IMG/VR virus record: IMGVR_UViG_3300001460_000016
Span: 1-64,000 of that record
Direction: 5' to 3' (one strand)
DNA from: a virus
Length of the DNA: 64,000 nt
A program made the position numbers and the translations under genes. Within the stretch, counting starts at the first letter, position 1, and every line of letters starts with the position of its first letter. Of the stretch, positions 1-64,000 are shown piece after piece. The notes under the pieces were generated by a model. That model worked only from the letters and a program-made list of their open reading frames with translations, did not search any database and was not told where the DNA came from.

Positions 1-1444
1 ACATATTTCTGTCCACGAAGAAGATAAATCGTATCTTGTTGAACAGTATCGATAAAGTATTTGTTTCCACCCGCGTTGGCGACAGTTACAGCATAAGTTT
101 TGGCAAGAACCTGTTCACCCGTAGGACCAGTTGTCCCAGTAACACCAGCGGATCCAGCAGCACCAGTATTACCAGTAACACCACCAGATCCAGATGCAGC
201 ACTTGCTTGATGGGTTCCATCGGGGAAGGTGATTCCACCTGCGTCAAGAGAGATACCAGTTCCAGCATGAACATATGTTGCTGCTTCCAGTTTAGCCTGA
301 CTTACTATTCCCGCACTGGTTATATTTGCTCGTGTGGTGTTACCAGTAATAAAACTTATGTTGTTATTACTATTAATAGCCATTCCGTCATTATTACCAA
401 ACGATAAGTCAACAAACTTATTTGACCGTACATCACCACCAGCAGTAATTCCACCATCACTAGAGATACCAGCGACATGAACTATGGCGGTTGAATCGAT
501 ACCTAGAGTAGATCCAGCGAGTGTTAGTCCTGCTCCAGCAGTTATTGTAGATCCAGATGCGGCACTTACTTGATGGGTTCCATCGGGGAAGGTGATTCCA
601 CCTGCGTCAAGAGAGATACCAGTTCCAGCGTGAACATATGTTGATGCTTTGACATATGTTCCTGCTTTAACAAAACCATTGTTTGCGTTAAATCCACTAG
701 TAGTAATTGTTGCGTTGACTTGACTGTTGCCGTTGGTCACTCTCCATGTGAAGTTACCATCACTAAACCCATATTTAGAGTTTGCATTGCCTGAACTCTG
801 AACCATAGCACCATAATTAATAAAATTACCACCAGCAGTAATTCCACCATCACTAGAGATACCAGCAACATGAACAATGGCGGTTGGATCAATACCTAGA
901 GTAGATCCAGAAAGTGTCATACCTGCGCCAGCAGAGACTCCACCACCACCACCAGATCCAGCAGGGCCCTGTGCGCCCGTTTTACCTTGTTTCCCTGCAA
1001 GTTCTACCCATTGATTAGAATCACCATCATCAATGTAAACGGAGAAAACTCCAGCAGTAGAATCAAACCATAAGTCACCAGCAGAAGCACCAGCAGGAGC
1101 GCCACCAGTGAAGGACAAATCTACGGCACCAGTATTACCAGTGACACCTTGAGGACCGGTATCACCGATGGGCCCAGTTACACCTCCACCTGCACCAGAA
1201 CTAAATATTTCCCAATCACTATTACCAGTACCACCACTAAGAGAATAATACTTTAAATCATTCTCAACAAAAACCAACATACCTTGTTCGCGGCGATCGG
1301 CAGGAATTGCATCTCTGTCCGCAGTTGATCCAACATTACGCAAACCACCCAAACCAAAAGTTGGGTTCGTCACGGGGAAAGTATCCGCCGAATCTGTCGG
1401 TGAAATAAATCCACCTAATGGTACTCCTCCAGTTATACTTGCCA

Positions 1445-1445
<1 letters not shown>
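1..1445 (-). CDS. Tail-fibre-like or virion structural protein with collagen-like segments and internal repeats (3'-partial; absent from the ORF track)
   Basis: ATG at 1445 overlaps the upstream TAA (TAATG). The frame reads MASITGGVPLGGFISPTDSADTFP...GDLWFDSTAGVFSVYIDDGDSNQWVE...GITFPDGTHQ...YAVTVANAGGNKYFIDTVQQDTIYLLRGQKY and stays open to the window edge. These motifs are typical of T4-like fibre proteins. Confidence 0.8.
186..649. repeat. 101-bp direct repeat B (186-286 and 549-649)
   Basis: Manual alignment gives 4 mismatches in 101 nt. Encodes TYVHAGTGISLDAGGITFPDGTHQxSAASGS. Confidence 0.9.
435..910. repeat. 83-bp direct repeat A (435-517 and 828-910)
   Basis: Manual alignment gives 4 mismatches in 83 nt, 3 of them synonymous. 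Encodes GSTLGIDxTAIVHVAGISSDGGITAGG. Confidence 0.9.
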
Positions 1446-3402
<1,957 letters not shown>

Positions 3403-3406
<4 letters not shown>

Positions 3407-3852
3407 CTAGTTACCTCGGGTTCAACTTCAAATCTACCTTGAAGTATTCTGGTTACGGTACTGTCTGACAGGTTTGTCAATTCCAAATCATAAAAATGTC
3501 TACCAGATGGTATGTTTTGCATGGTAACATGATCAACTGATAAGAATATACCACCCGTTGTTCCTATTACACCAGCGGTACTAGAGTTCAATTCTATTCC
3601 ACCGATACCTGCAACACCACCAGTTCCCGTAAAATAACCAGTAGAACCACCACCGACAACACCCTTGTTACTGTCTCCGGTACTACCAGTTACAGAGAGA
3701 AGGATATTCTCGGTGGTGTAAGATTTTCTGACCTGCATAGAAGCAGAATATGTGTTTAAATCTACTACAACTTCAGATGAATTGTAGAATGTCACATGAA
3801 ACTTAAACGTACTTCCACGGTCTACTGTTATATTGTATTCGCCTGCGGGCAT
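3403..3852 (-). CDS. Small beta-sandwich virion protein, putative fibre adaptor; paralog of 38681..39184
   Basis: N-terminal [21 protein letters not shown] and C-terminal FYDLEL...[16 protein letters not shown] pattern, common in phage genes that precede fibre genes. AGGAG SD. Confidence 0.6.
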
Positions 3853-3867
3853 AGTTTTCTCCTAACG

Positions 3868-3875
3868 TATTTAGG
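3868..3875 (-). promoter_or_regulatory. T4-type late promoter CCTAAATA
   Basis: Intergenic, 15 nt upstream of the ATG at 3852, matches the xxTAAATA motif before other late genes. Confidence 0.65.
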
Positions 3876-3914
3876 AAGATTTATTTGTCTGCATACTATA
3901 CATTTACACTCAAA

Positions 3915-5171
3915 TCACTTTTTCTTTTTCTTATAAGACTTCTTTTTGGTTTCTTTTTTCTGTGCAAACCCATATTTTTCTTGCATATCTTGTGCGTTCT
4001 TCTTAGATTCTGTAATTTGTTGATTTCTTTGTTTAATGGCGTTAATATACATATCTCTATTATTAGAAATTCGTTCCACTTGTTCCTTTGGAACTTTACC
4101 ACCAGATAAAAGTTTATTACAAGCGTCTAAACCCTCTTCTAACTGTCCTGCATAAAATGCAGTAGAACCAAGTTCATCAAGAACCATCCAATCATAGATG
4201 TCAGAAGCAAGGAATAGAATATCCTGTTCTGGAAAACCTATCTTTGCAGCTTGAGCTGCGTAGATATAGGCAAGTCGAGGGTGACCGTTGAGTCTAAATA
4301 CCCTCGAAATTTGATGAAGTGGTTCTGCACGCCAAGGTCTATTCTCCCATGCAGCAAGAAAAGCAGCTTGTGTATTTTCCCACGATTCTTCTAAAAGTCC
4401 AGAACATATTGCTACTCTATAAAGTGAATAGAATACCTCTTCGTCCCATCCGCCCATCTTTGCTCTCTTTTCATACCACTCTTTGGATAGAGCATATTCC
4501 TGAGAATCAAAATAACTCTGAGCAAGATAGAAATGGTAACGATCATTTGTAGGATCATATACATCAGAATCAGGATTCAACAAAGCATCTTTAAGAGTCT
4601 CTGCATCTCGTAGATATTTCTCCTTAGCACTTATGCCTACATTGCGGCCGCCTTCGGTTCGAGCATGTACAAAATACTCTCCCGGAATCTGAGCCATTTG
4701 TTTTTCTTCTCTACCTTCACAATGGGCATATTCGTGAAGAACACCAACATAAAACCATTTATCTTCAGTTCTGAAGATTTGATTTCTCCACCAAGTAAAC
4801 TCTGGTCCTCTACCAATTCGGAGAGAGTATGAACTAAATCGAGTTTTCTCAATAAAGGTCAAGAGTGACTTGATATCACCTTCTAATGAATCATCCGCGT
4901 CGATGACCCACGCATAATCGGCCTTACCGTCACAGTTACGAAGTGCCTGTGTTCTCGACTTACCAAATCCCTGCCAAGGAATCTCATGAACCTCGCCGGG
5001 AATTCCCTTCTCATCAAAGAACTCTTTGATTATTTCTTTAGTCTTATCACTCGAACCGGTATCAGAAATATCATATCGATCAATGTGAGGTGCCATCGAT
5101 TCTAGACATCTCTTGATGCAGTGTTCTTCATCTTTCACGATCATACAAAGTGTAATTGTTGGGCGCGGCAT
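3915..5171 (-). CDS. GT2 glycosyltransferase with C-terminal TPR repeats
   Basis: ITLCMIVKDEE..I.RCLES, DTGSSDKT, WVIDADD and YVGVLHE motifs; TPR-like helices (RYHFYLAQSY, RPWRAEPL); poly-Lys tail. Confidence 0.9.
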   Translation of the reverse strand: MPRPTITLCMIVKDEEHCIKRCLESMAPHIDRYDISDTGSSDKTKEIIKEFFDEKGIPGEVHEIPWQGFGKSRTQALRNCDGKADYAWVIDADDSLEGDIKSLLTFIEKTRFSSYSLRIGRGPEFTWWRNQIFRTEDKWFYVGVLHEYAHCEGREEKQMAQIPGEYFVHARTEGGRNVGISAKEKYLRDAETLKDALLNPDSDVYDPTNDRYHFYLAQSYFDSQEYALSKEWYEKRAKMGGWDEEVFYSLYRVAICSGLLEESWENTQAAFLAAWENRPWRAEPLHQISRVFRLNGHPRLAYIYAAQAAKIGFPEQDILFLASDIYDWMVLDELGSTAFYAGQLEEGLDACNKLLSGGKVPKEQVERISNNRDMYINAIKQRNQQITESKKNAQDMQEKYGFAQKKETKKKSYKKKKK

Positions 5172-6121
5172 AATATCTCCATAATTTTAATTGCTGACTT
5201 ACCATCACCAAAAGGGCAAGGCTTGTCTAGTATGTAGGTGTTTTTAATTGAGTTTACCATTGAGGGAAGGTCTTTTGGAGTTAAACAAAGAACACCATGA
5301 TGTTCTAACACCTCTGGTCGTTCCGTTGTCTCTCGACATATAATAATTTTCTTGTTGAAGAACGATCCTTCTTCCTGTAGTCCACCACTATCCGTAATCA
5401 GGAACTTACAGTTTGCAATCCGTTTCACCATCTCATCATGGGGTAATGGATCGATCACATTTACATTCTTCAGTTTATCTACGGCATTCATAACAACAGG
5501 ATTGGGATGTCGAATCACTGTGACGTTTTCGTCTAGACTGTCGAGTTCTCTCATCCAGTCGTCGATGATGTGGTGGTTCTCTCGACGATGAATGGTCACA
5601 AGAACCTCGTCACCATAAGATGATTCAACATCGACTAGGTTATCCAGAACGGTATTTCCCACGACATGAATCTCACCACCGACAGAATCACGAAGCAAAT
5701 GAGTCTTTGCAATCTTAGTAGGACAGAGATGAATGTCTGTGATGCGTGAAGTCATCTGACGATATCCCTCTTCTGGGTAAGGGTGATTGAGATTATAAGT
5801 TCGTAGTCCTGCTTCCAGATGAATAACGGGAACCTTGTGGTTGAAGGCAGTTAGAGCAACAGCAAAACTAGTTACAGTATCCCCCATCGACAAAACCGCA
5901 GTAACATCTTTGAAGTTAATATTATTCATGACAGAAGAGATGATTGAGTCGAGACGATTCACCCCCTCAGTGATCTTCAACTTATCATGAAACCAACCAC
6001 CAGAAATATCTGCGTGTTGTCCAGTAAACAACACTCGGTAGGGAACTTTACCCTCGAAGGCTTTGATCAGGGGTTTAATTTTTATCCACTCGGGACGAGT
6101 GCCATAACATAGTAAGATCAT
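5141..6121 (-). CDS. wecB: UDP-N-acetylglucosamine 2-epimerase (non-hydrolysing)
   Basis: GTRPEWIK, TGQH, GDT, HLEAGLRT..PYPEE, TIHRREN, TDSGGLQEE and RETTERPE motifs. Confidence 0.93.
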   Translation of the reverse strand: MILLCYGTRPEWIKIKPLIKAFEGKVPYRVLFTGQHADISGGWFHDKLKITEGVNRLDSIISSVMNNINFKDVTAVLSMGDTVTSFAVALTAFNHKVPVIHLEAGLRTYNLNHPYPEEGYRQMTSRITDIHLCPTKIAKTHLLRDSVGGEIHVVGNTVLDNLVDVESSYGDEVLVTIHRRENHHIIDDWMRELDSLDENVTVIRHPNPVVMNAVDKLKNVNVIDPLPHDEMVKRIANCKFLITDSGGLQEEGSFFNKKIIICRETTERPEVLEHHGVLCLTPKDLPSMVNSIKNTYILDKPCPFGDGKSAIKIMEILCRAQQLHFV

Positions 6122-7074
6122 TGATTTGTGAATAACCTATTATTGTATGAAATAATTTCGTAAGCTTCTATTAGTTCTTTTATACCCACATGTAAATCAA
6201 CAGATGGTTTCCATCCAAGAGATTCTATTTTATCATTACTTACGATATAATTTCTCTTATCTGGGTCGTTGTCAATCTCAGATTCTTGAATAGAAAAGTT
6301 TGGAATGTATTTTTTTATAGTCTCACATAATTCCATCTTTGAAAGATTGGCACTACTGAGTCCTACATTGAATGATTCGCCTTTCATTTTATCATAATGT
6401 TCAATAGCAAAAATCATTGCACCAACTACGTCTTTGACATGAATGAAGTTTCTCTTGAAGGAACTTTCGAAAAGAACAATGTATTTATCTGTACACGCTT
6501 TGTATGTAAAATCATTTACAAGTAAGTCGAGTCTCATTCGTTCGGAAATTCCAAACACCGTTGCAAGTCGAAGACAAACTGCACCTGATGTTTCCTTAAG
6601 ATAGTTTTCTGCATTTACTTTAGTTGTACCGTAAAGACTTAAAGGGGCGAGTGGAGTTTCTTCGTTACAGTGAACAAGTTCTCCATCTTTCATTTCCCCG
6701 ATCCCATAACCAGAATTGGTAGTTGGGAAAATAATTTTCTTATTATTACCAACAATATCCGCTATGTGTTTCACTGCGTCTTCATTAACTTGAACCGCGG
6801 CTCTCTCGTCCTTCTTACAAGCAGGCATTCCTACGATACAAGCAAGAGGAATAATAATGTCATGTTCTTTAATGAGAGGATCAATTAAATCATAATCTCT
6901 AACATCTCCTTTTACAAATTTAAACTTGGGATTGAAACAATGTGTAGTTAGTGTTGTTTGTCTATACATTAGATTATCAACTACTGTAACATCATATCCC
7001 ATATCCAATAATACTGGAACAAGAGTTGTCCCAATATATCCAGCACCACCCGTAATCAAAACACGATCATTCAT
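6118..7074 (-). CDS. NAD-dependent nucleotide-sugar epimerase/dehydratase (extended SDR)
   Basis: TGGAGYIG, YGTTK (YxxxK) and RLATVFG.S.RMRLDLLVN. Confidence 0.9.
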   Translation of the reverse strand: MNDRVLITGGAGYIGTTLVPVLLDMGYDVTVVDNLMYRQTTLTTHCFNPKFKFVKGDVRDYDLIDPLIKEHDIIIPLACIVGMPACKKDERAAVQVNEDAVKHIADIVGNNKKIIFPTTNSGYGIGEMKDGELVHCNEETPLAPLSLYGTTKVNAENYLKETSGAVCLRLATVFGISERMRLDLLVNDFTYKACTDKYIVLFESSFKRNFIHVKDVVGAMIFAIEHYDKMKGESFNVGLSSANLSKMELCETIKKYIPNFSIQESEIDNDPDKRNYIVSNDKIESLGWKPSVDLHVGIKELIEAYEIISYNNRLFTNQ

Positions 7075-7280
7075 TTATCACAAACCTTTCCATATGAAAT
7101 TTTATTCCATATTCTTTCGTAAAAAAAGTAAACAAAAAAACCACTAACATTCATAAACACTGCGTTCCATATATGTTTGTCGGTCATAGCCAAATACAAA
7201 ATTATAAAACTATTAAGTGTAGCAAACAATCTCCACAATATAGTTTTTAGAATTGTTCGTAACTTAGTCTCTTCGTACAT
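7071..7280 (-). CDS. Small membrane protein, DUF2061-like
   Basis: ETKLRTILKTILWR...YFFYERIWNKISYG pattern with two hydrophobic segments. ATG at 7280 is preferred over TTG at 7283. Confidence 0.7.
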   Translation of the reverse strand: MYEETKLRTILKTILWRLFATLNSFIILYLAMTDKHIWNAVFMNVSGFFVYFFYERIWNKISYGKVCDK

Positions 7281-7671
7281 CAAGTATTCCTGTTGTAGAG
7301 TAGTTTGCTATTCTATCAAAGAAAAGAATTTCTCCAGAGTACTCTTTCCCCACAATGGGGAGTTTCCTATAATCACCACCTATTACTCTATACACGGGAC
7401 ACATTTCTTTCAATAAAGAAATCAATTCTTCGTTACTACCAAATGAAACTACCCCATTTACATATTTGATCGAACGAACAAGTTCCATCCTATCATCTAA
7501 TGTATTTATTGGACGAGAATTACCTTTTAATTCTTTAATTCTCTCGTCTGTATCCAATCCCACTACGACTCTTCCGCCGAGACTACTTGCATATTTGAAC
7601 ATCTCAATATGACCGCGATGTAAAATATCAAAACATCCATTTACCCAAATTATAGAATAGTTTTCAACCAA
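7264..7671 (-). CDS. Cytidylyl/adenylyltransferase, HldE (RfaE) domain II-like
   Basis: NGCFDILHRGH (HIGH-type), GLDTD..IK.LKG.SRPIN, GGDY and YSTT. Confidence 0.88.
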   Translation of the reverse strand: MVENYSIIWVNGCFDILHRGHIEMFKYASSLGGRVVVGLDTDERIKELKGNSRPINTLDDRMELVRSIKYVNGVVSFGSNEELISLLKEMCPVYRVIGGDYRKLPIVGKEYSGEILFFDRIANYSTTGILDVRRD

Positions 7672-7744
7672 TTTGACTATCTCCCGATTCTACTCTATAA
7701 CTATCTTCATCAAAGTGGGTGGTAGAAACTTCATAAATGATCAC
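7664..7744 (-). pseudogene. 26-aa mini-ORF, probable C-terminal relic of a cupin sugar-isomerase-like gene
   Basis: GTG...TGA encodes MIIYEVSTTHFDEDSYRVESGDSQIG. This resembles the E.ST.HFDEDSYR..GD C-terminus of cupin proteins from phage sugar clusters. It overlaps both neighbours. Confidence 0.55.
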
Positions 7745-8492
7745 CTACCTTATTTACTCCTCTGTGTTGGACCACAATTGAAGCATATTCATTACCCCGT
7801 TGGATAGACTTACTTACATCTTTTGTTTTTAGATACTCTGAAATAAAACCCGTCAAAAAAGTATCACCTGCACCAGCTAGATCTTTTACTTCGACTGACT
7901 CTACCGGATATGATTTCCCATCATATAGGCAACCCTTTTCACTCAAAGTAACAATTAGTTTGGTATCAAAAGAAAAGTTACACTTGTCTAACATGTGTTT
8001 TGTTTTTTCATACTCATACTCATTTATTTTTATAAAGTTTACATCTCGACACCAATCACCTAGTTTCTTTTTAGTATCCATTATCACTAGTGGATGTTGA
8101 CATGATATCCATTTAATGTCACTTTCAGTTAAAAACCCATGATCATAATCTGAAATTATGATCGCATCGTATTTTTTAAAATCAATATTTTTTTGAATAT
8201 CTTTTATCCTTTCCACTCTTCTTCCATGAGAGTCTACTCGGATAATGCAGTGATTAGTTCTGTGTTCTACATATCTTGTTTTTGTTATCTCTTCTTCATT
8301 GGTCACAAGATCGCACTGATCTCCAATCGAAAGAAGATTGTCATACACATTCCTACACATTCCACCATTAGAAGTTTGATATAGAGACTCAAATACGGGA
8401 ACTGGTCCTTCGGGTGCAAGTCTTTCACACTTACCGTAGATGTAAATATCAACACAAGAATCACCAATAATTAATATTCTTGGGTTCACCAA
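7731..8492 (-). CDS. PfkB-family sugar kinase, HldE (RfaE) domain I-like
   Basis: IGDSCVD.Y.YG.CERLAPEGPVP, ISDY and DLAGAGDTF PfkB signature. The start may be GTG at 8489. Confidence 0.88.
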   Translation of the reverse strand: MVNPRILIIGDSCVDIYIYGKCERLAPEGPVPVFESLYQTSNGGMCRNVYDNLLSIGDQCDLVTNEEEITKTRYVEHRTNHCIIRVDSHGRRVERIKDIQKNIDFKKYDAIIISDYDHGFLTESDIKWISCQHPLVIMDTKKKLGDWCRDVNFIKINEYEYEKTKHMLDKCNFSFDTKLIVTLSEKGCLYDGKSYPVESVEVKDLAGAGDTFLTGFISEYLKTKDVSKSIQRGNEYASIVVQHRGVNKVGDHL

Positions 8493-8881
8493 CTAATCTC
8501 CCAATCTTTAAATTCACTAGCAAGACAGTCAATTTTATAATCTTGTCTTCCGCCTACCTTTTCCTGTATTTTATTTTTAGCCGTGTTACGAATTCCGTTT
8601 AATCCGTGAGTCAGACTCAAGTCTGCTCCTTCTTTTCCATTCCTGCAATCGGATTCATTGTGCCATATGTGAAGATTCATCTGAGACAAAACAACAATAT
8701 CTCGAATCATGTTCGCGTCGGGTTTATGTTCCTCTAACAATAAATCAATATCATGAAGAATAAGTTGAATTTCTTCAGAATAATTTTCTTTGTGTTCTGG
8801 AATAAACACTTCTTTCAATTGAGTAATACTCAACCGATCTATTAATTCTGATAGGGTGGGTAAATATTTTCTGTCTTTCAT
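8486..8881 (-). CDS. Hypothetical helical protein of the sugar cluster
   Basis: RKYLPTLSELIDRLSITQLKE...NLHIWHNES. ATG at 8881 overlaps the stop of the upstream mini-ORF (ATGA), so it is preferred over TTG at 8896. Confidence 0.7.
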   Translation of the reverse strand: MKDRKYLPTLSELIDRLSITQLKEVFIPEHKENYSEEIQLILHDIDLLLEEHKPDANMIRDIVVLSQMNLHIWHNESDCRNGKEGADLSLTHGLNGIRNTAKNKIQEKVGGRQDYKIDCLASEFKDWEISW

Positions 8882-9012
8882 TTCCAAAATCTCCAAAAGT
8901 AAATTTCACGTTTTTTCGCATACCAGTCTAATCTAGGAGTGATCTTATGTAAGAGATAATTATACACTCTTTGTGCAAATAAACCTAATAAAAAACCTGC
9001 GATTATTTCCAT
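8878..9012 (-). CDS. 44-aa putative membrane peptide (not in ORF track)
   Basis: MEIIAGFLLGLFAQRVYNYLLHKITPRLDWYAKKREIYFWRFWK. Fills the gap exactly and overlaps both neighbours. Confidence 0.6.
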   Translation of the reverse strand: MEIIAGFLLGLFAQRVYNYLLHKITPRLDWYAKKREIYFWRFWK

Positions 9013-9917
9013 TTTTCAATCTCTCTTATATAATAATCTACGCAACTCTGAATCCCATCCTTTAGATTTGTTTTAATAAACTGTACACCTTTTAGATAAG
9101 TCAGTACCTTTTTAGTATCAATTTTCTTTTCTTTGACACCAACATATTTATACAAATCGTGTTCAATTAAGTCGGAGTTATAATCAAAAGCGTCACATAC
9201 AAGAGTAGCAAATTCATTTATTGAATTATCTTCACCTGAACCCAAGTTAAATATCTGATTATCATAACCAAGAAGATTAATAATTGCATCAATAGCATCG
9301 TCAATATAAATTAGTTCTCTTCTCTGTTCTCCATTTCCCCATACTATAAACTTCTCATCTTTGTGTTTTGCATTATAACAATTTCGAACAAAATCAAAAA
9401 TGAAATGATTATCATCCAATTCAAAGTCTGGACCATACAGTGTAGAAGGAATAAAATATAACCACTTTAAATTGTGTTGTTTCTCTATTGACTGAAGACC
9501 ATTAAGCAACATACGTTTTGTCATGGCATATGTGTATAGACTTTCCTCTGGTTCTCCTAGAAGATAGTTGTCTTCTTTCATATGAATATCAGGTGAGTAT
9601 GAACAACTTGTTCCCATACAGATAATCTTTGATTGTGGTTGACATGTTTGCCAATATTTTAAAATATTGGTATTGATTGTTTGATTTTCCAACCATTGAG
9701 TGGCAGGATTTTTTAAACAATAATCTCCTGCTTTTGTCACAGCAGCCAAATGAAAAATATAATCAAATTTAATATCATTAAAACACCGCAAATTATCAAC
9801 ACTACTTAAATTAGCATGTTGTGTATTTGAAATTGATACATCCCATCCCAATTCTTTTAATTTTCGAACCAGATGAGTTCCTAGAAATCCTGTTGCACCT
9901 GTTACTAATACTTTCAA
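9003..9917 (-). CDS. GDP-L-fucose synthase-like epimerase/reductase (Fcl/WcaG-like SDR)
   Basis: TGATGFLG, GTSCSY, YAMTKR, LYGP and VWGNGEQRRELIYIDD. Confidence 0.82.
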   Translation of the reverse strand: MKVLVTGATGFLGTHLVRKLKELGWDVSISNTQHANLSSVDNLRCFNDIKFDYIFHLAAVTKAGDYCLKNPATQWLENQTINTNILKYWQTCQPQSKIICMGTSCSYSPDIHMKEDNYLLGEPEESLYTYAMTKRMLLNGLQSIEKQHNLKWLYFIPSTLYGPDFELDDNHFIFDFVRNCYNAKHKDEKFIVWGNGEQRRELIYIDDAIDAIINLLGYDNQIFNLGSGEDNSINEFATLVCDAFDYNSDLIEHDLYKYVGVKEKKIDTKKVLTYLKGVQFIKTNLKDGIQSCVDYYIREIEKWK

Positions 9918-11140
9918 TTGATTACCACCTCTCTTGACACTACTTCAATTTCTGGAAATGGAATGATAAAACTAACTCCCTCTTCTATAATGTCTTGATT
10001 TTTCTTTATAATTTCGTCTGCAAAATTATGAGAAAGTAAAAGATAATAATCGGGGAGGTCGGTCTTGTCTTCTTTGTAAATTGGAATATGAGATTTTGGG
10101 AGATAGTTTCCAATTTTCATTTCGTTAATTTCAACGGACTTGTCTACAAGTGTTTTATCAATGTCAAAGTAATTTAGTAGAGTGTTGCCTTTTGCTGGCG
10201 CACCATAGACGTAAATTGTCTTTCCTTGTTCTTTCAGATCTACTAGAAAATCTTTCAGTTTCTCTTTACTACTTTCTACTTCCTGTGCAAAAGAGACAAA
10301 TGTATCAGTCGTGTATTTCTCATCTTTTCGTGCAAGTTCAATAAACCTATCAGTCTTTTTGTTTAGTGAACTATCTGAGTGACAAATCTTTGCGATGATT
10401 GAACCGCTATGAATGCCTGAATAATATCCGTCAAAGATTTCGAGTCCATAAGGCTTTAGAAGATTTGATAAACTCTTGATGGTATAATAACAAAGATGTT
10501 CGTGATAAATGGTATCGAAGTTCTTACCTTCAATCATTGCTCCTGCGTACATAAACTGAACAATCAATACACCGTCATCTCTTAGACTTTTCTTGATACC
10601 TCGAATTACACTGTGTAGTTCTTCTAGATGAAAGAAGACACCCGATGCGTTATAGAGTTTGACAGTCTTTTCGCCTAACTGACTATCTACAGTATCTTCA
10701 TCGAAGAATTCTGTAAGAGTGGGGACACCATTTTTTCTTGCAATGTTCGACACTCTAATCGCAGATTCTATGTTAAGAACATTATCACAACCGAGTTTCT
10801 GGTATTGTTTCAACTGCGAGCCATCATTTCCACCAATATCAACAATCAAATCGTCTTGTTGAATATCAAACTGTTCTGTGTTTTCTTTTGCTACTTCGTA
10901 AAAGTGATTGATAAGAGTATCAGTCATACCAGACAAGTATTGGTGGTCCTGAAACATAGTTTCCTTGGGAACGGTGTGGTCTAACTGAAGCAGTTCGCAA
11001 TCTAAACAAGTGCAAAGACGAAGGGGGTAAAACTTTTCCTTTCCCAAGTTTTCTTTGCTCAAGAAATCATTGCACCACGGCTGTTCGCCTAGGTCTAGAA
11101 TCAACTTTAAATTTGTACTGTTACATCCTCTACACTTCAC
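9914..11140 (-). CDS. NDP-hexose C-methyltransferase (class I SAM, N-terminal Zn site)
   Basis: CRGC...LDLG.QP...CLDCELLQL, DIGGNDGS, FDTIYHEHLCY, YGAPAKGNTLLN and FIIPFP. Confidence 0.9.
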   Translation of the reverse strand: MKCRGCNSTNLKLILDLGEQPWCNDFLSKENLGKEKFYPLRLCTCLDCELLQLDHTVPKETMFQDHQYLSGMTDTLINHFYEVAKENTEQFDIQQDDLIVDIGGNDGSQLKQYQKLGCDNVLNIESAIRVSNIARKNGVPTLTEFFDEDTVDSQLGEKTVKLYNASGVFFHLEELHSVIRGIKKSLRDDGVLIVQFMYAGAMIEGKNFDTIYHEHLCYYTIKSLSNLLKPYGLEIFDGYYSGIHSGSIIAKICHSDSSLNKKTDRFIELARKDEKYTTDTFVSFAQEVESSKEKLKDFLVDLKEQGKTIYVYGAPAKGNTLLNYFDIDKTLVDKSVEINEMKIGNYLPKSHIPIYKEDKTDLPDYYLLLSHNFADEIIKKNQDIIEEGVSFIIPFPEIEVVSREVVIN

Positions 11141-11892
11141 AAATATTCTCCTCTTTGAGTAACATCAATATCATATTTTTCAAACAAAGGCTTGAGTTCA
11201 TTTGGATATTCTTTTGTATTCCAAAGACCCTTCACCAGTGCAGTTGCGATGTGGGGGAATACCGAGGAATCATAGTGATACATTCCTCTTTTTGCTTCTT
11301 CTCTGAACACATATAATCCTTCAAGACCCAACTTCAAACAAACATCATTAGCATTCCATTCGAATGAGTTTTGCCAATCTGTATTTGCTATGTGTAAATT
11401 AGGGCCTTCTTGGTGGATTAATTCCAAGTCTCTTGTTTTCCAAAGACTGGCACTCTGACTGTAATAATAAGGAAGTCTTTTATCTGTAACAAACAAATCA
11501 TCACGGTCTTTGTAAGGCACAAGTGGAGTTTCAACAACTGAACCTTTAAAAAGTTTTATAAAGGAAATCCCATCCCTCTCCATAATGTCTTTGTAATTTT
11601 CAATTAATTCCTCTTTAACATTATCATATAGAAGATAGTCTTCGGAAATGTAAATGCAGTAATCTTCCTTTACCTCTTTTATTCCTGTTAAAAATTGTTC
11701 TCTGTACAGTTTATCTTTATCGTATTTAACGACATTGAAATCAGATGGAACCGAGTTGTTGGTTTCATCCGTAAACAGATACTTTTTTTCAAACAGTTGT
11801 GGAGATGTAAACTTTTTCAGTTTCCCAAAAAACATATCCCACACATCAGAGTTTTTGAAAACAGTATTTACAACTAGTGCTAAATTATCCAT
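11137..11892 (-). CDS. Putative GT-A-fold glycosyltransferase
   Basis: D.WD.FF, YISEDY (DxD-like), QSASLWK and ALVKGLW; cluster context. Confidence 0.55.
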   Translation of the reverse strand: MDNLALVVNTVFKNSDVWDMFFGKLKKFTSPQLFEKKYLFTDETNNSVPSDFNVVKYDKDKLYREQFLTGIKEVKEDYCIYISEDYLLYDNVKEELIENYKDIMERDGISFIKLFKGSVVETPLVPYKDRDDLFVTDKRLPYYYSQSASLWKTRDLELIHQEGPNLHIANTDWQNSFEWNANDVCLKLGLEGLYVFREEAKRGMYHYDSSVFPHIATALVKGLWNTKEYPNELKPLFEKYDIDVTQRGEYL

Positions 11893-13111
11893 TCGTCACT
11901 TCCTCTATTAATGATTGCCATTTTTGCAAGACCTTTTCTTTGTCGTTAAACTCTTTTACATACTTATCGGCATTAATGCCCATATCAACTTTAGACTCAT
12001 AAACTTTAATCAAAGCCTCACCAAGTCCCACTGAATCATATGTGTCTACGAGATATCCGCTCTCCCCGTCCTTAATGACATCAGCAGAAACACACCTGTC
12101 AAATGAAACCAAAGGAGTTTTGTTGGATAGACACTCTACGCTCATCATAGGGCCTGCGTCTTCGATTGTGGTCTGAAGTCCGACATTAACAGAACGATAA
12201 ACATAGGACAAGTGTTCTCTTGTGGGAACATACCCTATCGGCATCCACCGAAACGGTTGAGTTTGCGAGAATGGAACTGAGGGGGCAGGGCCTGCACTCA
12301 AGACAACAACATCATCGGTGTCGTATCCTTTTTCTTTCATTTGTTTATATAAATGATTGAATGCTTCGTCTGCATACTTTCTTCCCTTTCTCGGGCCATC
12401 TGGATTTGTGGTTCCCCATAGAATTACAAACTTATCCTTTACCTCTTCTGGATAACCCAATGCAATCCGTGCCTCTTCTCTGCTTCCTTCGAAGACAGGA
12501 ATATCAAATGGAATTGGTATACATTCACATCTTTTGTCTTTGAATAATGAACTTTCCTTGAACAGTTTTAGACTGTAGTTGCTAACAGGCGCGCCTATAA
12601 TTGGAATATCATTCCAGGCTTCTTTTTTTCTTTGTAGGAACTGAAAGGATTTATCCTTATCGTCGGACGAAGGTGTGAAATCTTCACTCATATTTTTGTT
12701 TGAAATCATATGACCATTCGGAGCCAACTGCGGACAAGCACCACAGGAAGACTTAAATTTATCACAACCAAAGACATAACAACACCCACCAGTAAAGTGG
12801 TCATTCACCATACCAACAAAAACAATAGGACATTTATGTTTATCATAAATCGCCTTGACTGTTTCTGGATACAACAGACTATCATACAATATCACCACAT
12901 CAGCAGAATCAAAAGAATCCTCTACTCCAACCTGACTTCCCTCTACGGATATTGGATAGTATGAAGTATCTGGATTTTCTCTCCCCCGCCCAAGTCCAAG
13001 TATATGATGGGAATCATATGGAAGGTCACGCATCGCATTGAAAATAATCCAATTCCCAGAATCGTGAGAATTGTACATATCAACACCTGCAATGTGAACT
13101 ATTTTCTTCAT
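11885..13111 (-). CDS. GT4 (GT-B) glycosyltransferase, WcaC-like
   Basis: FTGGCCY..GCDKF...CGACPQL, RKG and EDAGPMMSVECLSNKTPLV...GESGYLV. Confidence 0.85.
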   Translation of the reverse strand: MKKIVHIAGVDMYNSHDSGNWIIFNAMRDLPYDSHHILGLGRGRENPDTSYYPISVEGSQVGVEDSFDSADVVILYDSLLYPETVKAIYDKHKCPIVFVGMVNDHFTGGCCYVFGCDKFKSSCGACPQLAPNGHMISNKNMSEDFTPSSDDKDKSFQFLQRKKEAWNDIPIIGAPVSNYSLKLFKESSLFKDKRCECIPIPFDIPVFEGSREEARIALGYPEEVKDKFVILWGTTNPDGPRKGRKYADEAFNHLYKQMKEKGYDTDDVVVLSAGPAPSVPFSQTQPFRWMPIGYVPTREHLSYVYRSVNVGLQTTIEDAGPMMSVECLSNKTPLVSFDRCVSADVIKDGESGYLVDTYDSVGLGEALIKVYESKVDMGINADKYVKEFNDKEKVLQKWQSLIEEVTNG

Positions 13112-13821
13112 TTATTTATATTATCCTTAAAAAAATTATAATCGACAGGATTCAAAAAAGATTTCCAGTTTTTCTTTAAATCTGCGAAGGTCAAATTATC
13201 AATATCTAATCCCGACTCTGGTGCTTCGTTTTGTTCAAATTCATCTCTCTTCTTGTCTAGAATCACACTACAACAAGAAGTTACCACCGAGAACGATGTT
13301 AGTTCTGGGTAATTGCTTCGTGTATAAGTTAATGCTTTCCACGCATCTCCATTCTGTCCCACAATAGGCGTGTGGTTGGTCTGTTCCCTGAAGGAATAAT
13401 TATTCTTGTTGATGCTACTATAGAAATTTTCAAAATCGGCGGGAAGAACACACTGAACAATTTCATTTCTCGGTGCAGTATCGTGCAACACAATACTACC
13501 TCCTGGCTTTAGTATTTTTAATGACTCCTTTATTTCCGCAACAACAATGTCTGAAATATGGCAACCATCAATAAAAATAACATCATACTTGTTTTTATAT
13601 TCTCTTTTGTTTAGTGCAAAAAACACCATCGAAGGCATCCTGTGCGTAATACTAGGACACCCTCCATATGGGTCAACTCCGTGTTTTTTGTTTTTGGCAT
13701 TTACCTTTTGAAAGGTTGAACCTTCATCAACACCAATTTCTAAATAATCAATCGGATTCAATTTAGAAATAATATCAATTGGGTCTTCTGAATATAGATT
13801 TGTTAGTTTACCATCATACAT
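13108..13821 (-). CDS. Class I SAM-dependent methyltransferase (Methyltransf_24-like)
   Basis: YLEIGV, GVDP, YDVIFIDGCH and LKPGGSIVLHD. Confidence 0.85.
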   Translation of the reverse strand: MYDGKLTNLYSEDPIDIISKLNPIDYLEIGVDEGSTFQKVNAKNKKHGVDPYGGCPSITHRMPSMVFFALNKREYKNKYDVIFIDGCHISDIVVAEIKESLKILKPGGSIVLHDTAPRNEIVQCVLPADFENFYSSINKNNYSFREQTNHTPIVGQNGDAWKALTYTRSNYPELTSFSVVTSCCSVILDKKRDEFEQNEAPESGLDIDNLTFADLKKNWKSFLNPVDYNFFKDNINK

Positions 13822-14419
13822 TTTTATTAAATACCGTAAACTCTCTCAAGTCTCGGTAACCTCCTTCTTCAATAAGATCTGGTACGTTCTCTGGGTAGTT
13901 CTGCATCAGTGCAAGACCATGTGACGCCTGTTGTGGAGTCATATACATGTTCCATCCGAGCATCGTAATATCATCTTCCTTGTATGGTACTGCGTGTCGT
14001 CCTTCGTATCGTGCAACACGAAGCCAGTCAACAATATCTTTGTTGTCTGTCAGTACCATACCACCCTTACCAATCGGAAGATGTTTTTTGATATGAAAAG
14101 ACAGACACATGTTTGTGCCTTCGATATACATGTTAGAAGTAAGTCGTTTGGCGGAATCATAAATTGGATATGGTTTGAGTTGGTATATACCTTCCCATTC
14201 ATCGTTAGTAAACTTCACTGTACCACCCGAATGAATGATGGACTGGGGTACTGAGAGATAAGTCTTTGCAGGTATCTCAACCTCCCCAACACCAAAATAC
14301 TTACAACAAAGAAACAGAGCATCGGTGCAGGACGTAACCGCAACGGCATACGGCGCACCTGTATAATCAGCGACTGTCTCTTCAAACATATCTACAATTT
14401 TAAAAGGGTTATGTTTCAC
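13814..14419 (-). CDS. Short DegT/DnrJ/EryC1/StrS-family PLP aminotransferase-like protein
   Basis: FEE.VA.YTGAPYAVAVTSCTDAL, YDSA and SFHIKKHLPIGKGGM (PLP-Lys region). Only 201 aa. Confidence 0.8.
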   Translation of the reverse strand: MKHNPFKIVDMFEETVADYTGAPYAVAVTSCTDALFLCCKYFGVGEVEIPAKTYLSVPQSIIHSGGTVKFTNDEWEGIYQLKPYPIYDSAKRLTSNMYIEGTNMCLSFHIKKHLPIGKGGMVLTDNKDIVDWLRVARYEGRHAVPYKEDDITMLGWNMYMTPQQASHGLALMQNYPENVPDLIEEGGYRDLREFTVFNKNV

Positions 14420-15249
14420 AGAAATTTCTTTCTCAATAAAGTAAAATCAACATCATCACTAACAACATCAAGGAGTCCAGACCCACACACAACCGTTGGG
14501 ATTCCTTTTTCAATTTTCCAGAACTTACCAGCGTTTTTGTGTGGGTCTAATATATTTAGGGGAGCAGATACACTCGATTCTTTTATGTGAATCAATTTAC
14601 CATCATACCATGTTGTTGCACCATCATAAGGATATCCATTAGCACATATTTTTCTATGAATATTTTCTGCTGAGTCTGTCCAGTCTATTCTCAAATCTTC
14701 TTCATTTTTCCAAACAGAAAAAGAACTCTTACTAAAATCTACATCAATTGGTTGCTCTCCATTGACTAAGATTTCCTCAATCAAAGACACATACATCTCG
14801 GCAATAAAATCAAATGCTTTTTTTATCTTTATGGGGTGAGTGATAGCCTTTTTACATCTACCAAAAACAGTTCCATAGTCGGGTCCGTGACCTTCGATGG
14901 GTCTAAATGCACTAACACCTATGTAATCTGCACCGTCTATTAATGCAGATACGGTTGGACAAAACCCTCTTCTCTCTGGAAGATATGAGTCATGTAAAAC
15001 AATATATTTTTCTAAGTCTCCCCTGATAAGATACTGCCAACCCACCATGAATACTTTGTCTACGGTTTTTTCTACATCATCTTTCCTATTGTAGAACTTT
15101 ATACCATCTGAATTACAGAACTTTTGAATTTCTTCGTATATATTTTTTTCTTTATTATCATACGAAACAACAAACTCAGGAGTAACACTTAGACTCTCCA
15201 GAAGTTTTAGTCCTTTATATCCAACCAACATCAATCCAAATTTCACCAT
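14416..15249 (-). CDS. Formyltransferase (Fmt-like, probable sugar N-formyltransferase)
   Basis: GWQYLI, LHDSYLPERRGFCP, DYG, IDW...IHRKICA.GYPYDGA and VVCGSGLL. Confidence 0.8.
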   Translation of the reverse strand: MVKFGLMLVGYKGLKLLESLSVTPEFVVSYDNKEKNIYEEIQKFCNSDGIKFYNRKDDVEKTVDKVFMVGWQYLIRGDLEKYIVLHDSYLPERRGFCPTVSALIDGADYIGVSAFRPIEGHGPDYGTVFGRCKKAITHPIKIKKAFDFIAEMYVSLIEEILVNGEQPIDVDFSKSSFSVWKNEEDLRIDWTDSAENIHRKICANGYPYDGATTWYDGKLIHIKESSVSAPLNILDPHKNAGKFWKIEKGIPTVVCGSGLLDVVSDDVDFTLLRKKFL

Positions 15250-16019
15250 GACTCATTTCTCACAAGATAACTGGACATGTCCCACATGCCCCTTTGTTTA
15301 ACTCCAGCCCAAGCAGACAAATATCCCCTGTCAATTCCCAATTCAAGATCGGGATTTAGAGCAGAACCCAAGTCAAGATATGTGTTGTTTGGTGCAATTG
15401 CATGCAGTTTATGAATGCAAATATTTCCAAGACTACTTGCACAAAACAAAAACAATTTACCTTCTGGTTTAGTCTCTCGGGTATATTCAACTATCTCTTC
15501 TATCTTATCATCATTGTTTATGATACAGTTTGATCCGACTCTAAAATCTTTTATGACATTCTTGAATTTATCTAACTTCGAATTTTCGTTACACATAATA
15601 ACAATTTCATACTCATCAAATGTGGGTAAAACCTTTTCACGAAAATCATAATAGTTAGAGTTAATAAACAAATTGGCAAAAGTTATATTCTCAATATCAG
15701 AACCACTGTTATCAATCATCCAATCCCTTGGACTGTATCCGACTATTCCCGCATCAGAATTTGTGGTTATACCTATGTGATAAGCTTCGGACTTGTACCG
15801 AAAGGCATCCCACAACTTATCATGATGAAACTTATGAGTTTCCGAATTAAATTCTTTTTGATCTTCTGGGTTTAGATACCCATGAGAAGTAGGACTTAGA
15901 GAATAAGATTTATTCTCAAGAATCCAAAGTTCACCATCTGCCCATCTACTAAATGCGAAAGGTTCATGTAGTTGTAACTTTGCTAGATACTTATAAAATT
16001 CTTGTTTAAAATCTTTCAT
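15243..16019 (-). CDS. Putative GT-D-fold (DUF1792-like) glycosyltransferase
   Basis: FAFSRWADGE near the N-terminus and YLDLGSAL near the C-terminus match the R.gDGE...DiGs pattern. Confidence 0.6.
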   Translation of the reverse strand: MKDFKQEFYKYLAKLQLHEPFAFSRWADGELWILENKSYSLSPTSHGYLNPEDQKEFNSETHKFHHDKLWDAFRYKSEAYHIGITTNSDAGIVGYSPRDWMIDNSGSDIENITFANLFINSNYYDFREKVLPTFDEYEIVIMCNENSKLDKFKNVIKDFRVGSNCIINNDDKIEEIVEYTRETKPEGKLFLFCASSLGNICIHKLHAIAPNNTYLDLGSALNPDLELGIDRGYLSAWAGVKQRGMWDMSSYLVRNESW

Positions 16020-16774
16020 TCTGCTTCCAACATTTTGAAACCATCATCAACAGCCCTAGCAAGACAAATGCCCATCAACTGACCAGCTCTATATGGTTTA
16101 CCATTTGGCCCTTGGAAGGTAGTCATTGAGATCCCTTCTTCACTGTGACCATATTCAGAACCTTTCGTACTACCCCACATAGAAAGATCATCCTTTGGGT
16201 GAGGAGGAACATAGGTTGCAAAGTCCGTATACTTCTGAATCATATGAGAGAAATGAATGTCTTCACCTACAATTGGCGGAATATCAACATGAGGCAGTTC
16301 TCTCCACAGAACACTTAGAAGTTCTCTTGGGAAGAACCAAGAGTGACCAACAATATCTACCTTTGCAGTTTCTTCGTTTGGATCACACCATCCAACCCTT
16401 CTGAGTTTTTGCCATGAGTAGTGTTTGTCACCAAACAAAACACCGACAGTTCCGAGAAGACCGGGAGTCTTTTCCATAGTGTCCAGACAATTTTGTATCC
16501 AGTTTTCACCGGGAATAGTATCGTCATCTAGGACGCAAATATAATCAGCCTTTGAGTTAAGAGCGTAAGCAAATCTAGACCAGACTCCAAGATTGTAATT
16601 ACAATCTGCAAAGATCAGTTGTTTCTTTATTTCATCTGGAACTTCTTGTTCACTATTGTTTCGCCAAGCATAGATCCCAGACACATCAACACTCTGGTTG
16701 TTTACGGCTTCTATCTGTTCTGGTAGCCAACGTGTTCTTCTATAACAATTTAAAAATACATCAATCGTCACCAT
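16016..16774 (-). CDS. GT2-like glycosyltransferase
   Basis: ICVLDDDTIPG, VDIVGHSWFF and GEDIHFS. Confidence 0.8.
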   Translation of the reverse strand: MVTIDVFLNCYRRTRWLPEQIEAVNNQSVDVSGIYAWRNNSEQEVPDEIKKQLIFADCNYNLGVWSRFAYALNSKADYICVLDDDTIPGENWIQNCLDTMEKTPGLLGTVGVLFGDKHYSWQKLRRVGWCDPNEETAKVDIVGHSWFFPRELLSVLWRELPHVDIPPIVGEDIHFSHMIQKYTDFATYVPPHPKDDLSMWGSTKGSEYGHSEEGISMTTFQGPNGKPYRAGQLMGICLARAVDDGFKMLEAE

Positions 16775-17411
16775 ATGTCATTCCCATCTTACCTTGCATA
16801 GTCTCGGTACTACCCCAATACTGTTCGGAATAGATCTTATCATTACCCTTATATTCTACACCAGTATAATGTTTTGGCAAGAAGTAATGTGAGGGATAAA
16901 TTTTTATCTTATCATAACCAGTTTTCTTAGTCATTTCTGTAAGAAATACAGGTCCAACAGTTTTCCATGCGGTAAGATTTGGTAACTTGGAAAGTTCTTC
17001 CGGATTCATCTCACGGATTCTCCAAACCATGTCATCCAACAACTTGTTGTTCTTCGAACATGCAAGGTATCCATTGCACATCAACCCCTCGCGGACTTCT
17101 TCGTTTTCCCAACAACAGAATGCTTCATTCTCTACGAAGAAATCATCGAGTGGATTTACACAGATAGAATCAGCATCAATGAAAAACCCACCGTAGTTAT
17201 AAAGCAGTTCATACCGAAGTATGTCTGCCTTACCGGCGAGTTCATTCATAGCATCAAACTGTGCTTGGTTTCTTAGTTTCGGCATGTTCTCTTCAGACCA
17301 AAACCGATAGTCCCAAGTTGGGTTCTTTTCTTTCCAAGTCTCCATCATTTCGACGGGACGTTTAGACTGATCACCCACCCATATCTGGTGGATAATTTTT
17401 GGAATACTCAT
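16761..17411 (-). CDS. DXD sugar-binding glycosyltransferase (OCH1/GT32-like)
   Basis: IPKIIHQIWVG, W.EKNP.W.Y.FW, ADILRYELLY.YGG.FIDAD and TVGP.FLT. Confidence 0.9.
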   Translation of the reverse strand: MSIPKIIHQIWVGDQSKRPVEMMETWKEKNPTWDYRFWSEENMPKLRNQAQFDAMNELAGKADILRYELLYNYGGFFIDADSICVNPLDDFFVENEAFCCWENEEVREGLMCNGYLACSKNNKLLDDMVWRIREMNPEELSKLPNLTAWKTVGPVFLTEMTKKTGYDKIKIYPSHYFLPKHYTGVEYKGNDKIYSEQYWGSTETMQGKMGMTYGDD

Positions 17412-17435
17412 AATATAAATCTTTCACTAGTTGTA

Positions 17436-17843
17436 TTATTTACGTTTACCGATATGGTATTTAGGTATTAATTCCCACTCACTTTTCTCACGATGAGGAA
17501 TTATCTTAATATGATTGATTGGAACTTTGTCTTCAGCTTTGGAAGGATCTACTATTTTTAATAGATCCCATTCTGCAAGAAGACTTGCAATCATATTTCT
17601 TCTTGAAACATCACTTTCGGAAAGATTACTTGGTAGACCGTCTAGAGCAAACAACTCTTTAAAGTGTACGATATAATACTTTCCCTTCTTGTGTAAAATA
17701 TGACAAGACTGCCATAGTTTATTTTCTGTCCTAGAAGATACGCCTATTCTTGTTAAGGTTTCTCTCACTTTGAGAAAGTCATCCTTTTCACTGAGCGTAA
17801 CTTCTAACAAATCTTCTACGCCTATATCAATATATTCTTCCAT
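17436..17843 (-). CDS. regA: RegA translational repressor
   Basis: DDFLKVRETLTRIGV, LWQSCHILHKKGKYYIVHFKELFALDG and WELIPKYHIG; follows gp62. Confidence 0.97.
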   Translation of the reverse strand: MEEYIDIGVEDLLEVTLSEKDDFLKVRETLTRIGVSSRTENKLWQSCHILHKKGKYYIVHFKELFALDGLPSNLSESDVSRRNMIASLLAEWDLLKIVDPSKAEDKVPINHIKIIPHREKSEWELIPKYHIGKRK

Positions 17844-17846
17844 GTC

Positions 17847-17886
17847 ATAACACCTTTTTTATTAAACAAAAGACGTTATATTTAGG
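17847..17886 (-). promoter_or_regulatory. Late promoter CCTAAATA (17879-17886) abutting a 12-bp hairpin that covers the regA SD
   Basis: RNA AUAACGUCUUUU (17879-17868) pairs with AAAAGGUGUUAU (17858-17847), including 2 G-U pairs. Confidence 0.6.
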
Positions 17887-17899
17887 ATTTTACTCGTTT

Positions 17900-18277
17900 T
17901 CAACCCCCGTATTGATACAAGGAACGGATGTCTTCAATCTGATTTGGGGTAAGAACCCTAAGCACCTCGGTGGCTCTCTGATTAGAGTAGTTATAATGGT
18001 CCTTAATCAACTGCAAATCGTCTTCTTCTTGTGACTTAATCCACTTACTGAATCGTTTTCTTGGACGAAGAGACAGTCGGAGATAGTCGAACTGCATCTT
18101 CTTGTCTAATTGATTGTATCGGTTCACCTGATTCGCATATAAAATTGTATCGGGAAAGTAAGAAAGTGATCTGTTGATCACGAATGGGACATACGATTTT
18201 TCCTGAAGATCATCTTCTAGAAGAGGCGTTTTGTCGTGGTTGATTGCATTTAGGACTTCGGATAGGTTCATTTTCAT
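17900..18277 (-). CDS. 62: Clamp loader small subunit gp62
   Basis: LNAIN..K, Y.PFVINRSLSYFPDTILYAN, RPRKRFSKW and Y.YS...A. Confidence 0.93.
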   Translation of the reverse strand: MKMNLSEVLNAINHDKTPLLEDDLQEKSYVPFVINRSLSYFPDTILYANQVNRYNQLDKKMQFDYLRLSLRPRKRFSKWIKSQEEDDLQLIKDHYNYSNQRATEVLRVLTPNQIEDIRSLYQYGG

Positions 18278-19383
18278 CGGATAATATCAATCGAATCTAG
18301 GTTGTCGGACTTCCAGACTTCCATCTCATGTCGTATTCTACCATCTGCATTTAGATTGTCAAATCTTTTCTGGGCCTTCTTCTTCCACCAATTGATTGCA
18401 TTTTCTAGTTCATAGTTGTCGTAGTTTGGTTTCTTAATCAGTGCGTCAGTTTTACCATTTACATAATCAACTACATTCTCAAAACCATAGTTTGAAAAGT
18501 ATTGCAGTTTCTGTGTATTGAGGTCAATTGCCTTCTTGATGAAGTCGTTGAAGTCCGCCAGATCCGTCGTACGTCCCTGTGAACGAAGACTGGCCTTAAT
18601 GATTGCAATCATCTTGGTCTGTGTCTTTAGTTTACGACTGGACGCATCTTTTTTGATCAGGTGTTCTCCGCCATTGCGATTGATGAACCACTCGTTCAAT
18701 TCAGCATACCATTTGTCAGCCATAGTAAGAAGAAACTTACTGTCAGTAAGTCCCACATTTCTCAAGTAAGGTTTCATTCCATCATACTGACTACACCCCT
18801 TAATATTACCATATAAAGAAGTAGTTTCAAAGGCACAAATTTCTACTCCATACTTCTTGTTTAGATACCGTCGTGTAAAATGCGAACAACAAATCATAGT
18901 AAGCAGTTTACCTCCGAGGTAATTAAAACCAAAGGGTTGGACAGGAACAATATGAAACCCCATGATGAAATTACGATTCAACGCAGTAAGATCAGGTAAG
19001 TTACCTAACATTTTATTACGAGGCGCACTATTAATCGTGGGAGAACCGAGACGGACAAACCCGGCAATCGTGTTGGTGTTTGTCTCCTTGATCAAAAACC
19101 GAACATTCTTGCCGGGGTTGTCGTCTGCGGGAAACGATGAAACCTGACAGAAAAGATTATCGTAAACTTCTTTAGAAGTTTCTGTTACGGCAAAATTCAT
19201 ATCCATGGGGTTCATCGTAAAGTCGTTAAAGAACTCATTCTCAACGGGAAAGAGAGAAGGAGTGACCCCCTCCAGTCTCTCCTTCTTTCGATCCCGAAAG
19301 TAACCGTCAATGCGATCAAAGTTTTCGTAATAATCACGAACCCTTGACATAGCATAATTAGTGTCACTTTGATTGAGAATCAA
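18274..19383 (-). CDS. DUF4338 (DruA-like) domain protein
   Basis: GFVRLGSP.IN..PRN, IVPVQPFGFNYLGGKLL..CCSH and ETTSLYG...SQYDGMKP. Start uncertain (TTG 19383, ATG 19407, or 19425). Confidence 0.65.
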   Translation of the reverse strand: MILNQSDTNYAMSRVRDYYENFDRIDGYFRDRKKERLEGVTPSLFPVENEFFNDFTMNPMDMNFAVTETSKEVYDNLFCQVSSFPADDNPGKNVRFLIKETNTNTIAGFVRLGSPTINSAPRNKMLGNLPDLTALNRNFIMGFHIVPVQPFGFNYLGGKLLTMICCSHFTRRYLNKKYGVEICAFETTSLYGNIKGCSQYDGMKPYLRNVGLTDSKFLLTMADKWYAELNEWFINRNGGEHLIKKDASSRKLKTQTKMIAIIKASLRSQGRTTDLADFNDFIKKAIDLNTQKLQYFSNYGFENVVDYVNGKTDALIKKPNYDNYELENAINWWKKKAQKRFDNLNADGRIRHEMEVWKSDNLDSIDIIR

Positions 19384-19384
19384 T

Positions 19385-19678
19385 TCAGCCAATCTTGGTT
19401 TCTCCATCCAAGACTGCAACGACACTTGATTGACTCATCATAACAAAATCTCCAAAGAACTGAAAATCTTTTCGATTCTCATAAGCGACTCTTTGTCCTT
19501 CACAAAAATCTGGAATCAGTTCTTTTCCATTCTCCATTATAACAGGTTTTCCTATACTGGCAACAAGTCCTGTACCATATAGACCATTATTTTTCTCTTC
19601 ATAGATAATCGGACCTTCAGCTTGTCGGGTTCCTTCTACCTTGATGGCAACTTTGCCTCTTGTTGGATAAAATTTCAT
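19385..19678 (-). CDS. GroES-like co-chaperonin (functional analogue of gp31)
   Basis: 97 aa with P.rgkVai, G.V.SIG, G.RV.Y and M..S.VVAVL, the Cpn10 pattern. Confidence 0.75.
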   Translation of the reverse strand: MKFYPTRGKVAIKVEGTRQAEGPIIYEEKNNGLYGTGLVASIGKPVIMENGKELIPDFCEGQRVAYENRKDFQFFGDFVMMSQSSVVAVLDGETKIG

Positions 19679-19896
19679 TGGAAAAATACCTCAATGCAAA
19701 TAACATTTTTGTCGTTAATCATTATCATACTTCCGTCTTCTCTTTCTATCTTTGTAAACTGACCTTGTTTAATATTTTCGGTTAATATATCTGTGAATGT
19801 TCTCTTTTCTCCACCAGAAAAATGAATAATCTGTGTGCAAAGTTTAGAGTTATAAGAGAGTGTTGACTTCGTATTAGTTTTCATACCATTGATCAT
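19675..19896 (-). CDS. Hypothetical protein
   Basis: ATGA coupling to the gp44 stop; about 73 aa, beta-rich. Confidence 0.65.
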   Translation of the reverse strand: MINGMKTNTKSTLSYNSKLCTQIIHFSGGEKRTFTDILTENIKQGQFTKIEREDGSMIMINDKNVICIEVFFQ

Positions 19897-20837
19897 TTGA
19901 ATTCGCACTCCATCATAATTTCAATAAGACATGCTGTAAGATTGATCTCCGCGTCGGCTACGAATGCAGCCTTGTACTGATACTCGGCGATCACAAGAAT
20001 TGCCTGCGGAATACTGTGCGATGTAAGATTATCATAGAGAGAATCATACAACTTACGAAAGATTTGCACTGGGTCATTGTCTAGATTCTCAACGACCCAC
20101 TTTCTGACATTGGTGAAGTCCTTACTCTTCATAGACTCCATCAGATTCTTGATATTTACTTCACCGATCTGGGTTAGAATACCCTCGTCGATTTGACCCG
20201 AAACAGAATACCGTTGAAGTTCATTTAGAATTCTACGGAAGTCTGGGAAGTGCTTGATAACCAGTTCACCAAGGGCCTTTTCTTTGAACGGAACTTCTTC
20301 GTCCTTTAGGATGTTACTACACCTATCGAAGAATTGTTTACCAAGTTTTGGTTTGTCAACTGACTCAATCTTAAATTCGATGTTAGTACATCGTGAGTGA
20401 ATAGGTTCAATGATTCTATTCTTGTAGTTACAAGTCAAGACAAACCTACAGTTCTTGGAAAACTCTTCGATGAAACCACGAAGTGCCGGTTGAGTAGACT
20501 GGGCATTCGAGTAATCAAACTCGTCCAGAATCACCACCTTCTTCTGGTCACTGAATGAAACTGTGCTTGCGAAGTTTCGAATCTTAGTTCGGAGTGTGTC
20601 GATGTTTCCATCTTCCGAACAGTTGATTAGAATATTTTCACAACCAAGTTCATTACACAAGGCACGGGCAACGGTAGTCTTACCGCACCCAGCCTTGCCG
20701 GAGAGAAGTAGGTTCTGCATCTCTCCTGAATTTACAATGTCCTGAAATGTACTCTTGATAGAGACAGGAAGAACACACTCTTCAATTGTTCTGGGACGAT
20801 ACTTCTCGACCCACAAATGTTCTCGATTCACGTTCAA
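19893..20837 (-). CDS. 44: Clamp loader large subunit gp44 (AAA+)
   Basis: LWVEKYRP, GKAGCGKTT, ILDEFD, QPALRGFIEEF, SRC and FPDFRR. Confidence 0.97.
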   Translation of the reverse strand: MNVNREHLWVEKYRPRTIEECVLPVSIKSTFQDIVNSGEMQNLLLSGKAGCGKTTVARALCNELGCENILINCSEDGNIDTLRTKIRNFASTVSFSDQKKVVILDEFDYSNAQSTQPALRGFIEEFSKNCRFVLTCNYKNRIIEPIHSRCTNIEFKIESVDKPKLGKQFFDRCSNILKDEEVPFKEKALGELVIKHFPDFRRILNELQRYSVSGQIDEGILTQIGEVNIKNLMESMKSKDFTNVRKWVVENLDNDPVQIFRKLYDSLYDNLTSHSIPQAILVIAEYQYKAAFVADAEINLTACLIEIMMECEFK

Positions 20838-21535
20838 CCCTCATACTTAGAAGTGTTATCTAATGCGATCCAGTATGTTACATCAATATTTTTGTTTGTC
20901 AACTGACTTACAAACTTATCTGTGATGTCAACATCGTAATCACCGGCGATCATCTTCATGTTCTCGGTTTTGTAGTTGAAGGTGAATCGCCCACCGGGAT
21001 TATCACCCAGTGTAACACTGTAAGTATTACAACTCGAATCCTTAAGATCCAGAGCAACGAGTTCAATCTCAGATTCATCTTCCGAAGATCGAACGGCAAG
21101 ATCGGGAAGTCCAAGAACAGAAGCTGCCTTAAGAACCTGAGAAAGATCCTTGTTATAAAGAACAAAGGAAACTACTGGATCTGGCATCTGCACATCCTTG
21201 TCCACACTGGAGATCAGTGATGACTCGGCGTACCGGTACTTAGTCTTTGACTTTCCATTCTCTTCCGAGATAATTACATGATCATCCCGAAACTCAAACA
21301 CGGGTTTATCGTAAAGAGAAACCGTTCCAAGGAACTTGTTGAGATCCCAGATCGAAACCTGAGTGTCAAACGTCTCCTCGATACTCGTCTTCGACATGAT
21401 GTTCTTCATTGGCGAAAGAGTTTTGATTGTAGAACCAGCTTCGATCTTGATGTTACAATTGATCGTTGAATAGTTCTTCAGTATTTCCAATGTTTCTCTT
21501 GATAATTTCATAATATCAACTTTCACTGCTGTCAT
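20834..21535 (-). CDS. 45: Sliding clamp gp45
   Basis: MKLS.ETL.ILKNYSTIN, IWDLNKFLG, KAASVLGLPDL and YWIAL. ATG at 21535 has a GGAGA SD; ATG at 21511 is also possible. Confidence 0.95.
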   Translation of the reverse strand: MTAVKVDIMKLSRETLEILKNYSTINCNIKIEAGSTIKTLSPMKNIMSKTSIEETFDTQVSIWDLNKFLGTVSLYDKPVFEFRDDHVIISEENGKSKTKYRYAESSLISSVDKDVQMPDPVVSFVLYNKDLSQVLKAASVLGLPDLAVRSSEDESEIELVALDLKDSSCNTYSVTLGDNPGGRFTFNYKTENMKMIAGDYDVDITDKFVSQLTNKNIDVTYWIALDNTSKYEG

Positions 21536-22214
21536 TAGTGTCTCCATTTGTTTTGACAGGATCATATGCAGGTGGAATTTCGATTCCTCGGGCAGTAAGA
21601 ACAACTTCTGTTAAATGTTTTCTCTTCATACCTTCGGGTAACTTATCGATTTCCTCTTGCGTTTCTTCAGAGAAGGGTTTGTAATCTCCAAACCCGGGCA
21701 TTCTAACTGGGCAAGAAACCCACGGATAATCCAATTTGGTGTAAGCACCACTATTGTCTGGATCATTTAAGAACGCTCTTGGTTTATCACCGCATCCACA
21801 TGCAGTGCAGAAGTACGCACCTTCTCTGTTATTACTTGCACTTCTATATGGACATGCTACCATTTCATCATCACCATGGCAAGAGAGAACTCGTAACTTA
21901 ATTAACTTCTCATCAGCCTTACCTTGAGTAACTCTAGAAGCAACAGACTTGCCGAAGTTCTTCACCTTATTAATCATAGATGGAGATTCGGGTGTTGCAA
22001 TTTCTTTTGGTGTTGATTCTCTTTCAGTATCCAAAGTAGTTTGAGTATTTGCACGATTTCGCCTATCCACAGATAACTGCGGAATAGACGGAAAAGTAGG
22101 TTGATTTAAACTGGGATCAGGTTCTATTTTTTTTTCCTGAACTTTTTTCAAATTAGCAGAAGCTCTGGCCGAATCTGGACTAGAACTTTTATTTTTACCG
22201 CATCCACATCCCAT
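21516..22214 (-). CDS. Cys-motif hypothetical protein (putative metal-binding)
   Basis: Starts MGCGCGK at 22214 after a GAGGAG SD; contains CHG...CPY...CTACGCGD...CP. Confidence 0.65.
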   Translation of the reverse strand: MGCGCGKNKSSSPDSARASANLKKVQEKKIEPDPSLNQPTFPSIPQLSVDRRNRANTQTTLDTERESTPKEIATPESPSMINKVKNFGKSVASRVTQGKADEKLIKLRVLSCHGDDEMVACPYRSASNNREGAYFCTACGCGDKPRAFLNDPDNSGAYTKLDYPWVSCPVRMPGFGDYKPFSEETQEEIDKLPEGMKRKHLTEVVLTARGIEIPPAYDPVKTNGDTNDSSES

Positions 22215-22215
22215 A

Positions 22216-22398
22216 TCACCACTCCTCTTCGAATTGAGAGTCCCATTTATCTTCAATATCATCTTCTGAAAGATTCTTAAGATCTTTAAGGGACTGTTTT
22301 TCGTTGTGTCGTTTACTCTTTTTTTTATTCTTTTTGATAGACCGCGAACCTATATCACGGGTATCATCGTACTCTTCGTAATAGTATTGTTTTTTCAT
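22216..22398 (-). CDS. Small charged hypothetical protein
   Basis: ATG at 22398 immediately after the rnh stop; MKKQYYYEEYDD...basic tract...acidic tail. Confidence 0.6.
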   Translation of the reverse strand: MKKQYYYEEYDDTRDIGSRSIKKNKKKSKRHNEKQSLKDLKNLSEDDIEDKWDSQFEEEW

Positions 22399-22399
22399 C

Positions 22400-23236
22400 T
22401 CAGAATTCCTGTATATCTCCCATGAGATTTTTGAGTTTGTGTTCGATAAAGTAATTAAATACTTTAGACTTAGAACCGACAATAGGACTATCCCACTCTT
22501 GCACTACCAGATTTACAATATCGTCTGGAATTTTATCTAGGTTGATAAGTATATCATTCCTATTCCAATTGTCAGTGCAAGCAACGGGTTCAAGATTTTC
22601 CATTAAGGAATTAATTTTCTTTTCGCCACATGGCTTTTGTCGTTTATCTTCACAGACAAATACATCGTCTTCAGATAAAACATTCGGAATACCATCACTG
22701 GCATCCCCCTTGATAATGTGATAAATTAAAAACTTCTCAGGGTCATCACATTCGATCATGTTCTTTTGAACAGGTGAATACTGGTGAACATTCGGAAACT
22801 TCTGCAACTGTTTGAAGTCTTTGTCACCAGAAACAATCATGATAGGTTCCTTGTCGTGAAACTTTCGAGTCAGAACGGCGATGATATCATCAGCCTCTGT
22901 TCGAGGAATCCTCATGTTCTTATATGGAAAAGTATCTCGAATTTCATTCCGAACCTTGGTCAATGTATCATATACTGAAGACCAATCAACGTCGGACTTA
23001 TTCTGATTCTTCTTCCTGTTCGCCTTGTAAAGAGGAAAGTGATCCTTACGCCAACAGTTACTAGAATCTTCACAGATTACTAGTTCGCCGAACTTAGAGG
23101 AAAACTTATTCTTAAAATTTCGATAGGCATTGAGAGTCATGTGGCGAACAAGAGACTCATCAATTCCGTTTGTACTGCCCTTTGTCTGGGCAAAGATACT
23201 AGAAAGTATCACTTGACTGTTATCAATTAAAATCAT
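22400..23236 (-). CDS. rnh: T4-type RNase H (5'-3' exonuclease)
   Basis: MILID.SQ, WRK..FP.YKANR, EADDII, SGDKDFKQL and GD.SDGIPN. Confidence 0.95.
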   Translation of the reverse strand: MILIDNSQVILSSIFAQTKGSTNGIDESLVRHMTLNAYRNFKNKFSSKFGELVICEDSSNCWRKDHFPLYKANRKKNQNKSDVDWSSVYDTLTKVRNEIRDTFPYKNMRIPRTEADDIIAVLTRKFHDKEPIMIVSGDKDFKQLQKFPNVHQYSPVQKNMIECDDPEKFLIYHIIKGDASDGIPNVLSEDDVFVCEDKRQKPCGEKKINSLMENLEPVACTDNWNRNDILINLDKIPDDIVNLVVQEWDSPIVGSKSKVFNYFIEHKLKNLMGDIQEF

Positions 23237-24363
23237 TTGAACGCCTGTAGAATCACAACATTACTATTTAGTCGTGGACTTGGAACAGATTCCTTATTTT
23301 TAAGATTTTTATATGCGTTAGTGATTGATCTAATTCCACTGGAACTAGCAACCTTTACGATGGATTTATCCTTACCTACCCTCTTACAGACAGACTTTTC
23401 ATTGTCTACACCCACAATGGTTGTACCCTTAATAGAAAGTCCATCAACCATTCTAGTTTTTTCATAGATGGAGAACTGATCTGTTTTGGTGTTGTAAGTA
23501 ATAACTTTGATTGCACCGATAATCTGTTTTGGATCAACAGACTGTACCTTACCATCTTCGGTTTGAATCATATATTTAACATTTCTGACAAGACTGGCCT
23601 TAGTCTGTAACTTCTTACGACGAGGTTTACGAGTCTTCTTGAGAACCGTAGAATACTCTTCACAAGTGGTAACAATGTTCTTAACAAAGTCTCGATATTT
23701 CTTCAACTGTGGGCGAGAAAGAAAACTCCATCCTTCCATCAGTTGTTTATCTTCCTTATTGTAGACCATATTTAGTTCTTCAAGAAGTGATGTAAATTCA
23801 AGAGAAATCATTCCCGATTGAATCGACTTAACTTCATTATCCTTTAACCACTTTACAACATCCAACTGTGGTTTTTTCTTTGCAAGGATTTCATCCAGAC
23901 TGGTATCAAGTATAATATTAATATCACCAGAGTATTCGATCACCTGTTCCTTCATTCTGTCCTGAACAGAAATCTTAGGTTTCTCGACAACTTCGGTATT
24001 GACTTTCTTTGACCTAGAACCCAACGTGATCATTTCTCTAATATGAACCTTGGTCTTCTCTATGAGAATTTCTGGAAGAGGAACTTGGTTACTCAACATT
24101 CTACAGTTGTGACCAAACAGAAAAGTTCGATAATCAACACGGCTGACTTTACTGATGTCTTCCTTGTCATAATTATTTTCTTTCATCCACTCAAGGCACC
24201 AGTTCTTGTAATGCTTAAGATTGGACATAGCATTATACCAAGCATAAGATCGCAGGAGAAAGCTATCAATATCCAGATCCCCCAATTCATCCCAACTCGG
24301 TTCCTCACCATAGTGAATTTTTTCAATAGTGGCGCCACGTTTAATTTTTCTTTTAGTTTTCAT
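23233..24363 (-). CDS. Conserved hypothetical protein of T4-like phages
   Basis: 376-aa basic ORF coupled to rnh; V.SVDP..IIGA..YNTK...G.SIKGTT..G motif region. Confidence 0.75.
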   Translation of the reverse strand: MKTKRKIKRGATIEKIHYGEEPSWDELGDLDIDSFLLRSYAWYNAMSNLKHYKNWCLEWMKENNYDKEDISKVSRVDYRTFLFGHNCRMLSNQVPLPEILIEKTKVHIREMITLGSRSKKVNTEVVEKPKISVQDRMKEQVIEYSGDINIILDTSLDEILAKKKPQLDVVKWLKDNEVKSIQSGMISLEFTSLLEELNMVYNKEDKQLMEGWSFLSRPQLKKYRDFVKNIVTTCEEYSTVLKKTRKPRRKKLQTKASLVRNVKYMIQTEDGKVQSVDPKQIIGAIKVITYNTKTDQFSIYEKTRMVDGLSIKGTTIVGVDNEKSVCKRVGKDKSIVKVASSSGIRSITNAYKNLKNKESVPSPRLNSNVVILQAFK

Positions 24364-24364
24364 T

Positions 24365-25141
24365 TCAAATCCACTCGGAGTAAACTTCTTCTCGAATTCC
24401 TTCTTGTAGGGGGAACTTATAAAATATCTTCTTCAATCGAATTTCATCTTTCAGAAGAGAGTTCTTTCTCTCGGATTGGGTTAAATCAGTAACTTTCATG
24501 TCATCAGTATACCTTACTTCTTCGTGGATGGCAAGTGTGTAATGAGAATCATTTTTCCAAGAGATGAATTCCTCGTAAGGAAAGTTTATTCTCTCACCAA
24601 TTTCCTTCCATGGCAAGTCCATAACATCAGAAAATTTATAAAATCTTATTTCTCTGTATTCTAATTTATCTTTTGGTTTATGTTTAACGTAACCCTCAAC
24701 GGCAATAACTTTGGCATTTTCGGAGGTGTGCAATTTCTGCCAACAGAATTCTATACCCCGTTGAGACTTCTCACTAATAAAAGATCTGGCTTTAGATGTG
24801 TTCAACTGAACAACAGTTCTAGCCTGATTGTCTTCTGCACAGAGAAGATAATCAAACCCATCTTCGTGATTCTCCACGAAGAGATAGGGAAAGTCAGGAG
24901 CATTTCGATGGACGTTGAATATCATCTTACCATCTTGGTAAACAGTACCAATGGTATAAATGTATTTCGTTTTCTTATTTCTAAATCTAAATTCTACTGG
25001 AGTCACTACCACAGTATATTTACCCGAAGGTGATTTATACTTTTTAACCCTATTGGATAAAGGTTTGGCAATTTTAAAATGATCCATAATTTTTTTCCGG
25101 TGCTGAGAATACCAATCTTCCCGAACATTGTTTATGGTCAT
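24365..25141 (-). CDS. Hypothetical protein
   Basis: 258-aa ORF with GAGGA SD, tightly packed between neighbours. Confidence 0.7.
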   Translation of the reverse strand: MTINNVREDWYSQHRKKIMDHFKIAKPLSNRVKKYKSPSGKYTVVVTPVEFRFRNKKTKYIYTIGTVYQDGKMIFNVHRNAPDFPYLFVENHEDGFDYLLCAEDNQARTVVQLNTSKARSFISEKSQRGIEFCWQKLHTSENAKVIAVEGYVKHKPKDKLEYREIRFYKFSDVMDLPWKEIGERINFPYEEFISWKNDSHYTLAIHEEVRYTDDMKVTDLTQSERKNSLLKDEIRLKKIFYKFPLQEGIREEVYSEWI

Positions 25142-25153
25142 CGGATTCCTCTT

Positions 25154-26875
25154 TTAAGTTCGAATGATTCGACTGAAATTGTTCTTCTTCTCAAAGGTGA
25201 TCGTATGTTCAAACTTGTCTGACAGTTGATCTGTTCTATGAGAAATGATGAATACATTTACTTTCTTACCCAGATTATATAGCAGTTTCATAAACTCATC
25301 TGTACCCATACTGTCCAAAGATGAATCAAAAACTTCATCTAAAATAAGGAGATTAGTATTTGCACTATTTTTTAGTCGTGCAACTTCTCTCCAAGATAGA
25401 AGCAAAGCTAAATCGATTCTCATCTTTTCACCTTCACTAAAACTCATGTAACTGAATTCGTCGCGGTGTCTAGACTTAATTGTTTCGTTGAAGTTTTCAT
25501 CCAAATGAAATTGTGCAAAGAAGTCCATCGATCCAAGATACTTATTAATCAACCTATTCATGATAGGCAAATAATACTTAATGATCTTTGACTTAATTCC
25601 ACTGTCTTTTAACAACCCAGATACAATCCCGTAGTCGTGCATCTGAGATGTGTTAGACTCCTTCACCGAATCTAAATCAGCAAGTTCCTTTACTAATTCT
25701 TTGAGTCTTTCGTTCTCTTGCGTGTCGTCTGTATCCTTGGACTTTATACTGTTAATTCTTTTGTTTGCAGTTTCAATACGATCCTTCTTGATAGAAAGTT
25801 CTGTATTTAACTCGGAAAATTGTTTTTCCTTTTCTGCAATGTCAGATAATATTAAAGTAATACAATTGAGTTCGTCAGTTAGAGTTTCTAGTTTCAAATT
25901 AATTTGCGATAATCCTTCGTTATATTCGACTATCTTTTTCTTTTTATTATCAATCATTTCATGACGATGGTCGTCTTGGATATTCTGATGACATGTTGGG
26001 CAATTTGTATTGTCCACATAAAACTCTATATTACTTTCCGTCGTCTTGATATTTTTATCAATGTTATCTTTTAGTTTATTGATCTTATTCAAAGAGGAAG
26101 ACAACGAATCTTGATTGGTTATTTGTTCTTTCAATTCATTAATTTGTGACTGAATTGAACTCATAGAAGTAGTTACTTCTTGAGCTTCACCAATTATCGT
26201 CTTGATGTCTTCTTGAATTTCATTAATCGACTCTTGACTCTTATCCTGTAATTTTTTGATATGCTTGTTCTGTATGTCGATTTTTTCTTTCGCAATACTA
26301 ATTTCATATCCCAATTCTCTTTCTTCTTCTTTTAATGTTAGTACTCTCGTCTTTAGGATTCCATTCATGAGAGAGAATACATTAATATCAAGAATGTCTT
26401 CAATGACACTTCTTCTGTCAGCGGCCGTCAACTGCATGAAAGGTACAAAAGAAGAACTACCAAGAATCACCACCTGAGTAAATGACTTATAGTTCATCTT
26501 GAGAATCTGTTCTTCAAGCATTCGCTGATAATCTTTTGACGTTGCAGACTGATCAATTAACTTACCATCTTTAAATATCTCAAAGATTTTTGGCTTTAGT
26601 CCTCGTTTAATTTTATATTCGTCGTTACCAATGCTAAATTCAACTTCGGTCATACAATCTTTTTGGTTGACACTGTTAGTTAGTTGAGGAATATTAATCT
26701 TTCTGAATGGTTTACCAAACAAAGCAAACGTAATAGAATCCAATAACGCAAATGACTTTCCGTGTCCGTTATTTCCAGACACCAAAACAAAGTTATGTTT
26801 GTTCAAATCAATTTCAGTATCAGTATTACCGAAAGACCCGAAGTTTCGGAACCTAACGGTTTTAAAATTTATCAT
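25154..26875 (-). CDS. 46: Recombination endonuclease ATPase subunit gp46 (Rad50/SbcC-like)
   Basis: GNNGHGKS Walker A, CPTC zinc hook, FSEGEKMRIDLALL and LILDEVFDSSLD. ATG at 26875 (ATGA overlap). Confidence 0.97.
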   Translation of the reverse strand: MINFKTVRFRNFGSFGNTDTEIDLNKHNFVLVSGNNGHGKSFALLDSITFALFGKPFRKINIPQLTNSVNQKDCMTEVEFSIGNDEYKIKRGLKPKIFEIFKDGKLIDQSATSKDYQRMLEEQILKMNYKSFTQVVILGSSSFVPFMQLTAADRRSVIEDILDINVFSLMNGILKTRVLTLKEEERELGYEISIAKEKIDIQNKHIKKLQDKSQESINEIQEDIKTIIGEAQEVTTSMSSIQSQINELKEQITNQDSLSSSLNKINKLKDNIDKNIKTTESNIEFYVDNTNCPTCHQNIQDDHRHEMIDNKKKKIVEYNEGLSQINLKLETLTDELNCITLILSDIAEKEKQFSELNTELSIKKDRIETANKRINSIKSKDTDDTQENERLKELVKELADLDSVKESNTSQMHDYGIVSGLLKDSGIKSKIIKYYLPIMNRLINKYLGSMDFFAQFHLDENFNETIKSRHRDEFSYMSFSEGEKMRIDLALLLSWREVARLKNSANTNLLILDEVFDSSLDSMGTDEFMKLLYNLGKKVNVFIISHRTDQLSDKFEHTITFEKKNNFSRIIRT

Positions 26876-27438
26876 ACTGGAATCTCCTCCACGATCGACC
26901 ACCAATCTGGTACAAGTCGATTAGTCCATTTAGCAAATCCATTTTTTTCACCCATGTAATACTTACGATAAGCTTGAGGTGCATCTCCATTCACTTTGTA
27001 CTCATCAGGCATCGCCTGTGCAAACTCGGTGATATGAAACCCATAAAGAGTCTTAGGATAATTACGAATAAACCAATTAATCAAACCTTCGGTTTTATGT
27101 TCTCGTCCATATCGGTGTGTATATTCTCGGCACAAATGCAGTGCATGAGAAGACAACCAACAGTAATTACCAAGAGATTTTCTAGTCCAAATTGTACACG
27201 GGTGATTAAGCATAACCGACTTAAATAATTTCATTTCAGAGTTAGCTAGATCAGTTTCATGACTCCATCGCTTGATGCGACGACCATTCTTACTGTAAGA
27301 AATATACTCATGACCATCCATGTAACGATGTACAGTCGAAAGCATTTGAGCTGACTCGACAATCATTTTCACAACGTGCTTATCACACATCATTTCTGCT
27401 GAGATTTTAGGATCTTTGTCCAATACAAAGATATTCAT
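26872..27438 (-). CDS. denV: Pyrimidine-dimer DNA glycosylase/endonuclease V family protein
   Basis: MNIFVLD.DP...CDKHVVKMIVESAQMLST, NHPCT.W, EYT.RY...H, AMPD.YK and AYR.YY...K. Confidence 0.75.
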   Translation of the reverse strand: MNIFVLDKDPKISAEMMCDKHVVKMIVESAQMLSTVHRYMDGHEYISYSKNGRRIKRWSHETDLANSEMKLFKSVMLNHPCTIWTRKSLGNYCWLSSHALHLCREYTHRYGREHKTEGLINWFIRNYPKTLYGFHITEFAQAMPDEYKVNGDAPQAYRKYYMGEKNGFAKWTNRLVPDWWSIVEEIPV

Positions 27439-28487
27439 AACGAAAGACTTTCCATATAGAGTTCACGCATTAAAGTTTTAATTCTTGACCTTTGATCATT
27501 TGGAACATTAGTCATTGTATCTACTTCATCATTTATAATTGAAACGGTGTCCTTGGATATGTCCAAGGAATCTTCTTCGGTGTGATCTACACCCATATCC
27601 TCAATGACTGTTAGATTTGCAACCTTCACATCATACAGTTTGTCCAAGAACTTGTCAAACATATACGGATTATTTTTCTCAAAAACATACACCTTGACAT
27701 ATGAGTTTTCATACTTAGAATAATCGCGTTCCAACATATCCCCGTCTTCTTCGTATGTAATGGCGTGGAAGACGTTCACGGGGTTCTCAACGAACCTCAG
27801 ATCTCTTGTCTCAGTGTCCAGTACATGGAAACCTTTCTTGACGTTTAGATCGTTAAAGGTTAACTGATACTGGGTTCCAAGATAATGTACATTGTTCTTA
27901 CTATGTTTAATATGAAAGTGTCCAGAGAGAACCATTTCACATCGACTGAACAATTTATCATCCATACCACCATCATACTGCACTCCACGCAGAACCTCAT
28001 ACCCATCAAGTTCAAAATGACCAGCCATAATTGGACAGGTCGAGTTCTTGATGAAGTCAATACACTGATCTGTGTTGTTCTTGTTTATCCACGGAACCAT
28101 TCCAATACAAAGTCCACCGAACTCCAGTTCGACTGGATCTTCATACAAATGAAAGTTATCAGTATCAGAAAACAACTCACGAATTGAATTGATTCTGTTT
28201 GTGTTTCGATAGTATGTGTCGTGGTTTCCGAGAATACAGTGTACTTGTATTCCGTACTCGTTAATCTTGTCGATAAATCGAGTGCGTACCTGCGAAAGAG
28301 TGTTAAAGTTCACAAACTTTCTACGATCAAGGAAGTCTCCAAGATGCAGAACCGTTGTGATGTTGTTCTCTTTACAGTACGGAAAAAACTGTTCTTCAAA
28401 AAACTTGAATGACTGATCCAAAAACAACTGTGAATCATTTCTTGCACCAAAGTGCGTATCATTTATTATAGCAAGCTTCAATTTCAA
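27435..28487 (-). CDS. 47: Recombination endonuclease nuclease subunit gp47 (Mre11/SbcD-like)
   Basis: DTHFG, HLGD.LDRRK, GNHD, GHFE and SGHFH metallophosphoesterase motifs. Confidence 0.96.
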   Translation of the reverse strand: MKLKLAIINDTHFGARNDSQLFLDQSFKFFEEQFFPYCKENNITTVLHLGDFLDRRKFVNFNTLSQVRTRFIDKINEYGIQVHCILGNHDTYYRNTNRINSIRELFSDTDNFHLYEDPVELEFGGLCIGMVPWINKNNTDQCIDFIKNSTCPIMAGHFELDGYEVLRGVQYDGGMDDKLFSRCEMVLSGHFHIKHSKNNVHYLGTQYQLTFNDLNVKKGFHVLDTETRDLRFVENPVNVFHAITYEEDGDMLERDYSKYENSYVKVYVFEKNNPYMFDKFLDKLYDVKVANLTVIEDMGVDHTEEDSLDISKDTVSIINDEVDTMTNVPNDQRSRIKTLMRELYMESLSL

Positions 28488-29056
28488 TCCTCAAAAAGTT
28501 TTCCTAATGTTCCACCGTCGGTGGTATCTTCAGTTTTCTTTTTCTTCTTTTTTGGTTTGTATTTGTTTAAATCGTTATCTGAGAGTTTAAAATATTCAGC
28601 ATAAGGATTCTTTGAACTAGGATCCACTAATTCGTTATCGTTGGCCCACTTAGTGAATTTGTTCTCATGGTCTAACTTTTCCATCATCATATACTTAACG
28701 TATATTTGTTTCTTTTCTTTTTCTATTCTTCGTATAAAGGCATAGTATATCATTTGCGTGAAATACGAGAATGGATTCTTAGATTTTTCTGGGTTGAAGT
28801 TGTGAGCATACATCAAACAGTTTTCGATTGCATCTCCAATCATCTCATCCCTGAACGGGTAATTCATAAAATTTGGTTTATATGAAAGACGTTCAGAAAT
28901 TTTCATGAAACACTCGCCCATGTAATGAGTTGCGGGAGGTTTCGGATCACCCAGTTCTTCTGCTTGGTTTATATCGTTTTTCCACTTTACCATCTCTTGA
29001 AAGAAAGCTTCATTATCTATGTAATGATCTCCCTTTGTTGTTTTTCTTTTAGCCAT
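28484..29056 (-). CDS. 55: Late-transcription sigma factor gp55
   Basis: HYIDN..F, GECFMKI, PNFMNY..RDEMIGDAIENC and NPFSYFTQ..YYAFIRRI.KEK. Confidence 0.97.
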   Translation of the reverse strand: MAKRKTTKGDHYIDNEAFFQEMVKWKNDINQAEELGDPKPPATHYMGECFMKISERLSYKPNFMNYPFRDEMIGDAIENCLMYAHNFNPEKSKNPFSYFTQMIYYAFIRRIEKEKKQIYVKYMMMEKLDHENKFTKWANDNELVDPSSKNPYAEYFKLSDNDLNKYKPKKKKKKTEDTTDGGTLGKLFED

Positions 29057-29083
29057 AATGTTGTTCCCTTGAATTCATATGTA

Positions 29084-29112
29084 ATTATACATCATAAAAC
29101 GAGTATTGTCAA
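29084..29112 (-). promoter_or_regulatory. Perfect sigma70-type promoter TTGACA-N17-TATAAT upstream of gp55
   Basis: Plus strand shows attata at 29084-29089 and tgtcaa at 29107-29112. Confidence 0.85.
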
Positions 29113-29141
29113 CCTTATAAGATATTTTTTAGATTTTCTAC

Positions 29142-29169
29142 TTGACAGATTTTTAATCCGGGTTACACT
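29142..29169 (+). promoter_or_regulatory. Possible divergent sigma70-type promoter TTGACA-N16-TACACT
   Basis: ttgaca at 29142-29147 and tacact at 29164-29169; no credible plus-strand gene downstream. Confidence 0.4.
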
Positions 29170-29212
29170 ATGTGTGCTAAGAAAGAAAGGGGTAGCTAGG
29201 CCTATAGAGGAC

Positions 29213-29842
29213 TCAGTTAGTGTAGTCGTCAGCATCCCCTGACCAGTCCGACCAATCGTTACCCCAATCGGGTTCTTCTTTAGAACGGTCGGTTTTTTCT
29301 TCTTCATCAAAATCAAAATCGTCAAGTGGAATTTCATCTTCGAGACCCATCTCATCGAAGAATCCTTCTTGCATCATTTTTTCGAACATTTTCTTAGACA
29401 TAGCGAAGTTCATCATGATCATTTCCTCCTCAGACGTAGGAGGTTTTGTTTTATCTTTTGTACTGTCAGCACTCATATCAATACCCAATTGTTTATAGAG
29501 GTCTTCTAAAATACTATTTGGATCTATTGGATCTATACCAAGAGATGCAATCTCATCCTCTTTTAACTTTTTTGATTCGTATTGATCTATAATTTTTTGA
29601 TTTGGTTCTATGGTAGTGACTACAAAATCAGATGGAATATCACAGGTAATTTCTTCACTGTTGTTCATCCAGTCCCTAAGTATCCACATTTCTTTTTTAA
29701 TCTCACCAGTAATGGGGTCGTGCATTGTTGTCAATTTCATTTGCATAGGTCGATCTAGGACAATCTTTTTTGCACCAACTTGATTTACAATACTGATTAA
29801 TTCTTCACCTGAACGAAGTTTTAGTATTTTGTATTCAACCAT
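29213..29842 (-). CDS. Conserved T4-like protein downstream of uvsW (Sm-like N-terminal domain, acidic tail)
   Basis: YKILKLRSGEELIS...L..PM...W; syntenic position between uvsW and gp55. Confidence 0.65.
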   Translation of the reverse strand: MVEYKILKLRSGEELISIVNQVGAKKIVLDRPMQMKLTTMHDPITGEIKKEMWILRDWMNNSEEITCDIPSDFVVTTIEPNQKIIDQYESKKLKEDEIASLGIDPIDPNSILEDLYKQLGIDMSADSTKDKTKPPTSEEEMIMMNFAMSKKMFEKMMQEGFFDEMGLEDEIPLDDFDFDEEEKTDRSKEEPDWGNDWSDWSGDADDYTN

Positions 29843-29854
29843 TGGATTCTCCTC

Positions 29855-31339
29855 CTATAGTTTTATCTTAATCGTCTTAAAAATAAATTCTTCTATCTTA
29901 TATAGTTTGATTCGCTCGAAGAAATGACGAAGAGTATGATTCATTTTCTTTTTCCACTGAAGATTATCTCCGATATCAAATAGTTTGGCAATTGACTTAC
30001 TCTCATGCTTTCGTAATTGTCTTCCGATAGATTGAAGAATTCGAATCCGAGACTTGGACGGAGATGCGAAAATAATGTTATGAAGGTTCTTAATATTGAT
30101 ACCAGTTGAGAATGTTCCATAAGAAGCCACGATGACCGCATCCTTTTGTTTCTCGGCGAGGCCACGGACACGTTCACGGTCGTCTGTCTGGACGCCACCA
30201 TGAATCAGAAACACTTTCTTATGTTGGTTCTCTAATTTAATTTTCTCATACAGTTGTTTTCCGTGATTCTCCACAAACTGAAAAAGTACTAATGTGTTAC
30301 CTTTTGTCTTTCCAGCCAAAGTAGAAATAAATTTGTTTCTCTTGTTATTTGTAATGATCCATTTCATTTCTTCTGGATATTTTAAAGTCTTGACTAACTT
30401 CTTGTCTTCGTCACTATAGTCAAGGAGGATGCAATCAATTTCTAATTTAGATAGAATGTCCTTCTCCATTAGTTCTTTCGTGGTAGTAACATCCTTCACT
30501 GGACCAAACAGTCCTTCAATAACTAACTTATGAGTAAGAGCCCCATCGAGTGTACCTGTAGTTCCAATTCTATATTTGGCGTTCTTTAGTTTCGACATGA
30601 TAGAAGTCAACGACTTGGCTTTGAACAAGTGACATTCATCACCAAAGGCAATTTCAAAGTCTTCGAAGTATTTTGCCGGTAATTTGTACAAACTCTGCCA
30701 TGTGGAAATAACGATCTTTTTATCGGTGTTTTTATCTTGTCCTGCATAAATCTTATGACAGTTCTCTTCTACATTCCACCCGTTCATCTTGGAGTAATCC
30801 TCGAAGTCTGAATACATTTGAGAAACCAAACCAGTAGTAGGTACGATGATCAAAGTCTTCTTGTTCGTTTTTTCTATTAGATGACGAAGAAGACCGTAGA
30901 TGATCAGACTCTTTCCTGATCCAGTAGGAGATAACAACAAACATCTTTCATGTTTAATTGCATGAGAAATGGCTCGTATCTGATGATCATGTGGTATGAT
31001 TAGTTTACCACCCGCAGATATTTTTAAGGTATCTGTTAGGTATCGTTTGACTAAATCATCACTGACTTTATTATGTGGTGTATCAAAAGTTACCTGATAA
31101 GTGTAACCTCTTTCTTTGGCGAAAGTAGTTACATAGTCGAGTAACCCAGAGTGAATCTCTTGGGAGAACATGTTGTAGAGTTTTATAGTACCATCCCATA
31201 CCTTATTGCGGTAGGCAGGCATAAATTTATGGCCGGGTACTTTGAAAGTAAAGAAGTCAGAGAGTTCTTTGGCGAAACTTCGTTCACAACGAACTCTAAT
31301 GTTTACTTCATCAATCTTTTCAATAACTAAGTCACTCAT
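29855..31339 (-). CDS. uvsW: UvsW SF2 helicase
   Basis: FTF.VPG.KFMP.YR...WDG.I, SPTGSGKS, DECH, GTTGT and LQSIGR.LRK. Confidence 0.97.
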   Translation of the reverse strand: MSDLVIEKIDEVNIRVRCERSFAKELSDFFTFKVPGHKFMPAYRNKVWDGTIKLYNMFSQEIHSGLLDYVTTFAKERGYTYQVTFDTPHNKVSDDLVKRYLTDTLKISAGGKLIIPHDHQIRAISHAIKHERCLLLSPTGSGKSLIIYGLLRHLIEKTNKKTLIIVPTTGLVSQMYSDFEDYSKMNGWNVEENCHKIYAGQDKNTDKKIVISTWQSLYKLPAKYFEDFEIAFGDECHLFKAKSLTSIMSKLKNAKYRIGTTGTLDGALTHKLVIEGLFGPVKDVTTTKELMEKDILSKLEIDCILLDYSDEDKKLVKTLKYPEEMKWIITNNKRNKFISTLAGKTKGNTLVLFQFVENHGKQLYEKIKLENQHKKVFLIHGGVQTDDRERVRGLAEKQKDAVIVASYGTFSTGINIKNLHNIIFASPSKSRIRILQSIGRQLRKHESKSIAKLFDIGDNLQWKKKMNHTLRHFFERIKLYKIEEFIFKTIKIKL

Positions 31340-31342
31340 TCT

Positions 31343-31480
31343 CTATTTAGGAGAGAGGTGAAACCATGCCATTATAAGTAAGTAAAAAATTGATGAAATG
31401 TAAAACAGTATCATCATTAATTCTGAAGCAATAAAGTCTAGTATCTTTTCTATTAAGAACCTGATACAAACTTTCTCCAC
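31343..31480 (-). CDS. Possible 45-aa membrane peptide (not in ORF track)
   Basis: GTG 31480 to TAG 31343 encodes MEKVCIRFLIEKILDFIASELMMILFYISSIFYLLIMAWFHLSPK and fills the uvsY-uvsW gap. Confidence 0.4.
   Translation of the reverse strand: MEKVCIRFLIEKILDFIASELMMILFYISSIFYLLIMAWFHLSPK
31344..31351 (-). promoter_or_regulatory. Late promoter CCTAAATA directly before the uvsW ATG
   Basis: Only 4 nt (GAGA) separate it from the ATG at 31339. Confidence 0.55.
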
Positions 31481-31887
31481 TCGATTGCGTTGCGAATTTC
31501 CCAATTTCTCTGACTGATTTCTTTAATTATAGATTCAAGATAGAATACTTTTTCTTCTTGATATGTTATCTTCTGTTTCATCAGAATCATATCGTTATCA
31601 GAATCAAGGTACATGTCGATATCTGACTTCAGAATCTTAAGATTAAAAGGTTCCCACCCCTTTTCTTCAAGATCCTCTTCGGATATCTTACCTGTATAGT
31701 ATTCCCACTTTGATCTTCGTAGGGAAGCAAAGTCAAAACCCATCTTCTTTAGATTGAATCGTTCTTCTTGGAGAAAGTTGAGATACTTATTATGGAGTTG
31801 TGGAATCTTAAGAGACTCCAGATCCAACTGAGTATCATCGACTTTCATATCTCGTTCGGTATGTCGTTTTAAATCTTCAAAGTTCAT
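31453..31887 (-). CDS. uvsY: UvsY recombination mediator
   Basis: D..LD.ESLKIPQLHNKYL, KWEYYTGK and R.WEIRNAIEWRKF. The start is set at ATG 31887 because the longer frame runs through the -10 box. Confidence 0.95.
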   Translation of the reverse strand: MNFEDLKRHTERDMKVDDTQLDLESLKIPQLHNKYLNFLQEERFNLKKMGFDFASLRRSKWEYYTGKISEEDLEEKGWEPFNLKILKSDIDMYLDSDNDMILMKQKITYQEEKVFYLESIIKEISQRNWEIRNAIEWRKFVSGS

Positions 31888-31893
31888 ACTGTA

Positions 31894-31922
31894 ATTATAC
31901 ACCACATAGGCAAGTAAGTCAA
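31894..31922 (-). promoter_or_regulatory. sigma70-type promoter TTGACT-N17-TATAAT of uvsY
   Basis: attata at 31894-31899 and agtcaa at 31917-31922. Shares TGTATAATTACA with the gp55 promoter. Confidence 0.8.
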
Positions 31923-32512
31923 TACACTGTTACCTCATAATCTCGGTATTGTAGAGTGAGGCTACAAGTTACTGGAGAAGCTTCGCCGTCGGAAGCATTT
32001 AGGTCAAGTTCTCCTAGACTGCTTGGGTAGAGATCTTTAAATGTTATGGAAGCCTGTGGTAAAGATTTACTGTTCAGTAAGACTAATGTACCATCGACTT
32101 GGTAATCTGAAGGATCACCGGGTTTAGACAGACCACTGAAAGGATCTTCTGAGTTATATACTCCACTACTTGCAATTTCTGATCTATTTCTTGGTTGTAC
32201 TTTTTCATCATGGATAGTAAAAAATCTCATCCAGTTGTATATCTCCATCCAGTTGCCCATATCTTCATTTACTAAGAATGATAGAGTAAGCGGATCGTAA
32301 TTTAATTTGGGATCAGCAAAGTGAAGAGTAGGGTGTTTACTTAAGACTGGGGTATCTATTACACTAATAGATGGAACAGACGCACTCTGACAGAAATATA
32401 CAACTTCTGGTGCCTTTGTCATCACGAACCTAAATGAAGTTGTCTGTAATAGATTTTCGTTGTCTGGTTGTCGGTCAAGTGCATACTTAACATACTGGTT
32501 ATAACTTGGCAT
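31919..32512 (-). CDS. 3: Tail tube terminator / sheath stabiliser gp3
   Basis: N.LQ...FRF...P.V.YFCQ.A.VP, L.Y..L...FLVNED..NW.EIY.WM and F.D.YP.SL; follows gp23. Confidence 0.88.
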   Translation of the reverse strand: MPSYNQYVKYALDRQPDNENLLQTTSFRFVMTKAPEVVYFCQSASVPSISVIDTPVLSKHPTLHFADPKLNYDPLTLSFLVNEDMGNWMEIYNWMRFFTIHDEKVQPRNRSEIASSGVYNSEDPFSGLSKPGDPSDYQVDGTLVLLNSKSLPQASITFKDLYPSSLGELDLNASDGEASPVTCSLTLQYRDYEVTVY

Positions 32513-32527
32513 AGTGTTTCTCCAATA

Positions 32528-32535
32528 TATTTATA
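32528..32535 (-). promoter_or_regulatory. Late promoter TATAAATA (gp3)
   Basis: Exact T4 late consensus, intergenic. Confidence 0.8.
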
Positions 32536-32538
32536 TAC

Positions 32539-32573
32539 AAAAAGAAACAGGGGAGACCGAAGTCTCCCCTGTT
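32539..32573 (-). terminator. Rho-independent terminator after gp23 with a C(UUCG)G tetraloop
   Basis: AACAGGGGAGAC-TTCG-GTCTCCCCTGTT followed by TCTTTTT on the minus strand. Confidence 0.92.
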
Positions 32574-32609
32574 CCTAGTGTCGGATCAAGTCCGAGTTTT
32601 AGTTATCTA

Positions 32610-34055
32610 TCACTGAGTTGCACCACTACCAGAGTTGATACCGTGAAGGTTATCAATTCTGAAGATACGGTAGTACTGGTTGAGGCGAGCACCGAGGTTC
32701 TCACCGTCGGCACCACCGGCCGTACCGGGAACGAATGGGTTAGAGACAAGACCGTAACGGGTCTTGAATCCGATCTTGGGCTGGAAGGTATTCTCACCAA
32801 CCGCACGAACCATCTGTAGTGGAACGTATGGGCAGTAGAAGAGTCCGGCGTCATACTGACTGGAACCCTTATAACCTACGACGCAGTAGTTGAAGTCGGC
32901 GTATGGGTCAATGTAGACCTTTAGGCGACCGTTGAGTGTACCGACAAAGGTGTTGCCTGTGTCGTCAACTTGGAGACTTCCGCCACCCATTGGGGTTGAC
33001 TGAAGTGATCCACTGAGTGCGAGTGCAGCAGCGACATCTGAAGAACAGATGACGATGTTACCCTTACCGCGTCGAGTTTGTCGTGCGACAAGGTTGGCTT
33101 CACGTTCGATTTGGAAGAGCAGACCACGGAAGCGTTCTGCGGACCATCGACCGTCTGAGTCGGAGAGGATATTGTAGACACCACCGATACCGCCGGCGAC
33201 ACCGAAGGATACTCCAGCAGCGGCCTTACCGTGGAGGTCAAGTTGCTGACAACCAAGTTTGGAAACCTTGAGAATGGTACGAACAACTTCTCGGTTGATT
33301 TCCGCGAGGATTTCAGTTGAGAGGATGTTAGCGAGTTCGGTCTCGGCATCAAGTCCGTGAACAGCACGGAGGTCTTGAGCGAGTTCAGTTGAGTATTCGG
33401 CCTTGAGGGCACGAGTCTTCGCCTGAACTGCGGTTCTCTCGATGGAGAATGCCATTTGCTGGAATGCACTGGCACCAGATCCGTCGAGTGCTTCAGCATT
33501 CGGAGTGGTGAGTCCACCGCTAACGAACCCGGTGATTGGATCACCCTGTGATGCTCCGGGCGCTGTTCCATCCAAGAAGACACTATCACTTGAGAGTGCT
33601 GGATCACCAGTTGTTAAACCACCAGCGTTTGTGGCGTAACCTGTACGAGCTTCGTCGAAGAGTGCTTCGTCACCACGAGCATCAGCTGCGGAAACGTAGT
33701 TGCTCTTCATTGCAAAGATAAGTCCGGTAGGACCAGTCATTGGCTGGACACCGCAGATATCATAAGCAATTAGGTTTGGCATGGAACGACGAACCAGTGA
33801 GATAAGCACTGGGTCGAAGGACTGAACATTCCCTTGACTGTGTGCGTTGTTACCAATACCATTAACCATACCAAGCTGCATACCGCTGTTTGGAACGGCT
33901 TCAGAGAGGTACTGTTCTTGGTTCTCAAGAAGAACGGCTGTGACATTCTTCTTGTATGAATCGGTAATTGTTGGCAGTTCTGGATGTTCCAGAATTGGTT
34001 GCCATTTTGATTTTACTTGCTCAGCGAGCGAAGCAGTTTGATCGTAGTTAGACAT
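32610..34055 (-). CDS. 23: Major capsid protein gp23
   Basis: TAVLLENQE, FDPVLISLVRRSMPNL, GVQPMTGPTGLIFAM, RALKAEYS.ELAQDL.AVHGLDAE.EL, YCPYVPL and FQPKIGFKTRYG. Confidence 0.99.
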   Translation of the reverse strand: MSNYDQTASLAEQVKSKWQPILEHPELPTITDSYKKNVTAVLLENQEQYLSEAVPNSGMQLGMVNGIGNNAHSQGNVQSFDPVLISLVRRSMPNLIAYDICGVQPMTGPTGLIFAMKSNYVSAADARGDEALFDEARTGYATNAGGLTTGDPALSSDSVFLDGTAPGASQGDPITGFVSGGLTTPNAEALDGSGASAFQQMAFSIERTAVQAKTRALKAEYSTELAQDLRAVHGLDAETELANILSTEILAEINREVVRTILKVSKLGCQQLDLHGKAAAGVSFGVAGGIGGVYNILSDSDGRWSAERFRGLLFQIEREANLVARQTRRGKGNIVICSSDVAAALALSGSLQSTPMGGGSLQVDDTGNTFVGTLNGRLKVYIDPYADFNYCVVGYKGSSQYDAGLFYCPYVPLQMVRAVGENTFQPKIGFKTRYGLVSNPFVPGTAGGADGENLGARLNQYYRIFRIDNLHGINSGSGATQ

Positions 34056-34078
34056 CTAAAATCTCCTTTTGATTTAGA

Positions 34079-35215
34079 TTATTTTCTTGTTTGACGTGAA
34101 ATTGCTTGGGCGTAGTAACTCATTGGACCAGTTGTTTCCTGAATGGAAGTTGGTTCCTCTGAATCTGATTCTTCTGTGATAAAGGTAACTTCATCCGAAG
34201 CGTTTGACTTGGTGAAGTAACCTTCTTTAAGAACTGCGAGTTTATCTGCGAATTGTTCGGCGTTATCAAAGTCAATGCCTTCTGCGAGTGAACGAAGTTT
34301 TTCGACATCAGTGTCTACTAGATCTTCGGTCATTTCGGTAAAGACACCTTCGACGTGAAGGCCTTCCATTTCGTTTCTCATTTCCATGTTTCGTTCAATC
34401 TCTTCGTTGAGTTTGGCGGTGAGGTCTTCGAGTTCCTCGGCCATACCTTCAACGACATCGAATTTCTCTTCAGGAATATCAATGTAGTGATTGGCGAATA
34501 CACCGCGAAGATCTTCCATGAATGACTCAGCGACTTCAGCACGAATGCCTCGTTCGACTGCGAGTTCATTATCCTTCATCCAGTTCTCAACGACATATCC
34601 TAGATAGTCATCAAGTTCTTTAGTAAGGTTTTCTTCAATCTCTGCGGCTGTTTCCATAAGTCGTTCGTTGTAGTTCTCTTCGAGAGCTTCAGCGTATGTT
34701 CCTAATGAATCATTAATAGCAGCTTCGAAGATTACAGTTGCCTTCTCCTTGAAGTCTTCTGTTAGTTCTTCGCCTGCGAAAAGAGCATCCATGTGTTCTT
34801 TCATATGAGGCTTCTCGATTTTGGGAGAAGCAGCAGATGATTTAGCACTGATTGATTTCTTGTTTGTTTTATCTTTGCCCTCAGTTCCGGCCTCAGTACC
34901 AATGACTGGACCCTTACCTGTGGCATCGAATGCGGACTTACCGGTGGCGTCTTTCTCGACAGCGGCGCCTTTTTCTCCGGCCATTGATGGTTTCTTAGGC
35001 TTCATTTCGGGTGACTCCTCTTCTAAGTTGTCTTGATCCTCTTCGTCCTCGTCGAATTCCTCATAATCATTATCTTCGAGAGTGATAAATTCATCATTCT
35101 CGTCTTCTTCGATCGCAAGGCCTTCGACCAGTTCCGAAGCTTCGTCTTCTTTACGGTGTTTCTCGGCAAGAATGTTTCTTGCTGCCTCGATTGGGCTTAG
35201 GCTATCTGAACTCAT
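34079..35215 (-). CDS. 22: Prohead scaffolding (core) protein gp22
   Basis: L.EDFK.KA.VIFEAA, YL.YVVE.WM.DN.LAVE.G, L..VF..HYID.P and M..YA.AI. Confidence 0.95.
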   Translation of the reverse strand: MSSDSLSPIEAARNILAEKHRKEDEASELVEGLAIEEDENDEFITLEDNDYEEFDEDEEDQDNLEEESPEMKPKKPSMAGEKGAAVEKDATGKSAFDATGKGPVIGTEAGTEGKDKTNKKSISAKSSAASPKIEKPHMKEHMDALFAGEELTEDFKEKATVIFEAAINDSLGTYAEALEENYNERLMETAAEIEENLTKELDDYLGYVVENWMKDNELAVERGIRAEVAESFMEDLRGVFANHYIDIPEEKFDVVEGMAEELEDLTAKLNEEIERNMEMRNEMEGLHVEGVFTEMTEDLVDTDVEKLRSLAEGIDFDNAEQFADKLAVLKEGYFTKSNASDEVTFITEESDSEEPTSIQETTGPMSYYAQAISRQTRK

Positions 35216-35248
35216 TTAAGGACTCCTTTTGTTACCTTACAGTAGTAG

Positions 35249-35256
35249 TATTTAGT
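35249..35256 (-). promoter_or_regulatory. Late promoter ACTAAATA (gp22-gp23)
   Basis: Intergenic; same 15-mer context as the gp18 promoter. Confidence 0.7.
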
Positions 35257-35260
35257 AAAA

Positions 35261-35905
35261 TCATAATTTTGAAAGGAAATCTCGGAACATAATAAGTTTC
35301 TGTTCTTCGAGATTCTTTCGTTCAGCTTTGGTTATTGTTTTTCTATAGGTTTCGATTTCTCGTTCTTTGAGCATACCGTTATTCCATACCCATTCCTTAC
35401 CTTCCATGATACCGTTTACAAAGGCATCAGGGGCAGATGGATCTGCAACAACGTCAACTGCGGTTAACATGAAGTCTTCCTTAACCATCTTGACTCCATT
35501 TTTCTCTTCAAGTGTTCCCATACCTCTTGTGGATACGCCAAGTTTTACCCCATCATCGATGAGACTCTTGACGATTTTTCCATAGGGTGTGTCGAGAATT
35601 TTTGCTTTACCCATTACGTTGTCACCGTCGAAAGTCATTTCAACGATATTGTGACATACACGTTCGAGGTTTAGTGATGGTCCGTCTGGGTGTCCCAGTT
35701 CTCCCATTGCTCTACTCTTTTGAACGTATTCTTTGTTGTAACGGTCAGCTTCGTTGAAGAGAATTTTTCTCTCATACATTCTACCGTTACGGTTTACTTT
35801 CTCTGACTGCATAAAGATACCTTCGATGAAATAATTCTTCTTTCCATCTTCGGTGGCTTCAGTGAGACATTGAATGTCATCGGTTTGTTCTGTTATTAGA
35901 AGCAT
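35261..35905 (-). CDS. 21: Prohead protease gp21
   Basis: IEGIFMQ...NRNGR.Y, GELGHP, GVSTRGMG and DVVADPSAPDAFV.GIME. Confidence 0.97.
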   Translation of the reverse strand: MLLITEQTDDIQCLTEATEDGKKNYFIEGIFMQSEKVNRNGRMYERKILFNEADRYNKEYVQKSRAMGELGHPDGPSLNLERVCHNIVEMTFDGDNVMGKAKILDTPYGKIVKSLIDDGVKLGVSTRGMGTLEEKNGVKMVKEDFMLTAVDVVADPSAPDAFVNGIMEGKEWVWNNGMLKEREIETYRKTITKAERKNLEEQKLIMFRDFLSKL

Positions 35906-35928
35906 AGTTCTTCTTTCTTGATGTTATG

Positions 35929-36342
35929 TCAGCGGGACTTCATCTTGTTAGCGATTGTTTTTCTTCGGTTCTTAAGATAACTGTCTGATGAATCTACATC
36001 ACCGTCGTTGTCAACATCTTTGTCTTCTTTGCCAACTGCATCTAGACCTTCTTTAACTTTCTTTTTTGTCTTTACTTCCTCGTCTTCGTCTTCGTCCTCT
36101 TCCTCGTCTTCTTCTTCGTCTTTGTCTGCAAAGGACTGACCGGTTTCATCGGTCTCAAGTTCCTTTTCAAGATCTTCTTCTTTATCTTTCTTTTTCTCAT
36201 CGAGAATAGCAGAAGCAATTTCTTCTCTTGCAATCTCAAGTCGATCGGCAAGTTTACTCATGAGAGTATCCTCGATAGCTTGCTTTACTTCTGATGGGTT
36301 TTCTTCGATTAACCCTTCAATAATTTTGTTAACGTGTGACAT
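35929..36342 (-). CDS. Acidic prohead-core-like protein (gp67/gp68 position)
   Basis: Position before gp21, helical N-terminus, poly-D/E tract and C-terminal [19 protein letters not shown]. Confidence 0.6.
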
Positions 36343-36367
36343 TTTAAGTCTCCTTAGAGTTCTTGTA

Positions 36368-36375
36368 TATTTATA
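36368..36375 (-). promoter_or_regulatory. Late promoter TATAAATA
   Basis: Exact consensus upstream of the head-assembly genes. Confidence 0.8.
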
Positions 36376-36386
36376 AAAACGTGTTT

Positions 36387-37754
36387 TTATCCAGCAGATG
36401 GTGGATATAATGTACCGCCGAAGTCTGTTTGGTAATCTTCTGGTAATCCTCCATCAGATTCTTGTCCACAAGAAGAAGATGTTCTTGTTTGACAATCAGT
36501 AGCAGGTGAATATTTGGGCCCGCCGAATGGAAGTCCTATAGGTACGGGTGTTGGTATGTTATATTTACCACCAAATCCTTCGTCTCGCAATTCTATTTTA
36601 CTCCAAGAATAAGTTATGCGTGGAACTTTAATACACTCGGAAAAATGTGTACCTTGTGGGCATGTTAAAATACCATAACACGCATATTGATAATAGGTTG
36701 TGCTTCCACTTTGACATCCGTTTGTGGTAGTCTCCGGTAAAAGATCTTCCAACGGTTCGCAAATAAATCCTTCTCCATAACCACATCCAAGTAAACATGG
36801 TATTCCACCGTATGAAATTGAAGAAGCTTGGTCTTGCGGACATGAATCAAATGCTCCGGGAACCTCGGGATCCTCTGATGTAATATTTTCAGTATGTTGT
36901 AGTCCAGAACCTAAATTTCCGGGAATGAACGAACTTGTTTCAAAATCTAGGAAAGCTGTTGTACCATCACTTGCTGTAAATTTCATTCGTCCATCATCTT
37001 CAAGTCCGTCACTTGGTGACCAACATGCTCTTACAGTTTTAGTTTCACATGTTTTAAATTCCACACTAGGTTCTCTTCTAGGTATTGAACATGGACAGTA
37101 ACAATATTCATTTGGATTGTAATCATTATCACAATCACAATCACATGTCGGACAAGTACAACCATTAAATCCTGCACACGAATCTGGAAGTTGAGATTCT
37201 GGCGGAGCACATTGCCTTACAATAAAACCTGACTTATATGAAGTAATTTCTATGCAGTGTTCTACATTTCCGCAAAAGCAACACTCTTCACTACAAGAAT
37301 CTCCAAGCCGACCATAACGAGTTATGTTTGACGGACAAGTATCTTCTTCTTCTTCTTGTTCACCCTCATCTTCAAATCCCGGTATTGGAATAACAGGAGG
37401 TCTAGGAATTGGTGGTAGGGGAGGTGGGATAATTGGCGGCGGAAGAAAAATGGGAGTTCTTACCGGAGGTGAATTAATAGTAATAGGACCGGAATCAATG
37501 TCACATAAATCCTGACCACAACATTGGTCTATACCTCTACCATCTAAACATGGAGTACACGGTTCTGGCATAAAATATTTACTATTATAGTCATCATAGA
37601 AGTAATGGTTTTTCTTATCTCTAATAGTTAAATCTAAAACTATTTCATCTCTTCTACGAGAAAGACTTAACGAATTTCCGCCCGTTAGAAGAACACTTTC
37701 AGTTGGTTTTATAATCTTTATATAACCAGTTATTTTTTGATTACTACCTTCCAT
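36387..37754 (-). CDS. Cysteine-rich hypothetical protein with a poly-Pro linker
   Basis: About 33 Cys in 455 aa by manual count; [16 protein letters not shown] tract followed by an acidic run. Confidence 0.7.
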
Positions 37755-37759
37755 AATTA

Positions 37760-38677
37760 TTATCCAATACTTATCGGGTTGGTTTGACCGGTTATATCAC
37801 ATGGATCAGCAAAAATTGTTACGTTTATTCTACCCTTTGGTAATTCAAACATTGATTCGTCTATTTCATATCTTTTATTGGTTTCTAAGTAAGAAGTTTG
37901 TTGTTCAATATATCTAGAAAGAATAAGAGAATTCATTTTAGGAATTTGAACAAACCAACCCCCATCATTGACAATTGCACTATAGTCCATTGTGTTTAGT
38001 CCATGTCGTATTTCTAGATAATATCTAGATCCAGATAACCACCACTGACCCTTATATCCAAATCTGGCGATATTTAAACCTTCATCGTTTCGCTGATCTG
38101 GTACAATTAAAGGTTGAAATATTGTGGCAGATGGACAAGAACCAGAATTATCCATACCTCTCGACCAGTGAACATCAATTATTGCATCATATGTTGGATT
38201 GAAGTCTGTAGTTTGTGTAAGAGAAAACGATATAGCAGAAACTACTTGGACATTATTACCAGTTCCACTGGCAGAATATTTTTTTGTTCCAAAATCTGTA
38301 TTAAGAATATTAGTACCATTAATATAATCACCGTTCGGATCTCTATTTAAAAATTGATCATCATGTAAAACTGGTGATCTAAATTGATTAAAGAATTTTT
38401 GTTTCCCTACAGGTGTGTTGCATTCCTGAATGGGAATTTGTAATCCGCTGAGGTCAATAGAGAAAAAAGGTCTTCTAGATGGATCTTGTTTAAATCCAGA
38501 AAGACATTGATTGGTTCCCATACCAACACTAATAGCTCCACTGGGAACTGCTGGATTTGATGTTTCCGGTAAAAATTCATCATCAATTTTATTTACAGAA
38601 ACTCTGTACAAATTGATAAAACTACCACCAAAATTTGCTACTTTAAATCCAGTGGTGCTTAGTACCCTCAGTGGCAT
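37760..38677 (-). CDS. Hypothetical protein
   Basis: 305-aa ORF tightly packed in the late region, with GGAGG SD. Confidence 0.7.
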   Translation of the reverse strand: MPLRVLSTTGFKVANFGGSFINLYRVSVNKIDDEFLPETSNPAVPSGAISVGMGTNQCLSGFKQDPSRRPFFSIDLSGLQIPIQECNTPVGKQKFFNQFRSPVLHDDQFLNRDPNGDYINGTNILNTDFGTKKYSASGTGNNVQVVSAISFSLTQTTDFNPTYDAIIDVHWSRGMDNSGSCPSATIFQPLIVPDQRNDEGLNIARFGYKGQWWLSGSRYYLEIRHGLNTMDYSAIVNDGGWFVQIPKMNSLILSRYIEQQTSYLETNKRYEIDESMFELPKGRINVTIFADPCDITGQTNPISIG

Positions 38678-38680
38678 AAA

Positions 38681-39184
38681 TTAACCTCCGAAATTTGGAT
38701 CTGTTATGGTGGGAGATATAATGAATTTACCGGATATTAGTTTTTCTGCGAGAGCATCACCCGTGGTTCCACTTGATATTCCTCGATCATCGTATAGAAA
38801 AAGATCAAACATTGATGATCCAGATGCAAGTTGTGTGGATATTTCTTTAGAAAAAGATAGTGAAATTTGACCGGTTACTCCACTACTAGTGGCACCTTCT
38901 CCTGTATCACTATAGACGTACTCACCGTTTAAAGAAATATGTCCGGCGGTGGCACCCTTATTTGGTGATATAGATCCTGTTACACCATATGTGTTTGTAG
39001 TTGAAAATCGTAACTTTAGTGTATCATTGTTAGTATCGAGTTCGTATCTTTGTCCTCTAACATCCATCCTTGCCCAATAACCATAACTAAGATCAATAGG
39101 AACACCTGAATCATCATAATAGTTTATGTTGAGGACAAAGTTGGTTCCCTGTTCGTGTGAAATGTCGTAATTTGCTGAAGCCAT
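38681..39184 (-). CDS. Small beta-sandwich virion protein, paralog of 3403..3852
   Basis: YDISHEQGTNF...PIDL..YWARMDVR...FDLFL...KLISGKFIISPTIT aligns by eye with 3403..3852. Confidence 0.6.
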   Translation of the reverse strand: MASANYDISHEQGTNFVLNINYYDDSGVPIDLSYGYWARMDVRGQRYELDTNNDTLKLRFSTTNTYGVTGSISPNKGATAGHISLNGEYVYSDTGEGATSSGVTGQISLSFSKEISTQLASGSSMFDLFLYDDRGISSGTTGDALAEKLISGKFIISPTITDPNFGG

Positions 39185-39187
39185 TTA

Positions 39188-40750
39188 CTACTCCTGATTG
39201 TCTTGATCTGCATTAATATCTATGTCGCCACTTTTCTCTTCTGCTCGAATTTGTGTTTCCATATCTTTAATTTCTTCTTCGGTCTGACGAAGAACATTCT
39301 TGCGAACAAAATCTCTTGAATAGTAAGTACCAATAAACTCTTCCATTTGTTGTAGGATCTCAAGTCGTTCTTTCATCATTTCAGCATTTTTCAATTCTGT
39401 GAAGTAAGAATCACGGATATAATCGAAACGAATATCCTGTTCTAGAGCCCTCCACTCTTCTTCTCGCATAATACCCTTGAGAATAACTTGAGTCTTAAGA
39501 AGATTAATAAACAGTTGAGAGAAAGCAGAACGTAACTTGTCTACGAATTTGGAGAACTTAAGTTCATCTCTTGTGATCTCTGATGCTCTGCCCATATTAA
39601 AACCACTGTCCGGTTCAAGTCGAGTAACAGGAACATTGAGGGCTCTGTAGAGTTTCTTCTTGAAGTATTCTACATCTTCCATCTCGCCTAGATTCTGACC
39701 ACCGTCCAATGTACTTATCTCGGTTCCTCTACCACCTTCTCGTCGAGGCAACCAGAAGTCTTCAAGCATTGTCATGTGCTTCTTGTCATCTTTGAGTTCA
39801 CCTGTAGACGCATCATAAACTAATTTGTTTCTATACTTGTTCATAATCTCTCGAAGATACTGTTCTGCTTTGGTCTTCGGTAATGAACCAACGTCAATAT
39901 AAAAGATTCTTCGTTCGGGAGCTCTAGAGATACGGTAGATTACTACAGCATCTTCGATCATCCTAAGTTGGTTGAGTGGTTTGATTGCCTTCTGAAGATA
40001 ACCAGTTACTCGTTTGTTTTCGAAGTCATACATTCCAGATGGAACATAACATATTGCTTCCTTTGCAATCTTAATACCATCAATACCTTGGTTATTTACC
40101 ACAGACATACCGCCGCCACCGTAACGATCCATGTATGCTTTATCATAATAAATGTAAAAGTCCTCGACTTTAGTTACGATAGGAACCTGCGTCGATGGGT
40201 CTTTTACCTTATCAATTTTCTTAATCTTTTTAATCTTTACCGCATCAACTGCACGAAGTTCCTTGATACCCTTTTTGGTAGCAGCAGGATCTACGATGAT
40301 GTGATAATACAATCGACCATCGATATACCATCGCCTGAAGATTTCATAACCCTTGTTTGCAAAATTCAGTAACCGAAGAACCGTATTAAACTCTTCGGTC
40401 ACTTTATCCTTGATTGTATCTGTTAGATTAGACTGATCAAGTCTAAGTTTTACGGCGGGATAATCCAACTCATAAACGATAGCTTCGTTTAGAATATCTT
40501 CCATTGCCATTTCAATTTCAGCATGAGCTGTCATTGAACGATACTTAATTATCATCTCAGCATCATTACGAACTGCACCATCTAGATCTAGATACTGTCC
40601 GTAATGTCCACCGCCACCAACAACAGTAGACCCATCATCGACCTCTGGTGGGACAAATGATGGGTTTACTAGTGTACCATCGGGTTGGATGATGGAACTA
40701 TCTAAATCTTTATTGTTTTTCCCGAATGAGAAACCAAATAGGTTCGGCAT
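39188..40750 (-). CDS. 20: Portal vertex protein gp20
   Basis: FRRWYIDGR, AIKP.NQLRMIEDA.VIYR.SRAPERRIFYIDVG, EDFWLPRREGGRGTEI and ITRDELKF.KF. Confidence 0.99.
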   Translation of the reverse strand: MPNLFGFSFGKNNKDLDSSIIQPDGTLVNPSFVPPEVDDGSTVVGGGGHYGQYLDLDGAVRNDAEMIIKYRSMTAHAEIEMAMEDILNEAIVYELDYPAVKLRLDQSNLTDTIKDKVTEEFNTVLRLLNFANKGYEIFRRWYIDGRLYYHIIVDPAATKKGIKELRAVDAVKIKKIKKIDKVKDPSTQVPIVTKVEDFYIYYDKAYMDRYGGGGMSVVNNQGIDGIKIAKEAICYVPSGMYDFENKRVTGYLQKAIKPLNQLRMIEDAVVIYRISRAPERRIFYIDVGSLPKTKAEQYLREIMNKYRNKLVYDASTGELKDDKKHMTMLEDFWLPRREGGRGTEISTLDGGQNLGEMEDVEYFKKKLYRALNVPVTRLEPDSGFNMGRASEITRDELKFSKFVDKLRSAFSQLFINLLKTQVILKGIMREEEWRALEQDIRFDYIRDSYFTELKNAEMMKERLEILQQMEEFIGTYYSRDFVRKNVLRQTEEEIKDMETQIRAEEKSGDIDINADQDNQE

Positions 40751-40775
40751 ATCACTTCCTTCATGTTAAAATATA

Positions 40776-41363
40776 TCAAAGACCGGCGTTGTTGACATCA
40801 ATGTTGGGACCATCAGTAAACGGTTGATGTGTCCAGTACTGGTACTGCCAAGTAACGGAGAACTCTGATAAGGCACCTTCTGCATCATTGGAGAGATCGA
40901 TTGCACTGATGTCTGATGGCCAACAGTCTTGGAGTACCCAAGGTTGTCCGATGATTTCTCCTGCCATATTCAGTTGACGAATTTCAACAATACCAAACAG
41001 TGTGCTTGGATCTTGTTGACCTACGTTTGAAGCAAACCCCTTCATGGAGTTTGCCCATTGTTCAAAGAATCCACGAATCTGCATCTCTTGATCGTTATAA
41101 ACGGTCATTGTCCATGGTTCGAATGTTCTCTCACCAATTGTCTTGAATCGGGTTCCACGGAATGGAACTTCGATTGGTGCAATAGTAGAGGCTGGGATTT
41201 GACCAGCTCTCACAAGAACAGAAAGGTTCTGTCCGTTGTCACCGAACGGCAGGGCAGGAACATTAATTCCTGAAGCCGTTCTGTTAACGGTGATTTGGAA
41301 GAGATTACTTCTTACACCACCCTTAAGAACTTGTTTAATCTGATCGACTTTTAATGAGGGCAT
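40776..41363 (-). CDS. 19: Tail tube protein gp19
   Basis: GG.RSNLF, A.QIPAS....EVPFRG...K..G.RTF.PWT.TV.ND and WPS.I.AIDL. Confidence 0.95.
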   Translation of the reverse strand: MPSLKVDQIKQVLKGGVRSNLFQITVNRTASGINVPALPFGDNGQNLSVLVRAGQIPASTIAPIEVPFRGTRFKTIGERTFEPWTMTVYNDQEMQIRGFFEQWANSMKGFASNVGQQDPSTLFGIVEIRQLNMAGEIIGQPWVLQDCWPSDISAIDLSNDAEGALSEFSVTWQYQYWTHQPFTDGPNIDVNNAGL

Positions 41364-41389
41364 TTGGGACTCCTAGTTTCTTTCTACTC

Positions 41390-41397
41390 TATTTATA
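41390..41397 (-). promoter_or_regulatory. Late promoter TATAAATA (gp19)
   Basis: Exact consensus, intergenic. Confidence 0.8.
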
Positions 41398-41411
41398 CGA
41401 GATTTTTAAAA

Positions 41412-43241
41412 TCAAGCACCAATTTCTTCAAAGTCTACACCAGTTGGGGTAGCGATAAAGCTCAGAGTAATAAAGTTGATGGAACGAGCTGGTTTGATGT
41501 AGATGTCTGCAACAAATTCGTTTCTATCAATCACGACTGGTGTGTTGTTTGATTCGTCACAAACAACCTTGAAGTCAAAGATACCTCTTCTTGCTTGAAC
41601 GTCTCTGAGGAATGGTTCGACCAAGTTACGGAAGGACGCTCTTGTAAACTCATCGTTGAATTCAAAGAGTGAGAACTTCGCAGCAGTGGCGATTGATTTC
41701 TCAAGAACATTGAACAGACGACGAACATTGATTCGGTCGAATGCACTTGGTTTCGCAAGCATGGTCTTATCACCAAAGAGGACTACACCTTCTGATTCGA
41801 AGGCAACGACTGGGTTTACTCCCTTGACGTAGAGAGCATCGCGGTCAACCTTGTTGGGACTGTATGCAAGTTTAATTACGTTTCTTAGTCTACCACGGTT
41901 AAAACCGGCAGGGGAGAACCAAGGTTCTGAATCCTGATCAGATGCAACCATGAGACCGGCGATGTCACCGTTTAGTGGGACATATCGGTATACATCGTTG
42001 TATGGATCGTAAACTAGTTTCCATCCACTGTCCATGACAGCGAAGGAAGACTTAGTTGTGACGGCAGCTGCATCGGCGAGAATCGCAGTTGCTTGTCCAG
42101 AACTCTTCTCAACAACCGCATCGGAATCTGGTGATAGAGTTACGATACAATCCTTTCGGTTTTCTGCAATAGCAACGAGACTGTTCTTTAGTGCGGTATC
42201 AGCTGGGCCGGAGATAAGGAAGGATACGTCTCTTTCTTCTGCGTTATTGAAGATAGCGTCGTACTGAAGAGTAATTTCACTCGTAACACCGATCTCACCA
42301 CCAGTGGCAGTACCACCTGCGAACTGTTTACCGTTACGGAGTTCACGACTGGCCGTTGCACCGGCTGCGGCACCGGTGGCCGGATCGAAGAACGCACCGA
42401 ACGAATTACCGGAGTTACCATTGTAAACTTCGCCAATTGTTTGGTTTAGACCAGTTGGTGTAGTTTGTTCAACTGCCTTTGTAACTACGATATATTCCGA
42501 AAGATTGTTGATTCGGTTGCGATAGTAGTTCGTGGATCCGTCTGGAAGTTTGGCGTCTGTTGCTTTAGAAACAGCTTCATAAATTTCTAGTGGAGTATTC
42601 TTTGTTCCAGTAAGTTTACCGTCGGCATCAAAGACCAGAACGTGAATTTCGTCATTGAAACCGGTTGCAATTCCAGTGGCGTTCTGTGCAGCCTGTGATG
42701 TGTCTGGTGTTTCTCGGAAGTAAGATGCCCATGTTCCGGTAGCTCCCACAATACCCCATCCTGCAAATGTACCACCGTCCGCACCACCGGTTGCTGTTGC
42801 GGCACTATCCCAAACGGCAACACCGATTGAGTTACCGAGTTTACCGGGATATCTTGCAACGAATGTTCCGGAATTATAGTCTGAACTTTGTATAGCACCA
42901 GTTGTCGATGCAAGTTTATCTGTGAGTGGGAAACATCCAGATACACCAGATGAAACACCATGACCGGCATTTAGTGATCCAGCTGGTTCTGCACGAACGA
43001 CTTGGAGGTTACTTCCGTAACGAAGGAAACTCGCGGCGGTCCACCAGTGTGCAGCGTTTGCATCATTTGGTTCGCCGTAGAGTTCTCTCAGTTCGTTCTC
43101 AGAAGAAACAGTGGCCACTTCATTTGCAGGCCCCCATGAGAATAATCCAACGAAACCTGCTGGTGTCGTGGCAATAGTAGGGACGATTGTGGTCAGATCT
43201 AATTCTTTTACTTGTACGCCGGGACTTACTTGAAAGGCCAT
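41412..43241 (-). CDS. 18: Tail sheath protein gp18
   Basis: FQVSPGV.VKE.DLT, PWFSPAG.NRG, SAFDRINVRRLF, FEFND.FTR and YIKPARSINFI.L.F. Confidence 0.98.
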   Translation of the reverse strand: MAFQVSPGVQVKELDLTTIVPTIATTPAGFVGLFSWGPANEVATVSSENELRELYGEPNDANAAHWWTAASFLRYGSNLQVVRAEPAGSLNAGHGVSSGVSGCFPLTDKLASTTGAIQSSDYNSGTFVARYPGKLGNSIGVAVWDSAATATGGADGGTFAGWGIVGATGTWASYFRETPDTSQAAQNATGIATGFNDEIHVLVFDADGKLTGTKNTPLEIYEAVSKATDAKLPDGSTNYYRNRINNLSEYIVVTKAVEQTTPTGLNQTIGEVYNGNSGNSFGAFFDPATGAAAGATASRELRNGKQFAGGTATGGEIGVTSEITLQYDAIFNNAEERDVSFLISGPADTALKNSLVAIAENRKDCIVTLSPDSDAVVEKSSGQATAILADAAAVTTKSSFAVMDSGWKLVYDPYNDVYRYVPLNGDIAGLMVASDQDSEPWFSPAGFNRGRLRNVIKLAYSPNKVDRDALYVKGVNPVVAFESEGVVLFGDKTMLAKPSAFDRINVRRLFNVLEKSIATAAKFSLFEFNDEFTRASFRNLVEPFLRDVQARRGIFDFKVVCDESNNTPVVIDRNEFVADIYIKPARSINFITLSFIATPTGVDFEEIGA

Positions 43242-43280
43242 TGTGCTCTCCTTTGTGAGAATATCTCAATATAGTCATGA

Positions 43281-43288
43281 TATTTAGT
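43281..43288 (-). promoter_or_regulatory. Late promoter ACTAAATA (gp18)
   Basis: Intergenic, upstream of an AAGGAG SD. Confidence 0.7.
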
Positions 43289-43300
43289 AAAATCAGTTTT

Positions 43301-45355
<2,055 letters not shown>

Positions 45356-45359
<4 letters not shown>

Positions 45360-46261
45360 ACAGTTTCTCCTCCTCCATCTATCACATCACCAGTTCCAGA
45401 TCCAACCGGGTTATTAAACTGGTATTCCGTTTGTGTAAACGTATAAGGTGGTATGGCAGATGGATCCGTTTGAGAACCATCAATAAAGATTCCAGTACCA
45501 CCTGATATTCCAATATCAATTCTTGCCACCGCTCCAGTTGCTCCGCAGAGTCCTGCGACCTGTCCTGAAGTCAATCCATCCCCGAGATCAAACAAAGTAG
45601 ACTTTGTGTATATAATTGTTTTGTCTCTTCTGACTGGTCCATAAAGATAACTCTTTACATTAAATGTTAATGTCCAGTTCAGTAATCTTCTAGTTTCCAT
45701 TTCGCCGAGAAAATCATAATCTAGGTTTACGCCTTCTAGAACAATAGGCAAGTCAATCTTGGTATTGATGTCCGATGTTCCGCCCGCCGTCTGAAAAGTT
45801 ACGTTAAATTCTGGAGTGAAGTATGGAACAATCTGTTCTACAATCTGTAATCCATCTTCAAACGTAGACGCATAAACACCGAGTTCAAATCCCATGTTAT
45901 ATGGTACTTCGGCATACTGATATGATAATTGTCCTTGCGTATTTTCAATATCCTTTACCCGGCGGCGGTGAATAGTATTCCTCTTTCGACTCGCATCATA
46001 ATTCAAAGATGTCATATTAAAAGACATTCTAGGTAGAGTCATCTGAACATGAGCGTTTGGATACTCGTCGTCATTCAAACGACTATCTTCTTTGAGTCGT
46101 TGAATATATTTTTCCCTTGCAGCATAAGCGAGTGGGACTTGAATACTTACTCGTTCAGTACCATCGGCGTTTAACTTCTGTACCTTGATATTATCGAACA
46201 ACGTACCGAAAGCTACAACGGTATTTCTTATCGTCTCATGGTAGAAATGTGATTTAAACAT
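45356..46261 (-). CDS. 15: Tail sheath stabiliser / completion protein gp15
   Basis: FYHE.IR..VVAFGTLF, VPLAYA..EK, LPRMSF and QIVEQI.PYFTP. Confidence 0.95.
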
Positions 46262-46914
46262 CAGTAGTCACCCTCCGAAAATGGATCATTCTCCGAGAAG
46301 TCCAGAATAGAATCACCCTCAGTCTTGATGTTGGAGTTTGTACCATATCCATCCTGTGGGATAATATCTCCAGAGGCACCAGTGACGCCATCAATCGCAT
46401 CTTCTAGACCATCGATTGCAGACCAACCTGTATCCAGTTTTTCGTGTGAGTAACGGAAGAGTTCGCAGGATAATCTGTATGTGTAGAGTTTGCCTAACTG
46501 GTAGAATGGATTTTCGTGTTCTACAAATTTAATCTCAAAAATATATCGGGACATTGGGAAGTAAATCAAATCACCTTCCTGTGGGTGAATTTGCGTAGAA
46601 CCAGAACCAACAAAGTTGTCGCGGAAAACTCTTTTTGCAACCACAAGATCTACGGTATCTTGAATTTCAAAACCGAATTGTGTAATCTGATCTCCACCAC
46701 CGAACCCATCGATGGAATCGATATACATTTCCATTTGCATACCATCCGAGAAGATAGAGGCATTGTCTTCGCCAAAGATGGTGTCTTCTCTAACGAGTGT
46801 TCGTGGAAGGTATACCATATCTCGACCATACATTCGAATGGTTTCGACGGTGAGATCTTCTAGAACACTTGAAGAAGTGTGTGGTTTTTTATTGAAGAAC
46901 GGATTAGTTCCCAT
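46261..46914 (-). CDS. 14: Neck protein gp14
   Basis: NP.F, E.I...G.D..YLPR, P.EGDLIYFP, FEIKFVEHE.PFYQLG and DFSE.DPF. Confidence 0.95.
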   Translation of the reverse strand: MGTNPFFNKKPHTSSSVLEDLTVETIRMYGRDMVYLPRTLVREDTIFGEDNASIFSDGMQMEMYIDSIDGFGGGDQITQFGFEIQDTVDLVVAKRVFRDNFVGSGSTQIHPQEGDLIYFPMSRYIFEIKFVEHENPFYQLGKLYTYRLSCELFRYSHEKLDTGWSAIDGLEDAIDGVTGASGDIIPQDGYGTNSNIKTEGDSILDFSENDPFSEGDY

Positions 46915-46917
46915 TTA

Positions 46918-47667
46918 TCATCCCGTCATAAAATCTGGTGGAAGTTCAAACTTGAGAGACATCTCATCTTCGAGTCTTCGAATTTCTTCTTGTGCATCCT
47001 GAAACATCTGTTGTCCGTTGAATTGCACGCCACCGGGCAACTGCATTCCCTCAAACTTCGAAAGATTAGAACCCCACTGTCTTTTGATGAGGGCAGCGGA
47101 ATATTCTTTCAAGAAACGATCATTGTAAAGTTCTTTGTAAGTCTCACCATCAACGGCAACATAACACTCAAACATGAGATAGTCACCTACCGTGACCTCT
47201 TCCGACCAGTCCATGTCGAGATATAATTTATTAGTTACTCGATTAAAACGAATCTTCTTTTCTGGTGTTAGGTAGTCTGAGATCATTTGCATGTGTCTCA
47301 TTGCTTGATCATAATATTGAATTGTACCACCGTTACGAAGACCATAGAAGTCATTGAATGCCATTTGGTATTTGACACCCATAAAGTTCCCTGCGGCTCC
47401 ACTTCCGAATTGAAAAGCACGAACAACGGAAACCACACTCGGATCTACCAGATCCATGTTCAAATAACCATTAGTTATATCATCTGCAACAATTTGATGT
47501 TTGAGATATCGAGTTTCCACTCCATCGAAGTGGTACTCCGTGAAGTGTTCGATAGCATCATCAATTCGATCTTCTACTTGTTGATCATCTACATTAATTT
47601 CAACGACTGGATAACCTAGCTTTCGCAAGCAGTATTCTTTGAGTTCTTCTCTTGATGTTACGCTCAT
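46918..47667 (-). CDS. 13: Neck protein gp13
   Basis: R.ELKEYCLR.LG.PV.EINVDD.Q and IKRQWG.NL.KF.G.QLPGGV..NG. Confidence 0.96.
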   Translation of the reverse strand: MSVTSREELKEYCLRKLGYPVVEINVDDQQVEDRIDDAIEHFTEYHFDGVETRYLKHQIVADDITNGYLNMDLVDPSVVSVVRAFQFGSGAAGNFMGVKYQMAFNDFYGLRNGGTIQYYDQAMRHMQMISDYLTPEKKIRFNRVTNKLYLDMDWSEEVTVGDYLMFECYVAVDGETYKELYNDRFLKEYSAALIKRQWGSNLSKFEGMQLPGGVQFNGQQMFQDAQEEIRRLEDEMSLKFELPPDFMTG

Positions 47668-47674
47668 CCATGCA

Positions 47675-47700
47675 CCTCCGTTATACTATGTATAAACGGA
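47675..47700 (-). promoter_or_regulatory. Late promoter variant TATACATA (47687-47694) inside a hairpin that overlaps the gp13 SD
   Basis: RNA UCCGUUUAUAC-AUA-GUAUAACGGA-GG; the 3' arm contains the GGA of GGAGG. Confidence 0.6.
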
Positions 47701-47703
47701 AGA

Positions 47704-47985
47704 CTAACCCGTTTGGACATTGAAAGAAGATTCTATTATACTATGACCACACAGAGCTTGACTACCTTGTTTGAGAATAGGACTTCCGTTTGCAAGAACT
47801 CTTGGATTTCCTGTTCCGATGAAGGTAGAAGTAATGGTACTTTGACCATGTTGGTGTGGGGTCAAGAAAGAATTACCTTCAGTAGCAATTGATTGACCGT
47901 TCACAAAAACATTGGTAGATCCGGGTTTTGGACCCACCTTTGCTTCTGAATTTGTACCGTCTCCTATTCTTGCGACTCCCGGCAT
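47704..47985 (-). CDS. PAAR-motif spike-tip protein (gp5.4-like, diverged)
   Basis: MPGVARIGD, GS.NVFVNG.., PH.H, V.ANG.P and CGH...SS.NV..G. Confidence 0.8.
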   Translation of the reverse strand: MPGVARIGDGTNSEAKVGPKPGSTNVFVNGQSIATEGNSFLTPHQHGQSTITSTFIGTGNPRVLANGSPILKQGSQALCGHSIIESSFNVQTG

Positions 47986-47988
47986 AGA

Positions 47989-50532
47989 TTATGGTCCCGT
48001 ATAGACTGGATATCCACCATCACCGGAACAGCCGAATGTTCCTGTGTAGTAGACCAAGTGATTCTTCTGTGATCCGGAAACAGTACCGAACCACTTCTTG
48101 TGAAGATCTTCCTGTGCATTGACAAAGATTGAGATCGAAGCATCAATACCACTAATAGGAGTAGTTGGTGGCGATCCGACAGAGGCCTGGGAGCTCGATC
48201 CGAACAAGTAACTGTACTGATAACCACCACCAAGTCCTGTCGCAGTCACTCCTGATGTACAACCATCGAACGTAGCACCTGATCTTCCGAGTGGGACATT
48301 CAAACCAAACCCATAGTAGAATGTATGTCCACCCGTTCCGTATATTTGAATATAACCTTCAGATGTATTGCCTATAATTCCCTCTGTAGTTAAACCTTGA
48401 GGGTTTACACCGCCCACACCCTGAGCGGTGGGTTGTCCACTACCAAATCCGGGCGATCCATCACTACCATATGTACCACCGTGGTGAGGAGGTGGTAGGA
48501 ATTCTGGACATGTTCCATCTGGACATGGAGCTGATTCGAATGTATATCCAAGTGAACCGGAACTATATGTTGCTCCGAACATTGCATAGAACCAAGAAGG
48601 TCCGTCAAGTCCGCCGGTGAAGTTACCCGTATATCCAAATGACGATGCGTCACTGGGGTTGGCTAGTAAATTAACCGAACCATCCCAGTATACGGCACAT
48701 GTTGCACCAATTTGTTGTTCTGCTTGTGGGTTAGACAATGGTCGTAACGAATCTAATTGTGAAGAAGAACTAGCAATAGAAATTGCAATTCTTGGAGCAG
48801 ATGCCTGTTCAGCATTCTGAGCTCTAACTGTGATTGCACCATCAGTGTCAACTGACGTATCTAACGGATGAAGTCCCTTATGACCAACAAAGAAAAGATC
48901 AGAACCACTAGATCCAAATCTACCTTCTGCTGAAGCACCAGAAAGTCCCTGTGTGTACCACAGGTACGGGGGAAGACCAGTTGGAATAGTTTCCATATCT
49001 TGCGTGAGTGATGCAATTCCTAGGTAAGCAGAAGGTGTAAACGGAGATCCAACCCCAGTGCTTTCTCCCTCGGGGGCTAGTTCAAATCCATTCAGTCCAA
49101 ACATATCAGAAGAACCTTGACTGGTACTAGCATTGGTATGTGTAATAATAATATCATCACCCAATAATCCCTGATCGGTTATACCAACGTCTTTCAGTGG
49201 ATCTATCACCGAACCAACACTGAACCAAGCAGCAGGAATAATTTCACTAGCAAGATAATACCAACCGGGAGATAGAGTAAATCCTGATCCTAATCCCAAT
49301 TCACCATTTGACTCGGGGTAAAGTGCAACTGGTCCAGTTCTGCCCGGAGTTACCTCTCTAACATAATCACCAGTCCATGATCCATATGAAATACCATCAA
49401 CATCAAAATTCGAATCAGTCACCGAGATAGCAACTCCGCCTGAGTTTAATGCAGATCCCTGTGGTCTGAATAAGTATGCACATGTTGATCCATCAACGAA
49501 TCCATCAAAGTTTGTGGATTCACTGGATGGAGTTCCCACTGGAAAACTCTGCATTGGAATCATACCAAACCAACCGTAGGTTCCCCTTCTCTTCGAAAGG
49601 TTACCCGCAGTTGCGGTTGCCCCTCCAGTATAACCAGAAATGTACATGAGATACTTATCTACTGTGCAATAATTAGCAACATAGATTGGTTGAAGTTTTG
49701 TTGTTGGGAAATACTTCATACGGTTCCAGTAGAATCCGGGAGGTCCGTCTAGTGTTTCTCCAGTACAAGAACCAGTTGTGAAGTAATTGGATTCAAATGG
49801 TCTTGTAGATTCTAAGAAGTTTAGTACTTTTATACCAGCTGTCAACCCGTCGTCATAACCCTGTGTATATCCATCCATCTGTAGGGCAACTGAGTATAAT
49901 CCCTTGGCACCCTCCTGAGAGACGCCGGGCCCTGTGTGAACCTCTGAGAGATAATAGTTAGTTGACCAACGAGGATATAAGTCTCTAGCGAGATTATCTT
50001 GAGAAATACCAATACCGAAAATTAAGTCTCCGGTTCCTGCTTCAAATCCACCAATTTGACCGGGATGCGATCTCGAAAGACTGGTAATGTCAGACCATTC
50101 TGTATCTCGATCAGTGTTTGAGGCTTTGATTAGTGCATAACCAACATTTCCGCCGGTTGGAACTCCTTCACCCGCTGGACCTGAAGCTCCTGTATGACCA
50201 GTTGATCCTGCTGGACCTACCGCTCCGGTTGTTCCAGTTGGACCCATAACATAACCAGCACTTATACCTAGACCACTATCAAGAGTAAGAACGAGATATC
50301 CATCTATTAGAGCTGCACCGGCAACAGCATCTCCGGTAGGACCGACTGCGGATCCGGCATCAAATATACTACCGTCGATTAATGTAATAATTAAATTATC
50401 ACCAGAAAGACCAGCAGCTGAAACACCCTGTCCAGAGACAGAGTTTAGTTGTGCAATAATATCATTGGTCTTCGTGAACCAACCATAAAAGGTTTCGGTG
50501 ATCCCTAAGTTAGATAGTGTGTATCCGGGCAT
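47989..50532 (-). CDS. Gly/Thr/Ser-rich fibre-like virion protein with a short collagen tract
   Basis: N-terminal L...ETF..W...TN.II..LN, GPTGTTGAVGPAGSTGHTGASGPAG and GVPTGG..GYAL.K.S.TD.DTEW fibre motif; position in the tail/neck region. Confidence 0.65.
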   Translation of the reverse strand: MPGYTLSNLGITETFYGWFTKTNDIIAQLNSVSGQGVSAAGLSGDNLIITLIDGSIFDAGSAVGPTGDAVAGAALIDGYLVLTLDSGLGISAGYVMGPTGTTGAVGPAGSTGHTGASGPAGEGVPTGGNVGYALIKASNTDRDTEWSDITSLSRSHPGQIGGFEAGTGDLIFGIGISQDNLARDLYPRWSTNYYLSEVHTGPGVSQEGAKGLYSVALQMDGYTQGYDDGLTAGIKVLNFLESTRPFESNYFTTGSCTGETLDGPPGFYWNRMKYFPTTKLQPIYVANYCTVDKYLMYISGYTGGATATAGNLSKRRGTYGWFGMIPMQSFPVGTPSSESTNFDGFVDGSTCAYLFRPQGSALNSGGVAISVTDSNFDVDGISYGSWTGDYVREVTPGRTGPVALYPESNGELGLGSGFTLSPGWYYLASEIIPAAWFSVGSVIDPLKDVGITDQGLLGDDIIITHTNASTSQGSSDMFGLNGFELAPEGESTGVGSPFTPSAYLGIASLTQDMETIPTGLPPYLWYTQGLSGASAEGRFGSSGSDLFFVGHKGLHPLDTSVDTDGAITVRAQNAEQASAPRIAISIASSSSQLDSLRPLSNPQAEQQIGATCAVYWDGSVNLLANPSDASSFGYTGNFTGGLDGPSWFYAMFGATYSSGSLGYTFESAPCPDGTCPEFLPPPHHGGTYGSDGSPGFGSGQPTAQGVGGVNPQGLTTEGIIGNTSEGYIQIYGTGGHTFYYGFGLNVPLGRSGATFDGCTSGVTATGLGGGYQYSYLFGSSSQASVGSPPTTPISGIDASISIFVNAQEDLHKKWFGTVSGSQKNHLVYYTGTFGCSGDGGYPVYTGP

Positions 50533-50756
50533 TAATTATTTCCTCTAGTCAGTAATGTCTGTAACATGGATTTGATTTCACTCATTTCATGTTGCAAAGA
50601 ATTTTGTTGCTCTTGTAGTTTTGTAATCTGATCTTTATCTTCACTTTTTTGCTTGTAAGCAAGAAGCGCTTCTTTATTTTGAGAAAGAACTGCGCCAGAT
50701 TTTAGATCTCTGACCAAATCTTTTCTACCTTCAATATTTAGGAATCCTGAACTCAT
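50532..50756 (-). CDS. Small coiled-coil protein following the VrlC-like gene
   Basis: IEG..DLVRD..SGAVL...EMSEIKSMLQ.LL pattern seen at this position in marine T4-like phages. Confidence 0.7.
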   Translation of the reverse strand: MSSGFLNIEGRKDLVRDLKSGAVLSQNKEALLAYKQKSEDKDQITKLQEQQNSLQHEMSEIKSMLQTLLTRGNN

Positions 50757-53700
50757 GCGAGGGCAATCGTCCTTAAGTCTTTAACTCTTGGAACAACCGC
50801 AGTATTTAGTGGAGCTCCGTCGGCGTACATACAAACCTTGATTGTAAATTTACCCATTGCTTCCGTTAGGTCTGTGGGTAAGTTATACTCTACTTCTCTA
50901 AATCCATCAAATGTTCCTGTTGTTGATGCAGTCAACTGAACGTATGGTTCATTCTCGAACGGTGCATCTTCGCCCGCTGGTTGTTGTTTCAGAAACACCT
51001 GTATATCAGTGTTTTGTGGTTTATACTCGTTCAAGATTACTCTGATATTCTTAGACTCAAACCCGTCCGCGAGGTTTACCTGTCGTGAGATATAACGAGC
51101 TCTTGGAACTGATCCAGTTGAAACTGGTTTTGCCTGTGGATCTAGTTCACCATTGTTGTTGGACCCACCCGGCGTTAAGTCCTTGGCACCTTCAATAATG
51201 TTCTCAACTGATATAAGACTTATCTGATCCAGATCAAATACCGGCGACACATGATCATCTGTTCCAGAAATCGTAGCGTTTAGAATCAATGTTTCGTTCG
51301 TGTCAGATGCGTTAAGATTAATCTTACGAGAACTATCGAACGAGAATGATTCGTTCGTCGTTACTGCAAATTCTGTACTCGTTGCTGAGACATTTGATGG
51401 ATTGTTTGGTGTAAATCTCATCTTAATATCGAAACGACTTTCAGGCCAGTTTGTAACTTCAGCGTTCAAGTTACCCGTGTCGAGTTTAATTTCATCTGTG
51501 TAACCGCCAGAACCTTTTTCTTCCTTCAGGGTAAGAACATTCAAACCACCGGAAGTAAACTTACACTTACTTACCTGCATCATGAGATCCGCAGTCGTAT
51601 CTGCTTCCCACTTACCAGCATTTTCAGATCGGAAAAGTGATCCGAGATTTGGTTGTTCTGTAACAGGAATCTCGGTTCCAATCTGCTTGTCACCCATGAC
51701 TGCAATGTATGTGGAGTATTCGTCACTGTTTGTCTTGAGCGATACAGCATGTTCACCGGGTAGTAGATATACTGGCGAAGAGAATGTGAATGTAGTGGCA
51801 GAACCAACACTCGCAACATCTGGACTTTCAGTAATGTTTACTTCAGATGCGTTCTTAACCACTTCCGCAAACGGGTACACTATAGAAGAACTTGGGTATC
51901 CATTTGAAGTTGGTCGAAGTTGAAGAGTAACTGGTAGTGTGCTTGATTTACTCTTGAAGTAAATGCTTACCTTATCAACATAAACACCGTTAGGGTATTC
52001 TGATGGTGATACGAAGAATGTCTGTGATACTGGATTAGTTGGTGAACTTTCATTCACGAAGAGATCCGTGTCCGTATCAGTTATGATTCTTTCCTCATTT
52101 ACACTCTTGCGAATTAGATTTGGTTTACGAGTTGTGATTGTAATATCTTCTCTCGTATCAACTAATCCCTCTACAGGATATATCATTTCCGCACTTGTGT
52201 TCGCGGCAGAAACAACATTAGTTGCACTATCCGTGAGTCGGAATAGTTTCTCACCAACTCGGAATTGTCCAGTTGGAATGTTGAATGTCAAACTAACACT
52301 AGAAGGAATCGAACCGGTAGAATCTGTAATTAAATCAGCTTCGGTTAATCTGTAAGTATTACTACCACTTATGAATGTGCAGTGTTCGTCTACATTCGCT
52401 CCATCGAAGAATGCGTGAACCTTTGTATTTGGTCGAAGATTTGTAGCAGTGATTGCAATACTTTTCGATCTAACGAAAGGTACTACACTGAGATCTACGA
52501 ACATACTTCCAATTTCTTTTACGATTCTTTCTGGAACCATTCGAGTTTCAATTCCAGTGCGAAGTTGCCTACTGGAGGTAACATCAGTTGTTCTTGAAAT
52601 TCCCTTTGCATTCTTATTCAGAATTGTATCGGACATTGACTCGGAACCAACCCAGTTCGTCTTCCAATCATTCCACTGAGTTCCAAATGCTTTTGATCCA
52701 AGAACCTTCCACGCATCGTTTTCGCCTTCTATATTCACAAGAACATCTGGGTTCTGTGTGTCATCGTACCAGTTGTCTGATGGCGGAGTCAATTTAGCTC
52801 GACCTAACCAGTTTGTAACGGTAAACGGATTGAGATTTACTGTTGATGTGGACAATGGTTGAGTATTGAGTGATTCACTGGTAAATGGTAACATAACCAG
52901 ATTATCTGATGTCTTATGAAGACTGTTAAGTGTCTTCACATTAAAATCAACACTGCGTGAAGTAAATGGTGATCTTAGTTCTTGGTTCTCAAAGTCCATT
53001 GCAACATTATAATCTTCGTTCTTTACATCACCGATATTGTGACCAGAGAATTGATCAACAATGATACCGTTCTTGAATCTATCATTGCCATTTTCATCTT
53101 TGATAAACAGGGATTCTGTTTGTCTTTCGAGAAGAGAAAGTGTACTGTAGTATTCAATCTGTTGAATTCTTCGTTCAAGTCTACCAATATCTCGCATGGT
53201 AAATCTCTTGTTCTCGATGAATTTGGAGATTACATCTGTTGATTTGTATGTGTAGGCAGGAATATAGAACTTATAAAGTTCCATTGCATCGACAACCTTA
53301 TCTGGGGTTGTGGGTTCTAGTGCGGGAACACCTTGAATTACCTTGAATTCTTTGTCTCTTGTAAGAACGAGTTTATCGATTCTTGGAAGGAAGTAAGAAT
53401 ATGAGATATTAAACGACTGTCCACTTGCAGGTAAGAACACTGCATCGAAACTAGTTCCATTAAACGTCGGACGGAAATCAATAACCTTATTTAGATTAAT
53501 CACTTCGCCACTATCGGGTGATGTGTATTCTGGAATGTCATCGAATGTGAATTTAATTTCACCGGAAGCAGGAGAGTCGTTGATGTATGATTCGGAAACG
53601 AATGGTCCAATACCACTATGTTCGAAATACCTATACACTACACTAATAGGACCGGCGAGGTTTGCCTTTTTATCTTTAACATCCGCAACAGTTCCAGCTG

Positions 53701-56700
53701 ATTCTAAACCATTATTTGAGATGTACAATCTACCATTCTGGTAAAGATTATCTCGTTGTCCGTTGTCCAGTGAGAATAAGTTAAATACATCGGCGGTTGC
53801 TGAAATACCTCCATCGAAGGCAGAAACGAATGAGTAGATATCATTATTCGATAATTCGAAGTATTTCAATCCAGTGGCTGATGTTTTAATATCACCTGTT
53901 GCGAGTGTGGTTGAAACTTCTTTTAGTTTCTTGAATCTAATTGGACTTGTGGTAATACTTTCACCCGGATTTACATCCAACATGGCAATAAGATCAAACT
54001 TGGTAGTATCTGGATATGTCCCAGTACCACCGCCAGTGTTCTTGGTTACAGTTAATTTGCCTAGGTCACCGAAATCTGTGTTGTTGGTTCTAAGTGTAAA
54101 GGCATCTGAGAACAGATCCATAATCTTACCATTATTATCTACCATGATATAGTTGTTTAGATCAGTTCCATCTACTACACCACCAGAAACTCCACCTCCT
54201 ACGAATCGAATATTAGAATTTCCGGAAGAAGCCTCGGCAGATAGATCACTAGGATTATCAAAGGTTATTGGGAATGACTTGATTACTCTGTAGTCAAGAG
54301 AATTAATTGTCTTGACCACATCTCCTACTGGAACTGGGAAAACTAACTTGTTCTGATCAGGATTGAATACCTTACCAATATAAGTTGGATGAACATCAAA
54401 CAGTTTACCGCCGGCGGATTGAACTAATCCAGCTCTGTTTGTTTGTTTTGCGAATCCATAAAAAGCTGAGTTCATTTCATTTAGGAAGAACTTAACACCG
54501 GATCTCTTGTTGCCCATATTCACATCAAAGAGTGAAACTTGTTGAGCGTCATTTGATTGTTCTTGAATTTGCCTAATTCTTGCTGTACCAATAGTAACTG
54601 GAACCTGCGTTGTAGTATATTGATCCATAGAAGAACCAGCAGTACCAAGGAATCCATTGAAGTATGCACCGTTTAGTCCATAAGAATTCTGAACGGTCGT
54701 GACTTTACCTGTTGGACTTGGAACAAATCCAGTTACACCAGATGATACCGAGAGAGTTCCTTCTAAAATTGGTTTTGCATTTGCACCAACCTCGAAAGAA
54801 GCACCATTAGTTGAATCTAACTCAATGAGAAGTGTTGTGTCTTGAACGTCAGCAGAATTTCCTGAGTTCCTTGCCGTGAAATTTACCACCGTACCAGTTG
54901 CGTATTTGGTTGGTTGTGATCCCGGAACATTCTGAGTAACTTTCTCACCGACCGAATAGAATCGACCGGGAACAAAATTACTCTTGGACTGTAGAAGTTG
55001 AGTTCCTGTTTCACCTTCAGTATATGAACCAAAACCATTGAAATTAGCAGTTGTAATATTATAAGGTCCAGCCACATCAACGATATTACTAAAGTTTTCT
55101 GAAACGTCACTATTTGAATTTATACCATTTCCACCATATCCAACGAAAGCCATATCACATGATGTATCTCTAAGACCATATATATAACCAAGATCGCGTT
55201 GGAATCCTTGGAAACCTGTGCAGATTTCTAATAGGAGTCTGTTTTGACTATTATCCCAACTGATTACGTTACCCTTATTGATTATGTTTGGGTCACCAAT
55301 ATAATTATTATAATCAATTCTCGAATTGTCCCAGTCATTATATGTAAACTGAACGACTAGTTGTCCGTGCTTATACGAAGTAGAAACAGTTCCACTGTCA
55401 ATCAATCCCGACGCAGTTTGATTGTCAACCGCAGCTGATCCGGCATTGAAGTCTGCATCAACTTTACCTTCGTCCTGAAGTACATTTAGATATCCATCAC
55501 CAACAATACCGGGATCGTCTGATTCGAATCTGATCTCTTGTACTGACATGTCAGCAGTAAAACCTGGCCTCAATCCATAATGGAATTGGTAATCTACGGT
55601 TGCTCCACTTGAAGGAGCAGAAGTGGAAACTAAGTCTATAAGACCATTAAATCCAACGGTACAACCAGCTCCGAAACAACCATCACATGTATTACCAAAT
55701 GCGTAGTTAGGAAGAACTCCGGGATAGGAAAGACTACTAAAACCACAAGATGCTGCAAAGTTTACACCTGATACCTGTTCGGCATAAAGAATAGGACCAT
55801 TTACAGTTAGTACCCAACCAACAACTTCAGCTATTGCTTCTGACAAATTATTTGGATCAGTGTAAGCATATCCACCACCAGAAGCACCGAGTGTAAAACC
55901 TCCGGCCGCCGGACTTCCGGTTGCTCCATATTGGAATTGTCTCACTACATCACCAATTGCAAAGTTAGATGCAGAGTTGTAACCATTCTGACCAGTAACA
56001 TAAGCATCCGCAACTGGAAATGCGTATATATTTTTATTAATGATGGAGTTGATACTAGACCCATATGAAACTGGACTGCAACTTTGAGTTGAACCACTAA
56101 TTCCAGCCCAACCCTGTTGAATAACACCACCGGATTTCTCAAACCCTCCGGTCCCTGCTGATTGTAGAATCATCGAACTGCCAGATCTAAAGGTAACAGA
56201 CTCCGCTGGAACCCATCGTCTAGCAACACCACCAGCTCTAACGTAAGCATTTGGTCCGTTTCCTGCACCAAGATCGCCGTCAATATTACCCATAAAAACC
56301 TGTCGAACAAACGAACAAGTAGCACCGGGAGTTCCTATTTGACCTTTAAAGGAAGCATACTCATTTAAATTGGGTGCAATTCCTCGACCTATATTGTAGT
56401 TTACACCACTTCTATAATTCTGCCGAAAAGTTATTTTTTGTAGAAAACGGTCTGCACTTGCACCGGGAGAATTTGCACCGGAACTAACATAACCACCTTG
56501 ATTGTCAATTGCAGTCGGCAGATAATATGCGGATGATGCGGATCCCACAATTAAAGACGTATCTGATGATTCCATAGTAGCGGAAGCAAAATTATCGATA
56601 ACAAGAGCACTATCGAATGAACCGTCATGTTCTGTGGCAAACAAAGGAGCCCAATATCTAATGGTAGCTGTTCCTGCTTCATTGGCCCTATATGGAATGT

Positions 56701-58360
56701 TGACTTGAATGAACTTACCTTTAAGATCTACTTTGGGTAAATTGTTATATTCAAAGGGGCCATCTGTTCCTAATATAGAAACACCAGAATCGAATGGGTA
56801 ACTGTCAAATCTATTTCCAGAATATTTGATTGCTACATCATTGACGGGGAGTGCATCTGTCTCTGCAACGATAAAATTGCCTAAATTAGCATTTAGATTA
56901 GCACCAATTAAAGACTCGTCTGTTCTTGCTCTGTCCGAAGAGATATTTGTTTTAGATTGTGTTTCAAATTCATAACCAAAAACATAAGCCTTACCGGGAT
57001 TTATGGATACGGCCAACTTAGATGCAGTACCACCTTGTTCTGTACTGTAAATACCTGTCGAATCTGGCAAGAACGATATTGCGCTTACAGTTCCGGTAGC
57101 TGGATCTGGACTTCCATTGTTGGTCATGCTGATACCAGTTGCAAATCTCCCAGAATCCATGTCTACGATTAATCTCTGTGCGGTAGAACCGATGAAGTTT
57201 GTTCGATCTAATACATTGAGAACCTCAGCAGTAACACCATTATTGCTAACATTATCTCCAATACCAAAAGTTGCCGCGGCCGAACTTAGGGTAACATCTA
57301 CTTGATACTTGTCAATTCTAAGATTGTTTAGAATAGTAGCATTGAATGGTGTAACGGTATAGTTACCAGATTCGTCGAATGTTCTTCTTGCAAGTGTCTT
57401 TTCTAATTCAGCATATTGTGTCTTGCTATATCGTTTAGTAATCTTACCGTTTTCAACTCGAAGGACATCTACGAAGTCTTCGTCAATAAATTCAGACGGA
57501 GTATTCGTGGTAATGTTCAGAACCTTGGAACTGAAAACAGGATCTACTTGATACCGATCGGCACCGGGTGCAGAGTAGTTATAAGAACCCTTGGCAGGAT
57601 CGACAAGAGTAGGATCGTCGATGTTGTCAATAATCTTCTTGTTAATTTGAAGACCGACTCGGTTGGTTGGGAATTGATAAAGACGAACGCCCGCTGATGC
57701 ACCTGCCGCAGTTCCTTCTTCACCAGAAGATGGACTTTCAATTTGATTGGCTGTCGATAATCTAAAAGGTAAATTAGTTTGTGGGTTGATGTAAACGAAG
57801 AAACCGTCAACGTAGAACACACCAGTATCGATGGAACATGCCAGTGCATCGCCTGTTGGTGCAACTAAATCGGATGTTGTTGATTTTACTGCAAAGTTTA
57901 TATTCTGAGTTTCACTGTAAATTTGATCACCCAGACCGAATGAATCAGCAGCAGTTCCACCACCACTTAAATATTGAAGAAACACAACGGGGAAAGTATC
58001 TACACCAGTAGAGAGAGGAGCTTCTGTTGAAATTACTCTCGCTCGTAGATTTGATTTATCACCTGTACCAGTTAAGAAGTCACCGGCAATAAGAGCTCTG
58101 TTTGCTTCACTTAAACCTGTGGTGCGAACATAACCTACGTTCTTTTCTGTCAGACCAGAACCGAGAACCGGAGTTCCGTTCTTAAAGACATGATCTCCAA
58201 AACGCTCAATCTGTGTTTGAAGGGCGGTTTGGAGTTGAGTGAGTTCTCTTGCTTGAACGGCGAATCCTGGCTTGAAAAGAATCTTAAGATAATTCTTTGT
58301 CTTGTCAAAATCGTCGTAGTATGGATCTCCCGATGTTAATTCAGGGTCATATGAAGGCAT
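50753..58360 (-). CDS. Large VrlC/DUF4815-like baseplate or virion structural protein
   Basis: PYYDDFD..KNY.KILFKPG.AVQARELTQLQ, APGADR, LARRTFDESG.Y, RFTMRDIG.LE.RI..IEYY, RFKNG..VD.F and final PRVKDLRTIALA. Confidence 0.88.
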   Translation of the reverse strand: MPSYDPELTSGDPYYDDFDKTKNYLKILFKPGFAVQARELTQLQTALQTQIERFGDHVFKNGTPVLGSGLTEKNVGYVRTTGLSEANRALIAGDFLTGTGDKSNLRARVISTEAPLSTGVDTFPVVFLQYLSGGGTAADSFGLGDQIYSETQNINFAVKSTTSDLVAPTGDALACSIDTGVFYVDGFFVYINPQTNLPFRLSTANQIESPSSGEEGTAAGASAGVRLYQFPTNRVGLQINKKIIDNIDDPTLVDPAKGSYNYSAPGADRYQVDPVFSSKVLNITTNTPSEFIDEDFVDVLRVENGKITKRYSKTQYAELEKTLARRTFDESGNYTVTPFNATILNNLRIDKYQVDVTLSSAAATFGIGDNVSNNGVTAEVLNVLDRTNFIGSTAQRLIVDMDSGRFATGISMTNNGSPDPATGTVSAISFLPDSTGIYSTEQGGTASKLAVSINPGKAYVFGYEFETQSKTNISSDRARTDESLIGANLNANLGNFIVAETDALPVNDVAIKYSGNRFDSYPFDSGVSILGTDGPFEYNNLPKVDLKGKFIQVNIPYRANEAGTATIRYWAPLFATEHDGSFDSALVIDNFASATMESSDTSLIVGSASSAYYLPTAIDNQGGYVSSGANSPGASADRFLQKITFRQNYRSGVNYNIGRGIAPNLNEYASFKGQIGTPGATCSFVRQVFMGNIDGDLGAGNGPNAYVRAGGVARRWVPAESVTFRSGSSMILQSAGTGGFEKSGGVIQQGWAGISGSTQSCSPVSYGSSINSIINKNIYAFPVADAYVTGQNGYNSASNFAIGDVVRQFQYGATGSPAAGGFTLGASGGGYAYTDPNNLSEAIAEVVGWVLTVNGPILYAEQVSGVNFAASCGFSSLSYPGVLPNYAFGNTCDGCFGAGCTVGFNGLIDLVSTSAPSSGATVDYQFHYGLRPGFTADMSVQEIRFESDDPGIVGDGYLNVLQDEGKVDADFNAGSAAVDNQTASGLIDSGTVSTSYKHGQLVVQFTYNDWDNSRIDYNNYIGDPNIINKGNVISWDNSQNRLLLEICTGFQGFQRDLGYIYGLRDTSCDMAFVGYGGNGINSNSDVSENFSNIVDVAGPYNITTANFNGFGSYTEGETGTQLLQSKSNFVPGRFYSVGEKVTQNVPGSQPTKYATGTVVNFTARNSGNSADVQDTTLLIELDSTNGASFEVGANAKPILEGTLSVSSGVTGFVPSPTGKVTTVQNSYGLNGAYFNGFLGTAGSSMDQYTTTQVPVTIGTARIRQIQEQSNDAQQVSLFDVNMGNKRSGVKFFLNEMNSAFYGFAKQTNRAGLVQSAGGKLFDVHPTYIGKVFNPDQNKLVFPVPVGDVVKTINSLDYRVIKSFPITFDNPSDLSAEASSGNSNIRFVGGGVSGGVVDGTDLNNYIMVDNNGKIMDLFSDAFTLRTNNTDFGDLGKLTVTKNTGGGTGTYPDTTKFDLIAMLDVNPGESITTSPIRFKKLKEVSTTLATGDIKTSATGLKYFELSNNDIYSFVSAFDGGISATADVFNLFSLDNGQRDNLYQNGRLYISNNGLESAGTVADVKDKKANLAGPISVVYRYFEHSGIGPFVSESYINDSPASGEIKFTFDDIPEYTSPDSGEVINLNKVIDFRPTFNGTSFDAVFLPASGQSFNISYSYFLPRIDKLVLTRDKEFKVIQGVPALEPTTPDKVVDAMELYKFYIPAYTYKSTDVISKFIENKRFTMRDIGRLERRIQQIEYYSTLSLLERQTESLFIKDENGNDRFKNGIIVDQFSGHNIGDVKNEDYNVAMDFENQELRSPFTSRSVDFNVKTLNSLHKTSDNLVMLPFTSESLNTQPLSTSTVNLNPFTVTNWLGRAKLTPPSDNWYDDTQNPDVLVNIEGENDAWKVLGSKAFGTQWNDWKTNWVGSESMSDTILNKNAKGISRTTDVTSSRQLRTGIETRMVPERIVKEIGSMFVDLSVVPFVRSKSIAITATNLRPNTKVHAFFDGANVDEHCTFISGSNTYRLTEADLITDSTGSIPSSVSLTFNIPTGQFRVGEKLFRLTDSATNVVSAANTSAEMIYPVEGLVDTREDITITTRKPNLIRKSVNEERIITDTDTDLFVNESSPTNPVSQTFFVSPSEYPNGVYVDKVSIYFKSKSSTLPVTLQLRPTSNGYPSSSIVYPFAEVVKNASEVNITESPDVASVGSATTFTFSSPVYLLPGEHAVSLKTNSDEYSTYIAVMGDKQIGTEIPVTEQPNLGSLFRSENAGKWEADTTADLMMQVSKCKFTSGGLNVLTLKEEKGSGGYTDEIKLDTGNLNAEVTNWPESRFDIKMRFTPNNPSNVSATSTEFAVTTNESFSFDSSRKINLNASDTNETLILNATISGTDDHVSPVFDLDQISLISVENIIEGAKDLTPGGSNNNGELDPQAKPVSTGSVPRARYISRQVNLADGFESKNIRVILNEYKPQNTDIQVFLKQQPAGEDAPFENEPYVQLTASTTGTFDGFREVEYNLPTDLTEAMGKFTIKVCMYADGAPLNTAVVPRVKDLRTIALA

Positions 58361-58374
58361 GTTTCTATTACTCC

Positions 58375-60843
58375 CTAAAAGTCAATTACGACTTTGATTT
58401 CTTCGTCTTGATCTGGATTTCTTTGCACTGGTCTTACGTTCTCTATGTATAACACTTGTCCGGTATTTCTGAGGAATTCCGGTATAGTTGTTCCTAGAAC
58501 TTCACCAGTAAAACCATTCAGTGAAATTACATTTCCTGCTGTCAGTGAACCAATTGTAGATGTTAGGAACATGTCTACGGTACTTCCGGCCGGTCCTGAA
58601 GTTGTTCCTGTTGCATAACCAAAACTTACTAGTGTAGAACTAAACTGGTTTGCGTTTGCGTTAACGGATAAGTCAAGAAGACTTGCACTAAGTTGGAATT
58701 GCGGACTAGTAAAGAACGACTGTACCTTAGTTGTAAGTCTATGTGACTCATCAATATTTACTGGTTGACTTTCAGTTTTGGTAATAGTTCCTACTGGAGA
58801 ATTGCTTAGTTGAACTGTGCCATCTTCTAATAGTGATCGGAAACCAAATACCTTTTCGCCATCTAGTTGAGTTCCGAGTGCAACGCGAGGAGCAATAAAC
58901 GAACCAACTTTATTCGTGAGTGTCATAGTTCCTCGTTCACCATCTGCATCAGCAACGAATCGAGTTACTTTGGCAGTAGAACCGGAGTCCATACCGTACA
59001 CAATAGATCCGATTGGGAATGATTCATTGACGAATGTCTTACTATGTGTTACGGAATCTACAAAACCACCGAAACTATTTCCGTCTCCGCCAAATGTGTA
59101 ACCGGTTCCTGTTGTTTCTCCATAGAAAATTCTACCGGAGGTAACGGAACTTGGTCGTTCATCTGGAATTACACAAGCTCTAAATGACCCGTTATCTACA
59201 GACACGGTTAGTTTACCGGCGGTATCTGGAATCCAATTAGTCACTGTTCCTCTTGCCTGTGTTGTGCTGTATTCACCTTGATGAATCTTTTGTCCAACAA
59301 CAAATGCGTCTACTGGGTGAGTCATTCCCGGTGTTCCCACTGTATGGAAATCTATAACAGCAGTATTATTTTCGTTTCGTATTCTTACATCGGTAAAGTT
59401 CGGTGTTGCAGTTCCCGCAACGAATCCAGCAGTAACTCCCGCAGTCCATCCTGCAAGTTGTGGGTTCTTAATGATTGAGAATTTTCTAAAATCATTAAGA
59501 ACATCAAACGCTCCACCTTCCGAACCCTTCAACAGTGTTCGAATCATTACTTTGTTTGCACCTAATTCGTATGGGGCATTGGAACCATGTCCACCTAGTG
59601 GCGAACCAACTGCGGAAGCTTGGAATCCAATTCCAGCAGCAGTGGAACCTGATGGAGTCAACATCTGAATTGAGGGATCAGTAATACCGGATCCGGGATC
59701 AAGAACTCGAATGTCAGTTATTACCTTCGTAGTGTCTACAATACCATCGGTATCTCTAGGTATACTAACATCAGTAGAGAAAGAAATTCCCTGAAACACT
59801 GGATAGACAACAGCGTTCTGTTCAGATGTATTCCCAGTTCCACTTGCAACATAGATGTAAGGTACAATATTAAAATACGCCGGGGTACTGGAACTTGGTA
59901 CAAACGATGGGGTATTTTCAAACCTTGTAGTGAAAACATCTCCACCAGATGTTCCGAGAATTTTCTTATAGAAACCTATTTTAGTATAGGAAGTTGGATT
60001 ATTCGGTACATTATCTGTTCCCATATCAAGATCAGTTAGTGCCCAGTCTGTATACTGTCCGGCGGCATATGAATTGTTTACTGTCCATTTGCAAGCATCT
60101 ACGTCTCCGAGTGGAGTAGGGAATACTGATGTGTTATCCAAACCATAAACTGAATGCTTTATGTAGAATGTTCCATCAGAACTATTTCCCTTCCTCATTA
60201 TTTCTGATCCGGACCAGTAACTTCCAGAACGATCTAGTTTAACTCCGAATACTCCACCATTCGAGGCATTTTCCTGAACCTCTCGTTGAAGGTATTCGAT
60301 TGTTCCAATCTTGGTAGTGGAACCTGCAACCGAAACGGGAATATAATCGTCGGTGACAAAATCTAAATCTTCTTCTTTGAGTTGATACATGAACTGCCAA
60401 GAATAACCATCGGCACCGGGAGTTTGATAATCTGGATAAGTATGTGTTGGTTGAACTGTAGACGCAGTAGAACCTGCATTATTATCAAGACACTTATAGA
60501 CTCGATACTGTGGTGTCATTACATAGAACGGTTTTGATTCGTATGTCGCAGATCGAAAGATCTCATTCGTATCTGAGAATTGAGAATATGTTACTCCAGA
60601 TGTCCAGTCGTATCTTTTTGCTACGAGTCTCGCATCTTTACTTGTAATTTTCTTTGCAGCGATAGCAGAAGACCAAGAACTAAATTGGTTACTAGACGTA
60701 TCCATAGAAGTTGGTGGTGTGTTTTCGTTTGGCCATGTTTCTGGCCGAGAAATCATCAGAAAGAAAGAATCCGAGTCACTTGAAAAGTCATCAAGAAACG
60801 ATTCTGCTGCTGATACATTGAAAGAAAATTGCAAGTTGGACAT
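58375..60843 (-). CDS. 8: Baseplate wedge protein gp8 (expanded)
   Basis: RYDW.SG..Y, FYVM...YRVYKCLDN, DGYSW.FMY, SP.GGHG.NA..ELG and G.VLYIEN..P..R..DQ.E.IK.VI.F. Confidence 0.9.
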   Translation of the reverse strand: MSNLQFSFNVSAAESFLDDFSSDSDSFFLMISRPETWPNENTPPTSMDTSSNQFSSWSSAIAAKKITSKDARLVAKRYDWTSGVTYSQFSDTNEIFRSATYESKPFYVMTPQYRVYKCLDNNAGSTASTVQPTHTYPDYQTPGADGYSWQFMYQLKEEDLDFVTDDYIPVSVAGSTTKIGTIEYLQREVQENASNGGVFGVKLDRSGSYWSGSEIMRKGNSSDGTFYIKHSVYGLDNTSVFPTPLGDVDACKWTVNNSYAAGQYTDWALTDLDMGTDNVPNNPTSYTKIGFYKKILGTSGGDVFTTRFENTPSFVPSSSTPAYFNIVPYIYVASGTGNTSEQNAVVYPVFQGISFSTDVSIPRDTDGIVDTTKVITDIRVLDPGSGITDPSIQMLTPSGSTAAGIGFQASAVGSPLGGHGSNAPYELGANKVMIRTLLKGSEGGAFDVLNDFRKFSIIKNPQLAGWTAGVTAGFVAGTATPNFTDVRIRNENNTAVIDFHTVGTPGMTHPVDAFVVGQKIHQGEYSTTQARGTVTNWIPDTAGKLTVSVDNGSFRACVIPDERPSSVTSGRIFYGETTGTGYTFGGDGNSFGGFVDSVTHSKTFVNESFPIGSIVYGMDSGSTAKVTRFVADADGERGTMTLTNKVGSFIAPRVALGTQLDGEKVFGFRSLLEDGTVQLSNSPVGTITKTESQPVNIDESHRLTTKVQSFFTSPQFQLSASLLDLSVNANANQFSSTLVSFGYATGTTSGPAGSTVDMFLTSTIGSLTAGNVISLNGFTGEVLGTTIPEFLRNTGQVLYIENVRPVQRNPDQDEEIKVVIDF

Positions 60844-60859
60844 TTATTATTCCTTAGTT

Positions 60860-60867
60860 TATTTATA
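60860..60867 (-). promoter_or_regulatory. Late promoter TATAAATA (gp8)
   Basis: Exact consensus in a 24-nt intergenic gap. Confidence 0.75.
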
Positions 60868-62661
60868 CTACAAGTCTTGCCCGTAATTGTTCGGTACGTC
60901 TATAGAACCCTGTGTTCCCTGAGAACTATAACTGGATCCGGCCACGGGAGGTGAGGTTAATATGTATGGACCTAATATAAAGTCCTGCAATCTAATTGCA
61001 CCCCATGTCACACCATTACCATATGTTGACCTAACTCCTCCATGCCATGTGTTTGGATGTGGGTGAACAATCCACCAATCTATGTTGTTGGATGGCCATC
61101 CCGGCATGGTAGATCCGGTATACTCTCCGTCATCGAATTGACCAAAAAATTCTTGCGTAGCACCAATTCCACCAAACCTGCGAAAGTTTTGACTACTCCA
61201 CCCAGAAGAAATTCCAGCACCCAAATCAGAGGCCGCGGTTCTTGTGTTTCCTTGTATATCATATGAATTTGCCGTGTCATAACCATATGGAAAATAATCA
61301 ATAAGAAAACCATCTAGAATTGCACTACCCGCTAGATTATCTACAACCACTCCTCGCAAATCAAAATTCGAAGGCAACACACCAGTTGATGCTAATGATG
61401 ATGTACATGTGACTCCATTTGAATTATTACCTGCAAGAGCGATAGTATATGGAAAATAATTTGCAAATTGAGGCATCTCATCACGCAGTAGTCCAAACCC
61501 ACCAACATCTGCTGTTGCACTTTCCTTTCGGTATACAAAATAATCACCCAGTACAAGTTTACCACTTGGGTGTGCAAATTCTTTTAAGGTGTCTTTGTAT
61601 TCACTTAAATTTGCTTCTGTTCTTACCACATATGAATGAATCTGATATCGATAGTTATCTTGTAACTTTTCGGTAGAAGAAACCTTACCATCATTGTTGG
61701 TCCAGTATCCCGGTCTAGTTACTTTTGAATTTTTAATTACTGACAACCCACTTACACCTGTACCAGTTTTTGAATCTACTGTTACTGTGTATGCTACAGG
61801 AATTTCAACATAATTTAAACCGGGATCATCAATCCGAATGGATCTAATTGTTCCGGTTTTTGTTACTGACTCTACAGAAGCTTTGGCTCCTTTTCCAGAT
61901 AATCCAGAAGACGTTTTAATAATCACAAGATCATCAGGTTGGTAATTTAATCCGCCGTTAGAGAATGTTATTCCAGATATCATACTCAATAGAGCAGAAG
62001 AAAATTGAATTGGTTGATCAGGTCTAGAAACAACTTTTCCGGGATATGGTGTTGTTCCAATCACCGAGGTCAGTTCCAATTCTAGAATCGGAGTACCATC
62101 TTTCTTAAACTGATTTAAATCTACAATAGTAGCAGAACCTTGCTCGACTGAATTTGAATCAACAAACAGAACTCTCGTATTTCTAAGTGTTCTACTTCTT
62201 TCAGGATCTCCATCAATACATCTTACGATAGTTGGTTGAATCCATCGACCACCGGAAGCATTAAGTATATCAGTTGAAGGAATGTAAACTTCAGAATATA
62301 CATCAAACAAAGCTCTCAGTAAAAACCTAATGGATGATTCTGTACCCTTTGCTAGATAAAAAGATCGAACTCGTTTTAAGACCGATCTCATATCCAGAGT
62401 ATCTCCCTTTACGGAAGTGTAATTGTCTGGAAAACCTTTGAATACTTCACTCTTGAAATACTTCACGAAGTCATCAGTAGTCTGATCGATGTCAACCGTA
62501 CCAAGTAAACTCATTGGTGCGAAGTAAGAATTGTCCTGTGATTCTAACCACTTATAATATTCTTCGACAAACGTAACAAACAGAGGGTGGTCCTGAACAA
62601 CAAAGTCAGGAAGATTCTCTGAGACTACATCTGAAATTTTATTTCGTGGGTATCTTGGCAT
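60868..62661 (-). CDS. 7: Baseplate wedge subunit, gp7-like
   Basis: IS..V...LPDFV..DHP.FV.FV..YY.WLE, FY.AKGT..S..FL, LQD...YQ.HSYV and HP.G; lies between gp6 and gp8. Confidence 0.75.
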   Translation of the reverse strand: MPRYPRNKISDVVSENLPDFVVQDHPLFVTFVEEYYKWLESQDNSYFAPMSLLGTVDIDQTTDDFVKYFKSEVFKGFPDNYTSVKGDTLDMRSVLKRVRSFYLAKGTESSIRFLLRALFDVYSEVYIPSTDILNASGGRWIQPTIVRCIDGDPERSRTLRNTRVLFVDSNSVEQGSATIVDLNQFKKDGTPILELELTSVIGTTPYPGKVVSRPDQPIQFSSALLSMISGITFSNGGLNYQPDDLVIIKTSSGLSGKGAKASVESVTKTGTIRSIRIDDPGLNYVEIPVAYTVTVDSKTGTGVSGLSVIKNSKVTRPGYWTNNDGKVSSTEKLQDNYRYQIHSYVVRTEANLSEYKDTLKEFAHPSGKLVLGDYFVYRKESATADVGGFGLLRDEMPQFANYFPYTIALAGNNSNGVTCTSSLASTGVLPSNFDLRGVVVDNLAGSAILDGFLIDYFPYGYDTANSYDIQGNTRTAASDLGAGISSGWSSQNFRRFGGIGATQEFFGQFDDGEYTGSTMPGWPSNNIDWWIVHPHPNTWHGGVRSTYGNGVTWGAIRLQDFILGPYILTSPPVAGSSYSSQGTQGSIDVPNNYGQDL

Positions 62662-62669
62662 TTATTTTC

Positions 62670-64000
62670 TCAGGCAGGAGTATCGTTTGATAGACCCATG
62701 TTTATGGTAACTGAAGTTGTATCCGTTTCGTCAATAACAAGAATTTGATTTCTATTTACTTCTACATCGTTGTTTGTCGATGAAGCGTATACTCGAATAA
62801 AAGAATCGTTTGGAATACTCTGTACGTTTAGTTGTTTAATATCTATTTTACCAGTTGTATAATTTATAGTGCCGATATTAGTATCAGAAATTATTCTCTT
62901 ACCGGAAACGTCCAGTGTGTAAAGTTGAAGCGTACCCTTTGTATCATCTTGAATGTATGTGTTAACACCATTCACAACAAAGGCATTACTTTCAATACTA
63001 GATTTTCCTGTTACTTGTAAAACACCACCGGGAAATGTCACTGTATAATCTTTCGGCGTGCCGAAGAAATCTGTAGGATCAATTCTTTTTTCTATATCAA
63101 TTGTTAAATTGACAGAAACTATAGACGGATTGACGGCAATAATATTTTTAATTATAGTAGAACCTCGGAAATTTTCACCAAAGTCTTCTAACTGATTATC
63201 TGTATAGTCTTGTACTGATTGTCTGACTAATGATTTCACGGCAAGTGAAGAAAGTTCTGTGTATGCGTTATTGATTAACACATCAATAGTAGGCCTTACA
63301 TAACTATAATCGGCATCAACAAACTCAGGAATAATTCCCACGATGTTTTTTGTTTTAATGATGTTTGTGATAATATCATTCTTTTCCACATCAGAAAGTC
63401 CCACAGAGTTCTTGGTATTACCTACAACGAAAACTTTTCCATACTGTGGTGGGTCTGCATCTTCACCACCGTAAACTAAAACTGACTTTAACTGTTGAAA
63501 TCGTTTTAATATTTCAGTTCTATAATCTTCGGAGGTTACCAATCTATTCTGTGATTGAAAAGATCTCGGACCAATCTTCTTGGAGAAAGAAGACTGTTCT
63601 CTTTCACCACCACCTGTAGCTACATTTGACACTATCACTTCGAATGTTCCATTGTCACCACTGTGGGAGAACACTCTTGATCCTACCGCATCTCCGCCGC
63701 CGATACCGTTTGCGCTTTGACCTTTTGATCTAAGGTATTGAATAGAAATGATGTTTCCATCATCCGGCCTCTTTCCAATTACATTATCACCAAATTCTAT
63801 TTCGTAATATCGGTTCAATCCGATTTGAAGGAAATATGTTTCTGTGGTGTCACTGACATTTAAGATAGTGTCAGACTTAAACCACTCGTTGCTTGTTGTA
63901 CTGTCTTCTGTTTGAGAATCCTTAACAAACACTTTGAGGAATCGATTGTCAACACTCAATTCTGGAATCACATATCCACTCTCGTTTAATGAATCATAAA
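62670..64000 (-). CDS. 6: Baseplate wedge subunit gp6 (5'-partial)
   Basis: YEI.FGD...G, SQNR.VT..DY, GGED..PP.YGKV and GTINY.TG. The frame stays open to the window edge (YDSLNESGYVIPE). Confidence 0.92.
   Translation of the reverse strand, partial: YDSLNESGYVIPELSVDNRFLKVFVKDSQTEDSTTSNEWFKSDTILNVSDTTETYFLQIGLNRYYEIEFGDNVIGKRPDDGNIISIQYLRSKGQSANGIGGGDAVGSRVFSHSGDNGTFEVIVSNVATGGGEREQSSFSKKIGPRSFQSQNRLVTSEDYRTEILKRFQQLKSVLVYGGEDADPPQYGKVFVVGNTKNSVGLSDVEKNDIITNIIKTKNIVGIIPEFVDADYSYVRPTIDVLINNAYTELSSLAVKSLVRQSVQDYTDNQLEDFGENFRGSTIIKNIIAVNPSIVSVNLTIDIEKRIDPTDFFGTPKDYTVTFPGGVLQVTGKSSIESNAFVVNGVNTYIQDDTKGTLQLYTLDVSGKRIISDTNIGTINYTTGKIDIKQLNVQSIPNDSFIRVYASSTNNDVEVNRNQILVIDETDTTSVTINMGLSNDTPA

Follow-up and report, generated by a model that had tools for sequence, protein, structure and literature searches.

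The DNA analysed here, a 64,000-nucleotide window from an uncultured marine T4-like phage (IMG/VR record IMGVR_UViG_3300001460_000016), carries on its minus strand a block of sugar genes of about 13.5 kb, with 17 open reading frames (ORFs) of at least 70 aa running from 17411 to 3915 (Table 1). The original prediction described this operon as gap-free. Most junctions are indeed overlaps, of 4-31 nt, some of which may be overestimated as several starts are the maximal TTG or GTG start, but gaps of 106 nt (8897-9002, the largest in the operon) and 59 nt (7672-7730) are bridged solely by mini-ORFs. In relatives, regA is preceded by gp45-gp44-gp62, and at the other end of the operon lies a module of fibre genes.

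Table 1. Genes and promoter motifs of the sugar operon and its flanks, with positions in the window.
Feature	Position	Strand	Evidence
Second fibre protein, cut by contig end, short G-X-T tracts	3..1445	-	ORF calls and triplet counts
Collagen-like tail-fibre protein, 653 aa	1445..3406	-	Pfam Collagen E 6.5e-16; PHROG tail-fibre families
BppU_N-like adaptor, 149 aa, Gly/Ser/Thr-rich inserted loop	3403..3852	-	phrog_1084, phrog_3304 ('L-shaped tail fiber protein assembly'); ESM Atlas BppU 0.95; alignment A4
Second late-type motif CCTAAATA, between operon and fibre module, 15-21 nt 5' of adaptor gene	3868..3874	-	Motif search
GT2-TPR glycosyltransferase, last operon gene, proposed protein O-glycosyltransferase	3915..5171	-	PF00535 E 5e-15; AF2 pLDDT 91.6
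WecB-like non-hydrolysing UDP-GlcNAc 2-epimerase	5141..6121	-	PF02350 E 8e-58; TIGR00236 199 bits (cut-off 210)
Extended SDR, NDP-sugar epimerase or dehydratase	6118..7074	-	PF01370 E 3.7e-32; RmlB, GalE, HldD models sub-threshold
DUF2061 small membrane protein, sole membrane-type product of operon	7071..7283	-	PF09834 E 6e-7; one TM-like window
HldE/RfaE domain II-like nucleotidyltransferase (heptose-1-phosphate adenylyltransferase)	7264..7671	-	PF01467 E 7e-16; TIGR02199 E 4.5e-30, below cut-off
Mini-ORF, 26 aa, spans 59-nt gap	7664..7744	-	Mechanical ORF call only
PfkB kinase, HldE/RfaE domain I-like (heptose-7-phosphate kinase)	7731..8492	-	PF00294 E 2e-18; TIGR02198 E 5e-32, below cut-off
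136-aa protein without family match	8486..8896	-	75%-identical copy in relative L003
Mini-ORF, 44 aa, hydrophobic N-terminus, spans 106-nt gap	8878..9012	-	Mechanical ORF call only; max KD19 1.39
Extended SDR, GDP-L-fucose-synthase-like (3,5-epimerase/4-reductase type)	9003..9917	-	PF01370 E 2.5e-42; NCBIfam Fcl E 7e-39, below cut-off
NDP-hexose 3-C-methyltransferase	9914..11140	-	Pfam Methyltransf_13/14; full-length PDB matches MtmC (E 1e-64), KijD1, TcaB9
251-aa protein, possible GT-A enzyme (candidate)	11137..11892	-	ESM Atlas weak GT2 lead, score 0.92
GT4 (GT-B) glycosyltransferase	11885..13111	-	PF00534 E 1e-8 and PF13692; weak NCBIfam match to SdgA
Class I SAM methyltransferase (Methyltransf_24)	13108..13821	-	PF13578 E 7e-8
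Short DegT/DnrJ/EryC1-like protein, 201 aa, possible sugar aminotransferase	13814..14419	-	PF01041 E 6e-23, two stretches
Formyltransferase, likely sugar N-formyltransferase	14416..15249	-	Formyl_trans_C E 6e-10; NCBIfam formyltransferase, Fmt, ArnA N-terminal; PDB Fmt E 3e-5
GT-D-fold glycosyltransferase, DUF1792-like	15243..16019	-	AF2 model pLDDT 93.9; PDB fold matches
GT2 glycosyltransferase without TPR	16016..16774	-	PF00535 E 6.9e-6; 26.5 bits (cut-off 23.3)
GT32-type glycosyltransferase (Gly_transf_sug), DXD sugar-binding region	16761..17411	-	PF04488 E 6.8e-11, above cut-off
regA translational repressor, conserved upstream anchor of variable cassette	17436..17843	-	Pfam Translat_reg E 1.5e-41
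Late-type promoter motif C(C)TAAATA (CCTAAATA), 36-41 nt 5' of regA	17879..17885	-	Motif search

Family annotation, which had been proposed as a check, gave profile matches for most operon genes, and the predicted WecB, two SDRs, C-methyltransferase, second methyltransferase, formyltransferase and split HldE were all recovered as family matches. The aminotransferase call keeps its PF01041 match and membership of a populated family of about 200 aa (175 clusters with E ≤ 1e-30, most of them 200-220 aa long), but the protein is about half the usual length. About six glycosyltransferases (GTs) had been expected, of which five are supported (GT32-type, GT2, GT4, GT2 with TPR, and GT-D fold), while for the sixth (11137-11892), which matched nothing in Pfam, NCBIfam, PHROG or PDB, there is a weak language-model lead. 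The GT32-type gene has a copy with 65% identity directly after regA in relatives L007 and L043. The GT-D-like enzyme has no direct Pfam match, but its identity was borne out by fold, the sole significant PDB matches being 4phr, 4pfx and 5v4a (TM about 0.5); furthermore, residues D28-G29-E30 are invariant, and among its homologues PF22882 is matched by 10 of 30 and PF08759 by three. These structures are DUF1792 domains, a type that lengthens O-glycans on the serine-rich repeat adhesins of streptococci.

All operon enzymes are free of TM-like segments and are predicted to be soluble. In agreement with the earlier claim that Wzx, Wzy, exporter and priming machinery are absent, family profiles and a TM-window scan found no PGT, Wzx, Wzy, WaaL or Gtr in the operon, and no lipid-carrier or export machinery is among its families. 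Cassettes of 13 relatives, with 91 ORFs, likewise lack these five among their top families, all of which are sugar-related.

The last enzyme of the operon, GT2-TPR, was predicted to recognise protein, and it is of the protein-glycosylating kind both by PDB profile and by fold. Its nearest solved relatives are the protein or peptide glycosyltransferases GmaR, SunS and ThuS (E 5e-21, 1e-13 and 1e-12, against about 1e-5 for generic GT2s), the match to GmaR falling on the GT domain of that protein. Full-length, its fold is that of ThuS/SunS (Foldseek, about 400 columns, TM 0.6), and its DxD motif, D91-A-D93, is invariant. No cultured phages carrying this GT were found. In Clostridioides difficile, SgtA combines a GT-A domain with four TPRs, is encoded immediately 5' of bclA3, and attaches beta-O-GlcNAc to threonines within the repeats of the collagen-like BclA3 (PMC7157674). 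Compared by description, the phage enzyme is like SgtA in architecture and gene position.

Thr-rich collagen fibre genes do adjoin the operon, as first noted: both fibre genes carry G-X-T tracts, and the complete one has two G-X-Y tracts (41 triplets) with Thr at Y in 59%. The GT2-TPR gene keeps its place as a fixed anchor in about 90 contigs of related T4-like phages, next to the adaptor and a collagen-like fibre gene and in many cases in translational coupling; about 34 relatives show the order regA, variable cassette, GT2-TPR, then adaptor and/or collagen ORF. The gap between GT and adaptor is just 2-7 nt in eight loci, and in six the stop of the GT and the start of a (G-A/S/T-T)n collagen ORF overlap. 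Among 29 close loci a collagen ORF starts 0-1.4 kb 3' of the GT in 24 and lies upstream, within up to 10 kb, in none; five close relatives have no collagen ORF within 10 kb of the GT. Searching from the adaptor placed the GT upstream in 55 of 64 loci, and the adaptor is a conserved partner of the GT2-TPR gene, although such conservation inside one clade partly reflects shared ancestry, so that these counts are not all independent. A 136-kb relative has two collagen ORFs in all, one of them directly 3' of the adaptor. Outside the clade, of 80 bacterial loci with homologues, 33 show a Thr-rich collagen ORF no more than 6 kb away, and in 23 it is an immediate neighbour, within 500 bp; collagen ORFs also adjoin homologues in a giant-virus MAG and in distant phages. 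The phage synteny supports an evolutionary locking of the GT2-TPR gene to the fibre module. In three relatives the GT is paired with Thr-less collagen, (GEQ)n or mixed, and therefore the Thr of G-X-T is a likely, not a certain, acceptor.

The late-type motif reported before regA is real. No recognisable promoter lies closer upstream of the sugar operon, and the motif is of a type also found upstream of bona fide late genes (sheath, scaffold and other structural genes), and is kept in 15 of 16 relatives. The late timing drawn from it is less secure: strong sigma70-like sites lie closely upstream (18362-18335 and 19563-19536), and in T4-like phages without MotA the middle genes carry both early and late promoters (PMC2984593), so late expression of the operon is weakly suggested. 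The motif at 3868-3874, overlooked by the original prediction, is predicted to be the fibre module's own late promoter; the same motif also occurs in the GT-to-adaptor gap of relatives L003 and L009-L012, and a late-type motif lies directly 5' of the GT2-TPR gene in about 12 relatives.

The explanation we favour, with a probability of about 0.55, is that this phage-encoded system glycosylates the phage's own tail-fibre module. The end enzyme is of a collagen-glycosylating type and adjoins the phage's own collagen fibres, and therefore the system probably sugar-coats the particle rather than the host surface. The original preference for virion proteins over LPS or DNA gains from the type of GT2-TPR, the fibre synteny and the GT-D fold; its arguments from timing and from the absence of Wzx and Wzy proved weak and indecisive, respectively.

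Alternatively, the sugars could be added to an envelope glycan of the infected cell, such as the LPS/LOS core or the capsule, and there prevent superinfection, keep progeny from adsorbing to lysed cells or discourage grazers, the location beside the fibre genes being merely that of a hyperplastic region. We regard this as doubtful, although the HldE-like and WecB-like enzymes here, and the GT25, GT10 and GT11 genes of relatives, belong to classic LPS/LOS families, the operon includes a DUF2061 membrane protein, and the cassette is hypervariable, as O-antigen loci are. It is also the published interpretation of pelagimyophage and cyanomyophage islands (PMC7029224, PMC12801897, PMC7824862, PMC2984593), read as modifying the host O-chain or LPS (PMC7029224, PMC12801897, PMC7824862). 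The solubility of the enzymes and the absence of a priming transferase, flippase, polymerase, ligase and Gtr-type protein count against it, but soluble GTs could use lipid A-core at the inner leaflet together with host export, and therefore the missing flippase does not decide the question. Further counter-evidence comes from the conserved anchor GT, which is nearest to protein/peptide GTs and not LPS GTs, is translationally coupled to fibre genes and belongs to a family paired with collagen genes across bacteria, and from the association of the GT-D fold with protein O-glycan extension.

A division of labour, in which GT2-TPR, possibly helped by one or two GTs next to it, glycosylates the fibre module while most of the cassette serves another target, be it the host envelope, the capsid, other proteins of the virion, or proteins of the host such as pilins and flagellins, is unlikely. 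Cassettes of relatives range from 1.5 to 13.5 kb, and the minimal relatives (L037) have just two other GTs between regA and GT2-TPR, so the core pair can do without the large sugar-nucleotide set; L037 and L005 carry further sugar genes 3' of the fibre genes, and the operon middle is swapped in mosaic fashion with its flanks intact. Yet the genes overlap as a single operon in which no internal promoter or terminator motifs were found, and the cassette content is sugar-related throughout and in every case lies right against GT2-TPR. This contiguity and the all-sugar cassettes of relatives lead us to infer that GT2-TPR and the other 16 genes contribute to one and the same glycan. Decoration of hydroxymethylated phage bases against restriction, in T4 fashion, is very improbable. 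DNA glucosylation is classically known from T4-like phages, and PMC12619734 cites recent work on diverse glycans on phage DNA. The original prediction set DNA aside, and partners for such modification were not found: there is no thymidylate-synthase-type hydroxymethylase in the 77-kb fragment or in five relatives 46-75% complete, a search run without a positive control found no Tet/JBP domain, and no operon GT matches the T4 alpha- or beta-gt families. The anchor GT, moreover, bears a protein-binding TPR domain.

If the tail-fibre module is the target, the TPR domain of the soluble GT2-TPR would grip fibre-module proteins in the cytoplasm, and the enzyme would start the fibre glycan by moving a first sugar onto Thr/Ser; SgtA and GmaR suggest by analogy that this sugar is most likely a HexNAc donated by a UDP-sugar. 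The targets are likely to be the G-X-T tracts of both fibre proteins, that of 1445-3406 being our proposed main acceptor, and the Ser/Thr-rich loop of the adaptor is a possible second one. Extension would fall to the other soluble GTs (GT-D, GT32-type, GT2, GT4 and perhaps 11137-11892). Among the donors, WecB would supply UDP-ManNAc, the split HldE a nucleotide-activated heptose-type sugar, and the Fcl-like SDR a 6-deoxyhexose, while the C-methyltransferase, DegT-like protein, formyltransferase and Methyltransf_24 enzyme may yield a 3-C-methyl, amino, N-formyl and possibly O-methyl deoxysugar. The block from regA to GT2-TPR is a swappable cassette, so fibre glycans would be expected to differ between related phages.

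The last gene of the sugar operon, here called GT2-TPR, encodes an enzyme that is nearer to characterised protein and peptide glycosyltransferases (GTs) than to polysaccharide or teichoic-acid GT2 enzymes, both in profile searches of the PDB and by fold. Its GT2 domain matches PF00535 (E 5e-15) and forms a GT-A core in the AlphaFold2 model (residues 5-170), with a DxD motif (D91-A92-D93) which is invariant in 32 homologues. Residues 182-400 are modelled as all-helical; the TPR_2 match of this part lies below the cut-off, and the family profile matches consensus TPR proteins with E 6e-21. When the profile of the 32 homologues was compared with the PDB, it matched the GT domain of Listeria GmaR (E 5e-21), SunS (1e-13) and ThuS (1e-12), with generic GT2 enzymes, e.g., chondroitin synthase and TarS, reaching only about 1e-5. 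Foldseek comparison of the model (pLDDT 91.6) gave TM 0.6 for ThuS and SunS over about 400 of 418 residues, and about 0.35 for RmlT and the teichoic-acid GTs TarS and TarP. The family is abundant: marine metagenomes yield over 5,000 clusters when grouped at 90% identity.

Judged from gene order, the strongest argument that this enzyme may act on collagen-like proteins is its recurrent pairing with collagen genes across unrelated genomes. Streptomyces, mycobacteria, Polyangiaceae, Bacillus, Acinetobacter and Flagellimonas are among the bacteria with full-length homologues (31-42% identity), and a Thr-rich collagen-like ORF is found within 6 kb in 33 of 80 bacterial loci, lying less than 500 bp away or as the immediate neighbour in 23 of the 80. 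A homologue in a giant-virus metagenome-assembled genome and several distant phage homologues also adjoin collagen ORFs.

The same pairing is seen in the phages, although synteny within one clade is not independent evidence. In the window the collagen gene is two genes from GT2-TPR with the adaptor gene between them, and in relatives the two are adjacent or overlapping. Approximately 34 T4-like viral contigs (48-94% identity) share an order in which gp45-gp44-gp62-regA is followed by a cassette that varies from 1.5 to 13.5 kb, by GT2-TPR, and then by an adaptor homologue and/or a collagen-like ORF. The distance from GT2-TPR to the adaptor is 2-7 nt in eight loci, in others the CCTAAATA motif occupies the gap, and in six loci the GT2-TPR stop codon overlaps the start of a (G-A/S/T-T)n collagen ORF. 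A same-strand collagen-like ORF follows 0-1.4 kb downstream in 24 of the 29 close relatives with enough downstream sequence; five have no collagen ORF nearby, and none of the 29 has one upstream (up to 10 kb). Searches anchored on the adaptor found GT2-TPR upstream in 55 of 64 loci, and a 136-kb relative has two collagen-like ORFs in total, one of them directly after the adaptor. The adaptor itself resembles BppU_N-type baseplate or fibre adaptors with an inserted Gly/Ser/Thr-rich loop. Three relatives do not fit a strict G-X-T acceptor rule, as the collagen-like ORF after their GT2-TPR/adaptor pair is almost devoid of Thr and consists of (G-E-Q/G-V-Q)n or mixed charged repeats. Given these three, and the five relatives with no collagen ORF nearby, the acceptor may include the Ser/Thr loop of the adaptor or other sites.

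The phage that carries this arrangement is a T4-like myovirus, and its record is linear, 77 kb long and estimated to be 43% complete, with the window forming the first 64 kb and all window genes on the minus strand (Table). Its portal is ~52% identical to those of cyanomyoviruses. Megablast against 50,697 GenBank phage records found no near relative, the only match of the operon and its flanks being one 143-bp stretch of regA. By tblastn, no T4-like phage isolate carries GT2-TPR, which is absent from the cultured cyanophages and HTVC008M; matches among phages were confined to Tunturi_5, uncultured jumbo phages and Listeria fragments, and the adaptor and a 455-aa ORF matched no GenBank phage. 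Neither psbA nor CsgG was found in five relatives (70-78% complete), therefore the clade is probably neither cyanophage nor curli-bearing pelagimyophage. Near-identical DNA is present in marine metagenomes from 12 studies.

Table. Features of the window and of loci in related contigs that carry GT2-TPR homologues (L handles)
Feature	Coordinates	Strand	Basis or observation
Major head protein gp23, tail sheath, large terminase, portal, baseplate wedge proteins		-	Pfam/PHROG family searches
UvsW, gp46/47, RNase H, gp45, gp44, gp62, regA		-	Pfam/PHROG family searches
Collagen-like fibre genes	3-1445; 1445-3406	-
Adaptor	3403-3852	-	149 aa
CCTAAATA between operon and fibre module	3868-3874
Sugar operon	17411 -> 3915	-	17 ORFs
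GT2-TPR	3915-5171	-
SDR	6118-7074	-	Weak match to the HldD model
ORF without assignment	8486-8896	-
SDR	9003-9917	-
C-methyltransferase	9914-11140	-
Predicted 'GT-A'	11137-11892	-
DegT-like protein	13814-14419	-	201 aa; S-F-H-x-x-K-like motif retained
GT-D-like protein	15243-16019	-
ORFs between gp44 and gp62	18274-19425	-	383 aa (phrog_19197, function not assigned) and GroES-like 97 aa; insert absent or variable in relatives
Sigma70-like sites toward gp62-regA	18335-18362; 19536-19563	-	11/12 score, extended -10 TG
ORF preceded by sigma70-like site	28484-29056	-	Near-perfect TTGACA-17-TATAAT
Three ORFs between portal and prohead genes	36387-39184	-	455-aa ORF without PHROG match
847-aa ORF	47989-50532	-	No PHROG match; short collagen-like tract (9 triplets)
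2,535-aa ORF	50753-58360	-	Adjoins 847-aa ORF, among baseplate and fibre genes
Thr-poor collagen-like ORFs	L014:2797-3864; L033:11905-12975; L028:11233-12642
Tandem GT2-TPR paralogues	L024:9026-11349; L025:10001-12303		52% and ~43% identical to the window's; in L024 the next ORF is collagen-like, with 81 triplets, 98% Thr at Y, (G-E-T-G-K/R-T)n
GT2-TPR homologue, giant-virus contig	L045:10001-15651		37% identical; two collagen-like ORFs lie 2 kb downstream (41 and 54 triplets, Thr at 51-67% of Y positions)
Extra sugar genes after dUTPase	L037:7586-13885; L005:14267-16445		GT11, Fcl-like SDR, full-length DegT, HAD phosphatase, PfkB kinase and a nucleotidyltransferase fusion

The original prediction described the sugar genes as one operon free of gaps. 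The ORFs do overlap at their junctions by 4-31 nt, but two junctions are open, by 106 and 59 nt, and the mini-ORF that bridges each is only a mechanical call. Neither gap contains a late-type motif, and no convincing sigma70 or terminator site was found inside the operon, in scans whose overall counts were no higher than in shuffled sequence. Pfam and NCBIfam searches recovered the enzyme families that had been listed, i.e., GT32-type, GT2, GT4 and GT2+TPR glycosyltransferases, WecB, two extended SDRs, a C-methyltransferase, a Methyltransf_24 protein, a DegT-like protein, a formyltransferase and two HldE halves. A sixth glycosyltransferase, of 'GT-A' type, is only putative, as this protein, like the ORF at 8486-8896, gave nothing usable in single-sequence Pfam, NCBIfam, PHROG and PDB searches.

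The C-methyltransferase matches the sugar 3-C-methyltransferases MtmC, KijD1 and TcaB9 over its full length (best E 1e-64, PDB), so by homology a branched deoxysugar is a fair expectation among the products. The predicted aminotransferase is DegT-like but far shorter than the usual ~370 aa, and is best called putative. We rejected the idea that it is a pseudogene, because the ~200-aa form recurs as a family with many members (175 clusters at E<=1e-30, most of them 200-220 aa); some of these are C-terminal fusions in proteins of 460-660 aa. Of the ADP-heptose pathway (GmhA-HldE-GmhB-HldD), only the two HldE-like halves are recognisable, both below equivalog cut-offs, and neither GmhA nor GmhB was found in the operon. 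As the pathway is incomplete here, the sugar made through the HldE-like halves is putative.

The GT-D-like protein was resolved only by fold search. Single-sequence searches of Pfam, NCBIfam, PHROG and the PDB gave nothing usable, as did a homologue profile against PDB sequences; PF22882 was matched by 10 of 30 homologues (best 2.8e-4) and PF08759 by 3 of 30 (best 4.2e-5), the window protein itself matching neither. Its model (pLDDT 93.9) has fold matches at E<=0.002 only to 4phr, 4pfx and 5v4a, which are the solved DUF1792/GT-D structures (TM 0.51-0.53 over ~245 residues), in agreement with the fold proposed originally. A D-x-E motif (D28-G29-E30), located here by alignment, is invariant in the 30 homologues, and the DUF1792 structure paper reportedly describes a DxE metal-binding motif near the N-terminus. 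The solved DUF1792/GT-D enzymes extend O-glycans on serine-rich repeat adhesins.

Between regA and GT2-TPR the cassette is highly variable. The cassettes of 13 relatives (91 ORFs) encode GT10, GT2, GT11, GT25 and GT6 enzymes, SDRs, FkbM and TylF methyltransferases, DegT aminotransferases and formyltransferases, and the minimal cassette (L037) has two GTs followed by the GT2-TPR-collagen pair. A metagenomic DNA contig of 7,999 nt (run X3), from a close strain, joins position 6121 to 15999 with 7,009 different bases replacing 9.9 kb, and its junctions are gene boundaries (the WecB start and the GT2/GT-D junction). Thus the flanks were kept while the sequence between them was exchanged, and another related contig, L003, is equally mosaic. 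Extra sugar genes are also present downstream of the fibre module in L037 and L005, leaving the fibres there flanked by sugar genes on both sides.

Late expression of the operon had been predicted; the support for it is weak. Nine genes, mainly structural ones, are preceded at 20-45 nt by TATAAATA or CTAAATA, in agreement with NATAAATA, the published late promoter of T4-like marine phages (PMC2984593). A late-type motif precedes regA in 15 of 16 relatives and stands directly before GT2-TPR in about 12; the second CCTAAATA of the window, next to the fibre module, was overlooked in the first reading. However, the middle genes of phages of this type carry both early and late promoters (PMC2984593), and the two strong sigma70-like sites toward gp62-regA, like the one before 28484-29056, are candidate early promoters with a bearing on operon timing. 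Single sites are to be taken as leads, as the sigma70 and terminator scans gave no more sites than shuffled sequence would. For GT2-TPR, expression late and together with the fibres is therefore plausible; for the operon as a whole it is unproven. In two marine metatranscriptome runs, contigs match portions of the operon, of the fibre genes and of the replication genes at 90-99% identity; they are assemblies from relatives, may include DNA and carry no strand, end or timing information.

Such islands have been read in published work as means of remodelling the host surface (PMC7029224, PMC12801897, PMC7824862). Among the 17 ORFs, no Pfam or NCBIfam match was obtained for a priming phosphoglycosyltransferase, flippase or ABC exporter, polymerase or ligase. 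A scan for transmembrane segments detected none in any operon enzyme and no multi-TM protein among the products, the sole membrane-type product being a 70-aa DUF2061 protein; the absence of Wzx, Wzy, exporter and priming transferase, as noted originally, is borne out. There was likewise no sign of a GtrABC/Oac seroconversion module, with no match to GtrA, GtrB, a membrane GT or an acyltransferase and no integral membrane enzyme, and export machinery was missing from the 25 commonest families of the 91 cassette ORFs. Soluble GTs could still act on lipid A-core, and we regard remodelling of the host surface as a live, though less likely, alternative. The operon GTs might instead modify phage DNA, which we consider unlikely. 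The records searched are incomplete: a Thymidylat_synt homologue was not found in the whole 77-kb record or five relatives (all of them 43-75% complete), nor was Tet_JBP, in a search of fragmentary records run without a positive control, and the operon GTs have no Pfam match to the T4 alpha- or beta-gt families.

The closest known counterpart is SgtA of C. difficile, which has a GT-A domain and four TPRs; its gene directly precedes bclA3, and the enzyme attaches beta-O-GlcNAc to Thr of the BclA3 collagen repeats (PMC7157674). Compared by published description, both enzymes are soluble proteins of ~360-420 aa with an N-terminal GT-A/GT2 domain and C-terminal TPRs, and the gene directly after that of SgtA encodes a collagen-like protein whose G-X-Y repeats are rich in Thr; SgtA attaches the first O-linked sugar, and other enzymes then cap the glycan (PMC7157674). 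The acceptor of SgtA, however, is an exosporium glycoprotein, whereas the window system is viral with a tail fibre as presumed acceptor, has an adaptor gene between enzyme and collagen genes, and places GT2-TPR last in an exchangeable operon of 13.5 kb that also encodes four to five other GTs and enzymes for rare sugars. GmaR, the flagellin O-GlcNAc transferase of Listeria (GT2 plus TPR/helical repeats), and SunS/ThuS are the best profile and fold matches at only 15-30% identity; they are cytoplasmic, and a helical-repeat domain recognises their protein or peptide substrate (PMC9638930). They differ in that GmaR has an extra anti-repressor domain and modifies flagellin, while SunS and ThuS attach their sugar by an S-linkage to Cys in small bacteriocins (glycocins).

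Among viruses, mycobacteriophage GTs encoded next to structural genes decorate virion proteins (Freeman et al. 2023, as cited in PMC12619734), but there the hosts are actinobacteria, the GT families are others, the targets are C-termini of capsid and tail-tube subunits, and one or two GTs act with no rare-sugar pathway. Mimivirus and the Megavirinae encode rare bacterial-type sugar pathways and GTs for their surface fibrils in clusters that vary by clade (PMC10117803, PMC9614988). These are eukaryotic viruses with other acceptor proteins, and Mimivirus collagen is modified by the hydroxylase/GT fusion L230 and not by a GT2-TPR. The 'LPS gene' islands of P-SSM2, S-SCSM2R and pelagimyophages are similar in carrying rfaE-like genes, epimerases and GT2/10/11/25 near tail-fibre genes in hyperplastic regions, but they have been read as host-surface or DNA modification (PMC7029224, PMC12801897, PMC2984593). 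The isolates also differ in lacking GT2-TPR, and the relatives of the window in lacking psbA and CsgG.

On balance, our analysis favours a system for protein O-glycosylation of the SgtA-BclA3 kind, set in a virion, as the best explanation (probability about 0.55). In this model GT2-TPR would attach the first sugars to the fibre module, and extending GTs and rare donor sugars would come from the swappable island. To our knowledge, the sugar or 'LPS' islands of marine myoviruses have been read since 2005 as host-surface tools, without a test, and our literature search found no paper linking those of marine T4-like phages to fibre glycosylation. A broader and doubtful proposal, which we put forward tentatively, is that glycan 'serotypes' exist among marine T4-like phages themselves, in which a swapped island and an SgtA-like GT2-TPR anchor might place rare sugars (branched C-methyl sugars, N-formyl amino sugars and heptose) on Thr-rich collagen fibres, the glycan both stabilising a hydroxyproline-free triple helix and setting adsorption specificity. 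If this were true, many 'LPS auxiliary metabolic genes' of ocean phages would be virion-glycosylation genes. If the islands do glycosylate the fibres of the phage itself, re-annotation would be due for many of the ocean 'auxiliary metabolic genes', which form a large class. There would then be a widespread and simple test system for the stabilisation of prokaryotic and viral collagen triple helices by Thr-glycosylation, and phage particles would carry variable glycan coats that matter for adsorption, stability, marine-gel aggregation and grazing.

Follow-up and report, generated by a model that had tools for sequence, protein, structure and literature searches.

The virion proteins of a T4-like phage, encoded in a 64,000-nucleotide stretch of viral DNA (hereafter the window), carry a recurrent four-residue word, Gly-x-(Thr>Ser)-(Gly/Ala), which is over-represented, order-specific and in excess only in virion proteins. 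The first-pass annotation had proposed the shorter Gly-x-Thr/Ser as an O-glycosylation sequon; this idea is partly supported in a sharper form, as the recurrent feature is G-x-(T>S)-(G/A) and not G-x-[ST]. Since the window also encodes an enzyme, GT2-TPR, of a type that adds sugar to Gly-x-Thr repeats, the four-residue excess makes a sugar-coating of the particle plausible. That GT2-TPR itself O-glycosylates the G-x-(T/S)-(G/A) units on tail, baseplate and fibre proteins is a reading, drawn from sequence, that we hold tentatively and place just short of an even chance.

The strings from which the three-residue motif was first read are each present in the proteins named for them, and, in line with the contrast first noticed by eye, virion proteins carry 1.4-5.4 G-x-[ST] per 100 aa and gp44-47, RNase H, gp55 and gp17 only 0-0.9. 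As a sequon signal, however, the three-residue recurrence is mostly a composition effect, barely rising above what Gly, Ser and Thr content predicts, which all but amounts to the refutation by composition that had been set for it beforehand. The 16 virion proteins encoded between 32,610 and 64,000 hold 173 occurrences against 148.8 expected (1.16x, z 2.3) and the 12 core virion proteins, pooled, hold 122 against 108 (1.12x, z 1.4-1.6), while non-virion proteins stand at 1.17x. Protein by protein, z is 1.0 for gp23, 0.9 for gp18, 1.6 for gp15, 1.2 for gp14, 1.1 and 1.4 for the 822-aa and 597-aa wedge proteins and -0.7 for the VrlC-like protein; the Ser half of the motif carries no signal in the core virion proteins (G.S, 57 vs 56). 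Orthologues from 34-88 environmental relatives show the same G-x-[ST] density as the window, which ranks 20/77 for gp23, 16/35 for gp18, 13/73 for gp14 and 28/65 for gp13; gp15 alone ranks high (8/89). Walker-type GK[ST] motifs lift the gp17 and UvsW families to equal or higher ratios.

The whole of the G-x-[ST] excess sits in those occurrences that are followed by Gly or Ala. With collagen-like tracts of at least four triplets masked, the same 16 proteins contain 58 G-x-[ST]-[GA] sites against 23.9 expected (2.43x, z 7.1), whereas with a different residue in fourth place the ratio falls to 0.93x (115 vs 123.6). The excess survives shuffling within 10-residue blocks (1.95x, z 5.4) and is strongest for Thr (34 vs 11.2, 3.05x), with Ser sites enriched too (24 vs 12.8). 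Extending the count to all virion-like ORFs of the contig gives 71 against 28.8 (z 8.3); its other, non-virion ORFs show no excess (14 vs 11.9). Order matters: ten other words, made by permuting its positions, reach 0.96-1.5x after local shuffling, the target word being the highest among the eleven orderings tested. An unbiased scan of about 1,500 gapped three-letter words places G.TA at the top (22 vs 5.5, P 1e-7) and G.TG third, and neither ranks near the top in non-virion proteins. At the DNA level, 57 of the 58 sites have distinct 12-nt words, so that no DNA repeat underlies the pattern. Ala and Gly occupy the +1 position about equally often (34 and 38 sites).

The excess is concentrated in sheath gp18, gp15, gp14, the wedge proteins, the VrlC-like protein and the fibres. 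The virion genes considered are as follows:

32610-34055, minus strand: major capsid protein gp23, 481 aa (PHROG 138); two sites, of which one is a GPTG conserved throughout the family
38681-39184, minus strand: 167-aa protein, between the portal and prohead core genes; four sites, all Thr
39188-41363, minus strand: portal gp20 and tail tube gp19; zero G-x-[ST]-[GA] sites in either
41412-43241, minus strand: tail sheath gp18, 609 aa (PHROG 23); sites at residues 99, 166, 275, 294 and 309
45356-46261, minus strand: gp15 tail sheath stabiliser/terminator, 301 aa (PHROG 227, covering residues 1-218 only)
46261-46914, minus strand: gp14 neck/head-closure protein, 217 aa (PHROG 460); sites at residues 163, 176 and 179
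47989-50532, minus strand: fibre protein, 847 aa, with no match in Pfam or PHROG; 14 scattered sites and a nine-triplet collagen-like tract
50753-58360, minus strand: VrlC-like structural protein, 2535 aa, DUF4815 (Pfam PF16075); 16 sites
58375-60843, minus strand: baseplate wedge protein, 822 aa, first annotated as gp8 (PHROG 438); seven sites, six of them Thr
60868-62661, minus strand: baseplate wedge protein, 597 aa, first annotated as gp7 (PHROG 17744); two sites

The five sites of gp18 (1.8 expected) all lie in its variable N-terminal and middle region, and the three of gp15 (residues 240, 251 and 254; 0.6 expected) in a G/T-rich C-terminal extension; gp14 has three against 0.4 expected, and in all three proteins the sites occupy the less conserved columns. 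The 847-aa fibre, for which the AF2 model has a pLDDT of 33, holds its 14 sites against 5.2 expected (G.T alone, 22 vs 10.2 after masking). In the VrlC-like protein the four-residue word is enriched (16 vs 6.5, z 3.8) and plain G-x-[ST] is not (38 vs 41.6). The 822-aa wedge protein has 7 sites against 2.6 (G.T[GA], 6 vs 1.3), and the 597-aa wedge protein is on its own not enriched (2 vs 1.4). The four sites of the 167-aa protein compare with 0.8 expected (z 3.8); it is a paralogue of a 149-aa protein encoded at 3403-3852 (27% identity, E 2e-9). In gp13 and the PAAR protein, a count of the word found none.

Three further features, at the other end of the window, bear on a possible enzyme and its substrate:

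1445-3406, minus strand: collagen-like fibre protein, 653 aa (Pfam PF01391, 58.3 bits), outside 32610-64000
3915-5171, minus strand: candidate enzyme, the 418-aa glycosyltransferase GT2-TPR (Pfam PF00535, 56.2 bits; cut-off 23.3), outside 32610-64000
5141-17411, minus strand: sugar-nucleotide and glycosyltransferase gene cluster, 13 kb, by Pfam matches

The AF2 model of GT2-TPR (pLDDT 91) shows a GT-A fold at residues 1-170 and paired helices forming helical repeats at 182-357 (pLDDT about 90). Foldseek matches the model over its full length to the ThuS/SunS peptide glycosyltransferases (E 8e-17, TM about 0.6), and it also aligns with a designed TPR protein; Pfam TPR_2 scores below its cut-off (20.3 vs 27). 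By sequence, the best solved match is GmaR (4.6e-12), SunS is matched as well, and homologues in Bacillus species share 31-34% identity. The adjoining cluster encodes a WecB epimerase, SDR epimerases, a cytidylyltransferase, a PfkB kinase, a C-methyltransferase, a GT4, a DegT aminotransferase, a formyltransferase, a GT2 and a GT32-like gene.

The 653-aa collagen gene sits two genes from GT2-TPR, and its product, in which G-X-T is repeated 13 times in a row and a second tract occurs, has the densest array of the motif. The nine triplets of the 847-aa fibre (residues 97-123, window 50164-50244) are too short for the PF01391 model and give no Pfam hit; 26 homologues, the most distant at 42% identity, share a tract of this length. 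In 16 of 33 viral loci GT2-TPR is followed immediately downstream, on the same strand, by a Thr-rich collagen tract, and in 33 of 80 bacterial loci one lies within 5 kb, as against 1 of 158 control loci with such a neighbour (Fisher p 2e-13). This pairing of genes has a precedent in Clostridioides difficile, where SgtA, a GT-A and TPR enzyme encoded beside bclA3, puts O-GlcNAc in vitro on the Thr residues of GPT repeats and on Ser as well (PMC7157674), and the two together strengthen the earlier suggestion that the motif is linked to the G-X-T collagen unit beside the TPR-GT2 gene.

By architecture and gene context, the SgtA-BclA3 system, itself akin to the glycosylation of BclA in the Bacillus exosporium, is among the nearest parallels: both enzymes join an N-terminal GT-A/GT2 domain to C-terminal TPR-type repeats, both have as their neighbour a gene for a collagen-like protein built on Gly-X-Thr, the acceptor there, and the candidate acceptor here, is a Thr (Ser tolerated) in the collagen repeat, and the fibre modified there, or putatively modified here, decorates the outside of a particle. 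Here, however, the putative substrate belongs to a T4-like phage, a large sugar-nucleotide cluster accompanies the enzyme, and the word also occurs singly, scattered through non-collagen virion proteins with Ala or Gly at +1. Known SgtA substrates have Gly at this position, and the frequent Ala counts against glycosylation. The closest solved relatives of GT2-TPR, namely the Listeria flagellin O-GlcNAc transferase GmaR and the glycocin glycosyltransferases SunS/ThuS, likewise consist of GT-A plus helical repeats and are cytoplasmic enzymes that attach sugar to a protein or peptide; this substrate, by contrast, is flagellin or a small bacteriocin peptide instead of a collagen-like repeat, the structural alignment shows only 15-18% identity, and GmaR has an added antirepressor domain.

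Across T4-like genomes, where covariation of the motif with the glycosyltransferase set had been proposed as a check, the four-residue excess tracks GT2-TPR, the only enzyme followed among the compared contigs. In virion-like ORFs of six contigs with the enzyme, G.T[GA] stands at 3.31, 4.19, 4.43, 2.27, 3.00 and 2.51x; in eight genomes without it, at 1.17, 1.25, 0.98, 1.11, 1.57, 1.04, 0.80 and 1.73x, so that the separation is complete. Three single families behave alike, with observed against expected counts of 26 vs 12.6 in carriers and 8 vs 12.0 in non-carriers for gp18, 16 vs 3.0 and 1 vs 2.0 for gp15, and 12 vs 3.3 and 2 vs 2.3 for gp14. In a tree of gp23, all six carriers form one clade (support 100/98); their co-occurrence with the word thus counts as one origin and could be plain co-inheritance. 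Within this clade the sites turn over, 74 of 81 site columns being private to one of four lineages, and each lineage keeps a 2-4x excess.

We envision that the G-x-(T>S)-(G/A) word represents one Gly-X-Thr collagen unit read through to the next residue, and that GT2-TPR, acting in the cytoplasm, would place sugar on the Thr, less often the Ser, of such units. Sugars would sit densely along the fibres' collagen tracts and at scattered sites in the flexible, variable parts of sheath gp18, gp15, gp14, the wedge proteins, the VrlC-like protein and the fibres, whereas the tube, portal, gp13 and capsid lattice would stay unglycosylated; the adjoining sugar-nucleotide cluster may provide the glycan and build it up further. 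The action of the enzyme on these sites, the sugar that it would transfer, their exposure at the particle surface and a role in shielding or adhesion are all matters that we infer.

A somewhat less probable account is that the word is a structural or compositional habit of the clade: small-residue loops and insertions of its tail and fibre proteins, in which Gly, a beta-branched Thr and a small residue follow one another in a pattern reminiscent of collagen or of turns, would be inherited and regenerated unmodified, while GT2-TPR would be confined to genuine collagen fibres or would have a different target, host surface molecules for instance. The single clade of carriers fits this account, as does the view in the literature that glycosyltransferases of related pelagimyophages modify host LPS (PMC7029224), which also speaks against the glycosylation reading. 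Permuted small-residue words are mildly raised on global shuffles (1.2-1.8x), showing that G, A, S and T cluster locally, and G-x-T is at about 1.2x across 856 ORFs of relatives; S-BM3 and DLP_6, the highest among genomes without the enzyme, reach a mild excess (1.57x and 1.73x). Motif sites are conserved no more than control words in 60-98% identical orthologues (70% vs 64% retained, p 0.19), and variable-loop sites of gp23 and gp18 are freely lost in close relatives with the same enzyme. In T4, G-x-T is over-represented in gp36 (3.5x) and gp37 (1.7x), although a T4-type genome (RB55) has no match to the window's GT2-TPR or to the GT families searched; the four-residue word, however, is not in excess in T4 (1.04-1.18x). 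Local clustering would also not account for an excess that outlives block shuffling with the target word on top of all eleven orderings, nor would a shared fold, as the word recurs in unrelated ones (sheath, neck, wedge, VrlC, fibres) and the same folds lack its excess in the eight other genomes. The Ala at +1 is, moreover, unlike a degenerate collagen repeat.

The sites could instead be acceptors for a different enzyme, such as another transferase of the 13-kb cluster, or for a non-sugar modification of Ser/Thr, which we consider unlikely. The window does hold at least four further glycosyltransferase-like genes, one of which, the GT4, weakly resembles the adhesin O-glycosyltransferase SdgA in NCBIfam (E 6.5e-6), and the enrichment of G.S[GA] would suit such an enzyme. 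The SdgA match, however, lies far below the family threshold, and the enzyme for which a comparison of 113 loci revealed pairing with G-X-T collagen genes is GT2-TPR, which is also the only one tracked and whose nearest solved relatives all glycosylate peptides or proteins. Least probable by far is that nothing is there beyond Gly/Ser/Thr-rich composition and selective reading by eye, which describes the three-residue motif well (1.12-1.16x, matched by non-virion proteins and relatives' orthologues, without G.S enrichment in core proteins and equalled or surpassed by the GK[ST]-bearing gp17 and UvsW families) but not a four-residue word that stands out on both global and local shuffles, heads a scan of some 1,500 words and shows no excess in non-virion proteins or the eight comparison genomes.

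Returning to glycosylation by GT2-TPR, phage-encoded transferases acting on the phage's own structural proteins, here candidates, have been described for mycobacteriophages (Freeman et al. 2023, as cited in PMC12619734). As reported in that citing source, the glycans there are on C-terminal extensions of capsid and tail tube subunits and involve no defined four-residue word, whereas here gp23 and gp19 are not enriched, the candidate sites lie in sheath, neck, baseplate and fibres, and the enzyme family and host group differ.

For gp23, the sequon claim fails outright. It has 2 sites against 1.6 expected and is no richer than relatives without the enzyme; across its family, observed against expected counts are 17 vs 8.6 in carriers and 25 vs 9.2 in non-carriers. 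The capsid protein is the most exposed of all, and its lack of enrichment counts against the glycosylation reading. The 10-aa C-terminal tail of gp23 (HGINSGSGATQ), part of which had been quoted as an example, is without G-x-[ST]-[GA], and some 25 of 79 relatives end in a similar tail.

In the virion proteins of this T4-like phage and its clade, the four-residue word G-x-(T>S)-(G/A), written here as G.[ST][GA], is a real, order-specific and virion-restricted feature, and the same clade carries a collagen-type glycosyltransferase (GT2-TPR). The window derives from a 77-kb T4-like myovirus contig whose nearest isolates share ~55% gp23 identity. All of its genes lie on the minus strand, those between 32610 and 64000 having been assigned by PHROG and Pfam searches.

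32610-34055, minus strand: gp23 (PHROG/Pfam)
Within 32610-64000, minus strand: gp22 and gp21 (PHROG/Pfam)
Within 32610-64000, minus strand: three-gene insert including a 167-aa protein
Within 32610-64000, minus strand: portal gp20, tube gp19, sheath gp18, terminase gp17/16 (PHROG/Pfam)
Within 32610-64000, minus strand: gp15, gp14, gp13, PAAR protein (PHROG/Pfam)
Within 32610-64000, minus strand: 847-aa fibre; 2535-aa VrlC/DUF4815 protein
Within 32610-64000, minus strand: baseplate wedge proteins of 822 and 597 aa; gp6 (PHROG/Pfam)
Downstream of regA, minus strand: 13-kb sugar-nucleotide and glycosyltransferase cluster
3915-5171, minus strand: GT2 enzyme with helical C-terminal half (GT2-TPR), final gene of the 13-kb cluster
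After the GT2 enzyme, minus strand: 149-aa protein, then two collagen-like fibre genes

The first-pass annotation had singled out a shorter motif, G-x-[ST], as recurrent in virion proteins. Every string it quoted is present, and virion proteins carry the motif at a higher raw density than replication proteins; beyond composition there is little enrichment, the counts lying near the prediction from Gly, Ser and Thr content. Counts in gp23, gp18, gp15, gp14, the wedge proteins and VrlC all stay within what shuffling the respective protein yields (z -0.7 to 1.6), and the pooled ratio is 1.12x in core virion proteins and 1.17x in non-virion proteins. Within the core virion proteins, G-x-Ser shows no excess (57 vs 56 expected) and G-x-Thr, at 1.24x, falls inside the ~1.2-1.3x background of 856 ORFs from relatives. 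Set against 34-88 environmental orthologues of each gene, the window does not stand out overall (gp23 ranks 20/77, gp18 16/35, gp14 13/73, gp13 28/65), gp15 being the only high rank among these comparisons (8/89). The terminase and UvsW families reach equal or higher ratios because the Walker-type GK[ST] fits the motif. Proteins with collagen-like tracts are the clear outliers; their leading pairs, G-x-T, T-G and G-x-x-G, are those expected of Gly-X-Thr triplets. A "composition only" reading drawn from these shuffles was revised after the four-residue word was tested; as a lesson on method, the motif spotted by eye was almost wholly composition, and information lay only in the sharper word. 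Family-pooled ratios also reflect shared ancestry: G-x-S reaches ~2.3x composition in the terminase gp17 family (window 43301-44929; 45 relatives) and G-x-T-[GA] ~6x in the UvsW family, both owing to conserved nucleotide-binding motifs.

G-x-[ST]-[GA] was taken as a hypothesis and tested on the window genome, with 16 virion proteins within 32610-64000 as the main set and collagen tracts of at least four triplets masked in all four-residue counts. The word occurs 58 times against 23.9 expected (2.43x, z 7.1; 1.95x, z 5.4 with 10-residue block shuffles). The excess is larger for G.T[GA] (34 vs 11.2, 3.05x, z 6.9; block shuffles 2.34x, z 5.1) than for G.S[GA] (24 vs 12.8, 1.88x, z 3.2; block shuffles 1.57x, z 2.5). 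With any other residue following, G.[ST] stands at 115 vs 123.6 (0.93x, z -0.8; block shuffles 0.93x), so the small three-residue excess comes wholly from sites with Gly or Ala next. Ten permutations of the word, equal in composition, gave 0.96-1.5x after local shuffling. When all gapped three-letter words were scanned in the virion proteins, G.TA came first (22 vs 5.5, P 1e-7) and G.TG third; the same scan of non-virion proteins returned nothing comparable. A DNA-level repeat was rejected as the cause, since 57 different 12-nt words encode the 58 sites. Across all virion proteins of the window (72 sites), the third position is Thr at 47 and Ser at 25, the residue after it (+1) is Gly at 38 and Ala at 34, and x is mostly Ala, Val or Ser.

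Table. G.[ST][GA] sites in individual window proteins
Protein: observed; expected
Sheath gp18: 5; 1.8
gp15: 3; 0.6
gp14: 3; 0.4
822-aa wedge: 7; 2.6
VrlC: 16; 6.5
847-aa fibre: 14; 5.2
167-aa protein: 4; 0.8

No site is present in tube gp19, portal gp20, gp13 or the PAAR protein; gp6 has one, and capsid gp23 two, one of them a family-wide GPTG. The capsid protein, initially listed as motif-rich, is not enriched, which counts against reading the word as an acceptor sequon. Site columns of gp18, gp15 and gp14 are less conserved than the protein average, and those of gp18 probably belong to the region which forms the outer domains in the T4 sheath structure. An AF2 model of the 847-aa fibre, built to place sites on turns or strands, was unusable (mean pLDDT 33).

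Several of these proteins have further features. The collagen-like tract of the 847-aa fibre (window 50164-50244, residues 97-123) is exactly nine triplets long in 26/26 homologues, down to 42% identity, although the residues at X and Y differ, a pattern suggestive of a length-constrained triple-helical spacer. The 167-aa protein (38681-39184), encoded among the head genes, and the 149-aa protein (3403-3852), encoded next to the collagen fibre genes, are paralogous (27% identity, E 2e-9); no other proteins are as enriched in G-x-T-G (3 vs 0.2 expected each). At its C-terminus (window 32610-32642), gp23 carries a 10-residue HGINSGSGATQ tail past the usual ...NL[ML] end; ~25/79 related gp23 proteins have "HG..." tails, 3-12 residues in length. 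As a mycobacteriophage-like acceptor this tail was rejected, since it lacks the motif and tails like it are common among relatives.

The word was then compared across T4-like genomes, including the contigs G002-G005 and G038-G042, in one whole-contig pipeline of ORF calling, BLAST assignment of virion-like ORFs, masking and shuffling. Enzyme absence was judged by profile and protein searches and, for G002-G005, also by BLAST inside the pipeline.

Table. G.T[GA] ratio in virion-like ORFs
Genome: GT2-TPR status; ratio
Window: homologue present; 3.31
G038: homologue present; 4.19
G039: homologue present; 4.43
G040: homologue present; 2.27
G041: homologue present; 3.00
G042: homologue present; 2.51
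G002: none, large contig; 1.17
G003: none, large contig; 1.25
G004: none, large contig; 0.98
G005: none, large contig; 1.11
S-BM3: none, complete isolate; 1.57
T4-type RB55: none, complete isolate; 1.04
C48C1: none, complete isolate; 0.80
DLP_6: none, complete isolate; 1.73

The first-pass annotation had suggested testing whether the motif co-varies with the glycosyltransferase set. For the four-residue word and GT2-TPR the separation is complete (six carriers vs eight without, exact rank test p 0.0003), but the carriers are one well-supported clade in the gp23 tree (100/98), so that their co-occurrence counts once rather than six times. This single origin weighs against the sequon reading, as does the mild excess in two genomes lacking the enzyme (S-BM3 and DLP_6). 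An apparent excess in the carriers' "other" ORFs is due to a small number of large, Gly-rich ORFs resembling fibres; the remainder give 0.66-1.30x. Pooled by gene, observed/expected counts with and without GT2-TPR are 26/12.6 vs 8/12.0 for gp18, 16/3.0 vs 1/2.0 for gp15, 12/3.3 vs 2/2.3 for gp14 and 17/8.6 vs 25/9.2 for gp23; gp13, gp19 and gp20 have no sites in either group. In aligned orthologues, 74/81 site columns are private to one of the clade's four deep lineages, an approximate figure as variable-region alignment is imprecise. The sites therefore do not seem simply inherited, each lineage showing the excess at its own positions, which partly offsets the weakness of a single origin. No lineage that lost GT2-TPR was found inside the clade, and a GT2 search of 27 further contigs of relatives, only 10-27% complete and hence uninformative, gave no match. 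More distant carrier contigs exist (23-39% identity), and candidate carriers outside the clade include loci L244-L290, the jumbo phage Tunturi_5 and huge-phage records. In G039 the gp23 match (contig 43159-44535) contains one in-frame TAA stop, due either to misassembly or to a genuine interruption.

The candidate enzyme is a 418-aa protein with a GT2 domain, whose best solved sequence relative is GmaR (E 4.6e-12), the Listeria flagellin O-GlcNAc transferase (PMC9638930). In its confident AF2 model (pLDDT 91), paired helices and a long terminal helix come after a GT-A fold, and the model matches ThuS and SunS, both peptide glycosyltransferases, along its full length. Homologues are common in uncultured phages (~45 near-full-length matches, 47-64% identity) and also in bacteria (among them Streptomyces, Mycobacterium, Bacillus, Chlamydiae and Polyangiaceae). 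At 16/33 viral loci (24/33 under a looser rule) the enzyme gene is immediately followed, on its own strand, by a Thr-rich collagen-like tract of at least six triplets, and at 33/80 bacterial loci such a tract lies within 5 kb; for control loci with gp23 or gp15 at the centre the figure is 1/158 (Fisher p 2e-13). The match suggested between the motif and the G-X-T collagen unit beside the enzyme gene is strengthened by this pairing. GT2-TPR and a Thr-rich (G-X-T)n collagen-like gene form a widely recurring two-gene module (viral loci L213-L252; bacterial loci L363-L442, in Streptomyces, Bacillus, Flagellimonas, Polyangiaceae, Chlamydiae, Methylococcus, Cupriavidus and Paraburkholderia), with some tracts exceeding 100 triplets. 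The arrangement is that of C. difficile sgtA-bclA3, where a GT-A and TPR enzyme gene adjoins a collagen-like gene. SgtA transfers O-GlcNAc in vitro onto Thr of GPT repeats and also accepts Ser (PMC7157674). Each Thr of that repeat reads exactly G-x-T-G, whereas Ala at +1, as in some window sites, is absent from the known substrate, a further point against the sequon reading.

Of the proposed O-glycosylation signal, what survives is the four-residue word in the GT2-TPR clade, the three-residue motif being ordinary. We consider glycosylation of these putative sites to have somewhat short of an even chance. More tentatively, we envision a clade of uncultured aquatic T4-like phages that may decorate its tail at a collagen-derived sequon: the collagen-type O-glycosyltransferase, with a phage-made sugar supply, would modify the outer domains of the sheath, the neck, the baseplate and the fibres, leaving the capsid lattice, tube and portal bare. 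The acceptor G-x-T/S-G/A would stem from the collagen repeat unit and be rewritten continually at new positions by each lineage.

Further observations speak against the sequon. The share of motif sites retained among orthologues of 60-98% identity does not differ significantly from that of control words (70% vs 64%, p 0.19), and several variable-loop sites of gp23 and gp18 have disappeared from close relatives with the same enzyme. G-x-T, though not the four-residue word, is in excess in T4 gp36 and gp37, and the T4-type genome gave no match to GT2-TPR or the GT families searched. Pelagimyophage glycosyltransferases have been interpreted in print as modifiers of host LPS (PMC7029224). A structural habit of the clade, free of any modification, is a rival of real weight, if somewhat less likely than glycosylation. 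That another modification or another enzyme accounts for the word seems unlikely. Pure chance is very hard to credit at the enrichment observed.

In the literature found, virion glycosylation in tailed phages is established only for mycobacteriophages, and in marine T4-like phages the usual interpretation of glycosyltransferases is modification of DNA or host LPS; no description of the G-x-[ST]-[GA] feature was found in the literature searched. If true, an acceptor word with its dedicated enzyme would allow glycosylation of phage particles to be predicted from sequence and explain the large sugar islands of these phages.

Two other genes of the window deserve mention. The 481-aa fibre protein (window 3-1445) has an internal duplication, with two near-identical cassettes (AGxTLxGSTLGID...GISSDGGITAGG and TYVHAGTGISLDAGGITFPDGTHQ) around divergent cores. 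Between the clamp-loader genes gp44 and gp62, a 383-aa gene (window 18274-19425) has a DruA (Druantia) Pfam match.
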